Source: a virus
Virus record (IMG/VR): IMGVR_UViG_3300036939_000021
Location: 1-64,000 of that record
Strand: one strand, 5' to 3'
DNA length: 64,000 nucleotides
Under the pieces are notes generated by a model that was given only the letters and a program-made list of their open reading frames with translations, was not told the DNA's origin and did not search any database. Position numbers and translations under genes: made by a program. Below are positions 1 to 64,000 of the stretch, in pieces; the first letter of the stretch is position 1; each line of letters begins with the position of its first letter.

Positions 1-335
1 ATAATAAAAATCGTTTTACTGCTGCTCAACTTGAAGGTCAAATTTTGTTTGACTTGATTGATACTTTATTTACTGATGAAAAATTAGAGTGTTCTAAATA
101 TGGATTTAAAAAAGCTGAAGGATTACAAAAACGTATTCCATACAAGCTTTTTCGAGTTTTGCAATTATCTCATAATGGACAGCATCAAAAATTATCGTCA
201 AAATTTGAATATTTAGAACAATCTATTATTCTTAAAAAAGAATATAACTATTTTATGTGGTTGGAGTATGCACCCGATAAAGAACAACAACTCAAATCAT
301 ATCTTTTTGAATCAGAAGAATTAGTAAAAAACTAA
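1..335 (+). CDS. 5'-truncated protein; C-terminal domain paralogous to the C-terminus of KilA-N protein 39316-40317
   Basis: Frame is open from base 3. LIDTLFT..YGF..P.KL.RVL..WLEY.P.K..QL.SYLF is shared with the 39316 ORF. Confidence 0.75.
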   Translation, partial: NKNRFTAAQLEGQILFDLIDTLFTDEKLECSKYGFKKAEGLQKRIPYKLFRVLQLSHNGQHQKLSSKFEYLEQSIILKKEYNYFMWLEYAPDKEQQLKSYLFESEELVKN

Positions 336-402
336 TACCACTGGAATAATCGTTAAGACTCTGTGAATCGGGCACAGAGTCTTTTTTTTTTTTGAATATG
401 TC

Positions 403-431
403 TTGACATCTTAGATTTTTATAGTTAAAAT
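403..431 (+). promoter_or_regulatory. sigma70-type early promoter, first of about 25 copies of TTGACA(TCT)-N17-TAnnnT
   Basis: TTGACA 403-408 and TAAAAT 426-431. Other -35 boxes at 789, 1145, 1504, 3150, 3894, 4177, 5040, 5870, 6923, 9977, 10737 (TTGGCA), 11666, 14196, 17476, 20646, 21282, 23038, 26085 (TTGCCA), 26539, 36621, 37618, 38977, 42932, 47348, and minus strand 44822-44827. Confidence 0.85.
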
Positions 432-462
432 ATAGAAAGAGGTTTATACAAGAGAAGAAATA

Positions 463-780
463 ATGGATTATTTAAAATGTATTGGTAAAGTGATAGTTTT
501 TGAAATATGGGGTCTTTATGATGAGATTGATAGACAAGTAATAGCATCAACAATTAAATCAATAACAAAAACTAAAAATACTTATTATCTAAATATCGAA
601 TCTGCTCAAGTAAAAGGTTTACACGTTAAGGATGAAGGACAAATTAATTCTCTAGAAATTAAAGTAGATGTTAAATATATAATTGAAAATCCTTTAAGTA
701 CTTATGTTTCTCTATATGATTGGACTGATAACACAACTTATAATGCAACAATTCAAGGTAAAATTTTAGACATTTATTAA
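463..780 (+). CDS. hypothetical early protein
   Basis: ORF directly downstream of promoter 403. Confidence 0.7.
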   Translation: MDYLKCIGKVIVFEIWGLYDEIDRQVIASTIKSITKTKNTYYLNIESAQVKGLHVKDEGQINSLEIKVDVKYIIENPLSTYVSLYDWTDNTTYNATIQGKILDIY

Positions 781-1203
781 AAGATGCCTTGACATCTAGC
801 AAAATAAGCGTTAGTATTAAGAAATGGAAGAAAAAACGATTGTAAAAATTTCAGATCGCTGAGTAACCAGACTATCTAAATTAGTAACGACAGTTTTATT
901 ATTCCATGTGAAGGGTTTTCTGAAAATCTTGTTACAAGAAGTTTCTTTAAACCCTTCTCTTAAATTTTTTAGTAAAAGGAGATAGAAAACAAAACAGAAT
1001 GCTTTATTAAAGATGGACTTCTAGTCCTAGTTATGACAAATTATATGACCTAAATTATCAGAAGTTTTATCTCAGTTTTTTTAGCTACCCCTATCGACTT
1101 TTACGGTGTCTAACCTAAAGTCGATTTTTTTTTTTACAATAATATTGACATCTAGTAAAAATAGGCATATAGTATAGATGTAGGTAAAAAGGAAGATTAA
1201 AAA

Positions 1204-1425
1204 ATGAATGATTTAATGACCTGGGCGATGTTAAGTGCTATTGGTTTTATTCTGACAATTGTTCTTGTTGCTTTATTTGGATTACCAACAATGTTATTAT
1301 GGAATTATTTGATGCCTGGTCTTTTTGGATTACAAACAATTACTTTTAGTCAATCTGTCGCTTTAAATGCTTTATGTTCTATTTTATTTAAAAGTAATTT
1401 GAGTACTAATAGTAAAAAGGATTAA
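1204..1425 (+). CDS. small membrane protein (2 hydrophobic segments)
   Basis: Hydrophobic 73 aa with LLWNYLMPGLFGL..ITF.Q pattern; own promoter (1145) and terminator. Confidence 0.75.
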   Translation: MNDLMTWAMLSAIGFILTIVLVALFGLPTMLLWNYLMPGLFGLQTITFSQSVALNALCSILFKSNLSTNSKKD

Positions 1426-1462
1426 TAAGATATAATTCTCTAATGTTATTATCGTTTGTGAT

Positions 1463-1494
1463 TTTCCGACTTCCGTAGAGTCGGATTTTTTTTT
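1463..1494 (+). terminator. intrinsic terminator of the TCYGACTT..AGTCRGA family
   Basis: TCCGACT-loop-AGTCGGA followed by a T-run; relatives near 1093, 3110, 3841, 42891, 44103. Confidence 0.75.
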
Positions 1495-1562
1495 AATATT
1501 TTATTGACATCTAGCATTTTAAGACTTATACTAAAAGAGTAGTCAAGCAAACAACATTATTA

Positions 1563-1979
1563 ATGCAAGTCAAAATCAACAAAAACGGTAAATTTAGCAT
1601 CACTCAAATTTCTGATGTTGAACTTCATGATATCGCTAGTAAGTTACCCGACACCTATCATATTTTTAAACTTAAAATTCAGGTAGCTTTGGCTGAAGCT
1701 CAAGTACAGAAAGAGCAAGCACTAGATAAAGAATCAGATATCGTAGAGAGTACTGAAACAAATCAAGAAGAGGTAGAAAATATTGAAAAAGAATTATCGG
1801 AAGAAATTGAAGAAGATTTAACAACGTCAGTCAATAGCCTTAAATTTTTTGATGAGACTGAAGATGATTGGGATGAACCTGGTATTAATGATGAAGATGA
1901 AGAAGAAATGACCATATCTAATAATTCCAGTGATGAGTCTGAAAGTGAAGCTTATGCAGTGCCTGATAAGTTGTTTTAA
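1563..1979 (+). CDS. hypothetical protein with highly acidic C-terminal half
   Basis: D/E-rich tail; promoter at 1504. Confidence 0.75.
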   Translation: MQVKINKNGKFSITQISDVELHDIASKLPDTYHIFKLKIQVALAEAQVQKEQALDKESDIVESTETNQEEVENIEKELSEEIEEDLTTSVNSLKFFDETEDDWDEPGINDEDEEEMTISNNSSDESESEAYAVPDKLF

Positions 1980-2169
1980 AAGTTTAAATTAACTTTTCAA
2001 TAAAATTTAACCTCGGTATTAATATCAATACCGAGGTTATTTTGTGTTTAGATTTATTGTATATGCTAAAGAATATTGCTACAATAGGAGAAATCCCTAA
2101 GAGCGTTTTATCCAGGCACTCTTAGGGATCTAGTAAATGTGATGTCCAACTACTTATAGGTTAACCCAA

Positions 2170-3081
2170 ATGTTTGATTTTGACCAGTATCAACAGGATT
2201 CAATTGATAGCAAGTCTAATCCTTTAGATCGTCGTTTATTAGTAGGTTTTGAACAAGTTGGTGTAGAAATAGAGGTATTTGCTTTACCTGGATTTGAGAC
2301 TAATCCTAAAAGGTATCTTTTAAGTTTAAGAAGTACTGCTTTAGCCGTTAAAAGGAATCCAAATTCACTGTTAGGTTTTTTGGGGTCTATGACCTTCAAA
2401 CGTAAGCTGAGTCAAGCTTTTGACTGTACATCTTGGAAATCTTTACAATTTAAATCTACAGCATTCAATGATACTTTCTCTGGTATACCTGGATGGTTAG
2501 CTTTATGGTTTTGGCGTCAACAAGATAAGCTTGGTAATGAAATAGCAGGACAGATAATAGACGTTCTAATAGAATCAAAACTAGATGATTTAGCTTCTGA
2601 TTCCTTTCAAATTATCCGAACACCAGAGCAACGAGTACAAAATTTTACGACAACCTGGCAGCAGTACAGAGATAATACTAAAGCAGGTTTTAAAAAACTT
2701 CGGACATTCTTTCAGCAAAAATACACTCATTACTACTTGCAATACCCTAATAATTCTTTTATTCGGCAAAATATAACAAGTTTGATAAAACGTGATGTAA
2801 ACGGCGTACTTAAAGAGATTTGTGCAACAATCGTCTACCGTCTAACTAATTTGTACCCAATACAAATTTATGAAGTTTTAAAACTTGACGATGATACGGT
2901 AGACGAATTAAAGCTTCGTGATTGGTACTCAACAGAGCTTCTAGAAGCCATTGACAATATTCAAGAAGCCTTGTTTAAAGCACTCCTAGATGATTCCGGT
3001 GTTGACCCTATAATCCAAGTTTCTTTAATCATTGATCAGATAGGTTATGCAAGTTCGATGGATTGGAGAAAGGAAAAATAA
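2170..3081 (+). CDS. putative phage antirepressor-like DNA-binding protein
   Basis: YLLSLRSTA..FW....GN..A pattern resembles cyanobacterial phage-regulator N-termini; preceded by TGCTACAAT and a leader hairpin (CCCTAAGAG..CTCTTAGGG). Confidence 0.45.
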   Translation: MFDFDQYQQDSIDSKSNPLDRRLLVGFEQVGVEIEVFALPGFETNPKRYLLSLRSTALAVKRNPNSLLGFLGSMTFKRKLSQAFDCTSWKSLQFKSTAFNDTFSGIPGWLALWFWRQQDKLGNEIAGQIIDVLIESKLDDLASDSFQIIRTPEQRVQNFTTTWQQYRDNTKAGFKKLRTFFQQKYTHYYLQYPNNSFIRQNITSLIKRDVNGVLKEICATIVYRLTNLYPIQIYEVLKLDDDTVDELKLRDWYSTELLEAIDNIQEALFKALLDDSGVDPIIQVSLIIDQIGYASSMDWRKEK

Positions 3082-3206
3082 AGAACACCCAATGGAATAA
3101 TAATTATATTTCCGGCTCTTATACAGTCGGATTTTTTTTTACAAAATTCTTGACATCTTATAAAAATAAGCATATATTAGAGAAGTAGTATTATAAAACA
3201 ACAAAA

Positions 3207-3809
3207 ATGCTTTTAAACGGTTATCTCGTAAGAATTCCAGAAGGTCAAGAAGATTCTCGTGGTTATGTCGGTTTAAAACATAATCAAAAGTACAAAATTG
3301 CCTTAAGAAATGGTAATGCTACTCGTTGCAATGTTTCTATAAAAATTGATGGAAAAAATCAAGGCACATGGAGAATGGAAGCTTATGATAATGCTGTATT
3401 AGAACGTCCTGCACATGATCAAGGTTGTTTTACTTTTTATAAATTGAATAGTTCGGAAGCACAAAAAGTACAACTACAAGATGATTCAAGTCTAGGTTTA
3501 GTTGAAGTAATTTTTATACCTGAAATGAGATATCCGGTAGCTAATGATCTCAGTGTTTTAGAAGCTTATGGGACTCGATCAGGATCTAAAAGCATTAGTT
3601 ATAGTTCTGAACGTAGTGCTAGAAACTTTAGTGCTGGTGGAACTGGTTTATCTGGATGGAGCCAACAAAATTTTGGTCAAGCATCGGAGATGCCTTTAGA
3701 TAAAAGTAAAACAACGACTATTTATTTAAGGCTAGTTTGTATCAAAGATAATACAGATGAACCAAGACCACTAACAAATCATACTTCACCGATTCCACCT
3801 AGAATTTAA
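3207..3809 (+). CDS. hypothetical protein (predicted beta-rich)
   Basis: Intact 200 aa ORF with its own promoter and terminator. Confidence 0.75.
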   Translation: MLLNGYLVRIPEGQEDSRGYVGLKHNQKYKIALRNGNATRCNVSIKIDGKNQGTWRMEAYDNAVLERPAHDQGCFTFYKLNSSEAQKVQLQDDSSLGLVEVIFIPEMRYPVANDLSVLEAYGTRSGSKSISYSSERSARNFSAGGTGLSGWSQQNFGQASEMPLDKSKTTTIYLRLVCIKDNTDEPRPLTNHTSPIPPRI

Positions 3810-3873
3810 GGATAAACAACCAATAAAATAATAATCATATTTCCGACTTTAACTAAGCCGGATTTTTTTTTAC

Positions 3874-4211
3874 AAAATTTTTACTATATGTTCTTGACAT
3901 CTTATAATTTTATTGCCATAATATAGGAATAACTTGAAATCAAAATAAAGATGAATACTCCTAAAACAGTAAAAGGTATTTGGATTTTCGATAATTCTTT
4001 ATGCCGTCATATTTTTTTAACAAAGGATGGTAAAAAATATTCTACAGATTACAGAAGAACAAATTTTACCGATACAGAGATTTTAGTAATTTGTTATAAG
4101 ATTCGAGTACTCTCTTTGATATTAGATGGTACAGAATATTTTGAAGAAGAAAATTAAAAATTTTTACTATATGTTCTTGACATCTCATAATTTAATTGCC
4201 ATAATATAGGA
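3874..4211 (+). repeat. 55-bp direct repeat containing a promoter (3874-3928 / 4157-4211) flanking ORF 3951-4157
   Basis: AAAATTTTTACTATATGTTCTTGACATCT.ATAATTT.ATTGCCATAATATAGGA, 2 mismatches. Confidence 0.9.
3951..4157 (+). CDS. hypothetical early protein
   Basis: ORF between duplicated promoters. Confidence 0.65.
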   Translation: MNTPKTVKGIWIFDNSLCRHIFLTKDGKKYSTDYRRTNFTDTEILVICYKIRVLSLILDGTEYFEEEN

Positions 4212-4233
4212 GTAGCTAAGGAATCGAACGAAA

Positions 4234-4614
4234 ATGACTTTACGTAATCTGGCTCTAAAACTTTTCGCTAAAGTCTACGGTCTAAAAAATGCTTCAACAT
4301 ATCTTGTTAAAAAGCAGTTTCCTAAGTTTCGGGCTTCTATTCGTGAGCATTGGGAATTTTTAGTTTTAAAGTTACTCGGTATCTATAAAGAAAAACAACA
4401 GCAACAGCAAACCAAAGTAGAGCCAAAACAAGATTTGAGTAAATTAACAGATTTTCAATTACAGAGTCTTGCTATAAAGAACGGTATTAATCCTCAACAA
4501 CCAAGATTTAAGCTTTTAAATGCTTTAGGCTATAATCCCGAACCGCCTAAAAATAATATTAGTCCTACAATACGGCGAGGTAAGAGCATACCTCAATGGA
4601 ACGGTAAACTTTAA
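4234..4614 (+). CDS. hypothetical protein with Rho-N/HeH-like helical motif
   Basis: LSKLTDFQLQSLAIKNGI..RFKLLNAL. Confidence 0.6.
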   Translation: MTLRNLALKLFAKVYGLKNASTYLVKKQFPKFRASIREHWEFLVLKLLGIYKEKQQQQQTKVEPKQDLSKLTDFQLQSLAIKNGINPQQPRFKLLNALGYNPEPPKNNISPTIRRGKSIPQWNGKL

Positions 4615-4685
4615 AAATTTTAATTATTCCAGTGGTGCATCTACCACAATCCCTACACATTTATTGAAGTTCAAAAGTAACTGAG

Positions 4686-4817
4686 ATGCAACCACACAGA
4701 ATAATTGTCAAAGACTCAGGAGTAACATTGGGTAATATTAACGTGCCTCATCAAGAAGCCGTGAAAGTCAACAAAGATCAGGATAAACCTTTTAGATTGT
4801 CAAAAAAAGTAGATTAA
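4686..4817 (+). CDS. small hypothetical protein (43 aa; below ORF-track cutoff)
   Basis: Manual translation MQPHRIIVKDSG...SKKVD. Confidence 0.5.
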   Translation: MQPHRIIVKDSGVTLGNINVPHQEAVKVNKDQDKPFRLSKKVD

Positions 4818-4830
4818 TGAGAATCAACAA

Positions 4831-4968
4831 ATGTCTAACTACGATCACTTACGAGATGCTATAGCACAAGCTATTGAAAACTGTGATTTTCAAGGTGCGG
4901 CAGAGTTGGCAGAAAACTTAGAAGAACTTGAACGATTAGAGAAAGAGGCAGAAAACGACAAAGAGTAA
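4831..4968 (+). CDS. 45-aa UVR (UvrB/UvrC-motif)-like mini-protein
   Basis: Manual translation LRDAIAQAIENCDFQGAAELAENLEELE. Confidence 0.6.
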   Translation: MSNYDHLRDAIAQAIENCDFQGAAELAENLEELERLEKEAENDKE

Positions 4969-5095
4969 ACAAATAAAGGGAATAATACTCATATCTCCCG
5001 TAGTCTCTCTAACCGCTACGGGATTTTTATTAACTGTTGTTGACATATAGTAATTTTATTAGTATAATGGAGAGGCAGTTAAAGAGTAATTAAAT

Positions 5096-5816
5096 ATGAA
5101 TTCTGATGATAGTAAATTTTATGAAGGAAATCCATGTAAAAAATGTCAACAAACTTTAAAATATAAATCTTGCAGAGGTTGTGTTAATTGTCATAGAGTG
5201 CCTAAAGACTTATTAAAAAACCGAGTAAAAAAAACCACGTAATTATAAGGAAGAGTATCAAAAATATAAAGAAAGAAATGAAATCACAGGAAAAATTTAT
5301 CGAGAAGTAAATAAAGAAAAATTATCACAAAAGAAAAAAGAATACTATAAAAACAATAAAGAAAAGATTCAACAAAGAAATAAAAATAATTGGGAAAAAC
5401 ATAGAGAAAAATATTTAAAAACCTCTAAAAACTATCGTGAAAAAAATCATGAGCAAATTATAAAGAAGAGACGGTCGCATTATCAAAGAGATAAACAAAA
5501 TTATAGAGTACGTCAATATAAAAGACGGCATGGATTACTAGGTACGGCTAAAGAATTTTATACTAAAAACGATGTTAAAAATTATTTTAAAAATTTTGAC
5601 AGTAAATGTGTGTATTGTGGCACACATGAAAAGATAACTATTGATCATTTTATTCCTTTAGTTTCTGGTGGTGATGATATCTTAAAAAATTTAGTACCTG
5701 CTTGTTATACCTGTAATGCATCAAAAAGACATAGTAATCCTATACAGTGGATGTTACAGAAAAAGTTAGATGAACAATATATTTTAGATTTATTAGACAT
5801 AATATATTGTCACTAA
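5096..5816 (+). pseudogene. HNH endonuclease split by a frameshift in an A8 run (5227-5234)
   Basis: The N-terminal CxxC part stops at 5242; the other frame is open from about 5229 through CVYCG..TIDHFIPL..GG..N...AC..CN..K. Confidence 0.8.
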
Positions 5817-5932
5817 TTTTTAAGCTATCTATAAGGTAGCTTTTTTATTAGAAAATTTTCAATAATAGCTTGACATCTAGTATTTTTATTATTAAAATTA
5901 AGAAAAGCTCGAAAATAAAGGAAATCAAGAAA

Positions 5933-6844
5933 ATGGCTAAAGATAGAAAAGATTCTGGAATGTCTTCAATAGCTAATCGCATATCTGCTTATGCTGTACC
6001 TGTTGATAACATTGTATTTCAAGAAGGATTTTTACAACGAGATGAGATAAACCCTGAAAAAGTTCAAGAAATTAAGCAACAGATTATTGAGCATATTATT
6101 ACAACAAAAAATCAACATCCAAAACCATATGGAATTCACACTCCTATTACTGGTTTTTACATGGATGGAAAATTTCAATTGAATCACGGACATCATCGAC
6201 TAAGCGCTGTCAGAGAATTAAAAAATGATGGCACTTTGGATCGCTTAGTAGCTGAAGGTAAAATCGATGTTGATGATGTTGAACGTATTATCAATATTCC
6301 GGCTACTCGTGTAGCACCTCCAATCGGTAAGACTGAAGAAGAAACAAAACGAGCTGAAGCCTTATTATATCTACGACAAATTGTAGATAATTCCGGTCAG
6401 AATTATAAGCCGTTAGAATGTGCAAGAATTTGTCAATTGGTCGAGACTAAATACGATATGTCTCAAGCTGAGATTGCAAATTTTCTTGGAAAATCTGTTA
6501 GTCAGATCAGTTCTTGGCTAAAGCTCATGGATATGCCTACAGAAATTCAAGAAACAATTTCAGACGGTTCTGTTGCGGCTAGTTACGCTAATGAACTTGT
6601 AAGAGAAGTTGGGCTTGAAAAGGCAACCCAATACTTATTATCAGCGGTAGAGAAAGCTAAAAAAGAAGGAAAGAAAAAAGTCACAAAAAAAGATGTAGAA
6701 GAAGAGATAGGAAAAGCAAAACCTACTAAAAAAGAAATTCGTAATTTGCTTCTAACAATGGAGCGTCAAGATATGGATGGAGGAGTGTCTCAAATACCCA
6801 CAGAAGCTTTAGAGAAGCTTCTAGCTTATGTGGATGTGGTATAA
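5933..6844 (+). CDS. ParB/Spo0J-like protein (ParB-N domain + HTH)
   Basis: GHHRL ParB box; MSQAEIANFLGKSVSQISSWL HTH. ATG 5933 preferred because the TTG at 5870 is the -35 box. Confidence 0.8.
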   Translation: MAKDRKDSGMSSIANRISAYAVPVDNIVFQEGFLQRDEINPEKVQEIKQQIIEHIITTKNQHPKPYGIHTPITGFYMDGKFQLNHGHHRLSAVRELKNDGTLDRLVAEGKIDVDDVERIINIPATRVAPPIGKTEEETKRAEALLYLRQIVDNSGQNYKPLECARICQLVETKYDMSQAEIANFLGKSVSQISSWLKLMDMPTEIQETISDGSVAASYANELVREVGLEKATQYLLSAVEKAKKEGKKKVTKKDVEEEIGKAKPTKKEIRNLLLTMERQDMDGGVSQIPTEALEKLLAYVDVV

Positions 6845-6982
6845 ATTCAGTAAGTAGGAAAGACAGTTTGTAACATCCCTGGAGTCTTGATTATTCCAGG
6901 GATTTTTATTTTTAATATTGTATTGACATATAGTATTTTTGCAATTATACTAGAGAAGTCGGTAACAAAAAAAATCTAAATC

Positions 6983-7327
6983 ATGAAATCAGAGAATTTT
7001 GCGTATTGGCTCCAAGGTTTATTTGAATTAGCTAATCCACAAACCTTGAGTAATCATCAGATTAAGCTTATCAAGAATCATTTAAATATGGTGAAAATAC
7101 ATGAAAAACAACTTAGTAAGTTTTGTGAATGGTTAAGTGATATTTTAGAGTTTTATTTTCTTGGAGAGTTGACAGAGCATCAGACTAGCTTAATAAAGAA
7201 AAAGCTAGCACAAGAATTTATTCATGTAATCGATCCAGCATTACCTGATGATCAGCAGCAAGCTTTAACACAAGCACATTATTCCGATATAGATGATATA
7301 TTCCCTGAACCGGGTATGAAGTGCTAA
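6983..7327 (+). CDS. hypothetical phage protein with internal helical duplication
   Basis: FAYWLQGLFE..L...QI.LIK.HL repeated as FCEWL....E..L...QT.LIKKKL. Confidence 0.75.
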   Translation: MKSENFAYWLQGLFELANPQTLSNHQIKLIKNHLNMVKIHEKQLSKFCEWLSDILEFYFLGELTEHQTSLIKKKLAQEFIHVIDPALPDDQQQALTQAHYSDIDDIFPEPGMKC

Positions 7328-7335
7328 AAGCATAA

Positions 7336-7375
7336 AGAACCTACGGAATAATTAATATTATTCCGTAGGTTCTTT
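7336..7375. terminator. terminator hairpin built on an inverted GGAATMAT pair
   Basis: AAGAACCTACGGAATAAT-taat-ATTATTCCGTAGGTTCTT; same design near 9281-9320, 10673-10708, 14114-14166, 15183-15230, 26468-26490, 27122-27164. Confidence 0.8.
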
Positions 7376-7408
7376 ATTAAAAATACTTACAATATTATTC
7401 TAAAAATA

Positions 7409-7909
7409 ATGACAAACTTTAATCGATCTCTGCCAATTATTCAAGGAATATCAGAAAGAATTTACAAACAAACTCCAACACCCATTAATGCTGAAGATTG
7501 CCAGCGTCTAATTAGAGAATTCCGTAATGTTAGTACCGATATTGCTTATCAATTGCAACTTAGAGATAAAGAAGCTGAAGGATATTATCAATGGAAAAAG
7601 ACAGCGCTACATAAACAGCGTATTAAACTAGCGCAAATTACAATTTTACAAGCTTGGTATGCCGAATATTGTAATGAGAATAAAACAAAAAATCAGCAAT
7701 TACAAAAAGAATTAAATAGTTTTGGTATTCAACTTATTACAGATTTAGATGAGGATAATGTAAGCGCTGGTCAAATTAAACGAGAGCTTAAGTGGTTACG
7801 TAGTTGTGTAGGTGCTTTGTATGATGTTGTTTTGAATGATGAATTAGATGATGAAGATGTACGCGAAAAACTAGAAAAATTGGCTGATGCTTTGAATTGG
7901 AGAGAATAA
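7409..7909 (+). CDS. coiled-coil hypothetical protein, C-terminus altered by tnpB insertion
   Basis: Removing 7897-9157 rejoins the frame to NEISSGIVRISEVTKS* (stop 9204-9206). Confidence 0.7.
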   Translation: MTNFNRSLPIIQGISERIYKQTPTPINAEDCQRLIREFRNVSTDIAYQLQLRDKEAEGYYQWKKTALHKQRIKLAQITILQAWYAEYCNENKTKNQQLQKELNSFGIQLITDLDEDNVSAGQIKRELKWLRSCVGALYDVVLNDELDDEDVREKLEKLADALNWRE

Positions 7910-9157
7910 GTGAAACGAAAAGGAGGCAAAAAACAATGCTGGTTCTCGAATATAAAATCAAAGGCAAGCCACAGCAATACAAAGCTATTGATGAAGCTAT
8001 CCGAACAGTGCAGTTCATTCGAAATAAAGCCATTCGCTATTGGATGGATGCACCCAAAGACGCCAAAATCAATCGGTTTACCTTGAATAAATATTCGACC
8101 GATCTACGCAACGAGTTCTCCTTTGTCAAAGATCTTAACTCAATGGCGGTGCAAGCTGCTGCCGAACGTGGGTGGCTTGCAATTTCTCGGTTTTACGACA
8201 ATTGTAAGTCCAAAAAATCAGGTAAAAAAGGTTTTCCTCGCTTCCAGAAAGACAACCGCTCAGTAGAGTACAAAACAAGCGGATGGTCGCTTCATCCTAC
8301 AAAGCGACGGATTATCATCACCGATAAAAAGGGGATTGGTGAACTCAAGCTTTTGGGTAAGTGGGATATTCATCAATATCCTGTAAAGTCCATTAAGCGA
8401 GTTCGTTTAGTCCGTCGTGCCGATGGATATTACTGTCAGTTTGCTGTTGATGTTGACTGCATTAATATTCAGCCAAAAACAGGTCAAGAAATTGGATTAG
8501 ACGTAGGACTAGAATCGTTTTACACAGATTCAAACGGACATCAAGAGCCTAATCCAAAGTTCTTGAAAAAAGCTGAATCTAATATAAAACAGACTCAACG
8601 TCGCATCTACAAAAAAGTTAAAGGTTCAACAAGACGCCGTAAGGCAAGAGCTAGATATTCCAAGAAACACTTGAGAGTAAATAGGCAACGTACCGAACAC
8701 GCTAAGAGACTAGCGCGTCACGTTTGCAAGTCTAATGACTTAGTAGCCTATGAAGACTTAAGGGTAGCGAATTTGCTTAAAAACCACTGTTTAGCTAAGT
8801 CAATTTCTGATGCTAGCTGGTATCAGTTCAGGCAGTGGATAGAGTATTTTGCTACTAAGTTTGGAAGATTAGCTGTTGCCGTTCCACCCCAGTACACCTC
8901 TCAGGAGTGCAGTCAGTGTAAGGCGATAGTCAAAAAATCCCTTAGCACTAGAACTCACGTTTGCTCGTGTGGATTAATTCTGCAAAGAGACTGGAATGCG
9001 GCAATCAATATTTTGCGTAAGGCAAAATCTAGGGGAGGGCATCCCCAAAGTAACGCTAACGGAGTTGGAGCCTCTACGCTACTTGGGGAAACCCTGGTAG
9101 AGCAAGTTCTGACGATGAAGTTAGAATCCCACCCGCTTTAAGCCGTGGGAGTGTCAA
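7897..9157 (+). mobile_element. IS200/IS605-family tnpB-only element
   Basis: Inserted after TTGAA (7892-7896); right end hairpin TCCCAC..GTGGGA followed by GTGTCAA (ends 9157); higher GC than the flanks. Confidence 0.85.
7936..9141 (+). CDS. tnpB: RNA-guided endonuclease TnpB
   Basis: IGLDVG (RuvC-I), YEDL (RuvC-II), CxxC..CxC zinc finger, RDWNAAINIL (RuvC-III); AGGAGG RBS at 7921. Confidence 0.95.
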   Translation: MLVLEYKIKGKPQQYKAIDEAIRTVQFIRNKAIRYWMDAPKDAKINRFTLNKYSTDLRNEFSFVKDLNSMAVQAAAERGWLAISRFYDNCKSKKSGKKGFPRFQKDNRSVEYKTSGWSLHPTKRRIIITDKKGIGELKLLGKWDIHQYPVKSIKRVRLVRRADGYYCQFAVDVDCINIQPKTGQEIGLDVGLESFYTDSNGHQEPNPKFLKKAESNIKQTQRRIYKKVKGSTRRRKARARYSKKHLRVNRQRTEHAKRLARHVCKSNDLVAYEDLRVANLLKNHCLAKSISDASWYQFRQWIEYFATKFGRLAVAVPPQYTSQECSQCKAIVKKSLSTRTHVCSCGLILQRDWNAAINILRKAKSRGGHPQSNANGVGASTLLGETLVEQVLTMKLESHPL

Positions 9158-9332
9158 TGAAATATCCTCTGGCATCGTTAGGATTTCAGAGGTTACGAAA
9201 TCATAAACGAAATTCAAAAGCTCTTTTAGTTGGTCAAACTAAATTAGCTTTAAAGAAGGCTTAAAAATCTTTAAAGAAAAAACACCTTATGGAATCATAA
9301 AGATTATTCCATAGGGTGTTCTGCTATCACTC

Positions 9333-9920
9333 ATGAATTATAATTATAAAATTCTTATACCCAATTTACAAATGCCACAACTTAAATTAGACGTACCTTA
9401 TTACTCACAGCTCAATAATGACACAAATTATTTTGGTGCTGGATGGCGTCAATGTAATGTAACTTCTAATGCAATGGCTCTAGCTTTTCTAGTAAAAGAT
9501 TTTGAGGAGCGTTCGAGAAAGAATGAATTTAACGAACCGGAGTCTTATCTAGCTTCAAAGTGGAATATTTACGGGGATACTACTAATCATCAAGCTGGTA
9601 CTAAAGCACTAAATAATCACTTTAATCTTAGATCTGAATGGCGATACGACTTAAGTAAGAGACGAGTACAAGACTTATTGAGTAATGGTAAGCCTGTACC
9701 TATGGGTGTAGCTTATAAGCATTCTGGGCATATTATATGTGTTGTAGGGTATGACGATAAAGGGTTTTTTGTACATGACCCTTATGGAATAAGAGATGGT
9801 GCTAACGATGTTTATACTGTTGGAGCTAATGGAGCTTACGATCATTTCTCTTGGTCTTTGTGTGACCAAGTGATATTTGATGGTGGTATTAACTCAGCTT
9901 GGGGTAGAGTTTTTTATTAG
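9333..9920 (+). CDS. C39-like cysteine peptidase, probable endolysin (start may be 9372)
   Basis: LDVPYYSQ..QCNVTS..GHIICVVGYD..VHDPYG (Cys-His-Asp). Confidence 0.85.
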   Translation: MNYNYKILIPNLQMPQLKLDVPYYSQLNNDTNYFGAGWRQCNVTSNAMALAFLVKDFEERSRKNEFNEPESYLASKWNIYGDTTNHQAGTKALNNHFNLRSEWRYDLSKRRVQDLLSNGKPVPMGVAYKHSGHIICVVGYDDKGFFVHDPYGIRDGANDVYTVGANGAYDHFSWSLCDQVIFDGGINSAWGRVFY

Positions 9921-10027
9921 AAAATTTTTGAATAAAATTTGAGACACTTCTAGGGAATCATAAGAGGTGTTTTTTATTGACATCTATTAAAATCTGGCAT
10001 ATACTAGAATAGTTGTTAGATAGTTTT

Positions 10028-10654
10028 ATGATGCTAAATTCTAATTTTGATAAAACACTTGAAAATTATATTGAATCTATTGTAGAAATTAATGAAAAAT
10101 TTAATATACATGAATCACATAGATTTACTATTTATTGTTATGGATTGATTGAAGAAGTAGGGGAATTGAGCGGTAAAATAAAACGAGAAATTAGAGATGA
10201 TAAAGATTTATCATCTGATATTCATAAAGAGATTGGCGATATTATTGCTTATTTAATGTTAATTGTACGATGGACACATTTAGAATATTTTTCAACAAAA
10301 AATATTGCAACTTTAATATTTGATGATTTACCGGGTAATATCCAACAATTTAAAAATGAACAAAATAAAAGTGATATACCTATTTTATATATTTTATCGA
10401 AATTAGATGTAGAAAAATCATTTTTAATTTATCTCCTTATGCAATATTCAGAAGCTGATCGAAAAGCACATAAGGGTACAGCAATTTTAGTTGCAACTAG
10501 AGTTCGACAGATGGCAGCAAAGATATTAGCTTATTTAGAAGTGATAGCTTTAAATTTTGATAGTAATCTTGAACAGTGTTTAGATTTAAATATTCAGAAA
10601 CTACAGAGCCGATTCTCTAAAGGTACTTTACATGGTTCGGGTGATAATCGTTAA
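10028..10654 (+). CDS. mazG: MazG-like nucleotide pyrophosphohydrolase (long form)
   Basis: GLIEEVGEL..KIKR.IRD..KEIGDII; C-terminal N..KLQSR...G.LHGSGDNR. Confidence 0.8.
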   Translation: MMLNSNFDKTLENYIESIVEINEKFNIHESHRFTIYCYGLIEEVGELSGKIKREIRDDKDLSSDIHKEIGDIIAYLMLIVRWTHLEYFSTKNIATLIFDDLPGNIQQFKNEQNKSDIPILYILSKLDVEKSFLIYLLMQYSEADRKAHKGTAILVATRVRQMAAKILAYLEVIALNFDSNLEQCLDLNIQKLQSRFSKGTLHGSGDNR

Positions 10655-10790
10655 GACTTATTAGGACAACAGAGAACACACGGAATAATAGATTATTCCA
10701 TGTGTTCTTTTTTATTTGAGAAATTTATATAAACTATTGGCATCTATTAGAAAATAGCATATACTAAAAGAGTACTTAACGACAAAGCAT

Positions 10791-11045
10791 ATGAACTTAT
10801 CCCAGAGTCTTGTAGATTTATTATCAGAATATTCGGAGAAAAATTTAGAACAACTTTTAGAAAAAGGACAAGATAACTTGCATCAATGTTTAAGACAATT
10901 ACCGATAGAGCCGGAAGTTGGAACTAAAGAATATAAAATACGTAGACAAGTTTTATTGAGTCTTTATCATCTTACTTGTGCTATCGGAGAACATGAAGGT
11001 GAGGAAGAAGACGATAATAGAGGCTCAGGACGATTTTTATATTAA
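10791..11045 (+). CDS. 84-aa acidic protein ending in RGSGR (PatS/HetN/PatX-type pentapeptide)
   Basis: EEEDDNRGSGRFLY*; RGSGR at 11019-11033; promoter TTGGCA(10737)-N17-TATACT. ORF confident, function inferred. Confidence 0.7.
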   Translation: MNLSQSLVDLLSEYSEKNLEQLLEKGQDNLHQCLRQLPIEPEVGTKEYKIRRQVLLSLYHLTCAIGEHEGEEEDDNRGSGRFLY

Positions 11046-11052
11046 AAATATT

Positions 11053-11199
11053 ATGTTTAGTAGAAAAGAAAAAATTTGTCTGTTTTTATCTGTTTTATTT
11101 GTTTCGTTAGGTTTGAGCTATGATTTTGAGTCTTTAGAGCAATCGGTTTTTATTTTGATTGGGTTAGCATTATTCGCTGTTTTTGAAAGTATTAATTAA
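11053..11199 (+). CDS. small two-TM membrane protein
   Basis: Two hydrophobic stretches; ATG 11053 follows the previous stop. Confidence 0.6.
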   Translation: MFSRKEKICLFLSVLFVSLGLSYDFESLEQSVFILIGLALFAVFESIN

Positions 11200-11211
11200 G
11201 GAGTAATAGAC

Positions 11212-11547
11212 ATGGAATTAAGTGATTATCAAGTACAATCTATATCTACGGCTATTTATCCAGGGAAGAAAACTATTAACGGTTTAGCTTATGCGACTTT
11301 AGGCTTAGTTGGGGAAGCAGGAGAAGTTGCAGAAAAAGTTAAAAAGATTCTTAGAGATAAGCAAGGTATTTTAGATGCTGAAACTAAGCAAGCTTTGCAA
11401 AAAGAATTAGGTGATGTTTTATGGTATCTAGCTGCTATAGCTACAGAACTTGATTTATCTTTAGATGATGTGGCTTTAATGAATCAGCAAAAATTACAAT
11501 CACGAAAATTAAGAAATGCTTTAAGCGGTAATGGAGATAACCGTTAA
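11212..11547 (+). CDS. mazG: MazG-like nucleotide pyrophosphohydrolase
   Basis: LGLVGEAGEVAEKVKKILRD..KELGDVLWY..N..KLQSR..GNGDNR. Confidence 0.92.
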   Translation: MELSDYQVQSISTAIYPGKKTINGLAYATLGLVGEAGEVAEKVKKILRDKQGILDAETKQALQKELGDVLWYLAAIATELDLSLDDVALMNQQKLQSRKLRNALSGNGDNR

Positions 11548-11617
11548 AATATAAAAGCATATCGTAGTACTACTGACCTGATTTCTATTGGAATTGGGTC
11601 TTTTTTATTGACACGAC

Positions 11618-11933
11618 TTAGCTTGGCTAGGTTAGACAATCACTAAGTTAAATTTATATATGTTATTGACATCTAATAGAAATAAACATATAGTATAACT
11701 ATCATTCTATAAACATATTAAAAATATGAAATCTGCGATTGATACGGCTATAGCTGTTTTTACTGCAACTACTCTAGCTGTTGTAACTGTAAAAGGTGAT
11801 GACTTAGGCAAAGCTCAATATCAAACTCTTAAAGATATTCAGACTAATTTAAATCAAAAACGTTAAAACTTATTTAGGAATTTTTAAGACTTAATTTGAA
11901 AATAGTTAAATCTTTTTTATTAGCTTGGCTAGG
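11618..11933 (+). repeat. 14-bp direct repeat TTAGCTTGGCTAGG (11618-11631 / 11920-11933) flanking a promoter-ORF unit
   Basis: Exact repeat seen twice. Confidence 0.75.
11726..11866 (+). CDS. 46-aa peptide with hydrophobic N-terminus
   Basis: Manual translation MKSAIDTAIAVFTATTLAVVTVKG...; promoter at 11666. Confidence 0.6.
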   Translation: MKSAIDTAIAVFTATTLAVVTVKGDDLGKAQYQTLKDIQTNLNQKR

Positions 11934-12597
11934 CAACACTCAACATATCTTATCTACTTTAGACATGATTCCAGTCGTACTTCCTCATACCCAATCTTGG
12001 ATTACATACCCAATTTATTAGGATTTTCTCGCCTACAAATCTCATATCTCTTTTAGGAGATACCCCATTTGCTATTAAAAACCTACGGAAAATAACACAT
12101 GGAATTATCCAATTGAGACAACACGCATCTTTGGCTTTGACCTCGACTTTGACCCTAGCACAGCCCAGAAAGCGACCGGAACCCCGAAACCTCTTTCAGA
12201 GATGCCGTTTTTGCGGTTTTTTCGATTTTTGCGAAAATTTCAAATACACCGATTTTTAAAATTGGAAAACAAAAGAAAAATATATGTTTTTTCATATAGC
12301 ATGGTACGCTGTTATATGCAATATTTCGTGTTTTTTATATTATTTTATTGTATTTTGATATAATTTACGAAATTTCCGGAACAAATAAAATATCTGCTTT
12401 TTATTAGTCTTAAAAATTTTTATTACATATTTTAACTAGTAAATTATAGTATAATTTTACTTTCCACACCATATAAATATTATAATTAAGATATACTTAC
12501 CTGTTATTAACCCGGTCTATTTTGTTAATATAGGTTGGCATACCCCTAGGCAGTATGTTATATTAGATTCAGTCATCCAGAATTAGAGATTAAAATA

Positions 12598-13197
12598 ATG
12601 TTATTAAATAGACTGGTAAATAATGATTTTGTACACGTAGTAGAGGTACGAATTAAAAAAGACACAGCACTTTTATTAATAAATGATCAGATTGATCTAC
12701 CCATTGCTAAAACAACGATGGTAGCCAATGCGCCAAGAGTAAAAGCAATTTTAAATAAAAAGTTTGTACCAGAAGCTTTTAAAGATACTCCAGTAGAGGA
12801 AGGAAAAAGCCAATCTTACTCTTTTAAATTTTTTCTATTATTGCTGGCATATATTAAACGCACTTCTCAATTAAGAGCTGATGGTAAATCACCAGCATCT
12901 ATTACACAACTTCGCATTACAGACGATATGGTGAATGCAATTGATATTGATAAATTGTTAGTTGCTTTTAAAGACAAAATTAAAGTTATTGGTAAAAATT
13001 TACCGTCATATTTTGCATTAGAAAATATTAAAGTGTCTAAAAGTACTTTGTATACCATTACTAAAATTCACCCAGAGTTACCTCCGATGCAATGGAATCG
13101 AACTTACACATCAGAGGAGATTGAACAATGGAGAAATTTTTTAAAAAATCGCAAGTATCAGCATTACTTTACAAAAAATACTGAAGTTGCTTTTTAA
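12598..13197 (+). CDS. hypothetical basic protein
   Basis: 199 aa ORF after a long non-coding tract. Confidence 0.7.
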   Translation: MLLNRLVNNDFVHVVEVRIKKDTALLLINDQIDLPIAKTTMVANAPRVKAILNKKFVPEAFKDTPVEEGKSQSYSFKFFLLLLAYIKRTSQLRADGKSPASITQLRITDDMVNAIDIDKLLVAFKDKIKVIGKNLPSYFALENIKVSKSTLYTITKIHPELPPMQWNRTYTSEEIEQWRNFLKNRKYQHYFTKNTEVAF

Positions 13198-13228
13198 TTT
13201 TTATTATAAAAATAAAGGATAATTCATC

Positions 13229-13735
13229 ATGCAATTCACAGCCAAAGAAATTCAAGATTTTCTTAAAACCAAAGGAATCAAAAAAACTATTCAAGAAATT
13301 TCTAATTTTATTGTAAAAATGAGATTTACAGATGAAACAACTTTTAATGAAATTATAGAAGAATTTAAAAAACAAGATGAAAGTAGTTATTTTATTATCC
13401 GAGAAATTCAGACAAAGTTAAAAGCACGAAAAATTAAAAAGAATTTAATGGAGATATCTGATTACATTTATAACAAAAACTTTAAAGAAACAATAAATGC
13501 TGATGAAATTGTAGAGCAGCTTATTAAAGAATCTCAACAAAAACAAGAGCAAGAAAACATAGAGCAAAGATTAAAATATGAGTTTGAAGCTTTCAAGCAG
13601 AAAAAGTTAAAAATAGAAAAAGTTACTGAAATGCTACACATACTAGATTATGTATCTATTCAAATTGTAGAAAATTTTACTAATCAGCTAATTCAAGAAA
13701 AACTAAAAGAAATATGGAAAAATCATGAAAAATAA
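13229..13735 (+). CDS. hypothetical protein; N-terminal repeat shared with 15632
   Basis: FTAKEIQ..LK..GIK.TIQEIS.F. Confidence 0.7.
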   Translation: MQFTAKEIQDFLKTKGIKKTIQEISNFIVKMRFTDETTFNEIIEEFKKQDESSYFIIREIQTKLKARKIKKNLMEISDYIYNKNFKETINADEIVEQLIKESQQKQEQENIEQRLKYEFEAFKQKKLKIEKVTEMLHILDYVSIQIVENFTNQLIQEKLKEIWKNHEK

Positions 13736-13955
13736 AGTTAACTGGATACCAGTTGAACAATCTTTACCTGAAGATAAACGACCTGTTTTAGTTTACGTTT
13801 CTCGTTTTCATTCAAGAAAAATAAGGATAGCTCAATACTTGTTAGGAGAAGATTATTTAGAAGAACAATGGTTTGAGTCTTTAGCAGTATCACCATTAAT
13901 AAAAGATTCTGTAACACATTGGGCAGAATTACCGGAAGCACCCGAAAATGACTAA
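13725..13955 (+). CDS. DUF551-like phage protein
   Basis: WIPVEQSLPE..VLV...VTHWAELPEAP. Confidence 0.8.
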   Translation: MKNKVNWIPVEQSLPEDKRPVLVYVSRFHSRKIRIAQYLLGEDYLEEQWFESLAVSPLIKDSVTHWAELPEAPEND

Positions 13956-14103
13956 AACTATTAATATTAATGATCTCAGCTTAGGCAAACTTCGAGATTT
14001 TATTAAAAAATCACAGCTACAACCCACTACACCGGAAGATTCTCAAGAACTTAAACGAATCAAGCGATTAGTAAAATTGAGTATGGATGAAGAAGCAGAA
14101 TAA
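13948..14103 (+). CDS. small hypothetical protein (51 aa)
   Basis: Manual translation; start overlaps the previous gene's end. Confidence 0.5.
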   Translation: MTKTININDLSLGKLRDFIKKSQLQPTTPEDSQELKRIKRLVKLSMDEEAE

Positions 14104-14260
14104 ATGTGAGTAAAATTCAAAAACCTTATGGAATAATTTATATGATTCCATAAGGTTTTTGAATTTTGTTCTAAAAAGTTATTTTAAATATATTCTTGAC
14201 ATCTTAGATTTTTATTGTCATAATATAGGAGTAGCGAGGAAATCGAAAAGATTCTAAAAA

Positions 14261-14500
14261 ATGCAAGCGCCACAACAAAAGAAATTTGCGATATATTACG
14301 GCGATTTACTGAGCGATAATGATGAGTCATGCGCTTACGCTAAATTTTATAAGCATAGAGATAGATGGATGGTAAAACCTGTCCATACCTATCAGGAAGC
14401 TTCTAAATTTGCTACCGAAAGTCAAGCAAAAAGCACAGCAAAAAATTATCCAGGATTGATAGAAGTAGGTTTTATAACAACTGATAGACCTATGGAATAA
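14261..14500 (+). CDS. hypothetical early protein
   Basis: Downstream of promoter 14196. Confidence 0.65.
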   Translation: MQAPQQKKFAIYYGDLLSDNDESCAYAKFYKHRDRWMVKPVHTYQEASKFATESQAKSTAKNYPGLIEVGFITTDRPME

Positions 14501-14560
14501 ACTTTTATTCTAAAAATTAGGGAGCATCTACTGTCAAATAAAAATATACGGAGTAAAACA

Positions 14561-14743
14561 ATGGATAAACAAACGATAGTAAATGCAATAGCTTTTTGTT
14601 TTGAAAAAATAATAATAGATCATATTGATTTTTATTTTAATTGTGCTTATAGCAATCCAGAACAATTTTCTACAAAAGATCGTAAAGTTTTAGTAGTTGA
14701 AGCTTTAGAAATTATTGTTAAAAAATTAAAAAGTAAAGATTAA
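14561..14743 (+). CDS. hypothetical protein
   Basis: GGAG RBS; operon position. Confidence 0.6.
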   Translation: MDKQTIVNAIAFCFEKIIIDHIDFYFNCAYSNPEQFSTKDRKVLVVEALEIIVKKLKSKD

Positions 14744-14747
14744 AACA

Positions 14748-14957
14748 ATGAACAACAGTAATAATCAGGCTTTTCCTGTAGCTGGTAGTGAGCATCATGA
14801 TTTTGAACCAGGTTTAACTAAAAGAGAATACTTGGCAGCTATGGCTATGCAAGCACTTCTATCTAATTCAAATAAAGATTACACGGATTTAGAAAACTTA
14901 TTAGCAAAACGTTCTATAACCTATGCTGATGCTTTATTAAAAAAGTTGGGAGAGTAA
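14748..14957 (+). CDS. small phage protein of the AFP..GLTKREYLAAMAMQ type
   Basis: Recognisable widespread phage motif. Confidence 0.75.
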   Translation: MNNSNNQAFPVAGSEHHDFEPGLTKREYLAAMAMQALLSNSNKDYTDLENLLAKRSITYADALLKKLGE

Positions 14958-14960
14958 AAA

Positions 14961-15170
14961 ATGAATACAACTGACTCTACAACTAAAGACATTCTAAATG
15001 GCATAAATTTAATACTTAAATATGAATCTGATGCCACTTTTGCTACTGAACATGATGAGATATTTTTTGGAAGTGCTGATGTAAAAGAAGCTATGACACC
15101 GGAAGAATTAATACTTTTAGAGGAATGGGGATGGTTTGAAGATCAGGATAGTATGAAACATTACGTTTAG
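14961..15170 (+). CDS. hypothetical phage protein
   Basis: EHDEIF..L..WGW motif; RBS. Confidence 0.65.
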   Translation: MNTTDSTTKDILNGINLILKYESDATFATEHDEIFFGSADVKEAMTPEELILLEEWGWFEDQDSMKHYV

Positions 15171-15236
15171 TCAACAAAGGATAAAAAACAAACCCCTGGA
15201 ATAATCGATTATTCCAGGGGTTTGTTTTTTATCTTT

Positions 15237-15470
15237 TTACAAGTCGTTATTGAGTTTTTCTGATTCTTTCTTTATCATTTCTCTTTGATCAACACGTTTA
15301 CTTTCCATAGATAGATATACAGCCATAGCATTACGCTCTTGTACTTCAAGTCTCAATCCTTTTAGTAATAAAAGACTTGCCATACCAGATCGACTCTCAC
15401 CAGATTCTTCAGCCAGTTTTTTTAAAAAAACTAGAGTCTGATTTGTTACAGTAATTGAAATTTGTGGCAT
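15237..15470 (-). CDS. ribbon-helix-helix (CopG-like) regulator
   Basis: QISITV..LKKLAEESGESRSGMASLLL; divergent from the 15632 operon. Confidence 0.75.
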   Translation of the reverse strand: MPQISITVTNQTLVFLKKLAEESGESRSGMASLLLLKGLRLEVQERNAMAVYLSMESKRVDQREMIKKESEKLNNDL

Positions 15471-15631
15471 TTTACGTTGTTTAATTGTTTTTTACGGGAG
15501 CAATAAGTATCATACATCACTTTTAACCGAAAATATAATCAAAATACTCTGAAAACAACTTAAAAACTATTGCACACATAAATAATAGATGTTAGTATGT
15601 ATATAACAAATCAGTTAAGGAAATAAAAAAC

Positions 15632-16117
15632 ATGAATTTTACCGCAAAAGAAATCCAAGCAGCTTTAAAAGAAAATGGCATTAAAAGAACAATTCAAGAA
15701 ATCAGCGATTTTTTATCAAGTGCTGGTTTTACCGCTAGCACAACGATGGAGCAAATTGTAAAAGCTTTCCAAGCTAATGAATCATCACTCACCACTTCTC
15801 AGCAATCTCAGGGATTAGCTACACGATCAGGACGTTCTAAAAAAGCCTTACAGAAGTTTGAACAAAAATTAGAAGAAGTACCAGAAACAAATACACACAA
15901 TAAATTTTTGGATATCGGTGATCCAGCTTTTCAAGCTGCTGTAAATACGGTAGCTGCTGACAATTTTAAAAAGGCCGTGCTGTTTCCTCAGGCAGTAGCT
16001 AGTCGTACTAACGAACTTCTTAATGATCCAGAGAATCGTCAAGTTTGGGAAACTTCTTTAGAGGATGCTGCAACGACGATTGAGCAAATGCTCTATGGTT
16101 TTAATCCAGGTGTTTAA
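15632..16117 (+). CDS. hypothetical protein, first gene of the membrane/ATPase module
   Basis: N-terminus paralogous to 13229. Confidence 0.75.
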   Translation: MNFTAKEIQAALKENGIKRTIQEISDFLSSAGFTASTTMEQIVKAFQANESSLTTSQQSQGLATRSGRSKKALQKFEQKLEEVPETNTHNKFLDIGDPAFQAAVNTVAADNFKKAVLFPQAVASRTNELLNDPENRQVWETSLEDAATTIEQMLYGFNPGV

Positions 16118-16132
16118 GATTTTATTATAAAA

Positions 16133-16675
16133 ATGGAAAACCAAGAGTTACTAAAGTATTTGCAGCAAGTTCTGAAAAAGCATGACATGGAATCATCTAT
16201 AGATGAACTTGCTGCAATTTGTGAAAGATATGGAATCGAATCAATAGAGCAAGTAGAAACCGATACTATCGTAGGAATTTACAATACTCTCAAAGCTAAT
16301 AGACAAAAAAATGATTCCATTGGTGGCAATCTTGCCACTATCATGAAACAAAAGTTTCAACAAAAAGCGGAAAAAGAAGCTCAGACAATTGTACAAGAAT
16401 ATCAGAATATCCCGATAGAAATTCAAGAAGCTGTTATTAAAAAAATGCTTCTTGAGTATACTAAGAAAAACCCAAAGATTGATGATTTTCTTAGAGAGGC
16501 GGATTACGCCAAAATTGCAGAAGAAAATATCCAGTCTTCTCAACAAATGTTGAAATATGTGCTTTTGGGTTTATTGAGTATTCTTTTAATTTTGAGTTTT
16601 AGCAGCTTAGTTGAAAGTTTTGGAAGTCTGATAAATTCTAAGCCTAATAAGGAGGTAGTTTATGTCAACAAATAA
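16133..16675 (+). CDS. coiled-coil protein with C-terminal TM
   Basis: YVLLGLLSILLILSFSSL. Confidence 0.75.
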   Translation: MENQELLKYLQQVLKKHDMESSIDELAAICERYGIESIEQVETDTIVGIYNTLKANRQKNDSIGGNLATIMKQKFQQKAEKEAQTIVQEYQNIPIEIQEAVIKKMLLEYTKKNPKIDDFLREADYAKIAEENIQSSQQMLKYVLLGLLSILLILSFSSLVESFGSLINSKPNKEVVYVNK

Positions 16676-16955
16676 GTATAAGCTGATCGACTACCGAATT
16701 AAGGGTGAAAGTAATTTATTCACCCTTTTAGATGAAAATTATTCTGAAGAGAAATGGTTACTTGTGCAAATGCAAATTGATGCAAATGCTAAGGAGCGAG
16801 AAAGACAACAGCTTAAAGCAGACAGAGATTTTAAAATTGTCTTAATGTTTTTAAGTTGTTTGGGATTAGTTTCAATTAGTCTTTTTATTGGAATAATGGC
16901 TAGTTCTTATGTAGCAGTTAGTCGAGTACAACAAAGTATGGAGCAGGTTAAATAA
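16662..16955 (+). CDS. single-TM protein
   Basis: IVLMFLSCLGLVSISLFIGIMA. Confidence 0.7.
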   Translation: MSTNKYKLIDYRIKGESNLFTLLDENYSEEKWLLVQMQIDANAKERERQQLKADRDFKIVLMFLSCLGLVSISLFIGIMASSYVAVSRVQQSMEQVK

Positions 16956-17438
16956 ATGTCTATTTTAAATCAATTTGGAGTTAAAATTGATGCTTTAGCT
17001 AGTGGTGGAAAACTAGCCGTAGGTTTTCAAACTCCTGTAATTAATGGACTAGGTGATAAAGTACGATCAGTAAAAAATTATGATTCTATTACTAAACGTC
17101 TGGAGACATTAGCCGATGTGCCAGAGAAATATACTAAAAAAGAAGTAGTATTAGCTACAAATTTAGCTAACCGAGCATTAGCTCGAAACGTACATAAAGC
17201 AGGATTTTTAAAAGCTAGAACTACAGAGTTTACTGCTTTAGCTAATAGTCTCAAAATGGAGATGCAAGCAAAACAACAAATGACTAGTGTAATGGATGGA
17301 GCGCAACAAAGTATCGAAGCCTACGGTAGAGCTATAGAGAATTCTAAGTATGGTGAAGATGTATTAGAAGCGGGATATCAAGCTTATACCGACGAACTCA
17401 ACAATGGAGGATCAGCTTTAAATTTGAGTGGATGGTAA
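16956..17438 (+). CDS. helical hypothetical protein
   Basis: Starts immediately after the upstream stop. Confidence 0.75.
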   Translation: MSILNQFGVKIDALASGGKLAVGFQTPVINGLGDKVRSVKNYDSITKRLETLADVPEKYTKKEVVLATNLANRALARNVHKAGFLKARTTEFTALANSLKMEMQAKQQMTSVMDGAQQSIEAYGRAIENSKYGEDVLEAGYQAYTDELNNGGSALNLSGW

Positions 17439-17527
17439 AAAAATAAATAACAAAAATAAATTTTGCTAGATAATATTGACATCTAGCAATTTTTTTATTA
17501 TAGTAAAAGAGTAGAGAACAAAAAACA

Positions 17528-17758
17528 ATGTGTAAACAACTTCAGACTACAATCGAAATTTCAAAACTAACTTTAGGTGATTGGCTATTGATAGCACAAG
17601 CAAAAGACAATTCTAATTTTTGGGGATTTTATGCTTGGTTACAAAATACTAATGAGGATTTAAATCAATTAACTAAGCAAGATATTGATGCAATTGCTAA
17701 TAAATTAGATAGAAATGCTTGGTATGTACATTGTGAAATAGATAATTACAAGAAATAA
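17528..17758 (+). CDS. hypothetical protein
   Basis: Downstream of promoter 17476. Confidence 0.6.
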   Translation: MCKQLQTTIEISKLTLGDWLLIAQAKDNSNFWGFYAWLQNTNEDLNQLTKQDIDAIANKLDRNAWYVHCEIDNYKK

Positions 17759-17762
17759 AACC

Positions 17763-18053
17763 ATGAATCTTAAAAGTCAGAGAAATCTAGGATACGGTCT
17801 TGTAGCTTTTGGAGTCACGATTCTTACAGGATATTCCTTAAGTGCTTATGGTCAATTAATTCTTTTTCTGGGGATTGTATTATTGATGTTAATTTCTCTT
17901 ATGTTTTTGGCGATGAAAGATGCTGTGAATATAAAAGCGGGCAATGCTGATATTGAATTTTTAGATGCTTTTAAAGTTACTGGAGGATTATACGGTTTAG
18001 TGTTTTTAGGGTTTATTGTAGTAATTTTGTTAGGAATTTTAAAAGGAGTTTAA
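17763..18053 (+). CDS. three-TM membrane protein
   Basis: Three hydrophobic segments. Confidence 0.7.
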   Translation: MNLKSQRNLGYGLVAFGVTILTGYSLSAYGQLILFLGIVLLMLISLMFLAMKDAVNIKAGNADIEFLDAFKVTGGLYGLVFLGFIVVILLGILKGV

Positions 18054-18055
18054 TA

Positions 18056-18268
18056 ATGAAAGTATTACCGACAGTAATTAATAATGGTTTAGAGTGTCCC
18101 TATCTTAAAGAAGATGTATCATCTATATTATTTTTAAGATGTGGAAAGAAGTATAACAAACAATCTGAAAATTATGAATATATAGGAACAAGAAACGATA
18201 TAGAAAAAGAAAATATTATTCCGGTGTGGTGTCCTTTAGATGACGTTGACTCTTTATTAGATAAGTGA
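18056..18268 (+). CDS. small Cys-containing protein
   Basis: ECPY..C..IPVWCPL. Confidence 0.6.
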   Translation: MKVLPTVINNGLECPYLKEDVSSILFLRCGKKYNKQSENYEYIGTRNDIEKENIIPVWCPLDDVDSLLDK

Positions 18269-18272
18269 AAGT

Positions 18273-19883
18273 ATGAAAACCGCACATACGATAAAAGAAC
18301 AACACCGAAACGCTTTATTAACAAATTGGATTCTACTGATAGCTAGTACCATATTTTTTCTGGCAGGACTAATCGATCATAGTAAAAATAAAAATATAAG
18401 TTTTAGATTATTTCTTGCAGGAACCTTAACTGCTGGAGGTTCAGTAATAACAGCAGAATTATCTAAGAGTATTAGCGCTCGTGCAAGGGTACAGCAAGAA
18501 TCTGACAAAAAAGGACTTGAACGTCAAATTAATCGTGAGCTGAAACTTGATGAAATGATTGCAAGTATTAAAACTCAGCAAAAGCTTGCGGAAATCGTAG
18601 AATTTACCGTACCAGATTATCAACAGCCACGTATTATAAAACAGTTTCGTTTAGAAGGAATGCTACCTCCTAATAATTCTAGGGGTGTAAGTCAAGAGTC
18701 CACACCGGAATCATCGAGAGGTTTTCAAGTAGCTTTACAGCCTGTAAAAGAATTAGTGGATGCTAAGACTAGAGATTTGATTGATATATCTTGGTTTAAT
18801 GAGAACGTTTATTTTGGTGGAGGAGTAATAGTAGGAGCAAAAGGAAGTGGTAAAACAGATTTACTTAAATTTATTGTTCTTAATATTTTACGATTGTGTC
18901 CTGATGTTAATCTTAAATTTTATAATATCCACTATGTAAAAGGAAAAACTAAATATTTTGAAGGAATGGATCGAGAATATGAAGAAAATTTATTTATTAC
19001 AGAACCACAAGAAATATTACGTGATGCAGAAAAATGTTATGCTGAGTTGCAAAAAAGAGAAAAAATTGGGGATATGTCTAGCCCCCCGATTGTTAGAATC
19101 CTGGACGAGCAAAAAGCTACTTTGGCTGAACTTGGTAATGAATTTGATCGATTAATTTTTGTTTTAAAAGAATTAGTTGATAGAGGTCGTAAGTATGGCA
19201 AGCAAGTTGTAAACGAATCAGGTACTAAATTTGATACAGGTTTTGTAGTTTGGCTTGCTTTGCATAATCCTAAAAAGGAAGTGAGCAAGATTGACAGCAG
19301 TTGGTTTGAGGAAAATGTATTTTTATTAGGAAAAACAATTAGTAATCCTAGTTCGCCTTTTCCTGCGGATTTTGATAGAAAAACTTTGCTTACACAACTT
19401 AATGCTACTAATTCTTTACTTGAGGCTAACAAACTTAAATTTGTGGGAGAGCCTAAAAACGATTTAGCACGAGCTTGTGTTTTTAGACTAAAAGATGATG
19501 AACCGTGTATCAAAATTATTCCAAGGTTTAATCTTGATAATATTGCTTACAGCGGTTCTGGAGTCGTACAGAAAGGAGAAGAAAAAGAAACACCGGAATC
19601 ATCAACAGTTACAGAAACTCCTGAATATAAAGGAGAGTACAATGCTCTTGATGCTAGTGGAGATACTTGGATTGAAAAAATAGTAAATTGGTTTAAAACT
19701 AATTCGGATGTTGATAATGAGATATTGAGAGAACAAGTAAATATAGTAAGAAAAAATTTAGTGGATTCTAGCCAGTATGCTCCTTTAACCGATGCTCAAT
19801 TATTTGAGCTTCGAGAACTTTTAGAACAAGAAATTAATGGTACAGAAGATAATGAGGAAAATATATCAGAAGATGAACAATGA
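18273..19883 (+). CDS. membrane-anchored FtsK/VirD4-like P-loop ATPase
   Basis: Two N-terminal hydrophobic segments; Walker A GAKGSGKT; Walker B RILDE; GRKYG arginine-finger-like motif. Confidence 0.7.
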   Translation: MKTAHTIKEQHRNALLTNWILLIASTIFFLAGLIDHSKNKNISFRLFLAGTLTAGGSVITAELSKSISARARVQQESDKKGLERQINRELKLDEMIASIKTQQKLAEIVEFTVPDYQQPRIIKQFRLEGMLPPNNSRGVSQESTPESSRGFQVALQPVKELVDAKTRDLIDISWFNENVYFGGGVIVGAKGSGKTDLLKFIVLNILRLCPDVNLKFYNIHYVKGKTKYFEGMDREYEENLFITEPQEILRDAEKCYAELQKREKIGDMSSPPIVRILDEQKATLAELGNEFDRLIFVLKELVDRGRKYGKQVVNESGTKFDTGFVVWLALHNPKKEVSKIDSSWFEENVFLLGKTISNPSSPFPADFDRKTLLTQLNATNSLLEANKLKFVGEPKNDLARACVFRLKDDEPCIKIIPRFNLDNIAYSGSGVVQKGEEKETPESSTVTETPEYKGEYNALDASGDTWIEKIVNWFKTNSDVDNEILREQVNIVRKNLVDSSQYAPLTDAQLFELRELLEQEINGTEDNEENISEDEQ

Positions 19884-20005
19884 AAAGAGTGATTTGTTTA
19901 TTTGTTTTAGAATTATTGCTTGAGTTGGTTGGAGTGAATACACCAGTAAGTTTAGATATTTTTGTAAATTTATTATTTACGGATACTATGGAGATTTTAT
20001 ATTAG

Positions 20006-20380
20006 ATGACGAATAAGAAACCAAAGTATGAATATGACTATCGTTATCCGCCGAATTGGCAACAAATTACTAGGAATATTCTTGACACGTATAAAGTATG
20101 TGCGTTGTGTCATAAAAATCCTAGTAAAGAAACTCATCATATGTTTTATAGAAAAAGTAGAGGTAGTGGTGATTTATTGCTAGCAGATGCTAAAGTACTA
20201 AATCACCTAATTCCTTTATGTCTTATTTGTCACAAAAAAGCCCATCAAATTAAAGGAAGAAATGGTAAAAATAAAATAACTTATATTTTACATCCTGATG
20301 ATAATTCAAAAAATCGTAATACTTCTGCTTTTGTAAAACAATTACAGGTGAGTTTTAAAATTTTGTATGGAGATAAATAA
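20006..20380 (+). CDS. HNH endonuclease-like protein
   Basis: YPPNW..CALC..THH..LIPLCLICHKKAH. Confidence 0.75.
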   Translation: MTNKKPKYEYDYRYPPNWQQITRNILDTYKVCALCHKNPSKETHHMFYRKSRGSGDLLLADAKVLNHLIPLCLICHKKAHQIKGRNGKNKITYILHPDDNSKNRNTSAFVKQLQVSFKILYGDK

Positions 20381-20628
20381 TGAATAAATATGTATGGGCA
20401 GAATATATGCAACAGTTAGATCAACAAGCTGCTGATTTTAGGAGACAACTGAGAGCCGATTTTCAGAGTCTAAGGACGGTTCATACAGTCTTTGATGATG
20501 TAGCTGAAGAATCAGCACAACTACTGGCAGAGCTTAAAGGAGAGGCATCACAGTCTAAAGGAAAACAACCGAGGATATTAGAAGCGACTTTAATAGATGA
20601 TGATGATTCCGGTGAGGATGATTGGTAG
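20380..20628 (+). CDS. hypothetical protein
   Basis: Overlapping TAATG junction. Confidence 0.65.
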   Translation: MNKYVWAEYMQQLDQQAADFRRQLRADFQSLRTVHTVFDDVAEESAQLLAELKGEASQSKGKQPRILEATLIDDDDSGEDDW

Positions 20629-20702
20629 AATTTTTTTAGATTTTATTGACATCTCGCTTTTTTATTAATAAAATATAGGAGTAGCTAGAAAAAATCTAAA
20701 AA

Positions 20703-21035
20703 ATGATTCATAGAATAGAACAACAAATTTTAAGAAAATTCTTTAATAATGCTGATGAAAATTTAAAACAGGCTATATATCGAGGTATCTATAATAGAAT
20801 CTCTCATAAAAATAGAAAAAAACTTCAAAAGCTTAGACAAACATATTTTAAAGTTTTTAAAACACAGTGGAAGTTTTTTGATTTTTTAGTTGATGCTTAT
20901 TCAGAATATCCAGAAACGATAAAAGCTAAAAAAATAGTAATAATAAAAAGTGTAAACTTTGAGTACAAGCTAGCTTCTTGGTTTGTACCTATTTTTATTA
21001 GAAAAACGAAACTAAAAGATTTTAAAGTAATATAA
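20703..21035 (+). CDS. hypothetical basic protein
   Basis: Promoter 20646. Confidence 0.6.
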   Translation: MIHRIEQQILRKFFNNADENLKQAIYRGIYNRISHKNRKKLQKLRQTYFKVFKTQWKFFDFLVDAYSEYPETIKAKKIVIIKSVNFEYKLASWFVPIFIRKTKLKDFKVI

Positions 21036-21292
21036 TGAGCGAAATTATTGTAGGTAAAGAGAGACAAAAGCAACTCGATCAAATTTGCTTTAAATTAAAA
21101 TGTGAATCTGATTTGACTTTAGAAGAAGTGACAATATTGTTTTATGAAATAGAATGTGATAACTCAGCTCTTTACGGTATTCTATGTATTCTTCATGAAT
21201 TAATAGAGAAAAATAATCAGGAAGAATTAGAAAAAATATATGAGCAACTGAAACATTATGAAATAGCGTTTCTCAATATTATTGACATCTAG
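21035..21292 (+). CDS. hypothetical protein
   Basis: TAATG coupling. Confidence 0.6.
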   Translation: MSEIIVGKERQKQLDQICFKLKCESDLTLEEVTILFYEIECDNSALYGILCILHELIEKNNQEELEKIYEQLKHYEIAFLNIIDI

Positions 21293-21344
21293 TAAAAATT
21301 GGCATATACTAAAATAGTAGACAAAAAGCAAAGAGCTTGTAGAA

Positions 21345-21569
21345 ATGTCAATATTACATCCTGATACTAATCAACCGATTAAAATTGCCTACTCTCTTTT
21401 TGGCGTTAATTTAATAGGAAAATTAGCTGAAATTGAGGGTGATGATTCTGATGGGTATAAAGCAATTGTAATCAATGATAAAGACAAGATTATTGGTTTA
21501 GCTATTGATTATGTAGATAGTGATGGATGGCATATACAAAAAGCTGAAGTTAAACCTCCAGGATGGTAA
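21345..21569 (+). CDS. hypothetical protein
   Basis: Promoter 21282. Confidence 0.65.
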   Translation: MSILHPDTNQPIKIAYSLFGVNLIGKLAEIEGDDSDGYKAIVINDKDKIIGLAIDYVDSDGWHIQKAEVKPPGW

Positions 21570-21614
21570 AAACAGCACAAATTTAATAATAAAACTAAAA
21601 GAGAAAAAAAAAAC

Positions 21615-22445
21615 ATGGAATCATCAACAATACTTACAGCTGATCCTATTGTGAAATGGGCAGGAGGAAAAAGAGCTATTAAAGAAAAAATTAAACAATA
21701 TTTCCCTAAAGATTTTCAGACTTATATAGAGCCGTTTTGTGGAGGTGCTGCTATTGCTTTAAGTATGGGTTTAGATAATGTTGTAATAAATGATATAAAT
21801 GCAGATTTGATTAATGTGTATCTATATTTAAAAGATAGTATGAAATATAAATATCTAATGTATTATCTTGAATATTGGCAAAGTAATAATAATTATTTAT
21901 CTGAAAAGTTTTATTATAGATTGCGTACTGCTTATAATAAACATAATGATAAATTAGTAAATGCTGCCCAATTCATAGCACTCAATAAACTAGGATATAA
22001 CGGATTATTCCGTGTGAATTCTAAGGGTGAGTTTAATGTACCTTGGGGTAAGCGTTCTGCTAGTACTAAAATATATGAGCCAGAAAAAATAGAAGCTATT
22101 CACAAAAAATTGCAAACTATCCAAATTTATAATAAAAATTATTGGGAGCTTGATTATAAAGCCAGAGATTTTGTATATCTTGATCCTCCATACGATACGG
22201 ATAAACAAAACTTTACTTCTTATAATTCTGGGGTGTTTAGTAAGATTGAACAAGCAAATTTAAGTGTTTTTTGTTCTTTTCTTACTAATGATGGTGTTAG
22301 ATTTTGTCAGTCTAATGCCGATACGGAATTTATCCGAGAACTCTACAAAGATTTTAATATTTATGAGATTGAAGCACCTAGACGAATTGCTTGTAATGGT
22401 GATAGAACGAAAGCTAAGGAAGTACTAATTACAAATTATGTCTGA
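21615..22445 (+). CDS. dam: D12-class (Dam-like) N6-adenine DNA methyltransferase
   Basis: KWAGGK, YIEPFCGGAA, INDIN, YNGLFRVNSKGEFNVPWG, YLDPPY. Confidence 0.92.
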   Translation: MESSTILTADPIVKWAGGKRAIKEKIKQYFPKDFQTYIEPFCGGAAIALSMGLDNVVINDINADLINVYLYLKDSMKYKYLMYYLEYWQSNNNYLSEKFYYRLRTAYNKHNDKLVNAAQFIALNKLGYNGLFRVNSKGEFNVPWGKRSASTKIYEPEKIEAIHKKLQTIQIYNKNYWELDYKARDFVYLDPPYDTDKQNFTSYNSGVFSKIEQANLSVFCSFLTNDGVRFCQSNADTEFIRELYKDFNIYEIEAPRRIACNGDRTKAKEVLITNYV

Positions 22446-22625
22446 TTTAACTGAAGAAAAAAAAAACAAATCTTATTAATACTTAGCACAGAAGTAGAAG
22501 TAAATTACTGGAATAATAATCAAGATGTTCAGATACTTATTGATAAAAAATTAATAAAAGTCGTTGAGCAGTATTCAGATTATCGAGTTGTGAAATTAGT
22601 AAATAGGGAAAATAGTGATGCCTAA
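22438..22625 (+). pseudogene. about 62-aa ORF broken at an A10 run (22457-22466)
   Basis: Adding one A gives MSDLTEEKKKQILLIL...NSDA*, coupled to both neighbours. Confidence 0.55.
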
Positions 22626-23034
22626 AAAAAGAAAAAACAATGAAGCAAGATCTAATTTAAAATTTTTGAAAGAATTTATATATCATTTAGAAGTACTTAC
22701 TTGTTCTTTAGATATATTTTCTGATTCAGCATTGCCAGAATTTTTACAAGTAATAAATAAAAGATTATATAATCATTTAGGTTTAGAGGAGGAGAAAAAA
22801 ATATTGCATAGTATGCTAGAGAAGATCTATAAACCTTACATATTTACCGATAGATATCAAGATAGACGAGATATATTAAAAGGTTTTATTTATCATATTG
22901 AAAGGAGTTTAGAAAAATATTCTCATAGATGGAATCACGAGAATACTTATGAATTTTTAAAAGATCAAAAATATAATTTATTTTTATTAGAATGTAAAGC
23001 TGAGTTAGAATTCTGGAAAGAATTTGATAGATAG
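22618..23034 (+). CDS. hypothetical protein with internal repeat
   Basis: LKEFIYHLE / LKGFIYHIE. Confidence 0.65.
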   Translation: MPKKRKNNEARSNLKFLKEFIYHLEVLTCSLDIFSDSALPEFLQVINKRLYNHLGLEEEKKILHSMLEKIYKPYIFTDRYQDRRDILKGFIYHIERSLEKYSHRWNHENTYEFLKDQKYNLFLLECKAELEFWKEFDR

Positions 23035-23096
23035 TATTTGACATCTATTAAAAAATGACATATACTAAAATAGTAACTTAAGAATCATAGAGACTC

Positions 23097-23346
23097 ATGG
23101 AATCATCAGTTAACGAAAAACCTTCTTATACTCCAACTCATCAGCTTAAAACAATAGATCCTTACTTTAGTAAAATTTGGGATGGAGATAAAACATTAGA
23201 GCTATGTTTTAAAGTTTTTACCTCGTACTATAGCTGTAAAAGTTACTGATATCATTACTTCTGATGAGTTTGAAGGATTAAAAGAAGGTTGGGTAGCAAT
23301 GAGTATTATTGTTTTAGAGAAAACTAAACATGATGTTTTATGTTAA
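23097..23346 (+). pseudogene. DUF3850/ASCH-like gene with internal deletion and frameshift
   Basis: Frame A: THQLKTIDPYFSKIWDGDKTLEL. Frame B: VKVTDI..EGLKEGWVAMSI. The central part typical of the family is missing. Confidence 0.6.
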
Positions 23347-24839
23347 CTCGCAAGATTCTTAGGCTTTTTAGAACCTAATAAAGTTCTATCACCTTCTCTC
23401 TTAAACGGATATATTGAATGTATAAGATAACCTGCTGCATCTGATAAATGAGATAACAAAGGATTGTCCTTAGCAATATCTTTATTTCCGTCATAGGTGA
23501 CTTGCTCAAAATCTTTTATAAGATTAGGGCATTCCACAAAATCAACAAAACATCGATTTTGTTTAAAAAGCAAATTTACGCTATGGATACGGTTGATAAC
23601 GTAGGGATTGCTTTTAGCGAATTTTTTAGTTAAATATCCTGGAGGTCTGAATTTAGTGATAGGTTTTAGTTGTTCTGTAACAATATCCCAACTAGACAAT
23701 CTGGAATTAGCTGATCTTGCTCTACCTGTGGCATCTCCAAAGATTTGAATAGCTGGGGGAGAGCCGTTATCGATTATCCAATCTGTGACTGATTCCGTTA
23801 ATTCCCAAATATCAGAATCTAAAATAAACCATTCTTTACAAAAATGTATTTCACCTTGACGTTGTTGGGCAGCGAGACAGATAGCAGGAGAATAATTGAA
23901 ATCGAATGTGAGGAGTAAGGGGAGATTGGGATCGTATTCTAAAATTTCTGCATCTTCATCACGTAGGCAATGAATACGACGATCGAAAGATTTGTAGACT
24001 AATCCGACAGCACTTTGTACAAATTGACCCTCAAGCTCTTGTTTAAAAAGTTCATCGCTATAATTTATTTCAAGAGATTGTATATAATCCTCTCCTAAAT
24101 GTTCAAGATTTTCTCTTGTAGAACATTGCACCATTTTATAAAGATTTTGCATTTCTGGACTTCTGTTAGGATCGGCAAAACGTTCCCATATCCAGTTATA
24201 CGAATTCGGAGAAGTTGAAATAATTCCTTGACCTTTTAACTCCGGGCATTCGCCTCTTCCAAGCCTACCTATCAAAACATTGAAAGCTGATTCACTTGAA
24301 TATGCTAATTCATCTCCCCAGAAAAATCTAATTTCGAGTCCTCTCGCACTTTCAGTCTTCCCCATAAAAGAACTCATACTTAAAACATAAATAAAAGTTC
24401 TTTCTTTTCCTATATAACATCTTTGACAATTTGCAATTTTTAAAGCTTGATCTTCAACAGATGCAGCATAAGGTTCTAATGGAATATTAAATTCACGGCA
24501 AACTCTAACAAGCGTTTGAAGCGTTGCTCTGGATAATTGCCCGAAAGTATTGCTACAGACGAGTCCTTTTGCTTTTGGGTAAAGAAGCGCTTTTGCACAC
24601 AACCATACAGCTCCTGCATGACTCTTTCCCGCTCCAATACCAGCAATCATAGCCGTGAACTTATGATCGGGGTTTTCTTTTTTATCCCATTTTGTTAATT
24701 CTAAAAATCTACGCTGACCTGGATTAGGAATAAATTGATTAAAAAGTGTGGGAGTATCCTCCACAATATTTTTCTCTAGCTCTAATTCCTGTTTTGTAGA
24801 ATTTTCATAAGATAGTAAAGTAGACCAACTAACTCCCAT
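23343..24839 (-). CDS. terL: terminase large subunit
   Basis: Walker A GIGAGKS; RGLE..FWGDE Walker B; STSPN coupling motif; FDFN..GDATG..HLSDAAGY nuclease domain. Confidence 0.93.
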   Translation of the reverse strand: MGVSWSTLLSYENSTKQELELEKNIVEDTPTLFNQFIPNPGQRRFLELTKWDKKENPDHKFTAMIAGIGAGKSHAGAVWLCAKALLYPKAKGLVCSNTFGQLSRATLQTLVRVCREFNIPLEPYAASVEDQALKIANCQRCYIGKERTFIYVLSMSSFMGKTESARGLEIRFFWGDELAYSSESAFNVLIGRLGRGECPELKGQGIISTSPNSYNWIWERFADPNRSPEMQNLYKMVQCSTRENLEHLGEDYIQSLEINYSDELFKQELEGQFVQSAVGLVYKSFDRRIHCLRDEDAEILEYDPNLPLLLTFDFNYSPAICLAAQQRQGEIHFCKEWFILDSDIWELTESVTDWIIDNGSPPAIQIFGDATGRARSANSRLSSWDIVTEQLKPITKFRPPGYLTKKFAKSNPYVINRIHSVNLLFKQNRCFVDFVECPNLIKDFEQVTYDGNKDIAKDNPLLSHLSDAAGYLIHSIYPFKREGDRTLLGSKKPKNLAS

Positions 24840-24898
24840 AAAAATACAGTAAGATTTTTTAATATAATCTTACTGTATCTCATTACATTTTAAATTGT

Positions 24899-25930
24899 CT
24901 ATTTTTTAGGTCTTAAAGAAGGTGTATAGAAGGACTCTTGAACACTCCAACCTTTCTTTAATCTATAAATAATGCCACTAGGTGTTACTAGAGGTGGTTT
25001 ACCTTCTTGAGTAAGAATATAAATCCATTCACTTAAACATTTAGTTTCACCTCGATATGTAATTAAAAAACTATTTCGTTTGTTCCATGTATTTTCTCTC
25101 ATTGTCGTGTAAATACAATTCTCTTTATAATATCCGTCCATATTATTGACTCTTTCAATTGTTAAACCTTTAGGTCTTTCTCCCATATCTTCTAAAAAAT
25201 TTTCAAATTTGAGCCACCTATCACAAACAGTAATACCTCTACCTCCATAGTTATGATAAGCTTGACTTTTTGGATCAAAGCAACGATCAATCATAGATCG
25301 CCATGTTTTATAAGTACGACTATATTTAGATCCTTGTCTAACAATTGAAGTATGACCATGAATTATTGATCTATTAATACATTCTTTACTAAGAAAATTA
25401 CCACAACTTTTTGTATTACCTTTAATTAAATTTTGGTAAGAAGGTGTCGTTATAGCTCCACAGTCACATATGCATTTCCAGTGTATAGCATTATCTTTAT
25501 TTAATTTTGCTGGTATTATTTCTAAAGCTATTAATCGACCAAAACTTTGACCTTTAATATCAGGCTCTTTTCTTGTTTTTTCACATCCACATGATTTGAT
25601 ATATTTTAAATAGTTTGTCGTGATTAACCGAGTTGTTCCGCATTTACATTGACATTCCCAAATATATTCTTTCCCTTTTTTATGATCTAGTTTTAAAACT
25701 GTCCACATACCAAAAACTTTACCAACAATATTAGGAGTATCTTTACGTATACATCCACAACATTTACTAGAGCCTGTTTTAAGACTTGATAATAAAACAG
25801 TTCTGATAGTGCCACATTCGCATTGACATCTCCAATATTTTCTAATAGAATCACTTTTTTCTTCATCAAAATTTAAAACTGTCCACATTCCGAAAGTCTG
25901 ACCTGTTAAATCAATCAATTTTCGTGGCAT
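24899..25930 (-). CDS. HNH homing endonuclease with 3 Cys-rich N-terminal repeats
   Basis: 3x G..FG...L..W.C.C.CG; YGGRGITVCDRW..F..DMGERP...TIERVNN..GY...NC. Confidence 0.88.
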   Translation of the reverse strand: MPRKLIDLTGQTFGMWTVLNFDEEKSDSIRKYWRCQCECGTIRTVLLSSLKTGSSKCCGCIRKDTPNIVGKVFGMWTVLKLDHKKGKEYIWECQCKCGTTRLITTNYLKYIKSCGCEKTRKEPDIKGQSFGRLIALEIIPAKLNKDNAIHWKCICDCGAITTPSYQNLIKGNTKSCGNFLSKECINRSIIHGHTSIVRQGSKYSRTYKTWRSMIDRCFDPKSQAYHNYGGRGITVCDRWLKFENFLEDMGERPKGLTIERVNNMDGYYKENCIYTTMRENTWNKRNSFLITYRGETKCLSEWIYILTQEGKPPLVTPSGIIYRLKKGWSVQESFYTPSLRPKK

Positions 25931-26150
25931 AATAGACCTATAACAACTTATTGGTTCTAAAACACTTCTTTCTTTTGCATGGGGAGAAGTGTTTTTGTGT
26001 ATCTATATAGTATAGCATCTATTATTTTTCTACATCTGTGCCATAATTAGCGAAAAATTATTTTAATAGAATTGCAATATGCTCTTGCCATCTTCTGAAA
26101 ATTCGCATATGATAGAGAAGTCGGAAGAAAAGCTGAGAGCTAAGAAAAAA

Positions 26151-26438
26151 ATGGATTACGGCACAATCAATCTAGAGCAAGAAGAATTGGAAATTGAACA
26201 AAGCTTAGAAAAAATACGCAAATTGATTTTAGAAATTCAACGCACCGAATATTGCAATCTGACTAAGCTGGCTAAAAAATGCATGAGAGAGAATCTAACA
26301 ACCCGACCGGATAAAGCAACTCTCAAAGATTGGCTCAATAATACAAAAGATGTCATTCTATTTGAAATGAGCAAATACAAAAATTTTAGCTACGAAATCA
26401 GCACAGACCGGATTATCTACCATCGCTTTATGAGATAG
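26151..26438 (+). CDS. hypothetical early protein
   Basis: ATG after the repeated leader AGTCGGAAGAAAAGCTGAGAGCTAAGAAAA. Confidence 0.65.
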   Translation: MDYGTINLEQEELEIEQSLEKIRKLILEIQRTEYCNLTKLAKKCMRENLTTRPDKATLKDWLNNTKDVILFEMSKYKNFSYEISTDRIIYHRFMR

Positions 26439-26601
26439 TCTTTCAAAAGCTACAGAAAACAATCAAATCGGAATCATTAATGATTCCGATTTTTTTTTAT
26501 CGTTCTGAATTTTTATAAAAATATTTTTAGAATATGCATTGACATCTTAGATTTTTATTGCCATAATTAAGGAGTCGGAAGAAAAGCTGAGAGCTAAGAA
26601 A

Positions 26602-26844
26602 ATGGAAAACCAAAACATCGAAGTAATTCTAAAAGCCATCATCCAAAATTCTTTCAAGCCTGAATTTATCGAAAATACACAACCGAAAGAACTTCGCAAA
26701 AGAGCAATAGGAATTCTACTTTCAGAACTTGCAGAATATGAAGTAGACACAATCTTAGAAATTGCCGCAGTCGCTTGCGATGAATCGAATTGGTCAGAAC
26801 TCGGAAGAAGCTTAAGAATTCAAGCGAGAAATATTGATCATTAA
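26602..26844 (+). CDS. hypothetical early protein
   Basis: Same leader; promoter 26539. Confidence 0.7.
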   Translation: MENQNIEVILKAIIQNSFKPEFIENTQPKELRKRAIGILLSELAEYEVDTILEIAAVACDESNWSELGRSLRIQARNIDH

Positions 26845-26910
26845 TCGGAATCATCAGGATTGCATCTACTACTTACCGCAAACTATCACAAACTTTAAGG
26901 ATTTTTCATC

Positions 26911-27102
26911 ATGACTACTCAAACCAAACTAACCAAAAAACAAGCACTTGCACAATATAAAGCGCTTAATGCTGATTTCATTAAATCAGAACACAAATAT
27001 CCAACAACACTTAACTCTGATTGGCAATGCTATTGCGATATGCTAGCAAGGGATGGAAAAATTACTGAAAAGCAGAGAATGACTTGGGATAATCCTTTTT
27101 AA
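26911..27102 (+). CDS. small hypothetical phage protein
   Basis: TKKQAL..W..YCD.L.RDG.IT..Q..TWDNPF. Confidence 0.7.
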   Translation: MTTQTKLTKKQALAQYKALNADFIKSEHKYPTTLNSDWQCYCDMLARDGKITEKQRMTWDNPF

Positions 27103-27176
27103 AAATTAAATAATCACAAAAAAAACCTACTGGAATCATAAAGATTATTCCGATGTGGGTTTTTTTTTCTGCTGTT

Positions 27177-27854
27177 CTAAAAATTCTTATTTTTGCCCTG
27201 TAAAAGAGGTGTTAAGAAAGCTTTTTCTACTGTCCAACCTTTATTAAGTCTTTGTAGAATACAACCGTAACTAGCAGTATTTTTGCCTTCAATTTTTAAT
27301 ATTTCAACCCATTCAGCTAAACTTTTTATTTTATTTCTAAAATTGATTCGTTTTGAATTAGTTCTATTTAAACATTGCCTATCCATTTTAATATAACAAC
27401 AATTAGATTTTTCATAGTTACCATTAACATCTATTCTTTCTATAGAGTATCCTTCTGGACGTTCTCCCATATCTGCAAGAAAATTTTCAAAGCTATTTAG
27501 CCATCTGTCACAAACAATAATACCTCTTCCTCCATAATCAGGATAATCTAAACTATTTGGATTTAAACATCTATTTTTCATCGCGCTCCAAGTCCTATAA
27601 GTAAGACTTGGTTTATTTCCACAATAATGACCGTGAGTTGTTTGTGCTTCTTTTATATTAATAAATTTAGTGCAACCGCAATTTGTACTAGTACCTCTTC
27701 TTAAATTGTTGCCAAAAACTTGTTTTTCTGTTTTATTATCACAATTGCATTGACACCACCATAAATGCATTTTATTTTTATCTACATGACTATATCTTAA
27801 AACTTTCCAAGATCCAAAAGTCATACCTGTTAAATCAATCAATTTTGCTGACAT
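27177..27854 (-). CDS. HNH homing endonuclease (paralogue of 24899-25930, one Cys-rich repeat)
   Basis: DLTGMTFG..YGGRGIIVCDRW..DMGERP..SIERIDVNGNY...NC. Confidence 0.88.
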   Translation of the reverse strand: MSAKLIDLTGMTFGSWKVLRYSHVDKNKMHLWWCQCNCDNKTEKQVFGNNLRRGTSTNCGCTKFINIKEAQTTHGHYCGNKPSLTYRTWSAMKNRCLNPNSLDYPDYGGRGIIVCDRWLNSFENFLADMGERPEGYSIERIDVNGNYEKSNCCYIKMDRQCLNRTNSKRINFRNKIKSLAEWVEILKIEGKNTASYGCILQRLNKGWTVEKAFLTPLLQGKNKNF

Positions 27855-28018
27855 AATAGAATAAATGCCTTATTAGGTTTTAAGACGTTCTTTAGCTTTT
27901 GAGTGGATAAAGAACGTCTTATTTTATATGATTATAGCATCTTAGAAAATTTTTTATTCTTTTGGAGAAGCTTCTAAAAATGCAATATGATAGAGACATC
28001 TCTCAAAAATATTGCAAA

Positions 28019-28663
28019 ATGAAGCCTAAACTATCTACAGTCACAGCAAATTTAAATAATAAGAGATTAATAATTCAAGGCAAAAAAATAACTTTTGAAA
28101 TAGATCAAAAAAATTATAATCAGATAAATAATTTTTTATGGCAAGCTATAGCACTACAAGCGACTAAGAAAAAAGGAAATTTTGAATTTGAATTAGATAA
28201 GGAAGAATTACAGCATCTTTATGGATTAGGAAAAGTCTTGAAGAAAAAAGAACCGGAGAAAACTTTTAATATTAAAAAAGCTCCAAGCAATCTTAAGGCA
28301 ATGTCTTGTCACGCTCCTTTTGCTTATGCAATTTGCATGGGTCTTAAGGATGAAGAATACAGAACTATTCCTACTAATATCCGAGGATGGATTTTAATTC
28401 ATGCTAGTCTAGCTAAAACATCAGATACATATTTTCAAGATTATGATATTGATCCTAAAAAAGTAGAACGAGGGGCAATTATAGGGGCAGCTTTAATCGA
28501 GGATTGCTTAGGAGAGCCTGGAGACTGGGCATATATGATTTCAGACTATCGACTTTTTGATAAGCCTCTAAAAGGCATACAGGGCAAACAGATTATATTT
28601 TGGGGAGCTAAGACAGATTTTGAAAAGCAAGCTTTTGATAAAGCTTGGAGCATGATAGACTAA
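28019..28663 (+). CDS. ASCH-domain protein
   Basis: AMSCHAPFAYAICMGLKDEEYR..RGWILIHAS..RGAIIG..G.Q..FW. Confidence 0.85.
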   Translation: MKPKLSTVTANLNNKRLIIQGKKITFEIDQKNYNQINNFLWQAIALQATKKKGNFEFELDKEELQHLYGLGKVLKKKEPEKTFNIKKAPSNLKAMSCHAPFAYAICMGLKDEEYRTIPTNIRGWILIHASLAKTSDTYFQDYDIDPKKVERGAIIGAALIEDCLGEPGDWAYMISDYRLFDKPLKGIQGKQIIFWGAKTDFEKQAFDKAWSMID

Positions 28664-28736
28664 AAGAACATAGAAAAAAACCTTTTCAGGGGTCTATAAT
28701 TTTATAGACCTCTTTTTTGTTTTTAGGTTAAAAATT

Positions 28737-29252
28737 ATGGCTGGATTAATGGATATTTTTGCAATATCGGTTAAACCGGATATTGCTTTATTATTAGCTT
28801 TAGGTGAAATAAAAGTACATTTATCTCCAGTAAATTTAGAATATATAGGAAATTTAGTAATACATACGTGTGATTATACTTCTCTAGAACAAGAAATAGA
28901 ATCTTTGAAACTTATAAAAAATCTAGGATTTCAACCGGAAGAAATACCAACTAATGCCATTATAGGTTATGTAAATATTCAAGAAATTGTAAAATATAAT
29001 AGCAATACTTTTAAACAAAATTCATATTTACATTTATATGAGCAAGATTATAATCTTTTTAAAATACTAAATAATTGGCAAGAATATGATATTTTTGGTT
29101 ATAAGTTAAATGATTTTAATTATCTAGAAACTCCAATTAAAGAAGTTTCTAAATATAGATTACATGGTGATTGGTGGACACCAGAAAACCCCTTCGAGAT
29201 ACTTTGTTTTAAAAAAGCTTTTGAAGGGGTTTTATTAAAAAAGCCTGATTAG
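28737..29252 (+). CDS. divergent ASCH-like protein
   Basis: AISVKP..A.LLALG..K..Y.G.LVIH..AIIGYV.I. Confidence 0.6.
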   Translation: MAGLMDIFAISVKPDIALLLALGEIKVHLSPVNLEYIGNLVIHTCDYTSLEQEIESLKLIKNLGFQPEEIPTNAIIGYVNIQEIVKYNSNTFKQNSYLHLYEQDYNLFKILNNWQEYDIFGYKLNDFNYLETPIKEVSKYRLHGDWWTPENPFEILCFKKAFEGVLLKKPD

Positions 29253-29258
29253 TTAAAT

Positions 29259-29702
29259 TTAGACTCTACCACGACCACGATTAGCGGCTCTACCAGTTCT
29301 AGGTCTAGATCCTACGGGTGCTGTTCTTACTGTAGCGGCTCTAGGTCTGGTAGTACGAGGTTGCGCTCTTACTAAACCTCGTCGGAGATCTCGCCTTAAA
29401 GCATTAGATGTGGGATTAGTTGTAGCAGCTCCTCCTGTGGCACCTCTAGAGCGACGAGTTGATGATCCACTAGAGGCATCACCACCACCACCACCACCAC
29501 CAGTTCTTGCACGACCTGTAATAATAGCTGAGGTATTAGCTTGAGCTAAAGCCGCTCTACCTGCCCTTCGTGCTAAAGCATCAGCTCTATTAGTCCTTAA
29601 ACCAGCTCCTAATTGACTATTTAAAGCTAAAGCGCCTCCACGAGTTCTTGTTCCTCCTGCGGGTGTTCTGATTCTTCCACTTGGTAAAAATTGTCCTGCC
29701 AT
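29259..29702 (-). CDS. Arg/Gly/Ala/Thr-rich basic low-complexity protein (protamine/core-protein-like)
   Basis: Very Arg-rich, no Lys or Glu; AAGGA RBS; preceded by the late motif. Confidence 0.7.
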   Translation of the reverse strand: MAGQFLPSGRIRTPAGGTRTRGGALALNSQLGAGLRTNRADALARRAGRAALAQANTSAIITGRARTGGGGGGGDASSGSSTRRSRGATGGAATTNPTSNALRRDLRRGLVRAQPRTTRPRAATVRTAPVGSRPRTGRAANRGRGRV

Positions 29703-29726
29703 ATATTTTTATTTCCTTACTCTTCT

Positions 29727-29740
29727 ATTTACAATATTCC
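29727..29740 (-). promoter_or_regulatory. late-gene motif GGAATATTGTAAAT
   Basis: Same motif as at 49454, 53209 and 54105; about 25 nt before the ATG. Confidence 0.65.
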
Positions 29741-30634
29741 TTTGAATTTTGCCGGAATTTCAGGAAACAATTTGTTAAGCTCTTTTAATTGCACAGGCGC
29801 GTATTTAGCTAACCATTTATAAAAAGTAGAACATAATAATTCTGGAAAACAATATCCGATAGTTCTAGGAAAAGCCTTATTATGAGCTTTTTGTGGAATT
29901 TGATGAAAACTATATATAGGTGAAATTGGACTATATTCAGAAATTAGTAATGCCCATACATCAATATCTTTCCAATCTCCAATAGGTAAACTTCTAAAAA
30001 AAGGTAAAAGATTTTCATCATTATTATCACAATGTTGTAATAAACCTTTTTTAGCTATTTCAAATGCTCTTTCTTGTCCTTCACCCTGACGATTAGCCCA
30101 TAACCATAAAACATTTTTCTCTTCTTCTTCATATAGAAAATGAAATTGAAAAACAGCTTCATGATTTATGGAATCTCTCATCTCTCCCCAATCCCAAAAA
30201 CTTAAAGGTTTACCTTCTTTTGTTCTTATTCCATAAGAATTACCCCAATCTAAATAAGCTCTAACAATTTGGGGATGAGGTCTATCTGTTGTATAAAGTT
30301 GATAAATATCGGGTTCATTCCATTTAAAATTATCTGTAATATATTTGTCCCATTCGGGAATAACTGACCAATGTATAGGTAAATCGTATCCATTATCAAT
30401 AGTAAGTCTTACATAATCGAGTTCTGCTAATCTTAAAATTATGGCAAGTGCCATAGAATCTTTGCCAAAACCAAACCATAACGCTGGAATAATATTTTGA
30501 TTTACTCGTGGGTCTTTATAAAAATCTTGAACACGTTTTATAGTTTTTTGTTTTAAATTTTTGAAATTATCTGTTTCAGAATGTACTAAGGCTTTTGCAT
30601 ATTTTTCTGGAGGTAGAGCTTTATCTATTCTCAT
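29729..30634 (-). CDS. PAPS-reductase/PP-loop family protein
   Basis: FGFGKDS (SGGKDS-like PP-loop); NR..EGQER; LPIGDWKDIDVWALL....P.SPIY. Confidence 0.8.
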   Translation of the reverse strand: MRIDKALPPEKYAKALVHSETDNFKNLKQKTIKRVQDFYKDPRVNQNIIPALWFGFGKDSMALAIILRLAELDYVRLTIDNGYDLPIHWSVIPEWDKYITDNFKWNEPDIYQLYTTDRPHPQIVRAYLDWGNSYGIRTKEGKPLSFWDWGEMRDSINHEAVFQFHFLYEEEEKNVLWLWANRQGEGQERAFEIAKKGLLQHCDNNDENLLPFFRSLPIGDWKDIDVWALLISEYSPISPIYSFHQIPQKAHNKAFPRTIGYCFPELLCSTFYKWLAKYAPVQLKELNKLFPEIPAKFKGIL

Positions 30635-31326
30635 TCGTTTTCATTATTCCATAGGTCGTTTTCTGTATCATCGTCTTTTAACAGCTCTTGGGTTTCTTGG
30701 GAGGTTTGGTTTTCTTCTTGTGTGTTGTCTTCGGTTTTTTCTTTTTCACCTTTTACTTCCTTAATCAGAGATTGTAATTCTTCTAGAGGTAATCCCGCTT
30801 CTAATTTTAATTGTGTAATTGCAGAAAGTACAAGTTCTTTTGTTGGTGTATCTTCGGAGTATTTTAAAATATTGATGAGCAATACTTTACAGATATCAAG
30901 CTGTCTAACAATACTCCCCGAATCATTCAGAGCTAAACGCTGCGCTCCATCGGCTAGTGCGATAGTCGAATTTAAATGTCTTACTAAAGTGTCAGGAGAC
31001 AAATTTAATAATAAAAGTTTTAACTCATGTATAAATTCGGGTGAAACTCTTTGATTATCTGGGATATCTTCATTTGTTGGATCGGCTAGAGCTTCAGCTA
31101 CATCTATAATATTTTGTGCTTCTTTATTAAATTTTCCGTAATTTTCTAAAAGATATTGGATACGTCCGTGTGCTAAATAGAACGCATCCTCGATAATACT
31201 ATCAAAAGTATATTTTTTAGCTTCTAAATATGAAGCTTGCCATTTAGATGGTAACGAATTTTTATAAAAAGAATTCTCAGGTATTTTTTTAGGTCTACCT
31301 CTACCTCGTTTAATCGGTTCGTTCAT
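30631..31326 (-). CDS. AT-hook-containing protein, possible terminase small subunit
   Basis: KRGRGRPKK at the N-terminus, otherwise helical. Confidence 0.45.
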   Translation of the reverse strand: MNEPIKRGRGRPKKIPENSFYKNSLPSKWQASYLEAKKYTFDSIIEDAFYLAHGRIQYLLENYGKFNKEAQNIIDVAEALADPTNEDIPDNQRVSPEFIHELKLLLLNLSPDTLVRHLNSTIALADGAQRLALNDSGSIVRQLDICKVLLINILKYSEDTPTKELVLSAITQLKLEAGLPLEELQSLIKEVKGEKEKTEDNTQEENQTSQETQELLKDDDTENDLWNNENE

Positions 31327-31660
31327 TTTCTTTTATTAATTTTTGTTCTTTTACTTTATGAGTAAATTCATGTACTAGTCGATTAACTTGTCGCATTGCT
31401 TTAGAATATCGACCATGTTTATAAGCGTTCTGAGAAGATCGCCTTTTTCCTTCAGGTGTTTTTGCTCCTGTCGATTTTAACCAAGGTTTATTCTCGTTTA
31501 TTATTCGTCGCATTTTTTCTGCTACTTCTAATTTACGTTTAAGTTTTTCGTCAGAAATAGGAGGAGATTCACTATTAGGTTTATTTAAAGTAATCTCCGA
31601 TTCTTTACGAAAAATAGTAACAATTTTTGCTAACTCTTTAGGATCTTTTTTCTCATTCAT
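31310..31660 (-). CDS. phage protein with STG.KT.EGK..S.QNA.KHG motif (terminase-small-subunit-associated)
   Basis: KSTGAKTPEGKRRSSQNAYKHG. Confidence 0.65.
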   Translation of the reverse strand: MNEKKDPKELAKIVTIFRKESEITLNKPNSESPPISDEKLKRKLEVAEKMRRIINENKPWLKSTGAKTPEGKRRSSQNAYKHGRYSKAMRQVNRLVHEFTHKVKEQKLIKENERTD

Positions 31661-32636
31661 TGTTTTCTACTTTGGTTGTTGTATAGAATTGCTTGACTGT
31701 TTCAAAAAGTGTTTGACTTCTCCATTGATGTATATCTCCTTTCTTTTCTATACCTAGAACATCGGCTAACTCTTCAATTAAACTTTTGAATTCAGATAGT
31801 AAACTTTTATCTAAATATACTAAAAATCTCGATTGTGTAGAAGCATCATAATTATAAGATTCTGATTTATTTTCTGCTAGTACTGTATTAAAACTCTCTG
31901 ATTCTTCTAAAAGTTGAGTATTCTCTTGATATTGTTCTTCTTCAGATAATTCTTCTTCTGTGTCACTTTCATCATTAGAATCTATGCTTACTCGATCAGA
32001 AGGTAATCTAGTATTATCGTACTCTTTAAATTCATATTCGTCTTCCTCATATTCTGATGATTCCGGTGTTTTCTCTTCCTTCTGCTTTACGTAGGCTTGA
32101 ACAAATACTTTTTTAGTAGACTCATCCCATCCGGCTAAGTCTGTTTGCTTCTTAGGGAGTTTTGCTAGAATCTTAGCGAGTTTAGCTGGATTATCTTGAC
32201 CGTCCTTAGCTGTATTATTGAGACGTATAAGAGCGGCTTGACTGGAATCATCATCAAGACTTGTGAGAACTACTGGACACTTTTCCCAGAATTTTTTATT
32301 AAAACGTTGTCTATGAAGAGTCTGTAATTCTTCCCTCTCTCCGGCTTTTAACCATTTCTGCCATTCATTCTCCCACCATTCGGAATCATCGATAGTTCTT
32401 AAATTATCGGCAACTAACACTCTACCGTGACCTGATAACAGATAATCATAATCTCCGGTAGATTTTGTATTGAGAGTAGGATATGTGAGCCAACCAAATG
32501 CGATTAACGATTTTTTTATTTCTTCTAAATCTTCTCCATTTTCCCAAGAATGTTCTCTAGGATTATCTGGATGAAACCTATCTATTAGTAAATTTGTTGG
32601 TAGCCATATTAATGATGTATCTTGTTTACTAGGCAT
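31653..32636 (-). CDS. ParB/Srx N-terminal-domain protein
   Basis: HPDNPREH..IKKSL..FGW..P..LLSGHGRV..PVV..LIRLN; acidic linker. Confidence 0.8.
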   Translation of the reverse strand: MPSKQDTSLIWLPTNLLIDRFHPDNPREHSWENGEDLEEIKKSLIAFGWLTYPTLNTKSTGDYDYLLSGHGRVLVADNLRTIDDSEWWENEWQKWLKAGEREELQTLHRQRFNKKFWEKCPVVLTSLDDDSSQAALIRLNNTAKDGQDNPAKLAKILAKLPKKQTDLAGWDESTKKVFVQAYVKQKEEKTPESSEYEEDEYEFKEYDNTRLPSDRVSIDSNDESDTEEELSEEEQYQENTQLLEESESFNTVLAENKSESYNYDASTQSRFLVYLDKSLLSEFKSLIEELADVLGIEKKGDIHQWRSQTLFETVKQFYTTTKVENNE

Positions 32637-33324
32637 TTTTATTACAATATTCGTGTTGTAAATGTATTATGGCTTGCTTTTCTAATTTCTTTACAGTCGC
32701 AGGTTTTAATTGTAAAACTATTGCTGTGTCTTTTATAGTCATTTCCTGAAGTATTCGACATGAGATTACATGACGTTCTTCCTCTGTAAGTATCGATAAC
32801 ACCTCATAAATGCAGATTTTAGAAGGTTCTTCATATAACTTTTCTTCTATATCTTCTACTATAGGTTTAAATTTTTGTATATAAATATTATTAAGCTCTA
32901 CAGCTTGTTCTTTAGATATACCTAATTCCAGTGCTGCTTTCCTATATGATATTTTATTTTGTAAAGAATATTTTTTTATTTTTTGGTGGAGTTCTTGAGT
33001 TTTTGGGGGAATACGGATTAAATGTCCTTTATCCCGTAACCAGTGTAAAATCTCTCCTCTAATTTTAGGGAGTGCAAAAGGTGTAAATTTTATCTTTAGA
33101 TCGGGATTATAATTTTCTACCGCTTTTATTAAGCCTATTGTACCGATTTGAAATAAATCCTCAAAACTCTCTTTACAGCGTGTACGATAATAATTAGCTA
33201 CTTGGGTAACAAATCTTAAATTAGTTTTTACAATTTTATTACGAGTTTCAATATCCCTTGTAAGTTGATATTGTTGAAAAAGTTCTACATTATATAAATT
33301 TTTTGTTAATCTAAGTTTTCTCAC
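32629..33324 (-). CDS. phage sigma factor, group 3 (SigF/FliA-like)
   Basis: RNKIVKTNLRFV..EDLFQIGTIGLIKAVENY..FTPFALPKIRGEILHWLRDKG; region 4 HTH. Confidence 0.9.
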   Translation of the reverse strand: MRKLRLTKNLYNVELFQQYQLTRDIETRNKIVKTNLRFVTQVANYYRTRCKESFEDLFQIGTIGLIKAVENYNPDLKIKFTPFALPKIRGEILHWLRDKGHLIRIPPKTQELHQKIKKYSLQNKISYRKAALELGISKEQAVELNNIYIQKFKPIVEDIEEKLYEEPSKICIYEVLSILTEEERHVISCRILQEMTIKDTAIVLQLKPATVKKLEKQAIIHLQHEYCNKNA

Positions 33325-33330
33325 AGAATC

Positions 33331-33768
33331 ATGACTAAAATATTTATTGCTAATCTAATAATTAACTTTAACGTAGAAATTACTAAGGATGAAATAGAGA
33401 TCGATGAGATTACAGGAAATCCGGTAATTATCGATTCAGAGTCTATTTATAAAGTAAAAGCACATATTCGAGGATTGCCTAGTATTCTTCAGGAAATGGG
33501 GAGCAATCCAAATCAAGTTAATGTAGAAGGAAAAATAGTAGAAACATGGAATCAGAAATTAAAACGCTGGGAAAATAACAAAATATTGCCAACACATATT
33601 ATAAGGTATCAGACTGAAGCAACAGCTGTCTACCTTAATCCTGATGAAGGCTTTGAACAAAACTGTTATTTTACTCTTCAACCTGATGTTGACTCGAAAC
33701 GCCCTAGAGTCGCAAGACGATTAGCAAAACGTTTAGGTAGCGATATTAAAGGAATTTTAAGATTCTGA
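33331..33768 (+). CDS. possible head-closure/neck protein
   Basis: DEITGNPV N-terminal motif and size; weak. Confidence 0.35.
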   Translation: MTKIFIANLIINFNVEITKDEIEIDEITGNPVIIDSESIYKVKAHIRGLPSILQEMGSNPNQVNVEGKIVETWNQKLKRWENNKILPTHIIRYQTEATAVYLNPDEGFEQNCYFTLQPDVDSKRPRVARRLAKRLGSDIKGILRF

Positions 33769-34155
33769 AGAAAAATAAATCACTAGGTAATTATTGCAAA
33801 TTTTGTTATAAAAAAGTTTTCTATAAAAGAACTATAGCTAAACTATGCGAACTTAATCGAAAAAATTATAAATTTATGAAAGTTGAAGGTGTTATCTGTG
33901 ATTCTTGTATTAATGGTTTTGATGATGGTGATAATAGAGATTATATAGAAATTTAAATTTGAGACACCTTTGAATAAGAAAAAAGCTAGATTTAAAAAAT
34001 CTAGCTTTTTTCTTATGATTTTTTATTTAACGAATTTTAGGGAACCGTTTATTTTTACCATGTTCTTGAGATTTGAAATATGTCATGGCTTCTATTACAA
34101 GAGATTCTGGGAGTTCCTCTACAGATAGTTCCTTAATTCATGGACAAATATCCAA

Positions 34156-35364
34156 TCAATTAAGTTTATAAGGAGTAATCCTTACTGGCTGAACTACAAC
34201 AGCCTGTATTCCTTCTACAAACGCATTAGGAAATACTTTTCTGATTATATTTAAACTACCGTTGATATCAGCATTTATAAATTTGTTGTCAGCAGTTCTA
34301 AACAGCCCTCTTTTGACTCGCTTTCCCAAATACAACTCATGTTTACAAATAGGTTCATTATCCAAAGCACTACATTTTGAAGTGTAGCTTTCCTCTGTAA
34401 TGAAAACTTCAATGCCAACTAACTCACATTTGTACTGAAGCATTTCAATAAACTTGGCATGAGGAATTTGTACAAAGTTTTGGTTATTCCGCTTACCTAA
34501 ATTTATTTCTTGCTTCCAACCATCGTTTTTACCTATCACAAGGTTGCCAACTCGATGCTTAAGTAAGTAATTAACAATGAATCGACTTGCATTGTGTAGG
34601 TAATTATCTACTTTGCAGTTACGCTTATGAGTCAGTTTTTGAATCTGATTTGATGTGTAAATTTTACCCTTTAGTTTAGATTGCAGGCTAGCACGTTTCT
34701 TATTGAAATATACGTTGATTGACTTAAGAGGTCTTCCGTTAACCAGTACAGGTTTAAAGCCTTTAAGATTTGATGTTAAAGCCCCTAATGTATTCAGCCC
34801 GATATCTAAACCAGCAACAGTATTAGAGTCTAACTCGTGTTGTTCAGTTTCTTTCTCATAGACTACCTCAATAACATAATATTTGATTTTTGGAACTATT
34901 CTAACTTGACAAACATTATCAACTTTTGTAGGAATAAATATGTCTGTTTTAGATGGGTTAATTAAACCTTTTTTCAAGGCTTTCTTGCTAATTGCTTGAT
35001 TGGTGTAAGTGACTAAGTTTCTACCTTCCGTTTTATGTTTATAGCCAGGTAACTTAGGTCTGCCCTTAAACTTAGCAGGATTCTTGTAATATTCTTTATT
35101 TATCACAGCGAATGACTTCCAAGCTTCATCAAGCTTCATTAACACTTGCTGAGATACCTTGGCAGGCAAAGCAAGATAGTCAGGTGTATTCTGACACTGC
35201 TTTTGAACAGTGTTGTAACTTAGCCTAGTTCTGTCATTTATAAACGGTTGCCTAATTAGATAATTTGCATAGTTAAACAAATTTTTAGACAAAAAGCAGA
35301 ATTTGTCACATTCTTTATAAAATTTATGACTTTGTTTGATGATATGTCGTTCGACTAGCTGCAT
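34156..35364 (-). CDS. tnpB: RNA-guided endonuclease TnpB (second element)
   Basis: Start MQLVERHII; AGLDIG; EESYTSKCS; NADINGSLNIIRK. Confidence 0.92.
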   Translation of the reverse strand: MQLVERHIIKQSHKFYKECDKFCFLSKNLFNYANYLIRQPFINDRTRLSYNTVQKQCQNTPDYLALPAKVSQQVLMKLDEAWKSFAVINKEYYKNPAKFKGRPKLPGYKHKTEGRNLVTYTNQAISKKALKKGLINPSKTDIFIPTKVDNVCQVRIVPKIKYYVIEVVYEKETEQHELDSNTVAGLDIGLNTLGALTSNLKGFKPVLVNGRPLKSINVYFNKKRASLQSKLKGKIYTSNQIQKLTHKRNCKVDNYLHNASRFIVNYLLKHRVGNLVIGKNDGWKQEINLGKRNNQNFVQIPHAKFIEMLQYKCELVGIEVFITEESYTSKCSALDNEPICKHELYLGKRVKRGLFRTADNKFINADINGSLNIIRKVFPNAFVEGIQAVVVQPVRITPYKLN

Positions 35365-35410
35365 ATCTGTTATAGTTGTACTAACACTAGTATAGCAAGA
35401 GTTAGTAGAA

Positions 35411-35557
35411 ATGACACGTTTATCAGAGAAAATTTTGACGATTCGCATACCAGATATAGAGATGCAACTGTTAACTGAGTATTGCAAGCAAACAAAAAGG
35501 ACAAAGACCGATGTGGTAAGGGAACTTATTCGATCCTTGTCACAAAAAGGTACTTGA
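35411..35557 (+). CDS. CopG/RHH small protein divergent from tnpB
   Basis: Manual translation LTIRIPD.E...L.EYC.QT.RTKTDVVRELIRSL. Confidence 0.75.
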   Translation: MTRLSEKILTIRIPDIEMQLLTEYCKQTKRTKTDVVRELIRSLSQKGT

Positions 35558-35660
35558 CTAAATATGTCTATATTTGACTACATTTTCAGCAAAGTTTTGC
35601 AATACTCAAAATTATCTAATACTATTTTTATTAAATAATTAACGAATAATCTTTAATACT

Positions 35661-35951
35661 ATGGCACGTTTAGATTGGACTCCACCACAGATAACAGAAT
35701 ATGCAGAGTTTCAATATAATGTGGATTATGCTGCTGAAGTACACGAACTTACAGGTAATCGCTGGACTGATAGAGGATTAAATGGATCTAATCTACCTGA
35801 TGTTATGGCTAGCGAATATGCTAGTACTCAGGATTTAATTCAAGCTTTTAAAAATACTGCTGAATACTTGGGAGAACGTTTTCAAAATGAAGCACCAGTA
35901 AATTCAGGAAAACTTAAAGCTAGTTTTAATATTGAATGGAAAAATTTATGA
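35661..35951 (+). CDS. HK97 gp10-like tail-completion/neck protein
   Basis: YNVDYAAEVHE and APVNSGKLKAS motifs. Confidence 0.5.
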   Translation: MARLDWTPPQITEYAEFQYNVDYAAEVHELTGNRWTDRGLNGSNLPDVMASEYASTQDLIQAFKNTAEYLGERFQNEAPVNSGKLKASFNIEWKNL

Positions 35952-36383
35952 TTCCAGGGGGTAAACTCTAGTATTAAATACTATATTATCAGGAATTCTA
36001 AAAGTTGCTAAAAGTGTTTCGTATTCAGTAAAATTATTGATTGTTTCCCGACGATACGGAAAATTTAAACGCATTATTTCTATGGCGGTATCAAATTTAG
36101 TATATATTTCGGGTGTTCTCTCATTAGTTTTGAGTGTAATCATCCACTCAACAATATCCATTGATTGCGAATTTAATAATAAATCTGTGGATAAAGTATT
36201 TTTATACCTTCCGATAACACACTCAAGACCCCCTGTAACAGGTTCTTTTGGTGTAGATGGTGGCTCTACCCATATCGCCTTAATCTTAGTTCCATAAGTG
36301 CCTAGATACGGTGTGAGAATAGCTTCTAGCTTCTTACGTAATGGTAAAACTTGGGGGTAATAGGGATTAGGAAAAATTTCCAT
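35946..36383 (-). CDS. possible tail terminator/completion protein
   Basis: LR..LE..L..YLGTY..AIWV.PP..GLECVI; size and context. Confidence 0.4.
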   Translation of the reverse strand: MEIFPNPYYPQVLPLRKKLEAILTPYLGTYGTKIKAIWVEPPSTPKEPVTGGLECVIGRYKNTLSTDLLLNSQSMDIVEWMITLKTNERTPEIYTKFDTAIEIMRLNFPYRRETINNFTEYETLLATFRIPDNIVFNTRVYPLES

Positions 36384-36687
36384 ACCGGAATAATATTTTA
36401 TTAAAAAATCTGCTTCAGTTTCGAGACACCAAAGCAGATAGTACAAACAAATTGTAACTGAGAGTGCTTTTAAATTTTAACAAAAAATCTTAAAAAATTT
36501 GTGTTTTTGTTATCACATCGAAGTATTTTTGAAAAATAATAAACTAACGTGTGGAAAACTATGTTGAATATGTGAATTATTCCAGTGATGAAATTATTAT
36601 ATAGAAATTTAAATATAGTCTTGACATATTAGATTTTTATAATTATAATAGAGGAGTCGGGAAAGAAAAGCTAAGGAAATCGAAAAA

Positions 36688-36927
36688 ATGCTAAATAAAC
36701 CAGAATTGCTTGAGCATCTTAAGTCTTCTTTAGAAAAAGCTTCAAAAGCTACATCTAAAAAAGAATTAAGACAATATTTAAGCTTGGCTCGATCATATGC
36801 AGGAGCGCTCGATCATCCTTGTTCAGAAGAACTTCAAACTCAAATAAATTTTCTGGATAATTTCAAAGGACACTTACCAAAGATCCATCTAAAAAATATT
36901 CAGAATCTCTGCAAAACAATTCTCTAA
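36688..36927 (+). CDS. hypothetical early protein
   Basis: Promoter 36621 plus conserved leader. Confidence 0.7.
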   Translation: MLNKPELLEHLKSSLEKASKATSKKELRQYLSLARSYAGALDHPCSEELQTQINFLDNFKGHLPKIHLKNIQNLCKTIL

Positions 36928-36987
36928 TAAAACACTTTCGATTATTCCATGTCTTCTTTCTCTCCTCACCTTCGAGGAGATTTTTTT

Positions 36988-37233
36988 TTATCTAAGCGTT
37001 CCATCAAATATTCTTACAAAACCGCCATACTGTACAACTCGTACTACTACCTTTTTTGGTACAGAATTTAAACTCTGAAGACTTGCCACAGGTTTAAAAT
37101 CCCAATCGGAATTATGAGTACACAAATTTGTAAGAAATTCTAGAGATATAGAATTTTTTGTTGTGCGTTCTATCCAATAATAATTTTGTAAATAATTTAA
37201 ACCGTTAGGATCTGATTCTGATGATTGTGACAT
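36988..37233 (-). CDS. hypothetical protein
   Basis: ORF ending at a hairpin terminator. Confidence 0.5.
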   Translation of the reverse strand: MSQSSESDPNGLNYLQNYYWIERTTKNSISLEFLTNLCTHNSDWDFKPVASLQSLNSVPKKVVVRVVQYGGFVRIFDGTLR

Positions 37234-37302
37234 TTTCAACAAAATAAAATAATATGCTAACACATCTATTATAATTATTGTTGAAAAAATATTAGGGCAT
37301 CT

Positions 37303-37596
37303 ATGATCTATTTCGCGTATAAACCTGGTTTTGTAAAAATAGGATATTCAAAAGACCCAAGTAAACGTTTGAAACAATTGCAAACTGGATGCCCAGAACG
37401 ATTAAAGATTATTTGTAAAATACCGGGAGATAAGAAACTTGAACGAAAATTACAGAAATTATTTTGGCGTAATCTTTTAGATGATGAATGGTTTTATTTT
37501 ACAACGGGTTTAAAACTATATATAAAACGTCTCACGGAATCATCGAAATTTGTTGAGCCGAATTATATAGAACTTTTTTGTGTTCCAGATATTTAA
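37303..37596 (+). CDS. T5orf172/GIY-YIG-like nuclease-domain protein
   Basis: IYF..VKIGYSKDP.KRLKQLQTG.P..L..E..L...F..EWF. Confidence 0.85.
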   Translation: MIYFAYKPGFVKIGYSKDPSKRLKQLQTGCPERLKIICKIPGDKKLERKLQKLFWRNLLDDEWFYFTTGLKLYIKRLTESSKFVEPNYIELFCVPDI

Positions 37597-37682
37597 AAAA
37601 TATTTTTAAAATATATCTTGACATCTTAGATTTTTATTATTAAAATAAAGGAGTAGGAAAGAAAAGCTAAGGAAAGCGAAAA

Positions 37683-38135
37683 ATGCCTAAACAAAATATT
37701 CTTTTTCTCTGCCATGTAGAAGAAAGCTTTAGATCATTTTTTCCTGATAAACTCTACGTCACACGATTAATAAAAGCTTGTCAATCTGTCAAATACGATC
37801 AAGTAATTGCACTAGTCAGCAATATTATGGATTATGATCCAATTCCTGAAATAGCTGATTTAGTAACAGATAGAATAGATTTTAGTTGGGGATATGAGCC
37901 AGAACAATTTGAAGATGAACCGGAAGAAGAAAAATTTATTATAGACGCTAGCTATAAATCCGCTCATGATTGGACTTGGATACCTCCAGAACTTAGAGAT
38001 AAATCATGGGCAACTAATAAAAATATCTATATCGGTGGTGGATGTAACGGAGAATGTCTAGCAGATTTTGAAGTAGTACTAGAAACACTAGATATAGATT
38101 ACAAACGAATAGAAGGATATATCTACGGAGTCTAA
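37683..38135 (+). CDS. isochorismatase/cysteine-hydrolase-like protein (divergent)
   Basis: ILFLCHVEESF; IYIGGGCNGECL. Confidence 0.4.
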   Translation: MPKQNILFLCHVEESFRSFFPDKLYVTRLIKACQSVKYDQVIALVSNIMDYDPIPEIADLVTDRIDFSWGYEPEQFEDEPEEEKFIIDASYKSAHDWTWIPPELRDKSWATNKNIYIGGGCNGECLADFEVVLETLDIDYKRIEGYIYGV

Positions 38136-38194
38136 ACACTCTCGATTATTCCAGGGATGCATCTACTCTCTTACCCCATTCATCTTCTAAAATC

Positions 38195-38623
38195 ATGCAA
38201 ACATTTCTTCCTTATCCTGACTTTGTTAAATCTGCTGAATGTCTTGATAGACAAAGATTAGGTAAACAACGAGTCGAGTGTTTACAACTTCTTAATGCTA
38301 TTGCGGGAACTTCTAAAGGTTGGATTAATCATCCTTGTACCAAAATGTGGAAAGATTACCCAGAAGCATTAGTGCATTATTCCGTTGTAATTTGTTTTGA
38401 GTGGCGATCTAGAGGTTATAAAGATTCTTGTTTAGAAAAAATAGAAAATTTAGGACAGCAACAAAACTGGAAAATAGAACAAGATATTTTAAAATATCCT
38501 TCTTGGATAGGTAGAGAAGACGTACACGCTTCACATCGATCGAATTTACTTAGAAAACTTCCTGATCATTATCAGCAGTTTGGATGGAGTGAACCGGATA
38601 ATCTACCTTATATCTGGGTTTAA
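38195..38623 (+). CDS. pyrimidine-dimer DNA glycosylase-like protein (MSMEG_6728/DenV-like)
   Basis: MQTFLPYPDF..SA..LD.QRLGKQRVE..GW.NHP..KMW..HASHRSNLLRK. Confidence 0.85.
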   Translation: MQTFLPYPDFVKSAECLDRQRLGKQRVECLQLLNAIAGTSKGWINHPCTKMWKDYPEALVHYSVVICFEWRSRGYKDSCLEKIENLGQQQNWKIEQDILKYPSWIGREDVHASHRSNLLRKLPDHYQQFGWSEPDNLPYIWV

Positions 38624-38706
38624 TATCTAAAACATTCTCGATGATACTCTCCTCTCCTTAGAGGAGATTTTTTTTATAATAATATTGTTGAATTCTCAAA
38701 AAATTT

Positions 38707-38850
38707 ATGATGATTCTGAGTAAACAAGATTCAAAAGTTTTTGTAGAAGTTTTGCTTAATCCTCCGGACGTATCAGAAAAACTACAAAAATCTTCTGAAA
38801 ACTATAAACAGAAAATTCTAAATAAAAGTAGTCCATCTAAAATCGCCTAG
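38707..38850 (+). CDS. 47-aa DUF1778/TacA C-terminal-like peptide
   Basis: Manual translation ILSKQDSKVFVEVLLNPPDVSEKLQKSSENYK. Confidence 0.5.
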   Translation: MMILSKQDSKVFVEVLLNPPDVSEKLQKSSENYKQKILNKSSPSKIA

Positions 38851-38913
38851 AAGACCTCTCTAATTTTTAGGCTATCTAGCCCTAGCCGCAAGCTTTTCGA
38901 GTCTTATAGACTC

Positions 38914-39274
38914 ACCTAGACCATAATAAAAAGCCCTCCAGGATTCTCGAAGGCTAAAATATTTTTAAAATATATCTTGACATCTTAGATTTTTATTATT
39001 AAAATAGAGGAGTCGGGAAAGAAAAGCTAAGGAAATCGAAAAATGCTAAAACCTAACCAAGTCATTCAATACAAAGGTCTACAAATCGCTATCTTTGCTA
39101 CAAAATCAATGAAATATGTAGCAACAGTAGGACAATACGACCACTACATGACAAATGATGTAGCGGCTCTAGGCTTAGAGAACGCTGAAACTGCTACAAA
39201 GAGCGCTAAAGCTTATATTGATGATTTGAAAAAGACAGCATAGAAGCTAACCTAGACCATAATAAAAAGCCCTC
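38914..39274 (+). repeat. 25-bp direct repeat ACCTAGACCATAATAAAAAGCCCTC (38914-38938 / 39250-39274)
   Basis: Exact repeat flanking promoter + ORF 39043. Confidence 0.9.
39043..39243 (+). CDS. hypothetical early protein
   Basis: Promoter 38977. Confidence 0.7.
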   Translation: MLKPNQVIQYKGLQIAIFATKSMKYVATVGQYDHYMTNDVAALGLENAETATKSAKAYIDDLKKTA

Positions 39275-39315
39275 TAGAATCCTAGAGGGCTTTTTATTTT
39301 ACTTAAATTTTGATT

Positions 39316-40317
39316 TTAAGCGGCTAATGTTTCCTTAGCGAATAGATATGATTCCAGTTGTTCTTTCTTTTCTGGTACATACTCAAGCCATACCTTACCA
39401 CATTCTTGTTTCATCTCTATAGAAAACTGAAAGTCTATAAAATTCTCGCTAGGTGCTGGATGTTGTTTTTTAGAATAATCCTGATAAGGATTGGTTAGTA
39501 CACGATAGAGTTTTTCTGGAAGTGTCTTTTGAAATTGTTGATAAGACTTTTCCCAATTTGCAATTGCTGTTTGAATGTCTTCCTCATAGTCTTCATCTTC
39601 TAATTGCTCTTGTGTGACTTGAGTGAAGCCATAGGAAAAGAGATCAATTTGTTCGCCAGTAAATAAAGTATCGATGAGTTTTAGAAATAATCCTTGTCGC
39701 TTTTGCTCTAATTGGTGTTCCTCGTATTCTTCTTGAGTCATATTTTCAACGGATTTAAATCCATTTTGACTGAGAAAGGGTGAGTACTCATCGCCTCTGT
39801 AATTGATGATTTCTAAGAAACGCATTTTATGGAGAGGCATAGGATACGCCCAAGGTTCAATAGTTTTGATTTGATTGTCTTTAGCTGCAAGAGCTTTTTG
39901 TAGTTCTACTACCGTTTGTCGTAATTCCTCAAGTTCACCTCCAACGTTCTGATACTCAGTAACAACAGCTTGCGATGATACACCCTCAAGCATAACTACT
40001 TTATCTTTACCGAGTTTCTTAATGACATCGATAACCCATAAACGTAATTCAATATTTGACCAGTAACCAAAATCAATCACCATTTCTTCCGTTCCCCAAG
40101 TCCCTCCATATTTGCCTTTTTGGACATCTAAAACTTTACCTTTAGTTTTTTCTAAAGCTCTTGTTAACGCTAAAGTATTCTCATTTCGTAAATAATTTCC
40201 TATTAAAGTATTGGTACTTTTTGCCATATCTGTTAAACATCCCCAAATAGAACCATCATCTCTTGTTTCAAAACGGATATTTTTACCTTGAAATTCTTGT
40301 GTAATAATATTTGACAC
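39316..40317 (-). CDS. KilA-N domain protein
   Basis: GCLTDMAK..NYLR..T..GGTW..V.DFGYW. Confidence 0.85.
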   Translation of the reverse strand: MSNIITQEFQGKNIRFETRDDGSIWGCLTDMAKSTNTLIGNYLRNENTLALTRALEKTKGKVLDVQKGKYGGTWGTEEMVIDFGYWSNIELRLWVIDVIKKLGKDKVVMLEGVSSQAVVTEYQNVGGELEELRQTVVELQKALAAKDNQIKTIEPWAYPMPLHKMRFLEIINYRGDEYSPFLSQNGFKSVENMTQEEYEEHQLEQKRQGLFLKLIDTLFTGEQIDLFSYGFTQVTQEQLEDEDYEEDIQTAIANWEKSYQQFQKTLPEKLYRVLTNPYQDYSKKQHPAPSENFIDFQFSIEMKQECGKVWLEYVPEKKEQLESYLFAKETLAA

Positions 40318-40321
40318 TATT

Positions 40322-40510
40322 TTAGTTTCCTTGTTGTTTTTGTGAAGTTTGAGTGAGATTGTTACGAAATTGCTCTAAAGCAACCTTAATAACAGCATTA
40401 GCGGAAATCTGATGATCAATTGAGTAAGACTTTAACCATTCTTTAAGTTCAGCCGTAAGTCTTACCGACATAGTTGGAACCAAATGTCCGGATGAATCTT
40501 TTTTGTTCAT
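40322..40510 (-). CDS. RHH/Arc-like regulator
   Basis: MSVRLTAELKEWLK......ISANAVIKVALE. Confidence 0.75.
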   Translation of the reverse strand: MNKKDSSGHLVPTMSVRLTAELKEWLKSYSIDHQISANAVIKVALEQFRNNLTQTSQKQQGN

Positions 40511-41917
40511 ATCTAAATACTAACAAATGGTGTTTCCGGTGTCACCAATTTCTAGATATTCGTTACATAAGTTAAATGTGTTAGTTCACATAAATTGAAC
40601 TACTATACCCTGTAAGGCTTTCAGCCATTTAACCTTTTCTGATATGACCAGTTTTTCTATCCCCTAATCTCTAAATTACCTCAAAACCTTAACTTTTAGC
40701 CCTCCCAAGAAGCCTGAACCCTATACAGAGCATGAAATAGCGGTTTTTAGCCGTTCTTCAGAATCTCAAATAAGTATAAATACTTATGAATAGTTGAATC
40801 CTTGATTATATAAGGCTTTGAACCCTACACTACCCCAAAAAATCGAGGGTAAAACCTTCATTTCAGCCTTTGAAAAGCCTTAGTGACAAGTTGAAATTCG
40901 TAATATGACGTATTTTAAGATAATTTTTGGAAAGCCTGAATCGTTGATGGTTCTTAAGGTCTAGCGATTTGACCCCTTAAGAATCCCCATAGTTATTATT
41001 CCATTAGTGGCTTTCTCTCTAAAGACCCCCAAGTTAGTGCTAATCTTGATTTTTTTCTAGATTTTTGCAACTGGGCTGAAAGTATTGATTTTCCGTTGTT
41101 TTTAGTAGGTTCTGTAATAGAGTGTATAGTCTCTAATCAAATATCATATGAATTTAGTAGTGATATATCTGACCTAATTGCGGTTCAGTTAACCCACATA
41201 GGTCATATGCCAAAACGTTCATAGGAGTAATGTCCGAATAGAGTATGCACGTCTTAAAGCTCAGGGCATAAAGCCCTACTGGAATAATTCATAGATTTTT
41301 GGGGGTGTGGGGGAGAATCTAGATTGCTATTGAGGCGTAGGGGATTGGATAGGAGTCTTGAGGATTCTCTAGGTGCCATCTAGGAGGGCTGTAGAGCCTT
41401 AAAAGCTATCTTGGATGATGAATGACTCCTCTTAGAGACTCTCAGGGGCTTGTAGGAGCATGGACAGATTTAGTGACTAGTTTGGGTGAGAGGGTTAGGA
41501 TTTGTTACTAAGTAACTATAGTTATGTAGTTTGATGTTTTTGGATGGATTTTGAGTATACTACCTATCTTACTAGTTCCAAAAGTCTAGGATGACGTTAG
41601 AGTCAAGCATTCAGCTATTAGAGAAAAAAGAACACTAGAATGATACTTTCAGCGACTAGCTAAGTTAAGTAACAAGTTACTTTGTATTTTGGAGTAGTAG
41701 ATCGGTATTATATGCTTTCCAAAAATTCAAAGAAATTCTAAAAACATACTACATAGGCAGATTTCTATATAGAATCAATCCTCCAGCGTTTTTTATTGAG
41801 AATCGACCTAGCTTATCGCTAGAACCTTGATTCTATATAGAGGTTTTTGGAAAATAGGTACTAAAAAAACCTCTCAGAAGTCCTGAGAGGTTTTGAATGA
41901 TTTTATTTGGCGATAGG

Positions 41918-42067
41918 CTAGGTGATGCCTCTTGCTAGCCGTTCTAGAGTGTCGGATAGACTAGTAGCGTTTATTTCTGTTTGTTTTTCTTCAAGCCACT
42001 TGAGTACTGTTGGAGTAACGGTAAGGGTGAGTTTTTGCTTAGATTCTTTATATACATTTTTTCTCAT
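41918..42067 (-). CDS. 49-aa RHH-like regulator
   Basis: Manual translation KQKLTLTVTPTVLKWLEEK..SLSDTLERLARG. Confidence 0.7.
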   Translation of the reverse strand: MRKNVYKESKQKLTLTVTPTVLKWLEEKQTEINATSLSDTLERLARGIT

Positions 42068-42137
42068 AAGTAGTGTAATACCCGTTTAAAATACGTGCTA
42101 TAATTAAAGAGTAACGCAAATAGAAGGATTTTGCAAG

Positions 42138-42857
42138 ATGTCAGTTATTCAACAATGGCAGGGATCGGATATAAGATTTGAGACGCGTAAGGATGGACGT
42201 GTTTGGGGATGCCTTACAGATATGGCACAAGCAACAGGCAAACTAGTAGCCGATTATCTACGTCTTGTATCTACCCAAGATTATTTACAAGCTTTATCAG
42301 ATGATATGGGAATCCCCATAGCTAACATACTTTATGCTATTCCAGGTCAAAAAACAGGAACTTGGGCTATTGATGAAGTAGTAATAGATTTTGCACAGTG
42401 GTGCAATGTAAAGTTTCGGATTTGGGTGAATCGTGTTATTCGGAGTTTGATTATAGAGAAATCAGCATCATTTTTAGATGATTCTGTAGAAGAAAAAGCT
42501 TTATCGATGATTAGCAATTTAATTAATCAGATGGAAGCAAGTGTGAGTGATCCGTTAGCTGTTAGTCGTTATGGTAAGGCTATTGATGTTTTGAATGTAA
42601 CATTACATCGTAATCAAACGGCAATGTTAAAGGATATCAAAACTAACTCTGTTTCTGATTTCTTAGAACAACACGTAGAAGAGTTTAAAGGAGAGAAGAT
42701 GATAGCGAAAGACTTGTATCACAGTTATTGCCGTTTTTGCTTAAAAAATAAATATACAAAAGAGACATTAACATCTTTTGGTAAATATGTTAGTACAGTG
42801 TATGAAAAACATCGTACAAATAAAGGAGTAATTTATTTAGATATGCGGTTAAAATAA
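42138..42857 (+). CDS. KilA-N domain protein with C-terminal winged-helix (primase D5_C-like)
   Basis: GCLTDMAQATGK..DYLR..GTW..FAQWC; DLYHSY..FC..T.TSFGK. Confidence 0.8.
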   Translation: MSVIQQWQGSDIRFETRKDGRVWGCLTDMAQATGKLVADYLRLVSTQDYLQALSDDMGIPIANILYAIPGQKTGTWAIDEVVIDFAQWCNVKFRIWVNRVIRSLIIEKSASFLDDSVEEKALSMISNLINQMEASVSDPLAVSRYGKAIDVLNVTLHRNQTAMLKDIKTNSVSDFLEQHVEEFKGEKMIAKDLYHSYCRFCLKNKYTKETLTSFGKYVSTVYEKHRTNKGVIYLDMRLK

Positions 42858-42995
42858 AAATTGAAATGCGGTTTTTTGTCAAGTATACAAATCTGACTTT
42901 CCCAGAGGTCAGATTTTTTTTTAATATTTTATTGACATCTTAGATTTTTATTACCATAATAGAGGAGTCGAAAGAGAAAGCTAAGGAAAACCAAA

Positions 42996-43217
42996 ATGAG
43001 CTTATACATTAAGAATGCTGACCCTCTTTTATTTGTCTATGAGACTAGCGATCCAGAATCGGGAGAACCTGATTATCTTTTGACTACAACTTGCCCTTGT
43101 CTGGTAGGAAAGACTTCAATAGAACAAGCGATTATTCGAGATTCGTATGTAAATGAAACGGATGAAGATGAAGAAAAAGGAATAGCTTTAGTTTCTGAAT
43201 GGCTTAGAACACACTAA
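42996..43217 (+). CDS. hypothetical early protein
   Basis: Promoter 42932. Confidence 0.65.
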   Translation: MSLYIKNADPLLFVYETSDPESGEPDYLLTTTCPCLVGKTSIEQAIIRDSYVNETDEDEEKGIALVSEWLRTH

Positions 43218-43279
43218 GAAATTTTCAATAATTCCAGGGATGCATCTACTAGGACAAAACACATAACTAAGGAAAAAAG

Positions 43280-43540
43280 ATGACATATATACCACAAAAA
43301 ATAATAGTCATAGATTTATATGGATCAGGATATGCTGTCTTAATAGATGCTAAGAGAGAACATGAAAAAGTTTGGTTTTCACATTCAGGTTTAACAGCTT
43401 GTGTAAGGAATAGACATCGAGTCAATGGGATTATAGAAAAAACAAGAATGAAAAATCCCAATATAGAGATTATTGAACACTATCATGATGGACATAATGA
43501 ATATATGCCATTAACTGAAGAAAGCAGACGTATTTTATAA
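43280..43540 (+). CDS. hypothetical protein
   Basis: AAGGA RBS. Confidence 0.6.
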   Translation: MTYIPQKIIVIDLYGSGYAVLIDAKREHEKVWFSHSGLTACVRNRHRVNGIIEKTRMKNPNIEIIEHYHDGHNEYMPLTEESRRIL

Positions 43541-43592
43541 ATTATTAGAATGCATATACTAAGACAAAAAACCTCACATGGAATAATTCAAA

Positions 43593-43850
43593 ATGACAAC
43601 GACACAACAGACAGAACAAGATCAAGCAGAACATTACAAACGGTTATTTAACAAGTTTGCTGAAGGTGTCATAATGCTTTACAAACAAGCACTTGTTCTA
43701 AAAACACCTGAAGCATATCGATTCTGGAACTTACGAGAAGAAAACCTCTACAAGCAAATTACAGAGAATTTGAATGAGACAGACAAAAAGGAATTGCTCC
43801 GAATTCTGGTAATTGCTAATGAACGAGCGGTCAAAGTAATTCGTAAGTAA
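43593..43850 (+). CDS. hypothetical protein
   Basis: Operon position. Confidence 0.6.
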   Translation: MTTTQQTEQDQAEHYKRLFNKFAEGVIMLYKQALVLKTPEAYRFWNLREENLYKQITENLNETDKKELLRILVIANERAVKVIRK

Positions 43851-43909
43851 TTTAATAATAAAAATTAGGGAGCATCTACTATTAAAAGTGAACACCCAAT
43901 GGAATAATC

Positions 43910-44095
43910 ATAAAATTTGCAAAATTAGCTCTAGGTTTAACTCTTACGTTTTCTATCATTGTTGGTAATATTTATATTGTTGTAAAACCTTTGATAGCTT
44001 CTGAGACTCAAAGTTAGTGTAAAAAAGAAAAATCTAGTCCTTGTCCTGGTATGGGTAGGAGAGAGTACAATAGAATGATGTTTTCTTTTTCTTAG
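43910..44095 (+). pseudogene. decayed PatX-like secreted peptide gene
   Basis: (ATA)KFAKLALGLTLTFSIIVGNIYIVVKPLIASETQS*CKKEKSSPCPGMGRREY; no ATG, TAG at 44015. Confidence 0.4.
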
Positions 44096-44355
44096 CTACC
44101 ACAGTCTGACTTTTTATCAGGTCAGACTTTTTTTGTTTTAAATATTTTAATATTTTACTAATTTAGACTTTTCTAGAAGCCTCAATAATATTGGATAAGG
44201 GAATAGGTCATTTTCTTTATTTTTAAGGCTCTAGAGCCATTCTAGAGGGCACCTAGAAGATTAGAAAAGTCTGCTAGCTTTCGAGATTTTTCGAAATTTA
44301 TATATTTTCTAATAAAACAAAACAAAAAAAAATGGGGGATAGCTCCCCCAAGTCT

Positions 44356-44709
44356 TTATTCTTTTGTTTCCATCCAGTCTGCTAGTTTGGCTTTTCCTCC
44401 TTTTTTAATTATTCTCGTGTATTCTTTGTATTTTTCTTTGTCAGCTTTGCAAATTTCGGTCAAGTCTTTCAGAGTCATTTTAGAGAAGTTTGTCGGTTTT
44501 TCTGGAGGACTTTCTATAGGAATAATTTCTTGTTTTGGTTCTGGTTTTTTGATGATTTCTTTTGGCTTTTCTTCTGGTGTGTAGGGCTTGACTGGTGGAC
44601 AGTAAGTAGCCATCCAGGTTATGTGAGAGTGGTAGAAAGCATGAGCGATGATTCCAGAGAATCCTATGATTGCAATAGACTCGATTGCTGAGGTGAGAAG
44701 TGCTTGCAT
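44356..44709 (-). CDS. membrane-anchored protein with C-terminal Rho-N/HeH-like motif
   Basis: N-terminal hydrophobic helix, Pro-rich linker, FSKMTLKDL..IC; minus-strand early promoter at 44827. Confidence 0.7.
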   Translation of the reverse strand: MQALLTSAIESIAIIGFSGIIAHAFYHSHITWMATYCPPVKPYTPEEKPKEIIKKPEPKQEIIPIESPPEKPTNFSKMTLKDLTEICKADKEKYKEYTRIIKKGGKAKLADWMETKE

Positions 44710-44912
44710 TGTCTATTTCCTTAGATTTTCTTAGCTAGGCGATTTAGAGAGGTTTTAGAGCTTTTTGAGGCGTCGCTCTTTTTCTTCCCTACTCTTCTAT
44801 TTTATTAATAAAAATCTAAGATGTCAATAAATATAATATAAAGTTTTTATGAATAATTTTTTTTAAACTAATAGATTCACGATAAGATATTAAAAATAGA
44901 TTTGATGAATAA

Positions 44913-45659
44913 ATGGTTGAATTATTAAAAGATCCATATTTTCGAGTACAACTAGATAAAGATGCAAGTTCACCTAATCCGGAAGCTGCGATATGGAATG
45001 CACAACATATTTGTGTAGCTGAGAAAGATTCTTATCATGATCAGCTACCTTTAGAACCTGGAAAAGCAATAATAAAACATCAATTAGAAGGTGGAAAGGG
45101 TCACTATTCAGTAGCTGCTTTTGCTTTTGCAAAAATAGATTTTTATGGTTTCTCGCATGATGCTATTATGCAGATGAGAACTCATCACACTAGTGGTAGT
45201 GATGTAAGATTTCTAGTACAAAGTTCTCGTTATACTTCTCAGAGATTTATAGATGTAGCTGAAGGAAAACTAAAACCAGAGGAAGTATTTTATTGGCGTC
45301 CTTTAGGAAAATATACAAGTCGTAATGGTTGGTATGAAAATAGTGATTTAGTACAGAATATTTTTTATGAGCAATGTAGAGAAAATTGTAAAGTCTATGC
45401 TGATTTAGTTTTAGAGTACAATCAACCTTATGAACAGGCAAGAAACGTACTTTCACAAGGAATACGACAAGATTTCACAATAGCAGCAACGTTAAAAGGA
45501 TTTTGGCATTTACTCGATCAAAGAACAAAAAAAGATTCTCAACTAGAAATTCAAACTTTAGCAGAAATGTTACAGCAAGAATTAGAAAAATGGTGTCCTA
45601 CACTTTCTTATTGGTACAGAGAGAATCATATTAAAAAATCTAAGAAATTATTACCTTAA
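44913..45659 (+). CDS. thyX: FAD-dependent thymidylate synthase ThyX
   Basis: GHYS..; Q.RTH..F.VQSSRYT; EQAR.VL; LDQR....SQLEIQ.LA. Confidence 0.88.
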   Translation: MVELLKDPYFRVQLDKDASSPNPEAAIWNAQHICVAEKDSYHDQLPLEPGKAIIKHQLEGGKGHYSVAAFAFAKIDFYGFSHDAIMQMRTHHTSGSDVRFLVQSSRYTSQRFIDVAEGKLKPEEVFYWRPLGKYTSRNGWYENSDLVQNIFYEQCRENCKVYADLVLEYNQPYEQARNVLSQGIRQDFTIAATLKGFWHLLDQRTKKDSQLEIQTLAEMLQQELEKWCPTLSYWYRENHIKKSKKLLP

Positions 45660-45665
45660 AACAAG

Positions 45666-46196
45666 ATGACTATATTAGTTGACTGGCAGATAAGACAAGA
45701 AGCCTTACGAAATAATTTAGTAGTGCCTTTTGATGAGGAGATGCTCAATCCTTGTTCTATTGATGTGAGAGTAGGACATACAGCAAAACTTCGGATAGTT
45801 GGAGGATGGCAAGATATAGAATTAGCACATTATGGGGAAACATTTCCTTATATGCTTTATCCAGGAGATAGAGTTTTAATAGCTAGTTTAGAGACTTATA
45901 ATTTTTCTGAAAATTTAGCTGGACAGTTTAAATTAAAATCTAGTCGAGGTAGAGAATGGTATGAACATTTAGAAGCGGGATGGATAGATCCAGGATGGCA
46001 CGGAAGTAAATTAACAATGGAAATTATTGCAATGGATGTATCACCATTGCCTTTATATCCAGGTTTAAGAATGGGTCAAATAATATTTTTTAAATTAGAT
46101 GAAATACCAGAGAAATCTTATAGTGTGACTGGAAAGTATAATAATGATGTAACGGTACAAGAGAGTAAAGATAATATTTTTAGTATAAAATATTGA
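45666..46196 (+). CDS. dcd: dCTP deaminase
   Basis: NPCSIDVRVG; KSSRGR; AGWIDPGWHG.LTMEI; GQIIF..Y..KY. Confidence 0.92.
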   Translation: MTILVDWQIRQEALRNNLVVPFDEEMLNPCSIDVRVGHTAKLRIVGGWQDIELAHYGETFPYMLYPGDRVLIASLETYNFSENLAGQFKLKSSRGREWYEHLEAGWIDPGWHGSKLTMEIIAMDVSPLPLYPGLRMGQIIFFKLDEIPEKSYSVTGKYNNDVTVQESKDNIFSIKY

Positions 46197-46623
46197 TTAT
46201 ATTTTCTCTAACTCTTCTTCTAAATCTAATAAAGTTCCCCAAGTTCTAGCATTTAACACACCGGAATCGTAAAGCATTTTTATAATCCTGGCTGTTTGTT
46301 TGCTGAGTTCTTGGGGATTATTTTCTTTAAGTGCTTCGGGAAAAGGTAAGAAATCCTCAAAAGTTGCATTCTCACCTGCCAACATTAGAGCAACTTTTGC
46401 TATCGACTTTGCATTAATATTTGCGTTAAGTCTCTCTAATTTTCCTATTTCTTTAAGCGTTTCCCTGATGATGTGACAGGGACATCTATGATAGATTCTT
46501 CTGTGGAAGATTGGATCGCTAATATTTCTGGCTGTAAGTTTGTAGTATCCGGTTCTGTAAAATTCTTGTTGCTCTCTGACGGAATCGCGATAACTTCGTA
46601 ACCGTTCAAGTATTGTTTTTTTT
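46197..46623 (-). CDS. -1 frameshift extension (gpT-like) of the tail chaperone
   Basis: -1 frame open from the A8 run (46616-46623) through TILERLRSY...MLAGENATFEDFLPFP to stop 46197. Confidence 0.75.
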
Positions 46624-47254
46624 CCTGTGGAACTGTATCATCTACCGATTCCCATTCTCTCTCCTCAGCTAGAGCAAAACCAGCTAGTTCTCGAATATCA
46701 GACATAGGAAGTTTAGAAATTATTCTATTAAAAATCGCAATACGTTTTTCAGAACTTAACCACTGTTCCTCAGGAATTGCTAATAATTCTGATGTTTCTT
46801 TAGGTTCTAGGGATAATCTGTAAGTTTTATTTATTTTAGTAAGATTTTCTACAAGCCATTGTGAATCTAGACGGCTAGAAAGAATCATTAAAGCTACTGC
46901 TTTAGTTTGTATAGTATTTATTTTTTCAGGATTATTTTGTTGAGAAAGTACAGTCATATGCTCTTTAAATTTTATCGAGAATGACATGAGCTTCAGTTGT
47001 TCATTCTCATCAGCTATTACTTTATTTTCTAAAATTTTTGAAATAAAACTTAAAGCTTCTTCTAGCGGTATATTTTCTTTTTCTGATACTGCTATTGCAA
47101 ACTTTTCAATAGCATCGAGTTTTTGGAGTTCATGACCTCTAACTTTATCAGCCATGTATTCTGTTTCTTCTACTGTGAGACTTCCCATTTTTGCTAGAGG
47201 AAAGGGGAAAGAACCAACAGGGTAAAGAGAAGAGAAAACACTGGAATCATTCAT
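46445..47254 (-). CDS. tail assembly chaperone (gpG-like)
   Basis: Downstream of tail-tube genes on the same strand; slippery GAA AAA AAA near the C-terminus. Confidence 0.65.
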   Translation of the reverse strand: MNDSSVFSSLYPVGSFPFPLAKMGSLTVEETEYMADKVRGHELQKLDAIEKFAIAVSEKENIPLEEALSFISKILENKVIADENEQLKLMSFSIKFKEHMTVLSQQNNPEKINTIQTKAVALMILSSRLDSQWLVENLTKINKTYRLSLEPKETSELLAIPEEQWLSSEKRIAIFNRIISKLPMSDIRELAGFALAEEREWESVDDTVPQEKKQYLNGYEVIAIPSESNKNFTEPDTTNLQPEILAIQSSTEESIIDVPVTSSGKRLKK

Positions 47255-47407
47255 ACAAAAGTAATATAAATTGTTCAATATATTAATTTAACACATATAG
47301 AAGTTAAAAATATTAAAATAAAGATTTTATAAATTTTTTAATAGATATTGACAGCATATTAGATTTTAGCTATTATAGAGAAGTCGAGCTAAGAGAAGCA
47401 AAGAAAA

Positions 47408-47629
47408 ATGAAATTAACTTACTGGGTAGCTGTCAATAAGCAGGATGCTTCTTGCTATAATCTTCGAGCTAAAACTAAGAAACGGGTTTTAGAATTAATA
47501 AAACTTTCAGGGCATGATGATGAACACTATGGAACACCGAAAAAAGTAGAAATAGAGTATGATGATGGATTTGATTTATTAACACAAGCTTTAGGAGAAG
47601 GAGGACTAAGCTATTTAGAAGAAGATTAA
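47408..47629 (+). CDS. hypothetical early-type cassette gene inside the tail region
   Basis: Promoter 47348 and terminator near 47645. Confidence 0.7.
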   Translation: MKLTYWVAVNKQDASCYNLRAKTKKRVLELIKLSGHDDEHYGTPKKVEIEYDDGFDLLTQALGEGGLSYLEED

Positions 47630-47698
47630 GATGATTAAAAAACAAAAAATCTCTTAGATAGCTCTAAGAGATTTTTTGTTTAATAGTTTCATATGGAA

Positions 47699-47968
47699 TC
47701 ATTCATTTAGTTTTTCAAAATAAACTTTAATATTATTGTTTATATCACATAATCGAGCATATGTTTCTACTTGTAGTTCTTTTGGTACAAGTAATCTACG
47801 ACCATCTTTAATTAATTCTGAGCCGTAAAATAAACGTTGTGGATTTTTAGTAAAAAAGAGAGCGCAACCACAAGTTACATGATTTTCAAAAAGTTTACAA
47901 TTTATTAATATTATTGTTTGTCCTTTAGAAGCTAAATAATTATAGAAATTATTATCCATATTAAACAA
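47699..47968 (-). CDS. hypothetical protein
   Basis: Overlaps the stop of 47961. Confidence 0.55.
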   Translation of the reverse strand: MFNMDNNFYNYLASKGQTIILINCKLFENHVTCGCALFFTKNPQRLFYGSELIKDGRRLLVPKELQVETYARLCDINNNIKVYFEKLNE

Positions 47969-48656
47969 TATTTAAGGAGTTGTAAGTATTAGGTTGAACT
48001 CTTGCATCAATACGGAAACTCCTCAAACTTTGCATATTTGCGGTAGGACTACAACTAGTAACTATAGCAGCACCACGTTTATAATTACCATCCGGATAAG
48101 TATGTAAAAACCAAAATTCGTGATTTCTAAAACTTAAATCTTCGCATAGTTTTATAAGTAAAGCCCCACCAACATCACCGTAAATTTCAATAAGGTCTAT
48201 ATTTATTTTTTTAGAATTAAAAGTTTGTTTTTCTTCTCGTTCTGCTCCATGAGATACATTACTGGTATCAGTTGTTTGTATTTCTGGACTAATTATAAAA
48301 TTTTTACATCCTGCCACTAACCATAAAGCCTGAGTAGTAGAGGTTGTATTTATTGGAATAATAACTCCACTAGATTGATCTAAAATGCTTACTGGTGTTG
48401 ATGTTGTAGTTAAATTAACATCTTCAGCAATTTCTATGATTATTCCATTGAATATTAATTGTGTTTCTGCTGTTAAATATGTTTCTAAATTTGATTTTAA
48501 AAATATTATTCCAGGATTAGTATTACTATTAAATTCTTGAGTTACGGTAATATTGTGATTTTTAGGTATTCTAACGCCAAGAGGCAAGAGAGCTATACGC
48601 AATCTTGCCCCTAATGTAGTTTTTCGAGTAGATGGGTAAGTATGGGATTTAGCCAT
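47961..48656 (-). CDS. tail-tube-like protein (paralogue of 48656-49426)
   Basis: PSTR.TT.G, GC.N...SP.IQ, YGD.GG, EF.F..G.AI shared. Confidence 0.6.
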   Translation of the reverse strand: MAKSHTYPSTRKTTLGARLRIALLPLGVRIPKNHNITVTQEFNSNTNPGIIFLKSNLETYLTAETQLIFNGIIIEIAEDVNLTTTSTPVSILDQSSGVIIPINTTSTTQALWLVAGCKNFIISPEIQTTDTSNVSHGAEREEKQTFNSKKINIDLIEIYGDVGGALLIKLCEDLSFRNHEFWFLHTYPDGNYKRGAAIVTSCSPTANMQSLRSFRIDARVQPNTYNSLNIV

Positions 48657-49426
48657 TAAACAACAGCAACAGCGGTTACAGTAGCCTTAGTATGTACATA
48701 GGAGTCACCTTGTACCTGAGCAGAACCTGAAATATTTACAAGTTGTTGAACTCCACCTTGAGGCGATGCAGAATTAAGAATTGCCACACCTTCGTGAATT
48801 TCTCCTGAACTTTCTCGAACTTCAAAATAAAATTCACGTCCAATGTCGCTGTCTTCATACATGATGTCATAAAGAACGTCTCCACCTCTATCACCATATA
48901 TTGCACGAAATTCAAATGCAAGTTCTTTAGCATTTGAAACTGTTACCATTTCTTTTCCTGTTCCTGAAAGATAAGTTGTTCCGTCTTCATTCTGTATCTG
49001 AGGACTTACAGTAGCGTTAGAGCAACCATTTACAAAAATAAGAGCTTTTGTAATAGTTGTATCTGTTGTAGCGAGAGTAACTGGAGCATCAGGATCGATA
49101 ATAGTTACAGGTGTAGCAGTAGTGCCAACTTCTTTACCTTCAGCAACTTTTACCACTTTATTAGTTCCAAAATTTAAGATTAATCCACCATCAACATATA
49201 CTTTAGTACCAGCTGTAGGAGCTGTACCATTAACTTGGGTAAGAGTTAATGAAAGTTGATCAGAACTCGCACTAGTAAAAGCTGAAGCAACTGTTAAAGT
49301 ATATAATGGCGCTTTACGAATAGTAGAAATTTGTTCACCATATAAAATAATAGGTAGTCTACCAATTGCAAAAGTTTTGCCGATGGTAGTTCTACGTGTA
49401 GATGGTCTAACTACTGTCTTAGCCAT
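48656..49426 (-). CDS. major tail (tube) protein
   Basis: Thr/Val-rich, beta-type; preceded by the late motif; upstream of the chaperone. Confidence 0.65.
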   Translation of the reverse strand: MAKTVVRPSTRRTTIGKTFAIGRLPIILYGEQISTIRKAPLYTLTVASAFTSASSDQLSLTLTQVNGTAPTAGTKVYVDGGLILNFGTNKVVKVAEGKEVGTTATPVTIIDPDAPVTLATTDTTITKALIFVNGCSNATVSPQIQNEDGTTYLSGTGKEMVTVSNAKELAFEFRAIYGDRGGDVLYDIMYEDSDIGREFYFEVRESSGEIHEGVAILNSASPQGGVQQLVNISGSAQVQGDSYVHTKATVTAVAVV

Positions 49427-49453
49427 TTTAATAAATAAAAATAGTACGGTACT

Positions 49454-49469
49454 ATTTACAATATTCCAC
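49454..49469 (-). promoter_or_regulatory. late-gene motif GTGGAATATTGTAAAT
   Basis: Exact copy of 53209-53224 on the minus strand. Confidence 0.7.
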
Positions 49470-49489
49470 TAGTGGAAGTCTCAGAAAGT

Positions 49490-51400
49490 ATGGAAGATTT
49501 TAAGAATAAAAACATCCCCGGAATAATCGAAGGTGCTGGTATTGGAGGTAAAGGAGGTGGCACTCCTGATCAAGATAGGATTTCTGGTACTTCTACAGCA
49601 TATGTATACGCTCTTTTTGGTATAGGTGAAGGCACTATTGAAGGTTTAAAAGCGGGTGCAAAGTCTATTCAACTTGATGGCACACCTATAGAGAATGCTG
49701 ATGGCACTAAAAATTTTAGTGATTTTAAATTTATATTTACTCCAGGTTTGCAAAGTCAAGCTAATATACCATCAGAAGCAAATGAAGTAAGTTCTGAATC
49801 TGCTGTAGGTGTAGAAGTTCTAAAATTATTTCCTGTAACTCGACAAATAACAAATCCAGATATTAATGGTATTCGTATAAGACTCGGTTTTCAATTACAA
49901 GAACAAGAAAAAGAAAGTGGTGATATTAATTCTTTAGCTTGTAATTTTGCAATATATATAAAAGAAGGTAATGGTGCTTTTGTAGAAAGATTAGCTTATA
50001 GAAATAATGAGTTTAAATACCGTTTTACAAGTCTTACAGAATTTACTTATTTTTTTCCTGTTAATTCACAAATAACAGATACCTTTCAAATAAAAGTTGA
50101 AAAAATTTCAGAAGATGCTGTAGATAATGAAGATGTTGTACAGCAACGTACTGTAAGGTGGCAAGCATATGCAGAAGTTATTCAAGATACATTAGAGTAT
50201 CCTTGGACTGCATTATGTTATATGCAATTTCCAGGAAATGCCTTTAAAAGTGTCCCAACACGTAAATATTTAGTTGGGGGTATAAAGTGGCTTATTCCGA
50301 CGGTATTTACTGTAGGTGCTGATAGAGGATTAGATTATAACGGTCAAGCTTGGGGTGGAGGTTTTTACGAACCTGATAAAGCACCAGCTGATGCTGCTTG
50401 GGTAGTATGGGGATTGCTTACAAATAATAGATATGGTTTAGGAAGAAAAATAGCAGGTCGTTTAGGATTAGGTAGAGGATTACAAGAATCTGACATAGAT
50501 AAATTTGCGCTGTATCAGTGTTCTTTGCATAACAACGGTATTATTCCAGACGGATTTGGAAATACTGAAAGACGTTATAGTGCTAACGGAATCTTACAAG
50601 GCTCTCAAGATGCTTGGGAGATGATACAGAGTGTTTGTAGTAATTTTGCTGCAAAAGCTTATTGGAATGGTTCACAGATAAGTTTTTGGCAAGATCGCCC
50701 TTGGATTGGATTACCAAGAGCTATTTTTACTAATGCAAAAGTTGTAGATGGAAGGTTTATATATACAAGTCAGGAATGGAAGGGAATTACAACAGTTGCA
50801 AAAGTAAGTTGGAATGATCCGGCTCAGGATTATGGCTTAGTCCCCGAACCTATAGAATATCAACAAGGTATTTTAGATTGGGGAGTACATGAAGATGAGT
50901 TTTCTGCTTTTCTCTGTACTTCTCGTGGTCAAGCTTATCGATTAGGTTTAAAAAATATTTTAACTTCTTTACTTGAGACTGAAATGGTAAGTTTTCGAGC
51001 ATTACCAGAATCTTTTTATTGCCGTCCTGGAGATGTAATTCAAGTTCAAGATAATCGTAGAACACAAACTAGAAAGGGTGGATTAATAACTTCTGCTACC
51101 ACAACTTCTATTACAGTAGATTTAAAAAATCCAGTAACTCTAGTCGGTACATCTCCATATAAAGTAAGAGTAACTTTACCCAATTTACAAGTAGAAGAAA
51201 GATTTATAAGTAATGGTGCTGGAACGCATTTAACTTTATTACCAACACAGCCTTTTAGTATGCCACCTCTTTCTCATGCAATTTGGTTAGTACAAGATGG
51301 AGCTGCTCTTGAGATGCTATATCGAATTATTTCTATAACTCCTGGTGAAGCAGAAAATAAAATGATTTATGAAATCAGCGCTAAAACTTATGCTGGTTAG
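49490..51400 (+). CDS. tail tip/host-specificity protein J (lambda gpJ-like)
   Basis: GEG.IEGL..I.LDGTP; YP.TAL; LLTNNRYGLG; IDKFALY; E.RY..NG; CTSRGQA.R.G; PGDVI. Confidence 0.9.
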   Translation: MEDFKNKNIPGIIEGAGIGGKGGGTPDQDRISGTSTAYVYALFGIGEGTIEGLKAGAKSIQLDGTPIENADGTKNFSDFKFIFTPGLQSQANIPSEANEVSSESAVGVEVLKLFPVTRQITNPDINGIRIRLGFQLQEQEKESGDINSLACNFAIYIKEGNGAFVERLAYRNNEFKYRFTSLTEFTYFFPVNSQITDTFQIKVEKISEDAVDNEDVVQQRTVRWQAYAEVIQDTLEYPWTALCYMQFPGNAFKSVPTRKYLVGGIKWLIPTVFTVGADRGLDYNGQAWGGGFYEPDKAPADAAWVVWGLLTNNRYGLGRKIAGRLGLGRGLQESDIDKFALYQCSLHNNGIIPDGFGNTERRYSANGILQGSQDAWEMIQSVCSNFAAKAYWNGSQISFWQDRPWIGLPRAIFTNAKVVDGRFIYTSQEWKGITTVAKVSWNDPAQDYGLVPEPIEYQQGILDWGVHEDEFSAFLCTSRGQAYRLGLKNILTSLLETEMVSFRALPESFYCRPGDVIQVQDNRRTQTRKGGLITSATTTSITVDLKNPVTLVGTSPYKVRVTLPNLQVEERFISNGAGTHLTLLPTQPFSMPPLSHAIWLVQDGAALEMLYRIISITPGEAENKMIYEISAKTYAG

Positions 51401-51699
51401 CTTAAAACATTATCTGGTAAACTTTTAGTTTTTATTTTAGGTATTGAAATTTTTTGATAGTCTTTTAATTGAGATAAAGCAAAAGATATATCTGAGTTAT
51501 TTGTAGTTTTAGGATTAATAAGATGTCCATACATATTATAACTTTCGGATAATTTTTCTAATAAATCTTCTTCTATTAAATTAGCAAGATAGTTATCAGG
51601 AGTTTCTACAAATATATCAATAGAAGTTTTTGTATCAGATTTGTCGTTATCTGTTAATAATCTAATTGAGATATTGTCTTGTTTTATTATGAATTCCAT
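51397..51699 (-). CDS. small hypothetical protein downstream of the zincin-like gene
   Basis: 4-nt gap after the 51704 ORF. Confidence 0.6.
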   Translation of the reverse strand: MEFIIKQDNISIRLLTDNDKSDTKTSIDIFVETPDNYLANLIEEDLLEKLSESYNMYGHLINPKTTNNSDISFALSQLKDYQKISIPKIKTKSLPDNVLS

Positions 51700-51703
51700 A
51701 AAA

Positions 51704-53185
51704 TTAGTTATTTAAGAGATGTCCTAAAACTAAATTAAAATGTTCAGGATCTTTATTATATAAAGATCTCATAGTTTGTGGTGAATGGAAATGTTCCATA
51801 CCAACTGCGTGTACTTCGGTAGCTTCAACGTCTGAAGTATAAACTCTTCCTACATAAGGAGTTATATAATTACCTCTATAAGCTATTTCATCATTTCTAT
51901 ATTTGCTACTATTAGTTATATCATTAAGTTTTTCTGCATTTTGAGTTAGACTTCTCTCTTCTCGCCATTTTTCATTTGCTCTTAATATATTTTTATTTTC
52001 AGTTTCAGCATGATGGGATACTTCATGCCATAAAGCATAAGATGGGGCATTTTTACCAACTTCAATTAATTTTTTATTTTTATCGGCATAGGCTCTGTCG
52101 CCCTCTGCTTTAATTGATTGAAGTAGAGATTGACCTTTACCGCCTGTGTGATAATAATAGTCAGTTAGATCATCTAAAACTCTTTGTTTAATTTGAGGAT
52201 CTTTAATATCTATATCTACTTTTTCTGCTAAAGCTCTGGCTTCTTGTTTTGATAAAGGAGTAGATTTGCCTAAATCTTCTCTTAAATTTATAAAAGCTTG
52301 CTCTTGTTCTTTTTTTAATTTTTCTTGTTCTTGCTGTAAATTTTCTATATTTTTTTGTATATTTTTACGATCTTTAACAGATGCTTTAGGTAGACGCTTT
52401 TTTTCGTTTCTTAATTTAATACTAATATCTACTAATTTTTTTCCATGATCTTTAATACTATCTAAATGTTTATTAGATAAAGTAGCACCAATACTAATAA
52501 TTTCTTTTGGTGATGATTTTATCGATTTAGAAGAAGACTCTAGAGAAACTTCAACAGCTTTTTTAATTTCTGTTTTTTGTCTTTTGGGTATTTCATCGTT
52601 ATTTAGTAATTTACTGACTTTTTCTTTTAATACTGTTTTTTTCGTTTTACTAGGAAGTTCATCAGCAAATAAGGTTTTTTTAACATCTTTAACGTCTTGA
52701 GCTATAGGTTTACCTATTTTAGATATTTCATCTAATTTACTTTTTAAAGTATCTAATTTTGTTTTTTGTTTTAATATAGACGACGTTTCAGGCTTAGGAT
52801 GTGTTTTAGTAGAAGTTGTAGGAAGTATAGATTTTTTGGATCTAGCTTCTTCTATAGCTTCACGCCAACTATCAGTTTTTCTACCATCTTTAGCTTTAAC
52901 ACCATATTCAGCAGCAACTTTTTTAAGAGTTGCTAATTTCATTCCTTTTAAATCATTATCAGCATTATTAGAAGAAACTGTAGAAGTTTTAGAAGTAGTA
53001 TTTTTTGTAGTAGATGCTTTAGTTTCAGTTTTTTTAGTAGATTTAGTTGTACTTTTTTTTGTTTTATCTCCTCCTTTAGGCATAAACTGACCACCTAAAG
53101 GATGTCCTGGAGGATAACGAGGATGCTCACTCTCTTTAAAAGAACTTGCTATTTTCTTTCTTGTTGATCCTAATTTTGTAGGCAT
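51704..53185 (-). CDS. Lys-rich protein with HPR..G..GGQF N-terminus and C-terminal HExxH zincin-like domain
   Basis: FKESEHPRYPPGHPLGGQF; LWHEVSHHAE; YVGRVY..TEVHAVGME. Confidence 0.65.
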   Translation of the reverse strand: MPTKLGSTRKKIASSFKESEHPRYPPGHPLGGQFMPKGGDKTKKSTTKSTKKTETKASTTKNTTSKTSTVSSNNADNDLKGMKLATLKKVAAEYGVKAKDGRKTDSWREAIEEARSKKSILPTTSTKTHPKPETSSILKQKTKLDTLKSKLDEISKIGKPIAQDVKDVKKTLFADELPSKTKKTVLKEKVSKLLNNDEIPKRQKTEIKKAVEVSLESSSKSIKSSPKEIISIGATLSNKHLDSIKDHGKKLVDISIKLRNEKKRLPKASVKDRKNIQKNIENLQQEQEKLKKEQEQAFINLREDLGKSTPLSKQEARALAEKVDIDIKDPQIKQRVLDDLTDYYYHTGGKGQSLLQSIKAEGDRAYADKNKKLIEVGKNAPSYALWHEVSHHAETENKNILRANEKWREERSLTQNAEKLNDITNSSKYRNDEIAYRGNYITPYVGRVYTSDVEATEVHAVGMEHFHSPQTMRSLYNKDPEHFNLVLGHLLNN

Positions 53186-53208
53186 GGTTGATAAAAAATA
53201 GATTTAAA

Positions 53209-53224
53209 GTGGAATATTGTAAAT
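53209..53224 (+). promoter_or_regulatory. late-gene motif GTGGAATATTGTAAAT
   Basis: About 27 nt upstream of the scaffold ATG. Confidence 0.7.
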
Positions 53225-53250
53225 ACGGCTTTTATTAGAAAATATCTATT

Positions 53251-54099
53251 ATGGCACTTGATCCAGAAGTATTAGCAGCTATTCAAGAAACTGTCAAGGA
53301 ATCTTTTACTGAGTTTAATTCTACTATAGAATCTAAATTTCGTGAATTAACAAGAAAACAAGACTCAATAAAAAAAGATTTTACAAATATTATTGATACA
53401 CAACTTAATGAACGCTTTGACAGTATTACTCCGAATCTAGCATTTATTGAAGATGTAAGAAAAGAGTATGAAGAGGAAATTAGACAAAATCAGTATAATC
53501 CTGAACCTGAAGTAGAAATTGAAGAAGGTAATAAAAATAACAAACGTTCTAAAGGTAAGCGAGATGTTGTGGAAGAAACCACACTTTTAGAACAAAAATT
53601 AAGAGCAGAGTTCGAGGCTAAATTGATCGAAGATCGTAAACGTGTTACAGAACTTGAAACACAACTTAAAGCCGATCAAGAAAAAACTAGAGAAGAACAA
53701 GAAAAAGCACGTCTTACCAGTTTACGTAATGATGCTCTAAACACTATTCGAGAAATGGGTTTAGTTTCTCCAGGTAAAGAGAATCGTTTGTTTACTCTTT
53801 TAGAGCAAGACGGCAGACTTGTAAAAACAGAAGAAGGTTTTAAGATTGCGGCTAAAGATAAATTTGGTGATGATGTTCAATTAGCTATTTCAGAGCAATT
53901 ACCTGAATTAATTAAAACATCATATGATGAATATTCAATACCTAGAGGTGGAACAGGTACGGGAGGAGTAAACACACCACGGAATAATAATGTACCCACT
54001 CAGGATTTCTCAGGATTGACCGCACAACAAATTTACGAACAAAAAAATTTGCTTGGTGCTGATTTGATTAAAACTCTTGAACAAAATTACTCTGTGTAA
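53251..54099 (+). CDS. capsid scaffolding protein
   Basis: Acidic coiled coil with GGTGTGG near the C-terminus, immediately upstream of the capsid gene. Confidence 0.75.
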   Translation: MALDPEVLAAIQETVKESFTEFNSTIESKFRELTRKQDSIKKDFTNIIDTQLNERFDSITPNLAFIEDVRKEYEEEIRQNQYNPEPEVEIEEGNKNNKRSKGKRDVVEETTLLEQKLRAEFEAKLIEDRKRVTELETQLKADQEKTREEQEKARLTSLRNDALNTIREMGLVSPGKENRLFTLLEQDGRLVKTEEGFKIAAKDKFGDDVQLAISEQLPELIKTSYDEYSIPRGGTGTGGVNTPRNNNVPTQDFSGLTAQQIYEQKNLLGADLIKTLEQNYSV

Positions 54100-54104
54100 T
54101 TTTT

Positions 54105-54120
54105 GTGGAACATTGTAATT
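54105..54120 (+). promoter_or_regulatory. late-gene motif variant GTGGAACATTGTAATT
   Basis: About 23 nt upstream of the capsid ATG. Confidence 0.6.
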
Positions 54121-54142
54121 AAAGGAATATTATTAAAAAATA

Positions 54143-55507
54143 ATGCCACCTACACAAACTCCTAATGCTGGTGCATTGCTTGAGACGGCTATTGCATCAG
54201 CAGCATTAACACAACTTAATCATGTTGCTATATATCCTCGTGTTGCGACTCGTGACTATGAACTGGGAGCATTTGCAAGAGGAAATGTAGTTAGGATTAG
54301 ACGCCCTAAGCGTAGACGTGCTGTAGATTTAGATCCTCGTACTGGTGGATTTAATTTTACAGAAGCAGAATTCTTTTCTGGGGAAGTAAAGCTAGAGCGT
54401 TTGTGGACTGACGGATTTTTGATGTATGGTCATGATTCACAGCAAACAATGGCTTTATATTTGGCTGAAACTGCTAGTCAAATTTCTGATGCTATCATTA
54501 CACCGAATGATGAGTATCTTTATACAAAATTTAGAGATTGGAGTCCCTTCGCTAGTGTTTTAAGCACGGGTGCTTATGCGCTTGGTGATACTCCACCATT
54601 TAATATTTCTTTTTGTATAAAAGATGATGGCACTCTTACAGAATTTAATAATGAAGGACTAAGAGGTGCTAGTGTTTTCTTAGATAAAGAAAATGCAGGT
54701 AATGATCGTTATGCTGTGATCTCTAGTTCTGCTAAAGGTGCTTTTCTTGGAGATAGTATAGCAATCGAAGGATCTAAAGTTGAAGCGGAAAAAGATCCAC
54801 TCTCTCAATTAATTATTGCTGGTATCAGACAAGGGCAATTTGTTGAGAGATATGGATTTAGACTTGCAGGATCTAATACCGTAGGTGGTCAAACAGGTAC
54901 ACCTGATTTAGATACAGTCGCAGGAATTCAGGGGACTTTACCTATTAGTGCTAGTGCTGCGAATACTCAGTTATCGTATGCTGATTTTAGTTCTACCTAT
55001 GGTGTAGGTTCTTTGATTGGTGCCGTAGATATTACTCTGACAGCCGGAACGGCTTTACCTCCAAGTATTGCAGTAGGTAAAATTGCTAGACTTGCACCAG
55101 GAACACCCAATAAGAGTAACGTATTTTATGGTGTTATTCTACGAGTAAATCTTACAACACCAACAGCACCTATTGTAACGATGGTTCCATATAAATGGAA
55201 TGGTCAAAAAATTCCTGCAACGGGAATTATTCCAGGTACTTACGTATTTAGCGTTCCTGACATTCCTAGCGTAAATACTGTAAACACTACTGAAGGTTTG
55301 TTGATGGCAAATCGTTTCTTACGTGAGCCACGTTTAGGAAGTGGAGCGGTTGCAGCAAGTATCCGTGACCCTCAGACTAATAATGTAATTCAAGTCTTTA
55401 CAGGGAATTATGACTTGGGTACTGTGAGCGAAAAGAATGCAGCTTATATGCTAACAGGTGCTAAAATTTCTGATTGTCGTAAGACTGGTTTGATTCTTTC
55501 ACTATAG
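54143..55507 (+). CDS. major capsid protein (P22-coat-like)
   Basis: RDYE..F.RGNVVRIRRP; LD..NA...RYAV; G.F..RYGF; follows scaffold. Confidence 0.8.
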   Translation: MPPTQTPNAGALLETAIASAALTQLNHVAIYPRVATRDYELGAFARGNVVRIRRPKRRRAVDLDPRTGGFNFTEAEFFSGEVKLERLWTDGFLMYGHDSQQTMALYLAETASQISDAIITPNDEYLYTKFRDWSPFASVLSTGAYALGDTPPFNISFCIKDDGTLTEFNNEGLRGASVFLDKENAGNDRYAVISSSAKGAFLGDSIAIEGSKVEAEKDPLSQLIIAGIRQGQFVERYGFRLAGSNTVGGQTGTPDLDTVAGIQGTLPISASAANTQLSYADFSSTYGVGSLIGAVDITLTAGTALPPSIAVGKIARLAPGTPNKSNVFYGVILRVNLTTPTAPIVTMVPYKWNGQKIPATGIIPGTYVFSVPDIPSVNTVNTTEGLLMANRFLREPRLGSGAVAASIRDPQTNNVIQVFTGNYDLGTVSEKNAAYMLTGAKISDCRKTGLILSL

Positions 55508-55523
55508 GATTTTAATAATAAAA

Positions 55524-56099
55524 ATGCCTGAATACGAATATACTTTGATGTATGAACCCCGTAATGGGACACCTGTTTCGGTTCCATCTGCTGAGGTTCA
55601 AGCAAGGCTTAATGAAGGTTTTAGAACAGCTAAACCTGATGAAGATACGGTTTTAAAACCTGGTACAGGAATAGCAAGAGTAGATATTTCTCCTAGTGCA
55701 ACTATTGCAGCTAGAGAAATGGTGCCTATTGAAATTAATGCAGCAACTCTTAAAGATTTACAAGTGCGTTTAGGTCTTTCTACTGCTTATGCAAAATTAG
55801 TAAAAGAAAAAAGACCTTACACCGATTTAGAGGATTTAATTGCAAAAGTCCCAGAGATTAACAACTGGGCTAATCTTGAACATATTATTAGCTTTAAGGA
55901 ACAAGAGCAACCTAAAGAGCTTGAGCAAGAAAAGGCAGTAATCCCACAGATTACTCAAAATCAAGATTTAAGTCCTACAGGTACAGATAAAGCAACGCCT
56001 GTTGAAGGTGAACTGAAAGTACTTTCAACAAAAGAAAAACTTGAGACAGATACTCAACAAAAGCTAGAAGCTAAACCAGAAGAAAAATCGAAGAAATAA
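55524..56099 (+). CDS. helix-hairpin-helix (ComEA-like) protein
   Basis: IEINAAT..DL...LGLS...AK.V.E.RPY..LEDL. Confidence 0.7.
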   Translation: MPEYEYTLMYEPRNGTPVSVPSAEVQARLNEGFRTAKPDEDTVLKPGTGIARVDISPSATIAAREMVPIEINAATLKDLQVRLGLSTAYAKLVKEKRPYTDLEDLIAKVPEINNWANLEHIISFKEQEQPKELEQEKAVIPQITQNQDLSPTGTDKATPVEGELKVLSTKEKLETDTQQKLEAKPEEKSKK

Positions 56100-56104
56100 G
56101 TATT

Positions 56105-56476
56105 ATGGCATTGTCTGAGCGTTCAGTATCTCTATTACATGAAATATATGAGATTACGACAATGCCTAACACGGTTTTTGCCGGAGGTGAAGGTACATCT
56201 CGTTTAGTACCAGATTTATTTAATGCTGGTTTGAGTGTTAGAGAACAACTTGAAAAAGCAATAGAGCAAATAAATCAGAATCCTTCTGTTATTACTAGAA
56301 TTGAAGAAATTCTAGCAGAATGGGAAGAGTTATCTATTGACCCTAGTAAAATAGAACAAGAGGGTTATTTTTTAAAACCCGAAAAAAATATAAAAGCAAT
56401 AAGAAAAAGACTCTACACATACACTGGAATAATATTTTCTGGTGATATTTCTTTTAATAGAATACCGTTAGGTTAA
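56105..56476 (+). CDS. probable head-tail adaptor
   Basis: Size, helical character, position after the capsid genes. Confidence 0.45.
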   Translation: MALSERSVSLLHEIYEITTMPNTVFAGGEGTSRLVPDLFNAGLSVREQLEKAIEQINQNPSVITRIEEILAEWEELSIDPSKIEQEGYFLKPEKNIKAIRKRLYTYTGIIFSGDISFNRIPLG

Positions 56477-56488
56477 AGGAAGATATTA

Positions 56489-59146
56489 ATGCCTTTACCT
56501 ACAACAGCTAAAAAAGGTACTACATTTAACTTTGAAATAGTGGCAGTGTTAGATAAAGATTATCCTAACGCTATTTTAGTTTATTATGGTGAAGCTACAG
56601 AATATAATCATAAAAAACGTGAAACATTTACTTTAGGTTCTGTACCTAATCAAGGTATTACATTAAAATCAAAAGTTCAATCTTTAGGGCAATATACTTA
56701 TATCTGGAAAGTTGAAATAGTTGATAGCATTACTTCTAATTTAACAAAAACAGAATTTCAAACTTACTGTAAAATATTTTTAGATCAATATCGTTCTATT
56801 GAGATTGAGCGACAAATTTTAACATTAGAAGATAGTAAACCTTATATCAATCCTTTTATTATTTTTGATGTCGTTGTTCCTGATGTTCCTATTAATCAAA
56901 ATCCTTTAATTTCTATTACATCGCCTATATCCGGTGTTTCAATTGTTGCAGGAACATTAATAACAATTACAGCACAAGCATCTGATTCAGATGGGACAGT
57001 AGCCAGTGTTAGTTTTTATGCTAATAATATTTTAATAGGAACCGATACAACATCACCCTATTTTATACCTTGGACACCTACACAAGGAAATTATAATTTA
57101 ACTGCTAGAGCAACAGACGATAAAGGTGCTATAACAACTTCTGCTATTATTCCGGTTGTTGTTTCTGCTTCTTCTACTCCGACACCTACAGAGCCTATTT
57201 TAAGAAGTGAAGCAAATTTATTAGGAATAAATATTCCTGCAATGGGGGATTATTTTGCACCATATTTTAGAGATGCTGCAAGACAGTCACGACCCTATGA
57301 GGCAATAGGGGGAGGAGTTATAGCAAAAAATGCTAATGGTTATCCGACTGTTGCAAACTTTCAAGTTTATATATGGGCAGGAGGATATAAAAGACATGGA
57401 ACATATTTTATAGAAATATTACATTCAGATTCTTATTCTGGTGAAGGTATTTTAGATAGATTAGGTGGAGAGTTATCTAATATTATTTACGATATAAATA
57501 TTAATAAAACTACAGCAACTTGGATACATACAAATCCTGATGAATCTGTAGGAATGTTAATATTTCAAGGATTTACTGGAGGGATAACACATTTAAAAGT
57601 TTTGCGTCCTTCAAGTTCGGGTAGTAATATACCTTACGATGAATCTAAGATTTTTATGGATTCTATCGTAGATATTATGGGTAAGTTTGATGGAGCAAGA
57701 TTTTTAGATACAACGGGCGTAAATAGTTCTAGTATTCGTACTTGGAATCAAAGAACTTTAATTACCGATTATTCGCAAGCTAGAGATCAAGGAGAACCTG
57801 AATCAGGTTTTGGATTTGCTGGACGTGGATTAGCTTGGGAATACGTTGCAGATTTAGCCAATGAAGTAAAAGCAAAATATCCAAGTTTTAAAGCAATATG
57901 GATAAATATTCCGGTACTTGCTGATAATGATTATGTACTACAGTTATTTACTTTATTAAAAACTAGATTAAACACCGGAATAATAGTACATTGCGAATTT
58001 GGTAATGAAAACTGGAATTATACAAGACCTTTTTTACACGCTGAATATAATAAAAATGAAGCAGTTTTAGATGCACAGAAACCAGGTAGTTTATTAGTTT
58101 TTGATGGAAATACTGGTGAGTACACATTATCTTGGAGAAGGCAAGCTTTAAGAACTATTGAATTTTATTCTATTGCTCAAACAGTATGGGGAGCTGATGT
58201 AGATAATAAAATTCAATTTCAACTTCAATGGCAACAAAGAAATGGGCAAAACACTGCTGGTGTGATGCTCTCTTTTGTTGATAAAGCTTTGAATGCTCTT
58301 GATATTATTGGAAAATTTGGTTTAGGTGGAAGTTGGTATTATAACCCTATTCATAACGATCCAAATTTAACTATAGATAATATTTGGAATTCAGGTACTA
58401 TGAATTCTGAAACATGGGCAAATGAATGGTTACAGACTGATGTAGATTGGGTTACCGCATATTCTAAACCTAATGGTTTTTTACAATGGAATGGGTATGA
58501 GGGTGGTACAAGTTTTGATAAAGTATTTGAAAGTTTAGAGACGACTAAAGAAGTTGCAGATAAAAATAATGCAATAATGAAACTTGCAAATTATGATTCC
58601 AGAATGACAACTAATCATGTAGAACATATAGATATGGGTTCAAAACATGGTCGTAACTGGAATTATTGTTATAAGTTAGGGGGTGCAAGAGAAAATCAAT
58701 ATGAATGGGCATATTTATATAATCACGATGACTTTAATACACCTAAAATCAATGCAATAGATATTCTTAGATCTAGAAACAGGGCTGCTTTAACATATGG
58801 TAGAATTGTACCTTTTATTATTAATGCTGGATTGTATTCTATCAACGACAAAGGATATGGTGATAGAATTGATGGTGATTATAAATTAGATGGTGAGGAA
58901 ACTGTTAGTTATACGTTTAGGGTAGTAACAGCAGGAAACTATACATTCAGTTTTGTTTCTAATGATACTAATAGTTATAAGATTTTATTTGGTACAACAG
59001 TTTTAAATAATAATATTAATGCATTAGCAAATCAGAGTATAGAACCTATTATTATTAATTGTCCAAATAGTGGATTATATGCAATTAGAATAAAAAATTT
59101 ATCAACAGGTCAAGCATATTTAAAAGAAATTTCTATACAGGTTTAA
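56489..59146 (+). CDS. virion protein: Ig-like (Big) domain + glycoside-hydrolase-like barrel + CBM-like C-terminus
   Basis: ASDSDGTVASVSFY..DTTSPY..LTARATDD.G; RFLD..WEY..DLANE..WINIP..EFGNENWN; YEGG. Confidence 0.7.
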   Translation: MPLPTTAKKGTTFNFEIVAVLDKDYPNAILVYYGEATEYNHKKRETFTLGSVPNQGITLKSKVQSLGQYTYIWKVEIVDSITSNLTKTEFQTYCKIFLDQYRSIEIERQILTLEDSKPYINPFIIFDVVVPDVPINQNPLISITSPISGVSIVAGTLITITAQASDSDGTVASVSFYANNILIGTDTTSPYFIPWTPTQGNYNLTARATDDKGAITTSAIIPVVVSASSTPTPTEPILRSEANLLGINIPAMGDYFAPYFRDAARQSRPYEAIGGGVIAKNANGYPTVANFQVYIWAGGYKRHGTYFIEILHSDSYSGEGILDRLGGELSNIIYDININKTTATWIHTNPDESVGMLIFQGFTGGITHLKVLRPSSSGSNIPYDESKIFMDSIVDIMGKFDGARFLDTTGVNSSSIRTWNQRTLITDYSQARDQGEPESGFGFAGRGLAWEYVADLANEVKAKYPSFKAIWINIPVLADNDYVLQLFTLLKTRLNTGIIVHCEFGNENWNYTRPFLHAEYNKNEAVLDAQKPGSLLVFDGNTGEYTLSWRRQALRTIEFYSIAQTVWGADVDNKIQFQLQWQQRNGQNTAGVMLSFVDKALNALDIIGKFGLGGSWYYNPIHNDPNLTIDNIWNSGTMNSETWANEWLQTDVDWVTAYSKPNGFLQWNGYEGGTSFDKVFESLETTKEVADKNNAIMKLANYDSRMTTNHVEHIDMGSKHGRNWNYCYKLGGARENQYEWAYLYNHDDFNTPKINAIDILRSRNRAALTYGRIVPFIINAGLYSINDKGYGDRIDGDYKLDGEETVSYTFRVVTAGNYTFSFVSNDTNSYKILFGTTVLNNNINALANQSIEPIIINCPNSGLYAIRIKNLSTGQAYLKEISIQV

Positions 59147-59150
59147 ATTA

Positions 59151-60848
59151 ATGGTTATTCTATACAATAAACAAGGTATTTCGGTTGATGTTCCTGAAGG
59201 AGCGGTTGAACAGGCTTTAAATGAAGGTTTTACTAGAGATTTTCCTACTTTAGCTGTTTTAATAAAAAACTATAATCCTAATGTTAATCAGGATGAAATA
59301 CCTGTAGATATACAAGGAACGTTAAAACAAGTAGAATTTATTTTACAAAATCGTTCGGATACTGTTATTAATGTTCGTTATGGCGATACAGGTAGTGAAA
59401 CTAATATACCTGGAGGTGTACCTGCTAATGGTAAATTAAGATTTACTGCTTTTTCTGGTACAACACAAGTAAGTAGTTTACCTACGGTCTTAGTAACTTC
59501 TTCTGATTCTGATAATTTTGTAGAGTTAGAAAAATTTATTATATTTACAGCTACGCAACAAAAAAGTGGAACTATAACAAAAGTTGAGTTTTATTCTGGT
59601 GCAAGATTATTAGGTACTGTAGTATCAGCACCTTATACACTACAGCATACTTTTACAGCTACAGGAAAATATAAAATATACGCACGTTGTTATAGTGGTA
59701 CTGATTATACAACGAGTAATTTTTTAGATGTTTTTGCCATACCTAATAGAAGACAAGATCGAAATTTTACTCCTACCGTAACGCTAACAGCACCAAACAC
59801 CGGAATAATAAATCAAGCTGTTTTATTACAAGCGATTGCTACAGATTTAGATGGTACGGTTAATAAAGTTGAATTTTATTCTAATGATTTAAAAATAGGC
59901 GAAGATATAACAACACCATATTCTTTAAGTTATACTTTTGTTACTGGTGGAACTTATGTAGTAAAAGCAAGAGTTTATGATAATTTAGGTGCAACATCAG
60001 AATCTAATATTATACAGATTGTTATTTCAGCACCTTCTGTTCCTATTCCTACAATTTCTGTAACAGCACCAAGTACAGCTAATACAAATACCGCTCTTAC
60101 TTTAAATGCTACTGCAAGTATTACAGGAGATACGATAGCAGGTGTTCAATTTTTAGTAAATGGTATTAATCAAGGTAGTGCTGATACAACATCACCTTAT
60201 TCCATAAGTTGGACTCCTACCACACCGGGAAATTATACAATTACTGCTATTGCAACCGGAGTTTTAGGAGGTAGTGCTACAAGTGCAGGAGTAACGGTAA
60301 CGGTAACAACCCCAGCTGTACCAACTCCTACAATATCTATTGCTAATACAACACCAAAAGCAGGATTAATAAATGAAGTTTTTATAATAACCGCAACAGC
60401 AGCTTTAACAGGAGATACATTAACTTCTGTTCAATTTAGAGTTGATGGATCGAATATAGGAAGTCCGGATACAGTAGCACCTTATAGTTTAAGTCATACT
60501 TTTACAACAAAAGGTATTAAGCAATTATCAGCTATTGCTTTAGGTTCTCAAGGTGGAACAGCAACATCAGCTAACTACTCTATACAAATATTTGACTCAA
60601 AGGTCGTTGGTGGAGGTGCTGGTGCTGGTGGTGCTTCCTTAGGTGCTGATCCTGCCGATTTTATGTTATTTGACACTAATTTAGCTGGGGGCAATGCTTC
60701 AACTATGGCGATATTCGTAGGAGCAACACAAGTGGGGGCATTTAATTATGATGATACAAGTTATGCAGGTAAACCTTTTGCTTATTTTCATAATGCAACT
60801 AGCACTATGTACACAGGAACTATTCAACCTACTGTTAACTTTTCCTAA
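59151..60848 (+). CDS. virion protein with four tandem Ig-like (Big) domains
   Basis: 4x V.F....+G.D...PY.....T..G.Y. Confidence 0.8.
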   Translation: MVILYNKQGISVDVPEGAVEQALNEGFTRDFPTLAVLIKNYNPNVNQDEIPVDIQGTLKQVEFILQNRSDTVINVRYGDTGSETNIPGGVPANGKLRFTAFSGTTQVSSLPTVLVTSSDSDNFVELEKFIIFTATQQKSGTITKVEFYSGARLLGTVVSAPYTLQHTFTATGKYKIYARCYSGTDYTTSNFLDVFAIPNRRQDRNFTPTVTLTAPNTGIINQAVLLQAIATDLDGTVNKVEFYSNDLKIGEDITTPYSLSYTFVTGGTYVVKARVYDNLGATSESNIIQIVISAPSVPIPTISVTAPSTANTNTALTLNATASITGDTIAGVQFLVNGINQGSADTTSPYSISWTPTTPGNYTITAIATGVLGGSATSAGVTVTVTTPAVPTPTISIANTTPKAGLINEVFIITATAALTGDTLTSVQFRVDGSNIGSPDTVAPYSLSHTFTTKGIKQLSAIALGSQGGTATSANYSIQIFDSKVVGGGAGAGGASLGADPADFMLFDTNLAGGNASTMAIFVGATQVGAFNYDDTSYAGKPFAYFHNATSTMYTGTIQPTVNFS

Positions 60849-61171
60849 TGGCAACTCTTACGGCTAACGCTCAAAGACTAGGAACTAATTATAAAAACGC
60901 TGCTTTTGTTTCTACTGGTAGTGTTTTTGCTGTAGGAACTACTACAGTTTTTATCAGAGAAGCTAACGGTACTTTAAGAAGTTGGCAAAATGGCAGAGCA
61001 TCTTTTTTGAATACCTTGCCTGGAACTAATAAAGATGAAATTCCAGCCTACACAGCTTTTCAAGTACTGCCAAGTCAGGAAATAATAACAGATGATAGTT
61101 TATTATCATTTGGAACCACCATTGCTACGGGTGGCGGCACGACTGTAAATGCTAACGGATTTATTCTCTAA
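60848..61171 (+). CDS. small virion/tail protein
   Basis: TAATG coupling in the structural operon. Confidence 0.6.
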   Translation: MATLTANAQRLGTNYKNAAFVSTGSVFAVGTTTVFIREANGTLRSWQNGRASFLNTLPGTNKDEIPAYTAFQVLPSQEIITDDSLLSFGTTIATGGGTTVNANGFIL

Positions 61172-61173
61172 TC

Positions 61174-61902
61174 ATGACTCAAAATACTAGACCAGTTGAC
61201 GTTTCAGCAAATGGCAGCACTTCACAGGTTAATCTAATCGTAGATAGAAACGCATCAGGACACGAGGCAATGGGACGAGCGTTAGTTCACAACGAAAACC
61301 TGGTCAGTGCCGCAAATCCTTTGCCTATCACCAATGCAAGCTTGCCTAGTACATTAGGTGCTAAAATAGCTGCTCAAAGTTTTGCGGTAACTCTTTCTAC
61401 TGACGGTGCGTTTGCTACTGCTTTCGGTGCTGCGACTGACGCTGCGTCTGCAACAGATACGGGAAACACTGGATTTATATCGCTTTTTAAACGTTTGTTT
61501 TCCAAGCTCCCAGCTGCTTTGGTAAACAATAGATTTGCTGTAGATTCAGTTGTCCGTACTGCTGTAACAAATCCATTGCAATATGCCGCCATAGGTACTA
61601 GTGCAGGCGCAAATATTAAAAATACAACAGGCTCACTTTATTCGTTGTCTTGTTTGAATTCAAATGCAAGCACTCGCTATGTTCAGCTTTTTAATAAGAA
61701 TACTGCTCCAGTGGCTAGTGATATACCGTTAGAAAGTTTTGCTGTCTACGGAAATGATGGTCAATTAGTGCTAGGTCAAGACTATTTTACGTTGAATGGT
61801 ATTGATTTTTCTACTGGTATTAGTTGGGGAATATCAACTACGCGTAACTTATATACAGCAGCTACAGCAGCAGATACTATTTTTACAGCGAGGTATTTAT
61901 GA
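61174..61902 (+). CDS. tail-fibre-associated structural protein
   Basis: Ala/Thr-rich; IK...G.LY.L...N....RYVQLFN..G..FSTGI. Confidence 0.6.
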   Translation: MTQNTRPVDVSANGSTSQVNLIVDRNASGHEAMGRALVHNENLVSAANPLPITNASLPSTLGAKIAAQSFAVTLSTDGAFATAFGAATDAASATDTGNTGFISLFKRLFSKLPAALVNNRFAVDSVVRTAVTNPLQYAAIGTSAGANIKNTTGSLYSLSCLNSNASTRYVQLFNKNTAPVASDIPLESFAVYGNDGQLVLGQDYFTLNGIDFSTGISWGISTTRNLYTAATAADTIFTARYL

Positions 61903-62768
61903 GCGGTTCTTTCCCTCCTCCATCTCTTGATCCTGTTGCTTTAACTTACGCGGCTCCTGGAACTTTTACTCTGACGATTCCTGCAAATGCAAAGTTGTTG
62001 CGCTTGATTGCAATAGCTTCCGGTAGTGGCGGTGCTAGCGGTCGTAGAGGTGCAGCGGGTACAGCCAGATTCGGTGGTGGTTCCGGTGCTTCTGGAAACA
62101 CTTCTGACGTAACCTATTCAGTCTCCTCTTTGGAATCCAGGATTCTCACAATTACTGTTCCTGCTGGTGGTGTTGGAGGAGCTGCTGTAACAACAGATGA
62201 TACTAATGGTGCTAATAGCGTAGCTGGAAGTTCTGCTTTTGTGACTATACCTGAACGAACTCTAATAGCCGCCAGTGGTAACGGGTTAGCGTCTGGTGGT
62301 ACTAACGCCGCTGGTGCGGGTGCGAGTATGTTCGCAGCCACTCAGCCCGGTACATTTTCAGGAGTGGCAGGAGTTTCAGCAATTGTCAATGGTACATCTA
62401 CGACAGGGCTATCTAATGCAAACGGCGCTGCTTCTGGTGGTGCCGGGGGGGGGATCGATGCAAGTAATGTCGTCAGAGCTGGAGGAAACGGAGGACTAGG
62501 TGGAAGAACTAATGCTCGGTCGTTAGCCGATGCTGGCAGTGGTGGTGCGATAGATACACCTGGAACTTCAGCAGGTGTACGACAGCCCGGAAATCTCGGA
62601 GGTTCTGGTGGTGGTGGCGGTGGGGCAAGTATCACTGCTGCTGGCGGCAATGGCGGTGACGGAATACTAGGTGGTGGCGGTGGCGGTGGCGGTGCCTCTG
62701 CTAACGGATTCAATTCTGGTGCTGGCGGTAAGGGTGGAGACGGAGCTGTGTATATTTACTACTGGTAA
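61899..62768 (+). CDS. glycine-rich tail fibre-type protein
   Basis: GGGGGG tracts; C-terminal GG.GGDGAVYI. Confidence 0.75.
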   Translation: MSGSFPPPSLDPVALTYAAPGTFTLTIPANAKLLRLIAIASGSGGASGRRGAAGTARFGGGSGASGNTSDVTYSVSSLESRILTITVPAGGVGGAAVTTDDTNGANSVAGSSAFVTIPERTLIAASGNGLASGGTNAAGAGASMFAATQPGTFSGVAGVSAIVNGTSTTGLSNANGAASGGAGGGIDASNVVRAGGNGGLGGRTNARSLADAGSGGAIDTPGTSAGVRQPGNLGGSGGGGGGASITAAGGNGGDGILGGGGGGGGASANGFNSGAGGKGGDGAVYIYYW

Positions 62769-62774
62769 CAAATT

Positions 62775-64000
62775 ATGAGTGGATCGTTTAGTTCGCCTTC
62801 AACAGCATCAGCAGGGTCTACTAACTTTAAACAACCGCAAACAGGAACTATTACTAGAACCCTGTCTGCGAAATTAGCTGAAAGCGTAAGTGTTAAAGAC
62901 TTCGGGGCTGTAGGCAATAATATTGCTGATGATACCGCAGCTATTCAAGCAGCTATTGATGCCGTTAAAAATACGGGAGTAAAACTTGTTATTCCCGCTG
63001 GAAACTACAAAATTACCGATACCATCAAGATTGGATACGGAAATAGCCAATATGTAGCTATCCATATTGAAGGTGCCGGACGGAATCAAGACTTTGGTAC
63101 GTGTCGATTTATTGCAACCTTCAATGATAGACCCGCAATTAATATCCAGGGAGCTAGAGGGGTAACACTTTCTGGAATATCTGTAAAAGGTGTAAATGTT
63201 GCCCCAGAGTCAAGAAGTGATTTTCTAACTAATCCTGACTATCTCGACTGGATAACGGCAGGTTGCACTTTTGGCACTTACAACCCTTATTGTGGGATTG
63301 CTATTGACGCTTACTCAGGTGCCGATCCTGGAGCAGGCATTGATTATCCTAACGATCCTTACGGACGTTTTCACACAAGTAGAGTAACTGTCAAAGAGGT
63401 TGAGGTTCGTAACTTTGTTGTAGGATATTGTGTCAAACCAGCGAATGACGACAACAACGCCGAGGATATTGCCTTTAGAGATTGTGTGGCAAAGGGATGT
63501 ACATTTGGTTTGACAACAGGAGGAAAACAAAACAAAGGAATTAGCTATACCGATGGAGCGATGATTAATTGCTTCTGTGCTTATTCTGGCTTGCGCTATG
63601 GCAAACAAAATGGTTCAATCCCCAGATTATTTAATTTAGATATTGTAGTATGCCATCGGATTCTAGAAGTTGCACATACTGTATACTCAGGTTCTATAAC
63701 AGGACTGTATTGTGAAAATATCTGTGAACTAGGGTATTTTGGAAGTGGTTATGCTAGCGCTAGCAATACTCTGTCTATAACAGGCTGTACATTCAACAGA
63801 ACAGAATACAATAGTGGGGTTTTCGCAGCTTTCTACATGAACGTAGCTTTTCATGGCTGTTCATTTCAAGCTGCCGATCCCGAAGGTGTAATCAACTTTT
63901 ATCTTGACCCTTTAAACGTATATATCGCTTTTAATAACTGTACTTTTGGTCACACTCAAGGAAACGCAAATACTAAGCGTGTTGTCTATTCCGGCACCAA
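62775..64000 (+). CDS. tail spike/depolymerase with pectate-lyase-like beta-helix (3'-truncated; not in ORF track)
   Basis: Manual translation RTLSAKLAESVSVKDFGAVGNNIADDTAAIQAAIDA..IPAGNYKI; appears to run off the window end. Confidence 0.85.
   Translation, partial: MSGSFSSPSTASAGSTNFKQPQTGTITRTLSAKLAESVSVKDFGAVGNNIADDTAAIQAAIDAVKNTGVKLVIPAGNYKITDTIKIGYGNSQYVAIHIEGAGRNQDFGTCRFIATFNDRPAINIQGARGVTLSGISVKGVNVAPESRSDFLTNPDYLDWITAGCTFGTYNPYCGIAIDAYSGADPGAGIDYPNDPYGRFHTSRVTVKEVEVRNFVVGYCVKPANDDNNAEDIAFRDCVAKGCTFGLTTGGKQNKGISYTDGAMINCFCAYSGLRYGKQNGSIPRLFNLDIVVCHRILEVAHTVYSGSITGLYCENICELGYFGSGYASASNTLSITGCTFNRTEYNSGVFAAFYMNVAFHGCSFQAADPEGVINFYLDPLNVYIAFNNCTFGHTQGNANTKRVVYSGT

Follow-up and report, generated by a model that had tools for sequence, protein, structure and literature searches.

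A highly iterated, asymmetric DNA word in a cyanophage genome, at background in candidate host genomes

The complete 105,884-bp genome of a cyanophage carries 115 copies of the octamer GGAATMAT (62 on the + strand and 53 on the - strand), equivalent to 1086 per Mb. We propose with moderate confidence that its extended form, YGGAATMAT, is a highly iterated word specific to this phage lineage, that a continuing process, most probably positive selection for its presence in phage DNA, keeps it near one copy per kb, and that a sequence-specific protein reads it. An earlier note on the first 64,000 nucleotides of the genome, the stretch analysed here and called the window, had described a genome-wide self tag read by a phage protein; the genome-wide tag at the level of phage DNA is upheld, and the readers considered below are candidates.

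Abundance and placement of the word

Both strands of the window together contain 70 exact copies, compared with a mean of 6.99 (s.d. 2.58, maximum 12) in 100 dinucleotide-preserving shuffles, in agreement with the earlier estimate of at least 60 copies where about 8 were expected; genome positions 64001-105884 contribute 45 further copies. The copy coordinates quoted previously are all true matches, two of them with a shift of one base (20602 is 20603 and 57976 is 57977).

343-59809, both strands: dispersed GGAATMAT copies (n=70), core YGGAATMAT with a weak 5' extension CAC

Under an order-2 Markov model, GGAATAAT is observed 77 times for 7.5 expected and GGAATCAT 38 times for 3.5 expected, while the genome has 16 copies of ACACYGGAATMAT, 9 of them in the window. 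All eight positions of the octamer are strict, position 6 tolerating A (10x), C (11x) and T (3x) but not G. A C or T precedes it in 107 of the 115 copies, giving a sharp core, YGGAATMAT, that is asymmetric, AT-rich and non-palindromic and reaches ~1010 per Mb, its 107 copies in the phage comparing with 6 of the reversed-word control.

The two strands are balanced in each 5-kb bin, and the strand-polarity check on the full genome proposed earlier reveals no switch along its length; spacing is Poisson-like, at ~1 per 1.9 kb per orientation. These properties bear on an improbable reading in which the word, like Chi, attenuates or redirects a helicase-nuclease of host or phage at phage DNA ends, protecting the DNA and stimulating recombination-dependent replication. 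Both orientations would then be needed because ends arise anywhere, a strict asymmetric 8-9-mer is usable as a single site, and the phage encodes RecD-like SF1 and SNF2-like helicases. However, host-family genomes show no enrichment of the word, recBCD is patchy in cyanobacteria and missing, for example, in Anabaena sp. 90 (PMC5101192), the phage proteins scanned include no RecB or AddB-type nuclease, and palindromic double sites would be left unexplained.

Coding sequence holds 70 of the 115 copies (61%), 34 in sense and 36 in antisense orientation and in every reading frame. The excess of GGAATMAT persists under both codon-aware nulls of the kind that the earlier note had called for: synonymous-codon shuffles predict 9.8 sense and 6.4 antisense copies (~16 in total), and codon-order shuffles 4.8 and 3.6 (~8 in total). 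The peptides xESS, GII, IIP and DDS, previously read from such sites, are indeed encoded by coding copies. A further 43 copies lie within 15.6 kb of intergenic DNA, an approximately three-fold concentration.

Motif sites in conserved genes align to the orthologues of relatives without indels, as seen for the pairs TPESS and EPQEE, DDDSS and DDLSQ, and NIIPALW and NIAPGLW. Judged from these alignments, such sites arose by point substitutions, some of them non-synonymous, and not by insertions. A neutral conversion drive would also explain substitutions that override protein conservation. Word density is 0.97 per kb in genes common with HIP1-type relatives and 0.68 per kb elsewhere; the word is genome-wide irrespective of module ancestry.

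Two tnpB genes are devoid of GGAATMAT, as is the region 59.8-65.2 kb:

7897-9141, + strand: tnpB gene 1, without the word, between motif hairpins at 7332 and 9281
34156-35487, - strand: tnpB gene 2, without the word

The absence from the tnpB elements and from 59.8-64 kb noted earlier is therefore real, but since the 5.4-kb gap is about the largest expected by chance (mean largest gap of 5.2 kb under random placement), it is no evidence of exclusion.

Convergent pairs in terminator-like hairpins

Ten close pairs occur in the genome, each consisting of GGAATMAT, 2 or 4 bases and ATKATTCC at the top of a long terminator-like hairpin. All ten are convergent and none is divergent, so that the double sites look constrained in both orientation and spacer. 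Seven lie in the window, matching the earlier claim of inverted pairs at the stem tops of at least seven terminators, and three lie beyond it. Those in the window are all intergenic, with A and T tracts on their flanks (features without strand):

7332-7377: hairpin with 21-bp arms, convergent pair at its top
9281-9320: hairpin with the 20-bp top GGAATCAT-AAAG-ATTATTCC; identical unit at 27132 and 87344, GGAATAAT variant at 72993
10673-10708: hairpin with a motif pair, spacer 2
14112-14167: hairpin with 26-bp arms and a motif pair; TTGACATCT promoter 54 bp downstream
15176-15237: hairpin with 31-bp arms (one mismatch allowed), pair around ATCGAT; terminator score on both strands
26465-26492: hairpin with a motif pair; terminator score on both strands
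27132-27151: motif pair with the shared AAAG loop, imperfect hairpin

Terminator scoring recovers the hairpins at 7333, 15183 and 26465, the last two on both strands. The remaining 95 of the 115 copies are single; most of these (~85) have no degenerate partner and a few have a partial one.

The word could in principle have travelled inside a short palindromic element, mobile or copied and pasted, that seeded terminators, the coding copies being decayed or chance derivatives. Three hairpins do share an identical 20-bp top that includes the same C-T mismatch, with a fourth as its GGAATAAT variant, a few singles retain partial partners, and the first tnpB element is flanked by motif hairpins. This origin is nonetheless very unlikely: alignments of the 70 coding copies with orthologues contain no indels, flanks are unique beyond ~13 bp except for the four 20-bp hairpin tops, ~85 singles are partnerless, and only 10 of the 31 long hairpins carry the word. 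The same indel-free alignments and unique flanks show no unit longer than the core inserted as a block, and speak against a REP, MITE or other small dispersed repeat.

Relatives, candidate hosts and candidate readers

Three relatives (contigs of 104-118 kb with a shared structural module) contain 69-102 copies of HIP1 (GCGATCGC; ~0.6-1 per kb) and 0-3 of the word, and a group with a DNA polymerase 47% identical has HIP1 only. HIP1 is absent from the phage genome, whose GC content is 32%. Orthologue HIP1 sites and phage word sites coincide in no case, for 1.1 expected. The only other carrier found is a 9.3-kb viral contig, L160 (DNA polymerase 52% identical), in which GGAATCAT occurs 10 times for 0.33 expected, or ~1 per kb. 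L160 displays the same hairpin or terminator top as the phage, and its polymerase-gene sites stand at different positions, which suggests that the word is maintained while individual sites turn over. Intragenic convergent pairs are found at 96160 in the phage and at 2901/2921 in the L160 polymerase gene. Because L160 combines the word with HIP1 at 41.6% GC, the word does not follow host type. By this comparison, in which closer relatives are represented by proteins only (terminase 84% or 70% identical; polymerase 70-76% identical), the word is apparently private to the phage lineage.

Another reading is a functionless, HIP-like by-product, following Elhai's HIP1 model, in which methylation-linked or other biased repair or gene conversion by a phage enzyme pair (for example, a D12 methyltransferase and a repair nuclease) converts near-matches into the word. 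We regard this as unlikely, despite a density of 1086 per Mb that falls within the 500-2500 per Mb of HIPs (PMC4390886), the similar density of HIP1 in relatives where the phage has none, substitutions that override conserved residues, and a phage gene complement with a D12 methyltransferase and two HNH nucleases. Described HIPs are all GC-rich palindromes with a cognate methyltransferase, whereas this word is asymmetric and AT-rich; its one-off variants, which sum to 191 for 163 expected, are near expectation and not depleted; no Vsr-like gene turned up in the protein scan; and such a drive does not predict the strict geometry of the convergent pairs.

On the host side, 389 Nostocaceae genomes (3-12 Mb) and 401 sampled Cyanobacteriia were scanned, all species representatives. 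CACYGGAATMAT occurs at most 12 times per genome in the 389 Nostocaceae, compared with 24 times in the 0.106-Mb phage. The core word is present at 34-47 per Mb in four Nostocales genomes, ~1.2-1.7x their reversed-word controls, compared with ~1010 per Mb in the phage; counts of the core or 11-mer in nine Nostocaceae-family genomes are at background, as is the word in the five smallest genomes of the family. Hairpin pairs, of which the phage has 10, never exceed one per genome among the 401 sampled Cyanobacteriia. The host comparison suggested in the earlier note thus places the word at background in candidate host-family genomes: it is the phage's own tag, and not a tag of the candidate hosts. 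A true host outside the genomes searched could still bear the word as an uptake-sequence-like or HIP-like tag that the phage mirrors, as relatives mirror the HIP1 expected of cyanobacterial hosts. An unusual host is hinted at by the GC content of 32% and the missing HIP1, and in symbiotic Nostocales, Richelia among them, HIP1 has been lost according to Elhai. Yet this too is most improbable, given the background level in 389 Nostocaceae species genomes, the smallest included, the hairpin pairs unused in 401 sampled Cyanobacteriia, and the coexistence of word and HIP1 in L160 at 41.6% GC. With candidate hosts and most relatives lacking it, the word looks like a private, selected DNA tag.

In the selected-tag reading that we prefer, a candidate sequence-specific protein would read the word as DNA, binding single sites and pairing on convergent double sites, and the word would mark phage DNA as 'self' for that reader. 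The reader gene would lie in the early or replication region, outside the structural module common to word-less relatives. Genes of possible relevance are:

5933-6844, + strand: ParB/Noc/KorB-like protein with a GxxRxxA-type box (GHHRVxA) and a ParB HTH, tentative candidate reader
18273-19883, + strand: ATPase with a long N-terminal helical region and an FtsK/EccC/TcpA-like fold, candidate reader
21615-22445, + strand: D12-class N6-adenine DNA methyltransferase (3e-54), gene start ATGGAATCATCA
29729-31326, - strand: PAPS-reductase-like gene and upstream partner (ParB), 29729-30634 and 30631-31326, disfavoured as reader
39316-40317, - strand: KilA-N domain protein, possible DNA-binding reader
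42138-42857, + strand: KilA-N and winged-helix (Pox_D5/RFX-like) protein, possible DNA-binding reader

Among the three readers proposed earlier, the ParB/PAPS-reductase pair is disfavoured because word-less relatives possess it: it is kept at 38-64% identity in three of them, which makes it poorly suited as a specific reader. What keeps the ParB-HTH protein and the FtsK-like ATPase in contention is solely their location in the part of the genome that non-carriers do not share. The former matches Spo0J (1e-9), Noc (3e-9) and KorB (9e-4), and no homologue of it was found in the three non-carrier relatives; it is our first-choice reader, though only tentatively so. The single, half-site-like state of 95 of the 115 copies and the spacings of 2 and 4, awkward for a rigid dimer, speak against a ParB reading.

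The ATPase offers a different explanation, in which the word, like KOPS, SRS or the TRS repeats of Streptomyces TraB, is the recognition word of an FtsK/TraB-like pump that loads on phage DNA alone. Its fold resembles the FtsK, EccC and TcpA motors (Pfam FtsK_SpoIIIE 2e-6), its gene belongs to the portion of the genome that the relatives do not share, and FtsK-type translocases read 8-bp asymmetric words. We consider it quite improbable, however, given the absence of polarity (62 + and 53 -, no switch), the lack of any Ftsk_gamma or winged-helix domain match and the low confidence of its three C-terminal helices (pLDDT ~50-60). A homologue of the ATPase (34% identical) was found in just one other viral contig, where a different, palindromic and mostly intergenic word occurs; this neither supports nor excludes a link between ATPase and word.

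ParB/Noc/KorB-family proteins load at specific sites and then slide ~1-2 kb, so that one loading word per kb could coat the entire phage genome. The coat could have a role in compartmentalisation, in protection or in global control of transcription, and terminator stems would accommodate two copies at little cost and away from coding sequence, an argument also made for uptake sequences. A bolder and doubtful extension is that a portable reader module, perhaps with a writer, lets a virus install a HIP-like word of its own: a private nine-base word would have replaced the HIP1 that relatives carry at the same density, and a CTP-switch ParB/Noc-like or other protein, loaded at its ~100 copies, would coat the whole chromosome and mark it as self. 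Were this so, the phage would offer a compact and tractable model for a question now 30 years old, the purpose of highly iterated genome words.

Comparison with known systems

Chi, KOPS and SRS are, like the phage word, strict asymmetric octamers readable as single sites, but they are strand-polarised and enriched in the cellular genome, and the phage word is neither. Chi is disfavoured by the lack of orientation bias (62 + versus 53 -) and by host-family levels of ~1.2-1.7x reversed-word controls, and KOPS, SRS and AIMS by the balance of strands in all 5-kb bins, with no polarity to a terminus. Cluster A mycobacteriophages have stoperators, asymmetric ~13-bp words private to the phage, which recur tens of times across its own genome and are recognised by a protein that it encodes. 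They are intergenic and oriented with transcription, whereas the phage word is 61% coding and orientation neutral (34 sense, 36 antisense), and with 70 of 115 copies coding a stoperator was rejected.

The Neisseria DUS and Pasteurellaceae USS resemble the phage word as 9-12-bp asymmetric sequences present at ~1 per kb on both strands, without polarity, within genes and as inverted terminator pairs; the earlier analogy holds for density, strand symmetry and terminator pairing. However, the competent bacterium carries uptake sequences in its own genome and recognises them with its uptake machinery, while the phage word resides in a phage and not in candidate hosts, and no competence DNA receptor gene was seen among the phage proteins scanned. 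A DUS/USS identity is disfavoured, the word being not hyper-abundant in candidate reading cells (389 Nostocaceae and 401 sampled Cyanobacteriia).

HIP1 and alternate HIPs have a similar density, and the phage word occupies the place that HIP1 has in related phages. HIPs are nevertheless GC-rich palindromes with cognate methyltransferases and a property of the host genome; the phage word, AT-rich, asymmetric and apparently phage-private, does not belong to the HIP1 family, and the earlier HIP1 analogy fails as a family match.

The dispersed sites of ParB-family proteins (Noc NBS, KorB operators, P1 ParB box A) find a parallel in the ParB/Noc/KorB-like protein encoded by the phage, in its dozens of dispersed sites and in the inverted double sites that precede promoters in intergenic DNA. 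Asymmetric heptamers are recognised by P1 ParB both singly and in inverted pairs. Known ParB-family sites are mostly dimer-bound palindromes of 13-16 bp and far fewer per kb, whereas most copies of the phage word are single and intragenic; its 10 double sites are palindromic, with a fixed convergent geometry.

Abundance and form of the iterated word

The octamer GGAATMAT, counted on both strands, occurs 70 times in the window (7.0 ± 2.6 in shuffled sequences) and 115 times in the whole genome, which confirms the claim of the earlier note that its excess is well beyond chance. The virus record is complete (105,884 bp, direct terminal repeats, CheckV 100%, 32% GC), the window being its first 64 kb. 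The octamer is sharply defined, all eight positions being near-invariant with A or C (weakly T) at position 6, and a C or T stands just before it in 107 of the 115 copies, with a weaker preference for CAC further 5′. Variants that differ at one position occur at about the expected number (191 versus 163, the sum of our own table), and the reversed word of equal composition is present in 6 copies, versus 107 for YGGAATMAT.

Coding regions contain 70 copies, compared with 16 expected when synonymous codons are shuffled with proteins fixed and 8 when codon order is shuffled; the enrichment thus survives the codon-aware model under which, according to the earlier note, it might have vanished. These copies are balanced between sense (34) and antisense (36) and represent every frame, thereby excluding a cause at the level of RNA or peptide. 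The 15.6 kb of intergenic DNA contain 43 copies, a density about threefold that of the coding regions. Spacing is Poisson-like, and regular spacing or exclusion zones are rejected by a coefficient of variation of 0.91 (0.98 for random placement) and a largest gap equal to expectation. The lack of copies reported for 59.8–64 kb is real and extends to 65.2 kb, but a gap of this length is expected by chance as the largest among randomly placed sites.

Most of the 95 single copies have no degenerate partner. The ten close pairs are all convergent (GGAATMAT, 2 or 4 bases, ATKATTCC), none being divergent, and form the tops of long near-perfect hairpins bordered by A and T tracts; several of these hairpins are scored as terminators for both strands. 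The genome has 31 long hairpins, of which just 10 bear the word, so that a hairpin can do without it. Pairs also occur within genes, one in the primase gene of the phage and another in the polymerase gene of L160, a 9.3-kb viral contig. The flanks of the copies are unique past ~13 bp, and a mobile repeat is therefore rejected as their source. As an exception, three hairpins with unrelated lower stems have one and the same 20-bp top, GGAATCAT-AAAG-ATTATTCC, down to its C-T mismatch, which suggests either copying or constraint on the double site.

Hairpins with the 20-bp top
Window 9291 and 27132; genome 72993 and 87344 (the fourth, at 72993, is a GGAATAAT variant)

The second most over-represented word of the genome (29 copies versus 1.0 expected) belongs to a promoter. 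Its exact copies divide into 23 on the + strand and 6 on the − strand, of which the window holds 20 and 1, respectively, and ~30 promoter copies (29 exact and one TTGACATCC variant) stand at the head of early and middle transcription units.

Promoter word
Window 403–42932: conserved sigma-70-type promoter, TTGACATCT, 17 bases, tATAaT, often then a GGAG ribosome-binding site

The phage genome, its probable host and its relatives

The phage encodes a T4-type large terminase, tail protein J, two TnpB proteins, a sigma factor and nucleotide-metabolism genes, together with a replication module comprising a family A DNA polymerase, SNF2-like and RecD-like helicases and a D5-like primase-helicase. 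Its host is probably a filamentous cyanobacterium, because relatives of the terminase (~60% identical) are found in Nostocales assemblies (Aetokthonos, Nostoc, Tolypothrix, Dolichospermum) and the TnpB proteins show greatest similarity to cyanobacterial ones. Closer relatives were met as proteins: terminases 84–67% identical, polymerases 76–55% and ParB-like proteins 63–45%. No nucleotide match to the genome was found in the phage collection searched, and identity with vB_AphaS-CL131 is ruled out by the GC content (39.7%) and length (112.8 kb) of the latter.

As a mosaic, the genome shares its packaging and structural genes and the sigma/PAPS block with HIP1-type Nostocales phages (HIP1 is the cyanobacterial highly iterated palindrome) and its replication module with another set of contigs (L160, L209–L213). 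Three complete contigs of such relatives (104–118 kb) have no more than 35 of the 145 phage genes in common with it, namely packaging and structural genes and the sigma/PAPS-reductase block; some 110 of the 145 have no homologue there. One TnpB is 80% identical in protein sequence to a TnpB on a Symploca MAG contig (L086), which also codes for a terminase 38% identical to that of the phage; this hints that the element may have been exchanged between distantly related cyanophages. For a block of five genes whose GC content exceeds that of the genome, the relatives offer no homologue; it may represent a tail-fibre or host-range cassette of recent acquisition. A further gene set serves the nucleotide pool and UV repair.

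Mosaic and accessory features
Window 7897–9141: TnpB
Window 59151–64000, continuing to genome 64697: five-gene block, 42% GC versus 32% for the genome
Window 38195–38623, 44913–46196, 10013–10654, 11212–11547: DenV-like pyrimidine-dimer glycosylase, ThyX, dCTP-deaminase-like protein, two MazG pyrophosphohydrolases
L215–L232, three contigs in Aetokthonos, Tolypothrix and Nostoc assemblies: HIP1-bearing relatives, ~0.6–1 HIP1 per kb, 60–85 times expectation

These three contigs carry 0–3 copies of YGGAATMAT and 69–102 of HIP1. Several of their HIP1 sites fall at one and the same codon in each of the three (as at terminase residue 322), which, together with the HIP1 density, indicates that HIP1 is installed or kept in phage genomes. 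That Nostocales phages gather HIP1 at roughly 1 per kb, at sites conserved between phages, bears on how HIP1 arises. The phage itself has no HIP1. GGCC occurs once in its 105.9 kb (~69 estimated from composition), CGATCG twice and GATC, which shows no avoidance, 224 times; GGCC counts in the relatives vary widely (3, 19 and 84). These counts suggest that the phage avoids a GGCC-cutting restriction system. Replacement of HIP1 by YGGAATMAT at the same positions is rejected (no coincidence in orthologues versus 1.1 expected), as are HIP1 at hairpin tops in the relatives (1 of 80 hairpins) and a private word in each relative, their other top 8-mers (CCTGATGG, GAATCTGT, GGCAGAAG, GGAAACCG) being local tandem repeats.

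Pattern scans of cyanobacterial genomes reject a host tag. The 12-mer CACYGGAATMAT is present in 24 copies in the phage versus 12 or fewer in each of the 389 Nostocaceae species genomes scanned (3–12 Mb). The 9-bp core reaches 34–47 per Mb, near reversed-word controls, in four Nostocales genomes with related phage contigs in their assemblies, versus ~1010 per Mb in the phage. The five smallest Nostocaceae genomes show background only, and none of 401 sampled Cyanobacteriia genomes has more than one hairpin pair. The earlier note had set equal frequency in the host genome against its own reading; the word is at background in the candidate-host genomes scanned.

Origin and persistence of the sites

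Every site examined in genes with orthologues aligns to the relatives without gaps, and several word-making substitutions replace residues invariant in six relatives. These alignments show that the word was made in genes by base substitutions that override protein conservation. Genes shared with the relatives have a word density (0.97 per kb) as high as that of genes confined to the phage (0.68 per kb), and the process thus acts genome-wide whatever the origin of a module.

A single further carrier was recovered. A hairpin-pair scan of IMG/VR returned 117 loci, almost all single chance matches, L160 alone being real. The 20-bp hairpin top gave one chance match (L234), polymerase profiles run against IMG/VR and JGI metagenomes recovered HIP1-type relatives only, and a scan with an L160 protein gave L160 itself. 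L160 (polymerase 52% and helicase 42% identical to those of the phage) has a GC content of 41.6%, four HIP1 and ten copies of GGAATCAT (0.33 expected). Its bidirectional terminator has the same top as in the phage, GGGAATCAT-CG-ATGATTCCC, and the word sites of its polymerase gene differ in position from those of the phage. Contigs whose polymerase is 47% identical carry HIP1 alone, without YGGAATMAT. Because L160, with its HIP1 and higher GC, has the word at other positions, the word is older than its individual sites, depends neither on HIP1 status nor on GC content, and is under active maintenance.

Candidate readers and known genome words

A private viral word that is built by substitutions overriding protein conservation, and that lasts across a second, diverged phage (L160) despite turnover of sites, points to a specific reader, one that the phage lineage itself would encode. 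Comparison with non-carriers narrows the earlier note's list. Non-carriers conserve the sigma factor as well as the PAPS-reductase-like gene and its partner, so that all three drop out as specific readers and the proposed ParB/PAPS-reductase pair is disfavoured; the ParB-like and FtsK-like proteins remain. The candidates left are early and replication genes.

Candidate readers
5933–6844: ParB-like protein carrying a GxxRxxA-type box plus an HTH that resembles those of Spo0J, Noc and KorB
Window 24899–25930 (−): HNH endonuclease, 343 aa, phrog_374, 4e-82, adjoining the large terminase; absent from the three HIP1-type relatives
Window 20006–20380: second small HNH-like gene
Candidate ATPase: motor resembling FtsK, EccC and TcpA, no gamma domain detected
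Other early and replication candidates: two KilA-N proteins, a D12 methyltransferase

The ParB-like protein is ranked first, as a tentative and, taken singly, rather unlikely reader. The ranking draws on analogy with its family, whose members are known to act at dispersed sites numbering in the dozens (Noc, KorB), to recognise asymmetric boxes both alone and as inverted pairs (P1 ParB), and to slide ~1–2 kb from the loading site, a range matching the spacing of the word. Its profile found no match in IMG/VR. An FtsK-type reading, to which the motor of the ATPase would lend itself, is opposed by a complete lack of strand polarity in the word. The FtsK-like profile found one locus, on the viral contig L233 (IMGVR_UViG_3300035686_000005, 301–20681; homologue 34% identical), and this sole other viral contig with a homologue bears a different word, palindromic and mainly intergenic. 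That word, CTAAAGTWACTTTAG, has 20 dispersed copies in 21.5 kb, 12 of them in the intergenic 9% of the sequence, right at gene boundaries, and may be a regulatory box.

A putative self tag read by a phage-encoded protein is the best-supported reading of YGGAATMAT, which is classed with highly iterated genome words. Cellular genomes are where such words (HIP1, uptake sequences, Chi) have been described; no description of a phage word of this kind was found in the literature searched, a search on the word itself returning noise. For a Chi-like role, there is neither enrichment in the host-family genomes nor a RecB- or AddB-type nuclease among the phage proteins scanned. A repair drive of the HIP type is at odds with a word that is not a palindrome and whose near-matches are not depleted. 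With a word that can be recoded and candidate readers that can be deleted, a 106-kb genome is a practical place to learn what such words do. We know of no settled function for HIP1. YGGAATMAT equals HIP1 in density and is distinct from the HIP1 of the relatives and from anything in the candidate-host genomes searched.

Follow-up and report, generated by a model that had tools for sequence, protein, structure and literature searches.

Can a phage gene mimic the short peptides that inhibit HetR in filamentous cyanobacteria? The action of RG(S/T)GR peptides on HetR is a textbook case of bacterial activator-inhibitor patterning, and the question is raised here by a small viral gene, gp84, whose product ends in an acidic run (residues 69-75), an asparagine, the pentapeptide RGSGR and three further residues before the stop. 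A preliminary description of the locus proposed that gp84 is an early gene encoding a candidate viral mimic of PatS, HetN and PatX, which the phage may use to suppress heterocyst differentiation. We have examined the gene, its relatives, its likely hosts and the readings that compete with this proposal.

The gene lies in the first 64 kb (64,000 nucleotides, hereafter the window) of the 105,884-bp virus record IMGVR_UViG_3300036939_000021, which is complete, carrying direct terminal repeats and reaching a CheckV completeness of 100%. The phage has a GC content of 32.6% and encodes a large terminase, tail proteins and HNH endonucleases. It is far from all cultured phages, its terminase being at best 26-28% identical to that of any of them. 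A biocrust metagenome is the only public run containing the region and is probably the source sample; no RNA run is listed that contains it.

A small gene in a transcription unit of its own

The gp84 protein has a mass of 9.8 kDa and a pI of 4.82 (see Table 1 for the coordinates of this and all other features). Its CAI in frame is 0.668, compared with 0.690 (sd 0.078) for the long genes of the phage and with 0.38 and 0.54 in the other frames, and an independent Logan contig from the same sample is identical over 10600-11300 at a depth of 21. The small acidic protein ending near RGSGR that the preliminary description had read from the window thus stands.

Table 1. Positions of the gp84 unit and related features. 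Coordinates refer to the window, except for the G537 protein.
Feature	Position	Strand	Basis
IS200/605-type tnpB element, main host lead, outside the gp84 unit	7920..9158	+	Pfam OrfB_IS605 and Cas12f1-like TNB domain
Hairpin and T-run ending the upstream MazG-like gene and isolating the unit	10674..10717	+	read by eye
Sigma-70-type promoter, TTGGCA, 17 nt, TATACT	10737..10765	+	score 10/12
Extended promoter word sites	1145, 3150, 9977, 10737, 11666, 21282, 23038 and two weaker	+, for the seven named	
gp84 gene, 84-aa acidic protein, stop codon included	10791..11045	+	ORF, 2 homologues, codon use
Helical body of gp84, residues 1-68 (helices 3-13, 16-36, 46-68)	10791..10994	+	AlphaFold2 on alignment A1
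Disordered C-terminal tail of gp84, residues 69-84	10995..11042	+	predicted, pLDDT
RGSGR pentapeptide, residues 77-81	11019..11033	+	invariant in 3/3 family members
Small hydrophobic ORF, 48 aa, between gp84 and MazG, same unit	11053..11199	+	ORF
MazG-type nucleotide pyrophosphohydrolase, last gene of the unit	11212..11547	+	Pfam PF03819 1.2e-11; phrog_229 6e-38
Intrinsic terminator closing the unit, 11-pair stem then T-run	11575..11600	+	consensus scan
G537 87-aa protein ending in acidic run, RGTGR and stop	L295:1255-1515, about 93516-93776		viral record scan

The promoter of its own that had been assigned to gp84 was likewise confirmed: besides the match of the site itself, the extended promoter word occurs in 9 copies in the window, a number that 0 of 100 shuffles reached, and nearly all nine sites lie on the + strand of the left arm. 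This word, TTGACATCTAnTAnAAA, spans the -35 element and the spacer, and in the left arm it stands in front of many small units of a single gene. From the host-type promoter we infer early expression of gp84.

Upstream of the promoter, a hairpin at 10674-10707 with perfect inverted arms flanks the iterated word of the phage, GGAATAAT, and is followed by a T-run; it is not listed by the consensus terminator scan. The octamer GGAATMAT, which forms the tip of this hairpin, occurs 115 times in the whole phage genome, where about 12 occurrences are expected. Downstream of gp84, the 48-aa ORF gave just a sub-threshold Pfam match to a membrane segment and could be assigned to no family. To judge from these signals, gp84, the 48-aa ORF and the MazG gene form one promoter-to-terminator unit. 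The cyanophage literature regards mazG as a gene that may change the physiology of the host, and we count this context in favour of HetR targeting. On either side of gp84 stands a MazG-type pyrophosphatase gene (10013-10654 and 11212-11547), of which the former is a long divergent form of 213 aa.

With regard to chance, the preliminary description had put the probability of one RGSGR in this much protein at about 1%. We obtained an expectation of 0.015 occurrences in the phage ORFs of at least 60 aa (30,002 aa, with the phage's own amino-acid composition), in agreement with that estimate. For the near-C-terminal position the estimate is conservative, because only 8e-4 phage ORFs are expected to carry RG[ST]GR among their final 8 residues.

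The AlphaFold2 model of gp84 has a mean pLDDT of 75.5, with blocks at 89-93 between residues 21 and 60 and values below 50 for residues 72-76 and 78-84. No signal peptide is apparent: the model shows the N-terminus, which is polar and acidic, as helical. When the model was compared with the PDB using Foldseek, no match was found at E <= 0.001, and a search of the ESM Atlas returned generic helical hairpins only. At the level of sequence, gp84 is without a Pfam, PHROG or NCBIfam match; an NblA-like identity was considered and dropped for want of a Pfam match. We therefore picture gp84 as a phage-private, cytoplasmic small helical scaffold whose flexible acidic tail would serve to present a short linear motif.

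RGSGR is the invariant part of a very small family

The preliminary description had named conservation of RGSGR among homologues as a check on its proposal. An exhaustive HMMER search of 1.84 billion representative proteins recovered exactly 2 homologues (E = 1e-5 and 5e-4). These proteins, P0002 and P0003, are 88 and 70 aa long, share 38-47% identity with gp84 and derive from short Logan contigs of 1,562 and 4,514 bp. Both retain the motif and terminate exactly in an acidic run, RGSGR and the stop, with Asp at position -1 of the motif where gp84 has Asn. In the alignment of the three sequences (A1), E69, E72, E73 and R77-R81 are invariant, the RGSGR columns being conserved 5/5 compared with a mean column identity of 58%; the other conserved blocks lie within the helices. 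Taking homology and codon use together, gp84 is a real gene and RGSGR is the invariant feature of its family.

The family has three members, which we count against a role in targeting HetR. A word-index protein search returned gp84 alone and then the same three proteins, and neither pattern and tblastn searches of IMG/VR, GTDB genomes and JGI metagenomes nor a tblastn search of the phage collection found relatives of gp84. The loci beside MazG homologues in 81 viral contigs hold no member of the gp84 family; RGSGR strings noted near those loci proved to be an alternative frame of mazG itself and were discarded.

A second phage carries an RGTGR tail on a different scaffold

Via the MazG gene of the gp84 phage, three viral records were reached and scanned for the motif. 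One of them, IMGVR_UViG_3300018719_000003 (G537), is a complete phage of 107,653 bp with terminal repeats, and its MazG is 65% identical to the one encoded at 11212-11547. G537 encodes an 87-aa protein with an RGTGR tail (Table 1), whose gene lies about 1.5 kb downstream of a phage sigma-factor gene and adjoins Cro/C1-type HTH genes. The RGTGR tail is kept in 6 of the 7 members of this family. The exception is P0009, its most divergent member (from a 796-bp contig), which is without the motif and which we count against the HetR reading. Serine or threonine at the third position is exactly the variation found among known HetR inhibitors (PMC7761841).

The 87-aa protein is predicted to consist of helices throughout, the last of which frays at its end, where the motif lies. 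Profile comparison of the two families aligns only 8 tail columns, and the two phages have about 15 weak protein matches in common. As far as these comparisons reach, the two tails reflect either convergence or a common origin so distant that it escapes detection. Neither family turned up when 401 and 351 sampled cyanobacterial genomes were searched with profiles in six frames, which argues that they are not captured host genes.

HIP1 octamer abundance is a hallmark of cyanobacterial genomes. G537 contains 129 HIP1 words compared with 1.1 expected, and the candidate-host loci described below about one per 1-2 kb. The gp84 phage contains 0 copies, an absence that weighs little because its GC content predicts no more than 0.15 copies. 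GGAATMAT is not enriched in G537 (5 occurrences, 8 expected).

Among the ORFs of G537, 1e-3 are expected to end in RG[ST]GR, and the preceding acidic run lowers this expectation by a further factor of about 0.03. Four acidic residues followed by RGSGR occur in 92 IMG/VR stretches, all in contigs of at least 50% GC; the cases near a stop were rejected as antisense or out-of-frame readings within large ORFs. The stricter string E-E-D-RG(S/T)GR-stop has 4 occurrences in all of IMG/VR, with a real gene only in G537, and E-E-E-D-RGSGR-stop in JGI metagenomes retrieved junk frames only. By the patterns scanned, other real viral genes with such tails are absent from the 2.9 million IMG/VR contigs. 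The cultured Nodularia phage kac65v151 (146,618 bp), which infects a heterocystous host, has no RG[ST]GR in six frames; the trait is therefore rare rather than universal.

gp84 is distinct from the known HetR ligands

PatS and the gp84 family have in common an RGSGR at or near the C-terminus behind acidic residues. PatS is a peptide of 13-17 aa with Asp-Glu before the motif, whereas gp84 has 84 aa and a predicted folded helical body, with Asn at position -1 and the motif followed by three residues; outside the tail the two are unrelated in sequence. PatS is encoded on a hetR-bearing cyanobacterial chromosome and gp84 by a phage; the expected target would be the same, namely the cleft of the HetR hood (PMC4649674).

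PatX (NCBIfam NF047413) likewise carries RG(S/T)GR near its C-terminus and, at 88 aa in Kastovskya, is of similar size. In contrast to gp84, which has neither a signal peptide nor a Pro-rich region and places an acidic run before the motif, PatX is exported, contains a Pro-rich region and has His before the motif. Its gene lies immediately upstream of hetR, while the neighbours of gp84 are MazG-type genes. The NF047413 model, which scored positive controls from Kastovskya and Coleofasciculus at 38 and 43.3 bits, did not match P0001-P0004 at its cut-off of 30 bits.

HetN is a protein of about 287 aa with a short-chain dehydrogenase/reductase (SDR) fold, whereas gp84 has no Pfam domain and, in its model, forms a bundle of three helices followed by a tail. 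The internal ERGSGR of HetN works inside the larger protein, behind an acidic residue (PMC7761841). HetL is reported to engage the PatS-binding face of HetR as a whole protein (PMC7476756), as is proposed here for gp84; it consists of pentapeptide repeats, lacks RGSGR and protects HetR, whereas RG(S/T)GR peptides inhibit it. On these comparisons gp84 is not PatS, PatX or HetN, and it displays a known inhibitor motif on a virus-private scaffold. The idea of a viral mimic is therefore upheld in part: the display of the motif and the second, RGTGR-bearing family speak for it, and descent from PatS, PatX or HetN finds no homology to rest on.

Most candidate host genomes carry hetR

The main host lead is a tnpB element outside the gp84 unit. 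Its closest DNA matches are in Kastovskya adunca (85.7% identity), Aphanothece sp. CMT-3BRIN-NPC111 (84.8%) and Aerosakkonema (83.5%), and its protein is 88-90% identical to the copies in these three genomes. The next-closest copies are found in Allocoleopsis and Coleofasciculus, and Nostocales copies are 70-76% identical in protein. The second tnpB of the phage is only about 55% identical to candidate-host copies, and neither the tnpB nor the sigma factor of G537 helped to pin down the host of that phage. As a separate observation, the 7920-9158 element is solo and GC-richer, and its last ~160 nt are 79% identical to Nodularia phage transposase genes.

Following the host via tnpB and checking for hetR, as the preliminary description had suggested, gave a mixed outcome. 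hetR is present in 4 of the 5 candidate genomes, and it was not found, by family and protein query, in the Aphanothece-labelled genome. That genome, a MAG of uncertain completeness, is one of the two closest, its IS copy falling barely short of the identity seen in the nearest filamentous genome. On the genomic evidence, the host of the gp84 phage likely carries hetR. The phage genome itself is without hetR, and a search across it for the HetR-binding palindrome found none, which we count against HetR targeting.

In all four hetR-bearing candidates, HetR residues R223, E253, E254, D256, D270 and D278 are invariant; these are the residues that contact PatS6 in the crystal structure (PMC4649674). 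A patX gene lies just upstream of hetR in 3 of the 4, two of them confirmed by the curated model. The tail of candidate-host PatX reads HRGSGR plus 4-6 further residues; in these organisms, then, a few residues past the motif, such as gp84 has, occur natively. In Kastovskya adunca, PatX (L084:321-587) contains the motif region twice, a degenerate HRGSDR preceding the intact HRGSGR by ~27 residues, and both copies are followed by the same three residues.

We take the nearest host candidates to be non-heterocystous genera. Since the best leads are non-heterocystous filamentous biocrust cyanobacteria, the suppression of heterocysts put forward in the preliminary description is not what we would expect, and any effect would concern the HetR regulon rather than heterocyst formation. 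In the non-heterocystous Leptolyngbya BL0902, deletion of hetR changes 993 genes, and the role played by HetR and by PatX in non-heterocystous filaments is still termed a mystery (PMC11298460).

Discussion

That gp84 targets HetR through its RGSGR tail is, on the sequence evidence, a proposition we hold to be evenly balanced between true and false. If true, host RNA polymerase would transcribe gp84 from the sigma-70-type promoter together with the small membrane ORF and MazG, and the tail of the protein, intact or trimmed, would insert in the lateral cleft of HetR's hood domain, with Glu253, Asp270 and Asp278 holding both arginines of RG(S/T)GR. As with the PatS, PatX and HetN peptides, HetR would be freed from DNA, its turnover may rise, and the HetR regulon of the infected cell would be shut down. 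The binding of gp84 to HetR, its effect on HetR, its timing and its benefit to the phage are what we infer.

PatS6 and the PatX hexapeptide bind the HetR hood cleft and release HetR from DNA (PMC4649674, PMC12756182). It has been argued that the free hexapeptide is the active species; the C-terminal carboxylate of PatS6 lies near R223, and PatS6 lengthened at its N-terminus would, by prediction, collide with the hood (PMC4649674). When full-length PatX lacking the signal peptide was paired with HetR in a two-hybrid assay, no signal was seen, and the hexapeptide bound at 88 nM (PMC12756182). Having 76 residues before the motif and three after it, gp84 may therefore bind weakly unless processed; it may need trimming, rely on high expression or bind differently. 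By analogy with the peptides, P0002 and P0003, whose chains stop with the motif, match the known geometry more closely than gp84. In a paper on patS minigenes, fusions carrying RGSGR were reportedly active.

Targeting of HetR has to be weighed against a less probable but quite conceivable explanation, in which the conserved acidic run and Arg-Gly-x-Gly-Arg tail serve a different partner and the likeness of the motif is coincidental. gp84 might then be one of the small acidic early proteins, for example a DNA mimic, an anti-defence protein or an anti-activator, which would suit a small, acidic, helical protein that belongs to no family and has no informative fold match. The host may be without HetR, one member of the G537 family does without the motif, and published results speak against binding by long forms that have not been processed (PMC4649674, PMC12756182), all of which is consistent with another partner. 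However, the coincidence would be needed twice, on unrelated scaffolds and both times in cyanobacteria-linked phages, with both tails placed C-terminally behind an acidic run and differing only by the S/T choice of HetR inhibitors, and the IMG/VR scans turned up no further real genes with tails of this kind. That the ORF is non-functional, or its motif a neutral accident, is scarcely credible: the tiny family is what could suggest it, yet the homologues share a conserved helical pattern, codon use is phage-typical in frame only, the gene has a dedicated promoter and terminator, and the chance expectations are 1e-3 or less.

Two further explanations keep HetR as the target and change what gp84 does to it. 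gp84 could be a pro-peptide from which a protease of the host or of the phage frees a short RGSGR peptide that passes through septal junctions to neighbouring cells, so that the virus would determine how uninfected cells of the filament develop. Hexapeptides released by processing are the form in which the natural inhibitors act (PMC4649674, PMC12756182), the tail bearing the motif is predicted to be disordered and accessible to proteases, and two members of the family already end at the motif; still, we consider this unlikely, given that maturation of PatX by PatP needs export (PMC12756182) and gp84 has no signal peptide, and that the unit shows no link to a protease gene: the C39-like peptidase encoded at 9333-9920 matches an endolysin family. 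Very unlikely, in our view, is a HetL-like action, whereby gp84 occupies the PatS site without inactivating HetR, which would stay active despite the host peptides. A bulky body behind the motif could alter the outcome of binding, and HetL is reported to attach to HetR at the PatS interface and to shield it (PMC7476756; PMC12756182). Against this, binding of the RGSGR peptide itself triggers DNA release in the structure and in assays (PMC4649674), and gp84 has neither pentapeptide repeats nor any other resemblance to HetL.

Short-linear-motif mimicry is well known from viruses of eukaryotes, and inhibition of HetR by gp84 would extend it to phages. In agreement with the preliminary description, no paper on a phage-borne RG(S/T)GR protein was found in the literature searched; if the HetR reading is true, gp84 would be the first case described there of a virus imitating a bacterial morphogen. 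It would also offer a natural and genetically simple probe of HetR function in non-heterocystous hosts. Given that two unrelated scaffolds bear the same tail, the proposal is directly testable with two proteins and a few peptides. A broader scenario, which we regard as improbable, is that large cyanophages have repeatedly evolved private RG(S/T)GR scaffolds and that the trimmed peptide spreads via septal junctions and reprograms the filament. Were this the case, one infected cell could reset HetR-dependent development and stress responses throughout the filament, amounting to viral control of multicellular patterning.

Other motif-like strings in the window

A second RGSGR, followed by Phe-Leu as in gp84, can be read on the minus strand at 12166-12186. 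The string uses different codons at every variable position, having 13 of 21 bases in common with the gp84 copy, and lies within a 50-nt GC-rich island in an AT-rich intergenic stretch. A TGA stands three codons upstream of this RGSGR with no start codon between, and no ORF, Rfam hit, significant fold or host match was found for the string. A hypothetical +1 frameshift product was considered and set aside, as it matches neither PatX nor any Pfam family. By a rough estimate, the chance of such an RGSGR-Phe-Leu string is at most 1e-3. Elsewhere in the window, PGMGRR, a string that differs from RG(S/T)GR and gave us no grounds to suspect a connection with HetR, stands at 43892-44095 on the + strand, where the frames read a hydrophobic stretch, a stop and then the peptide bearing it.
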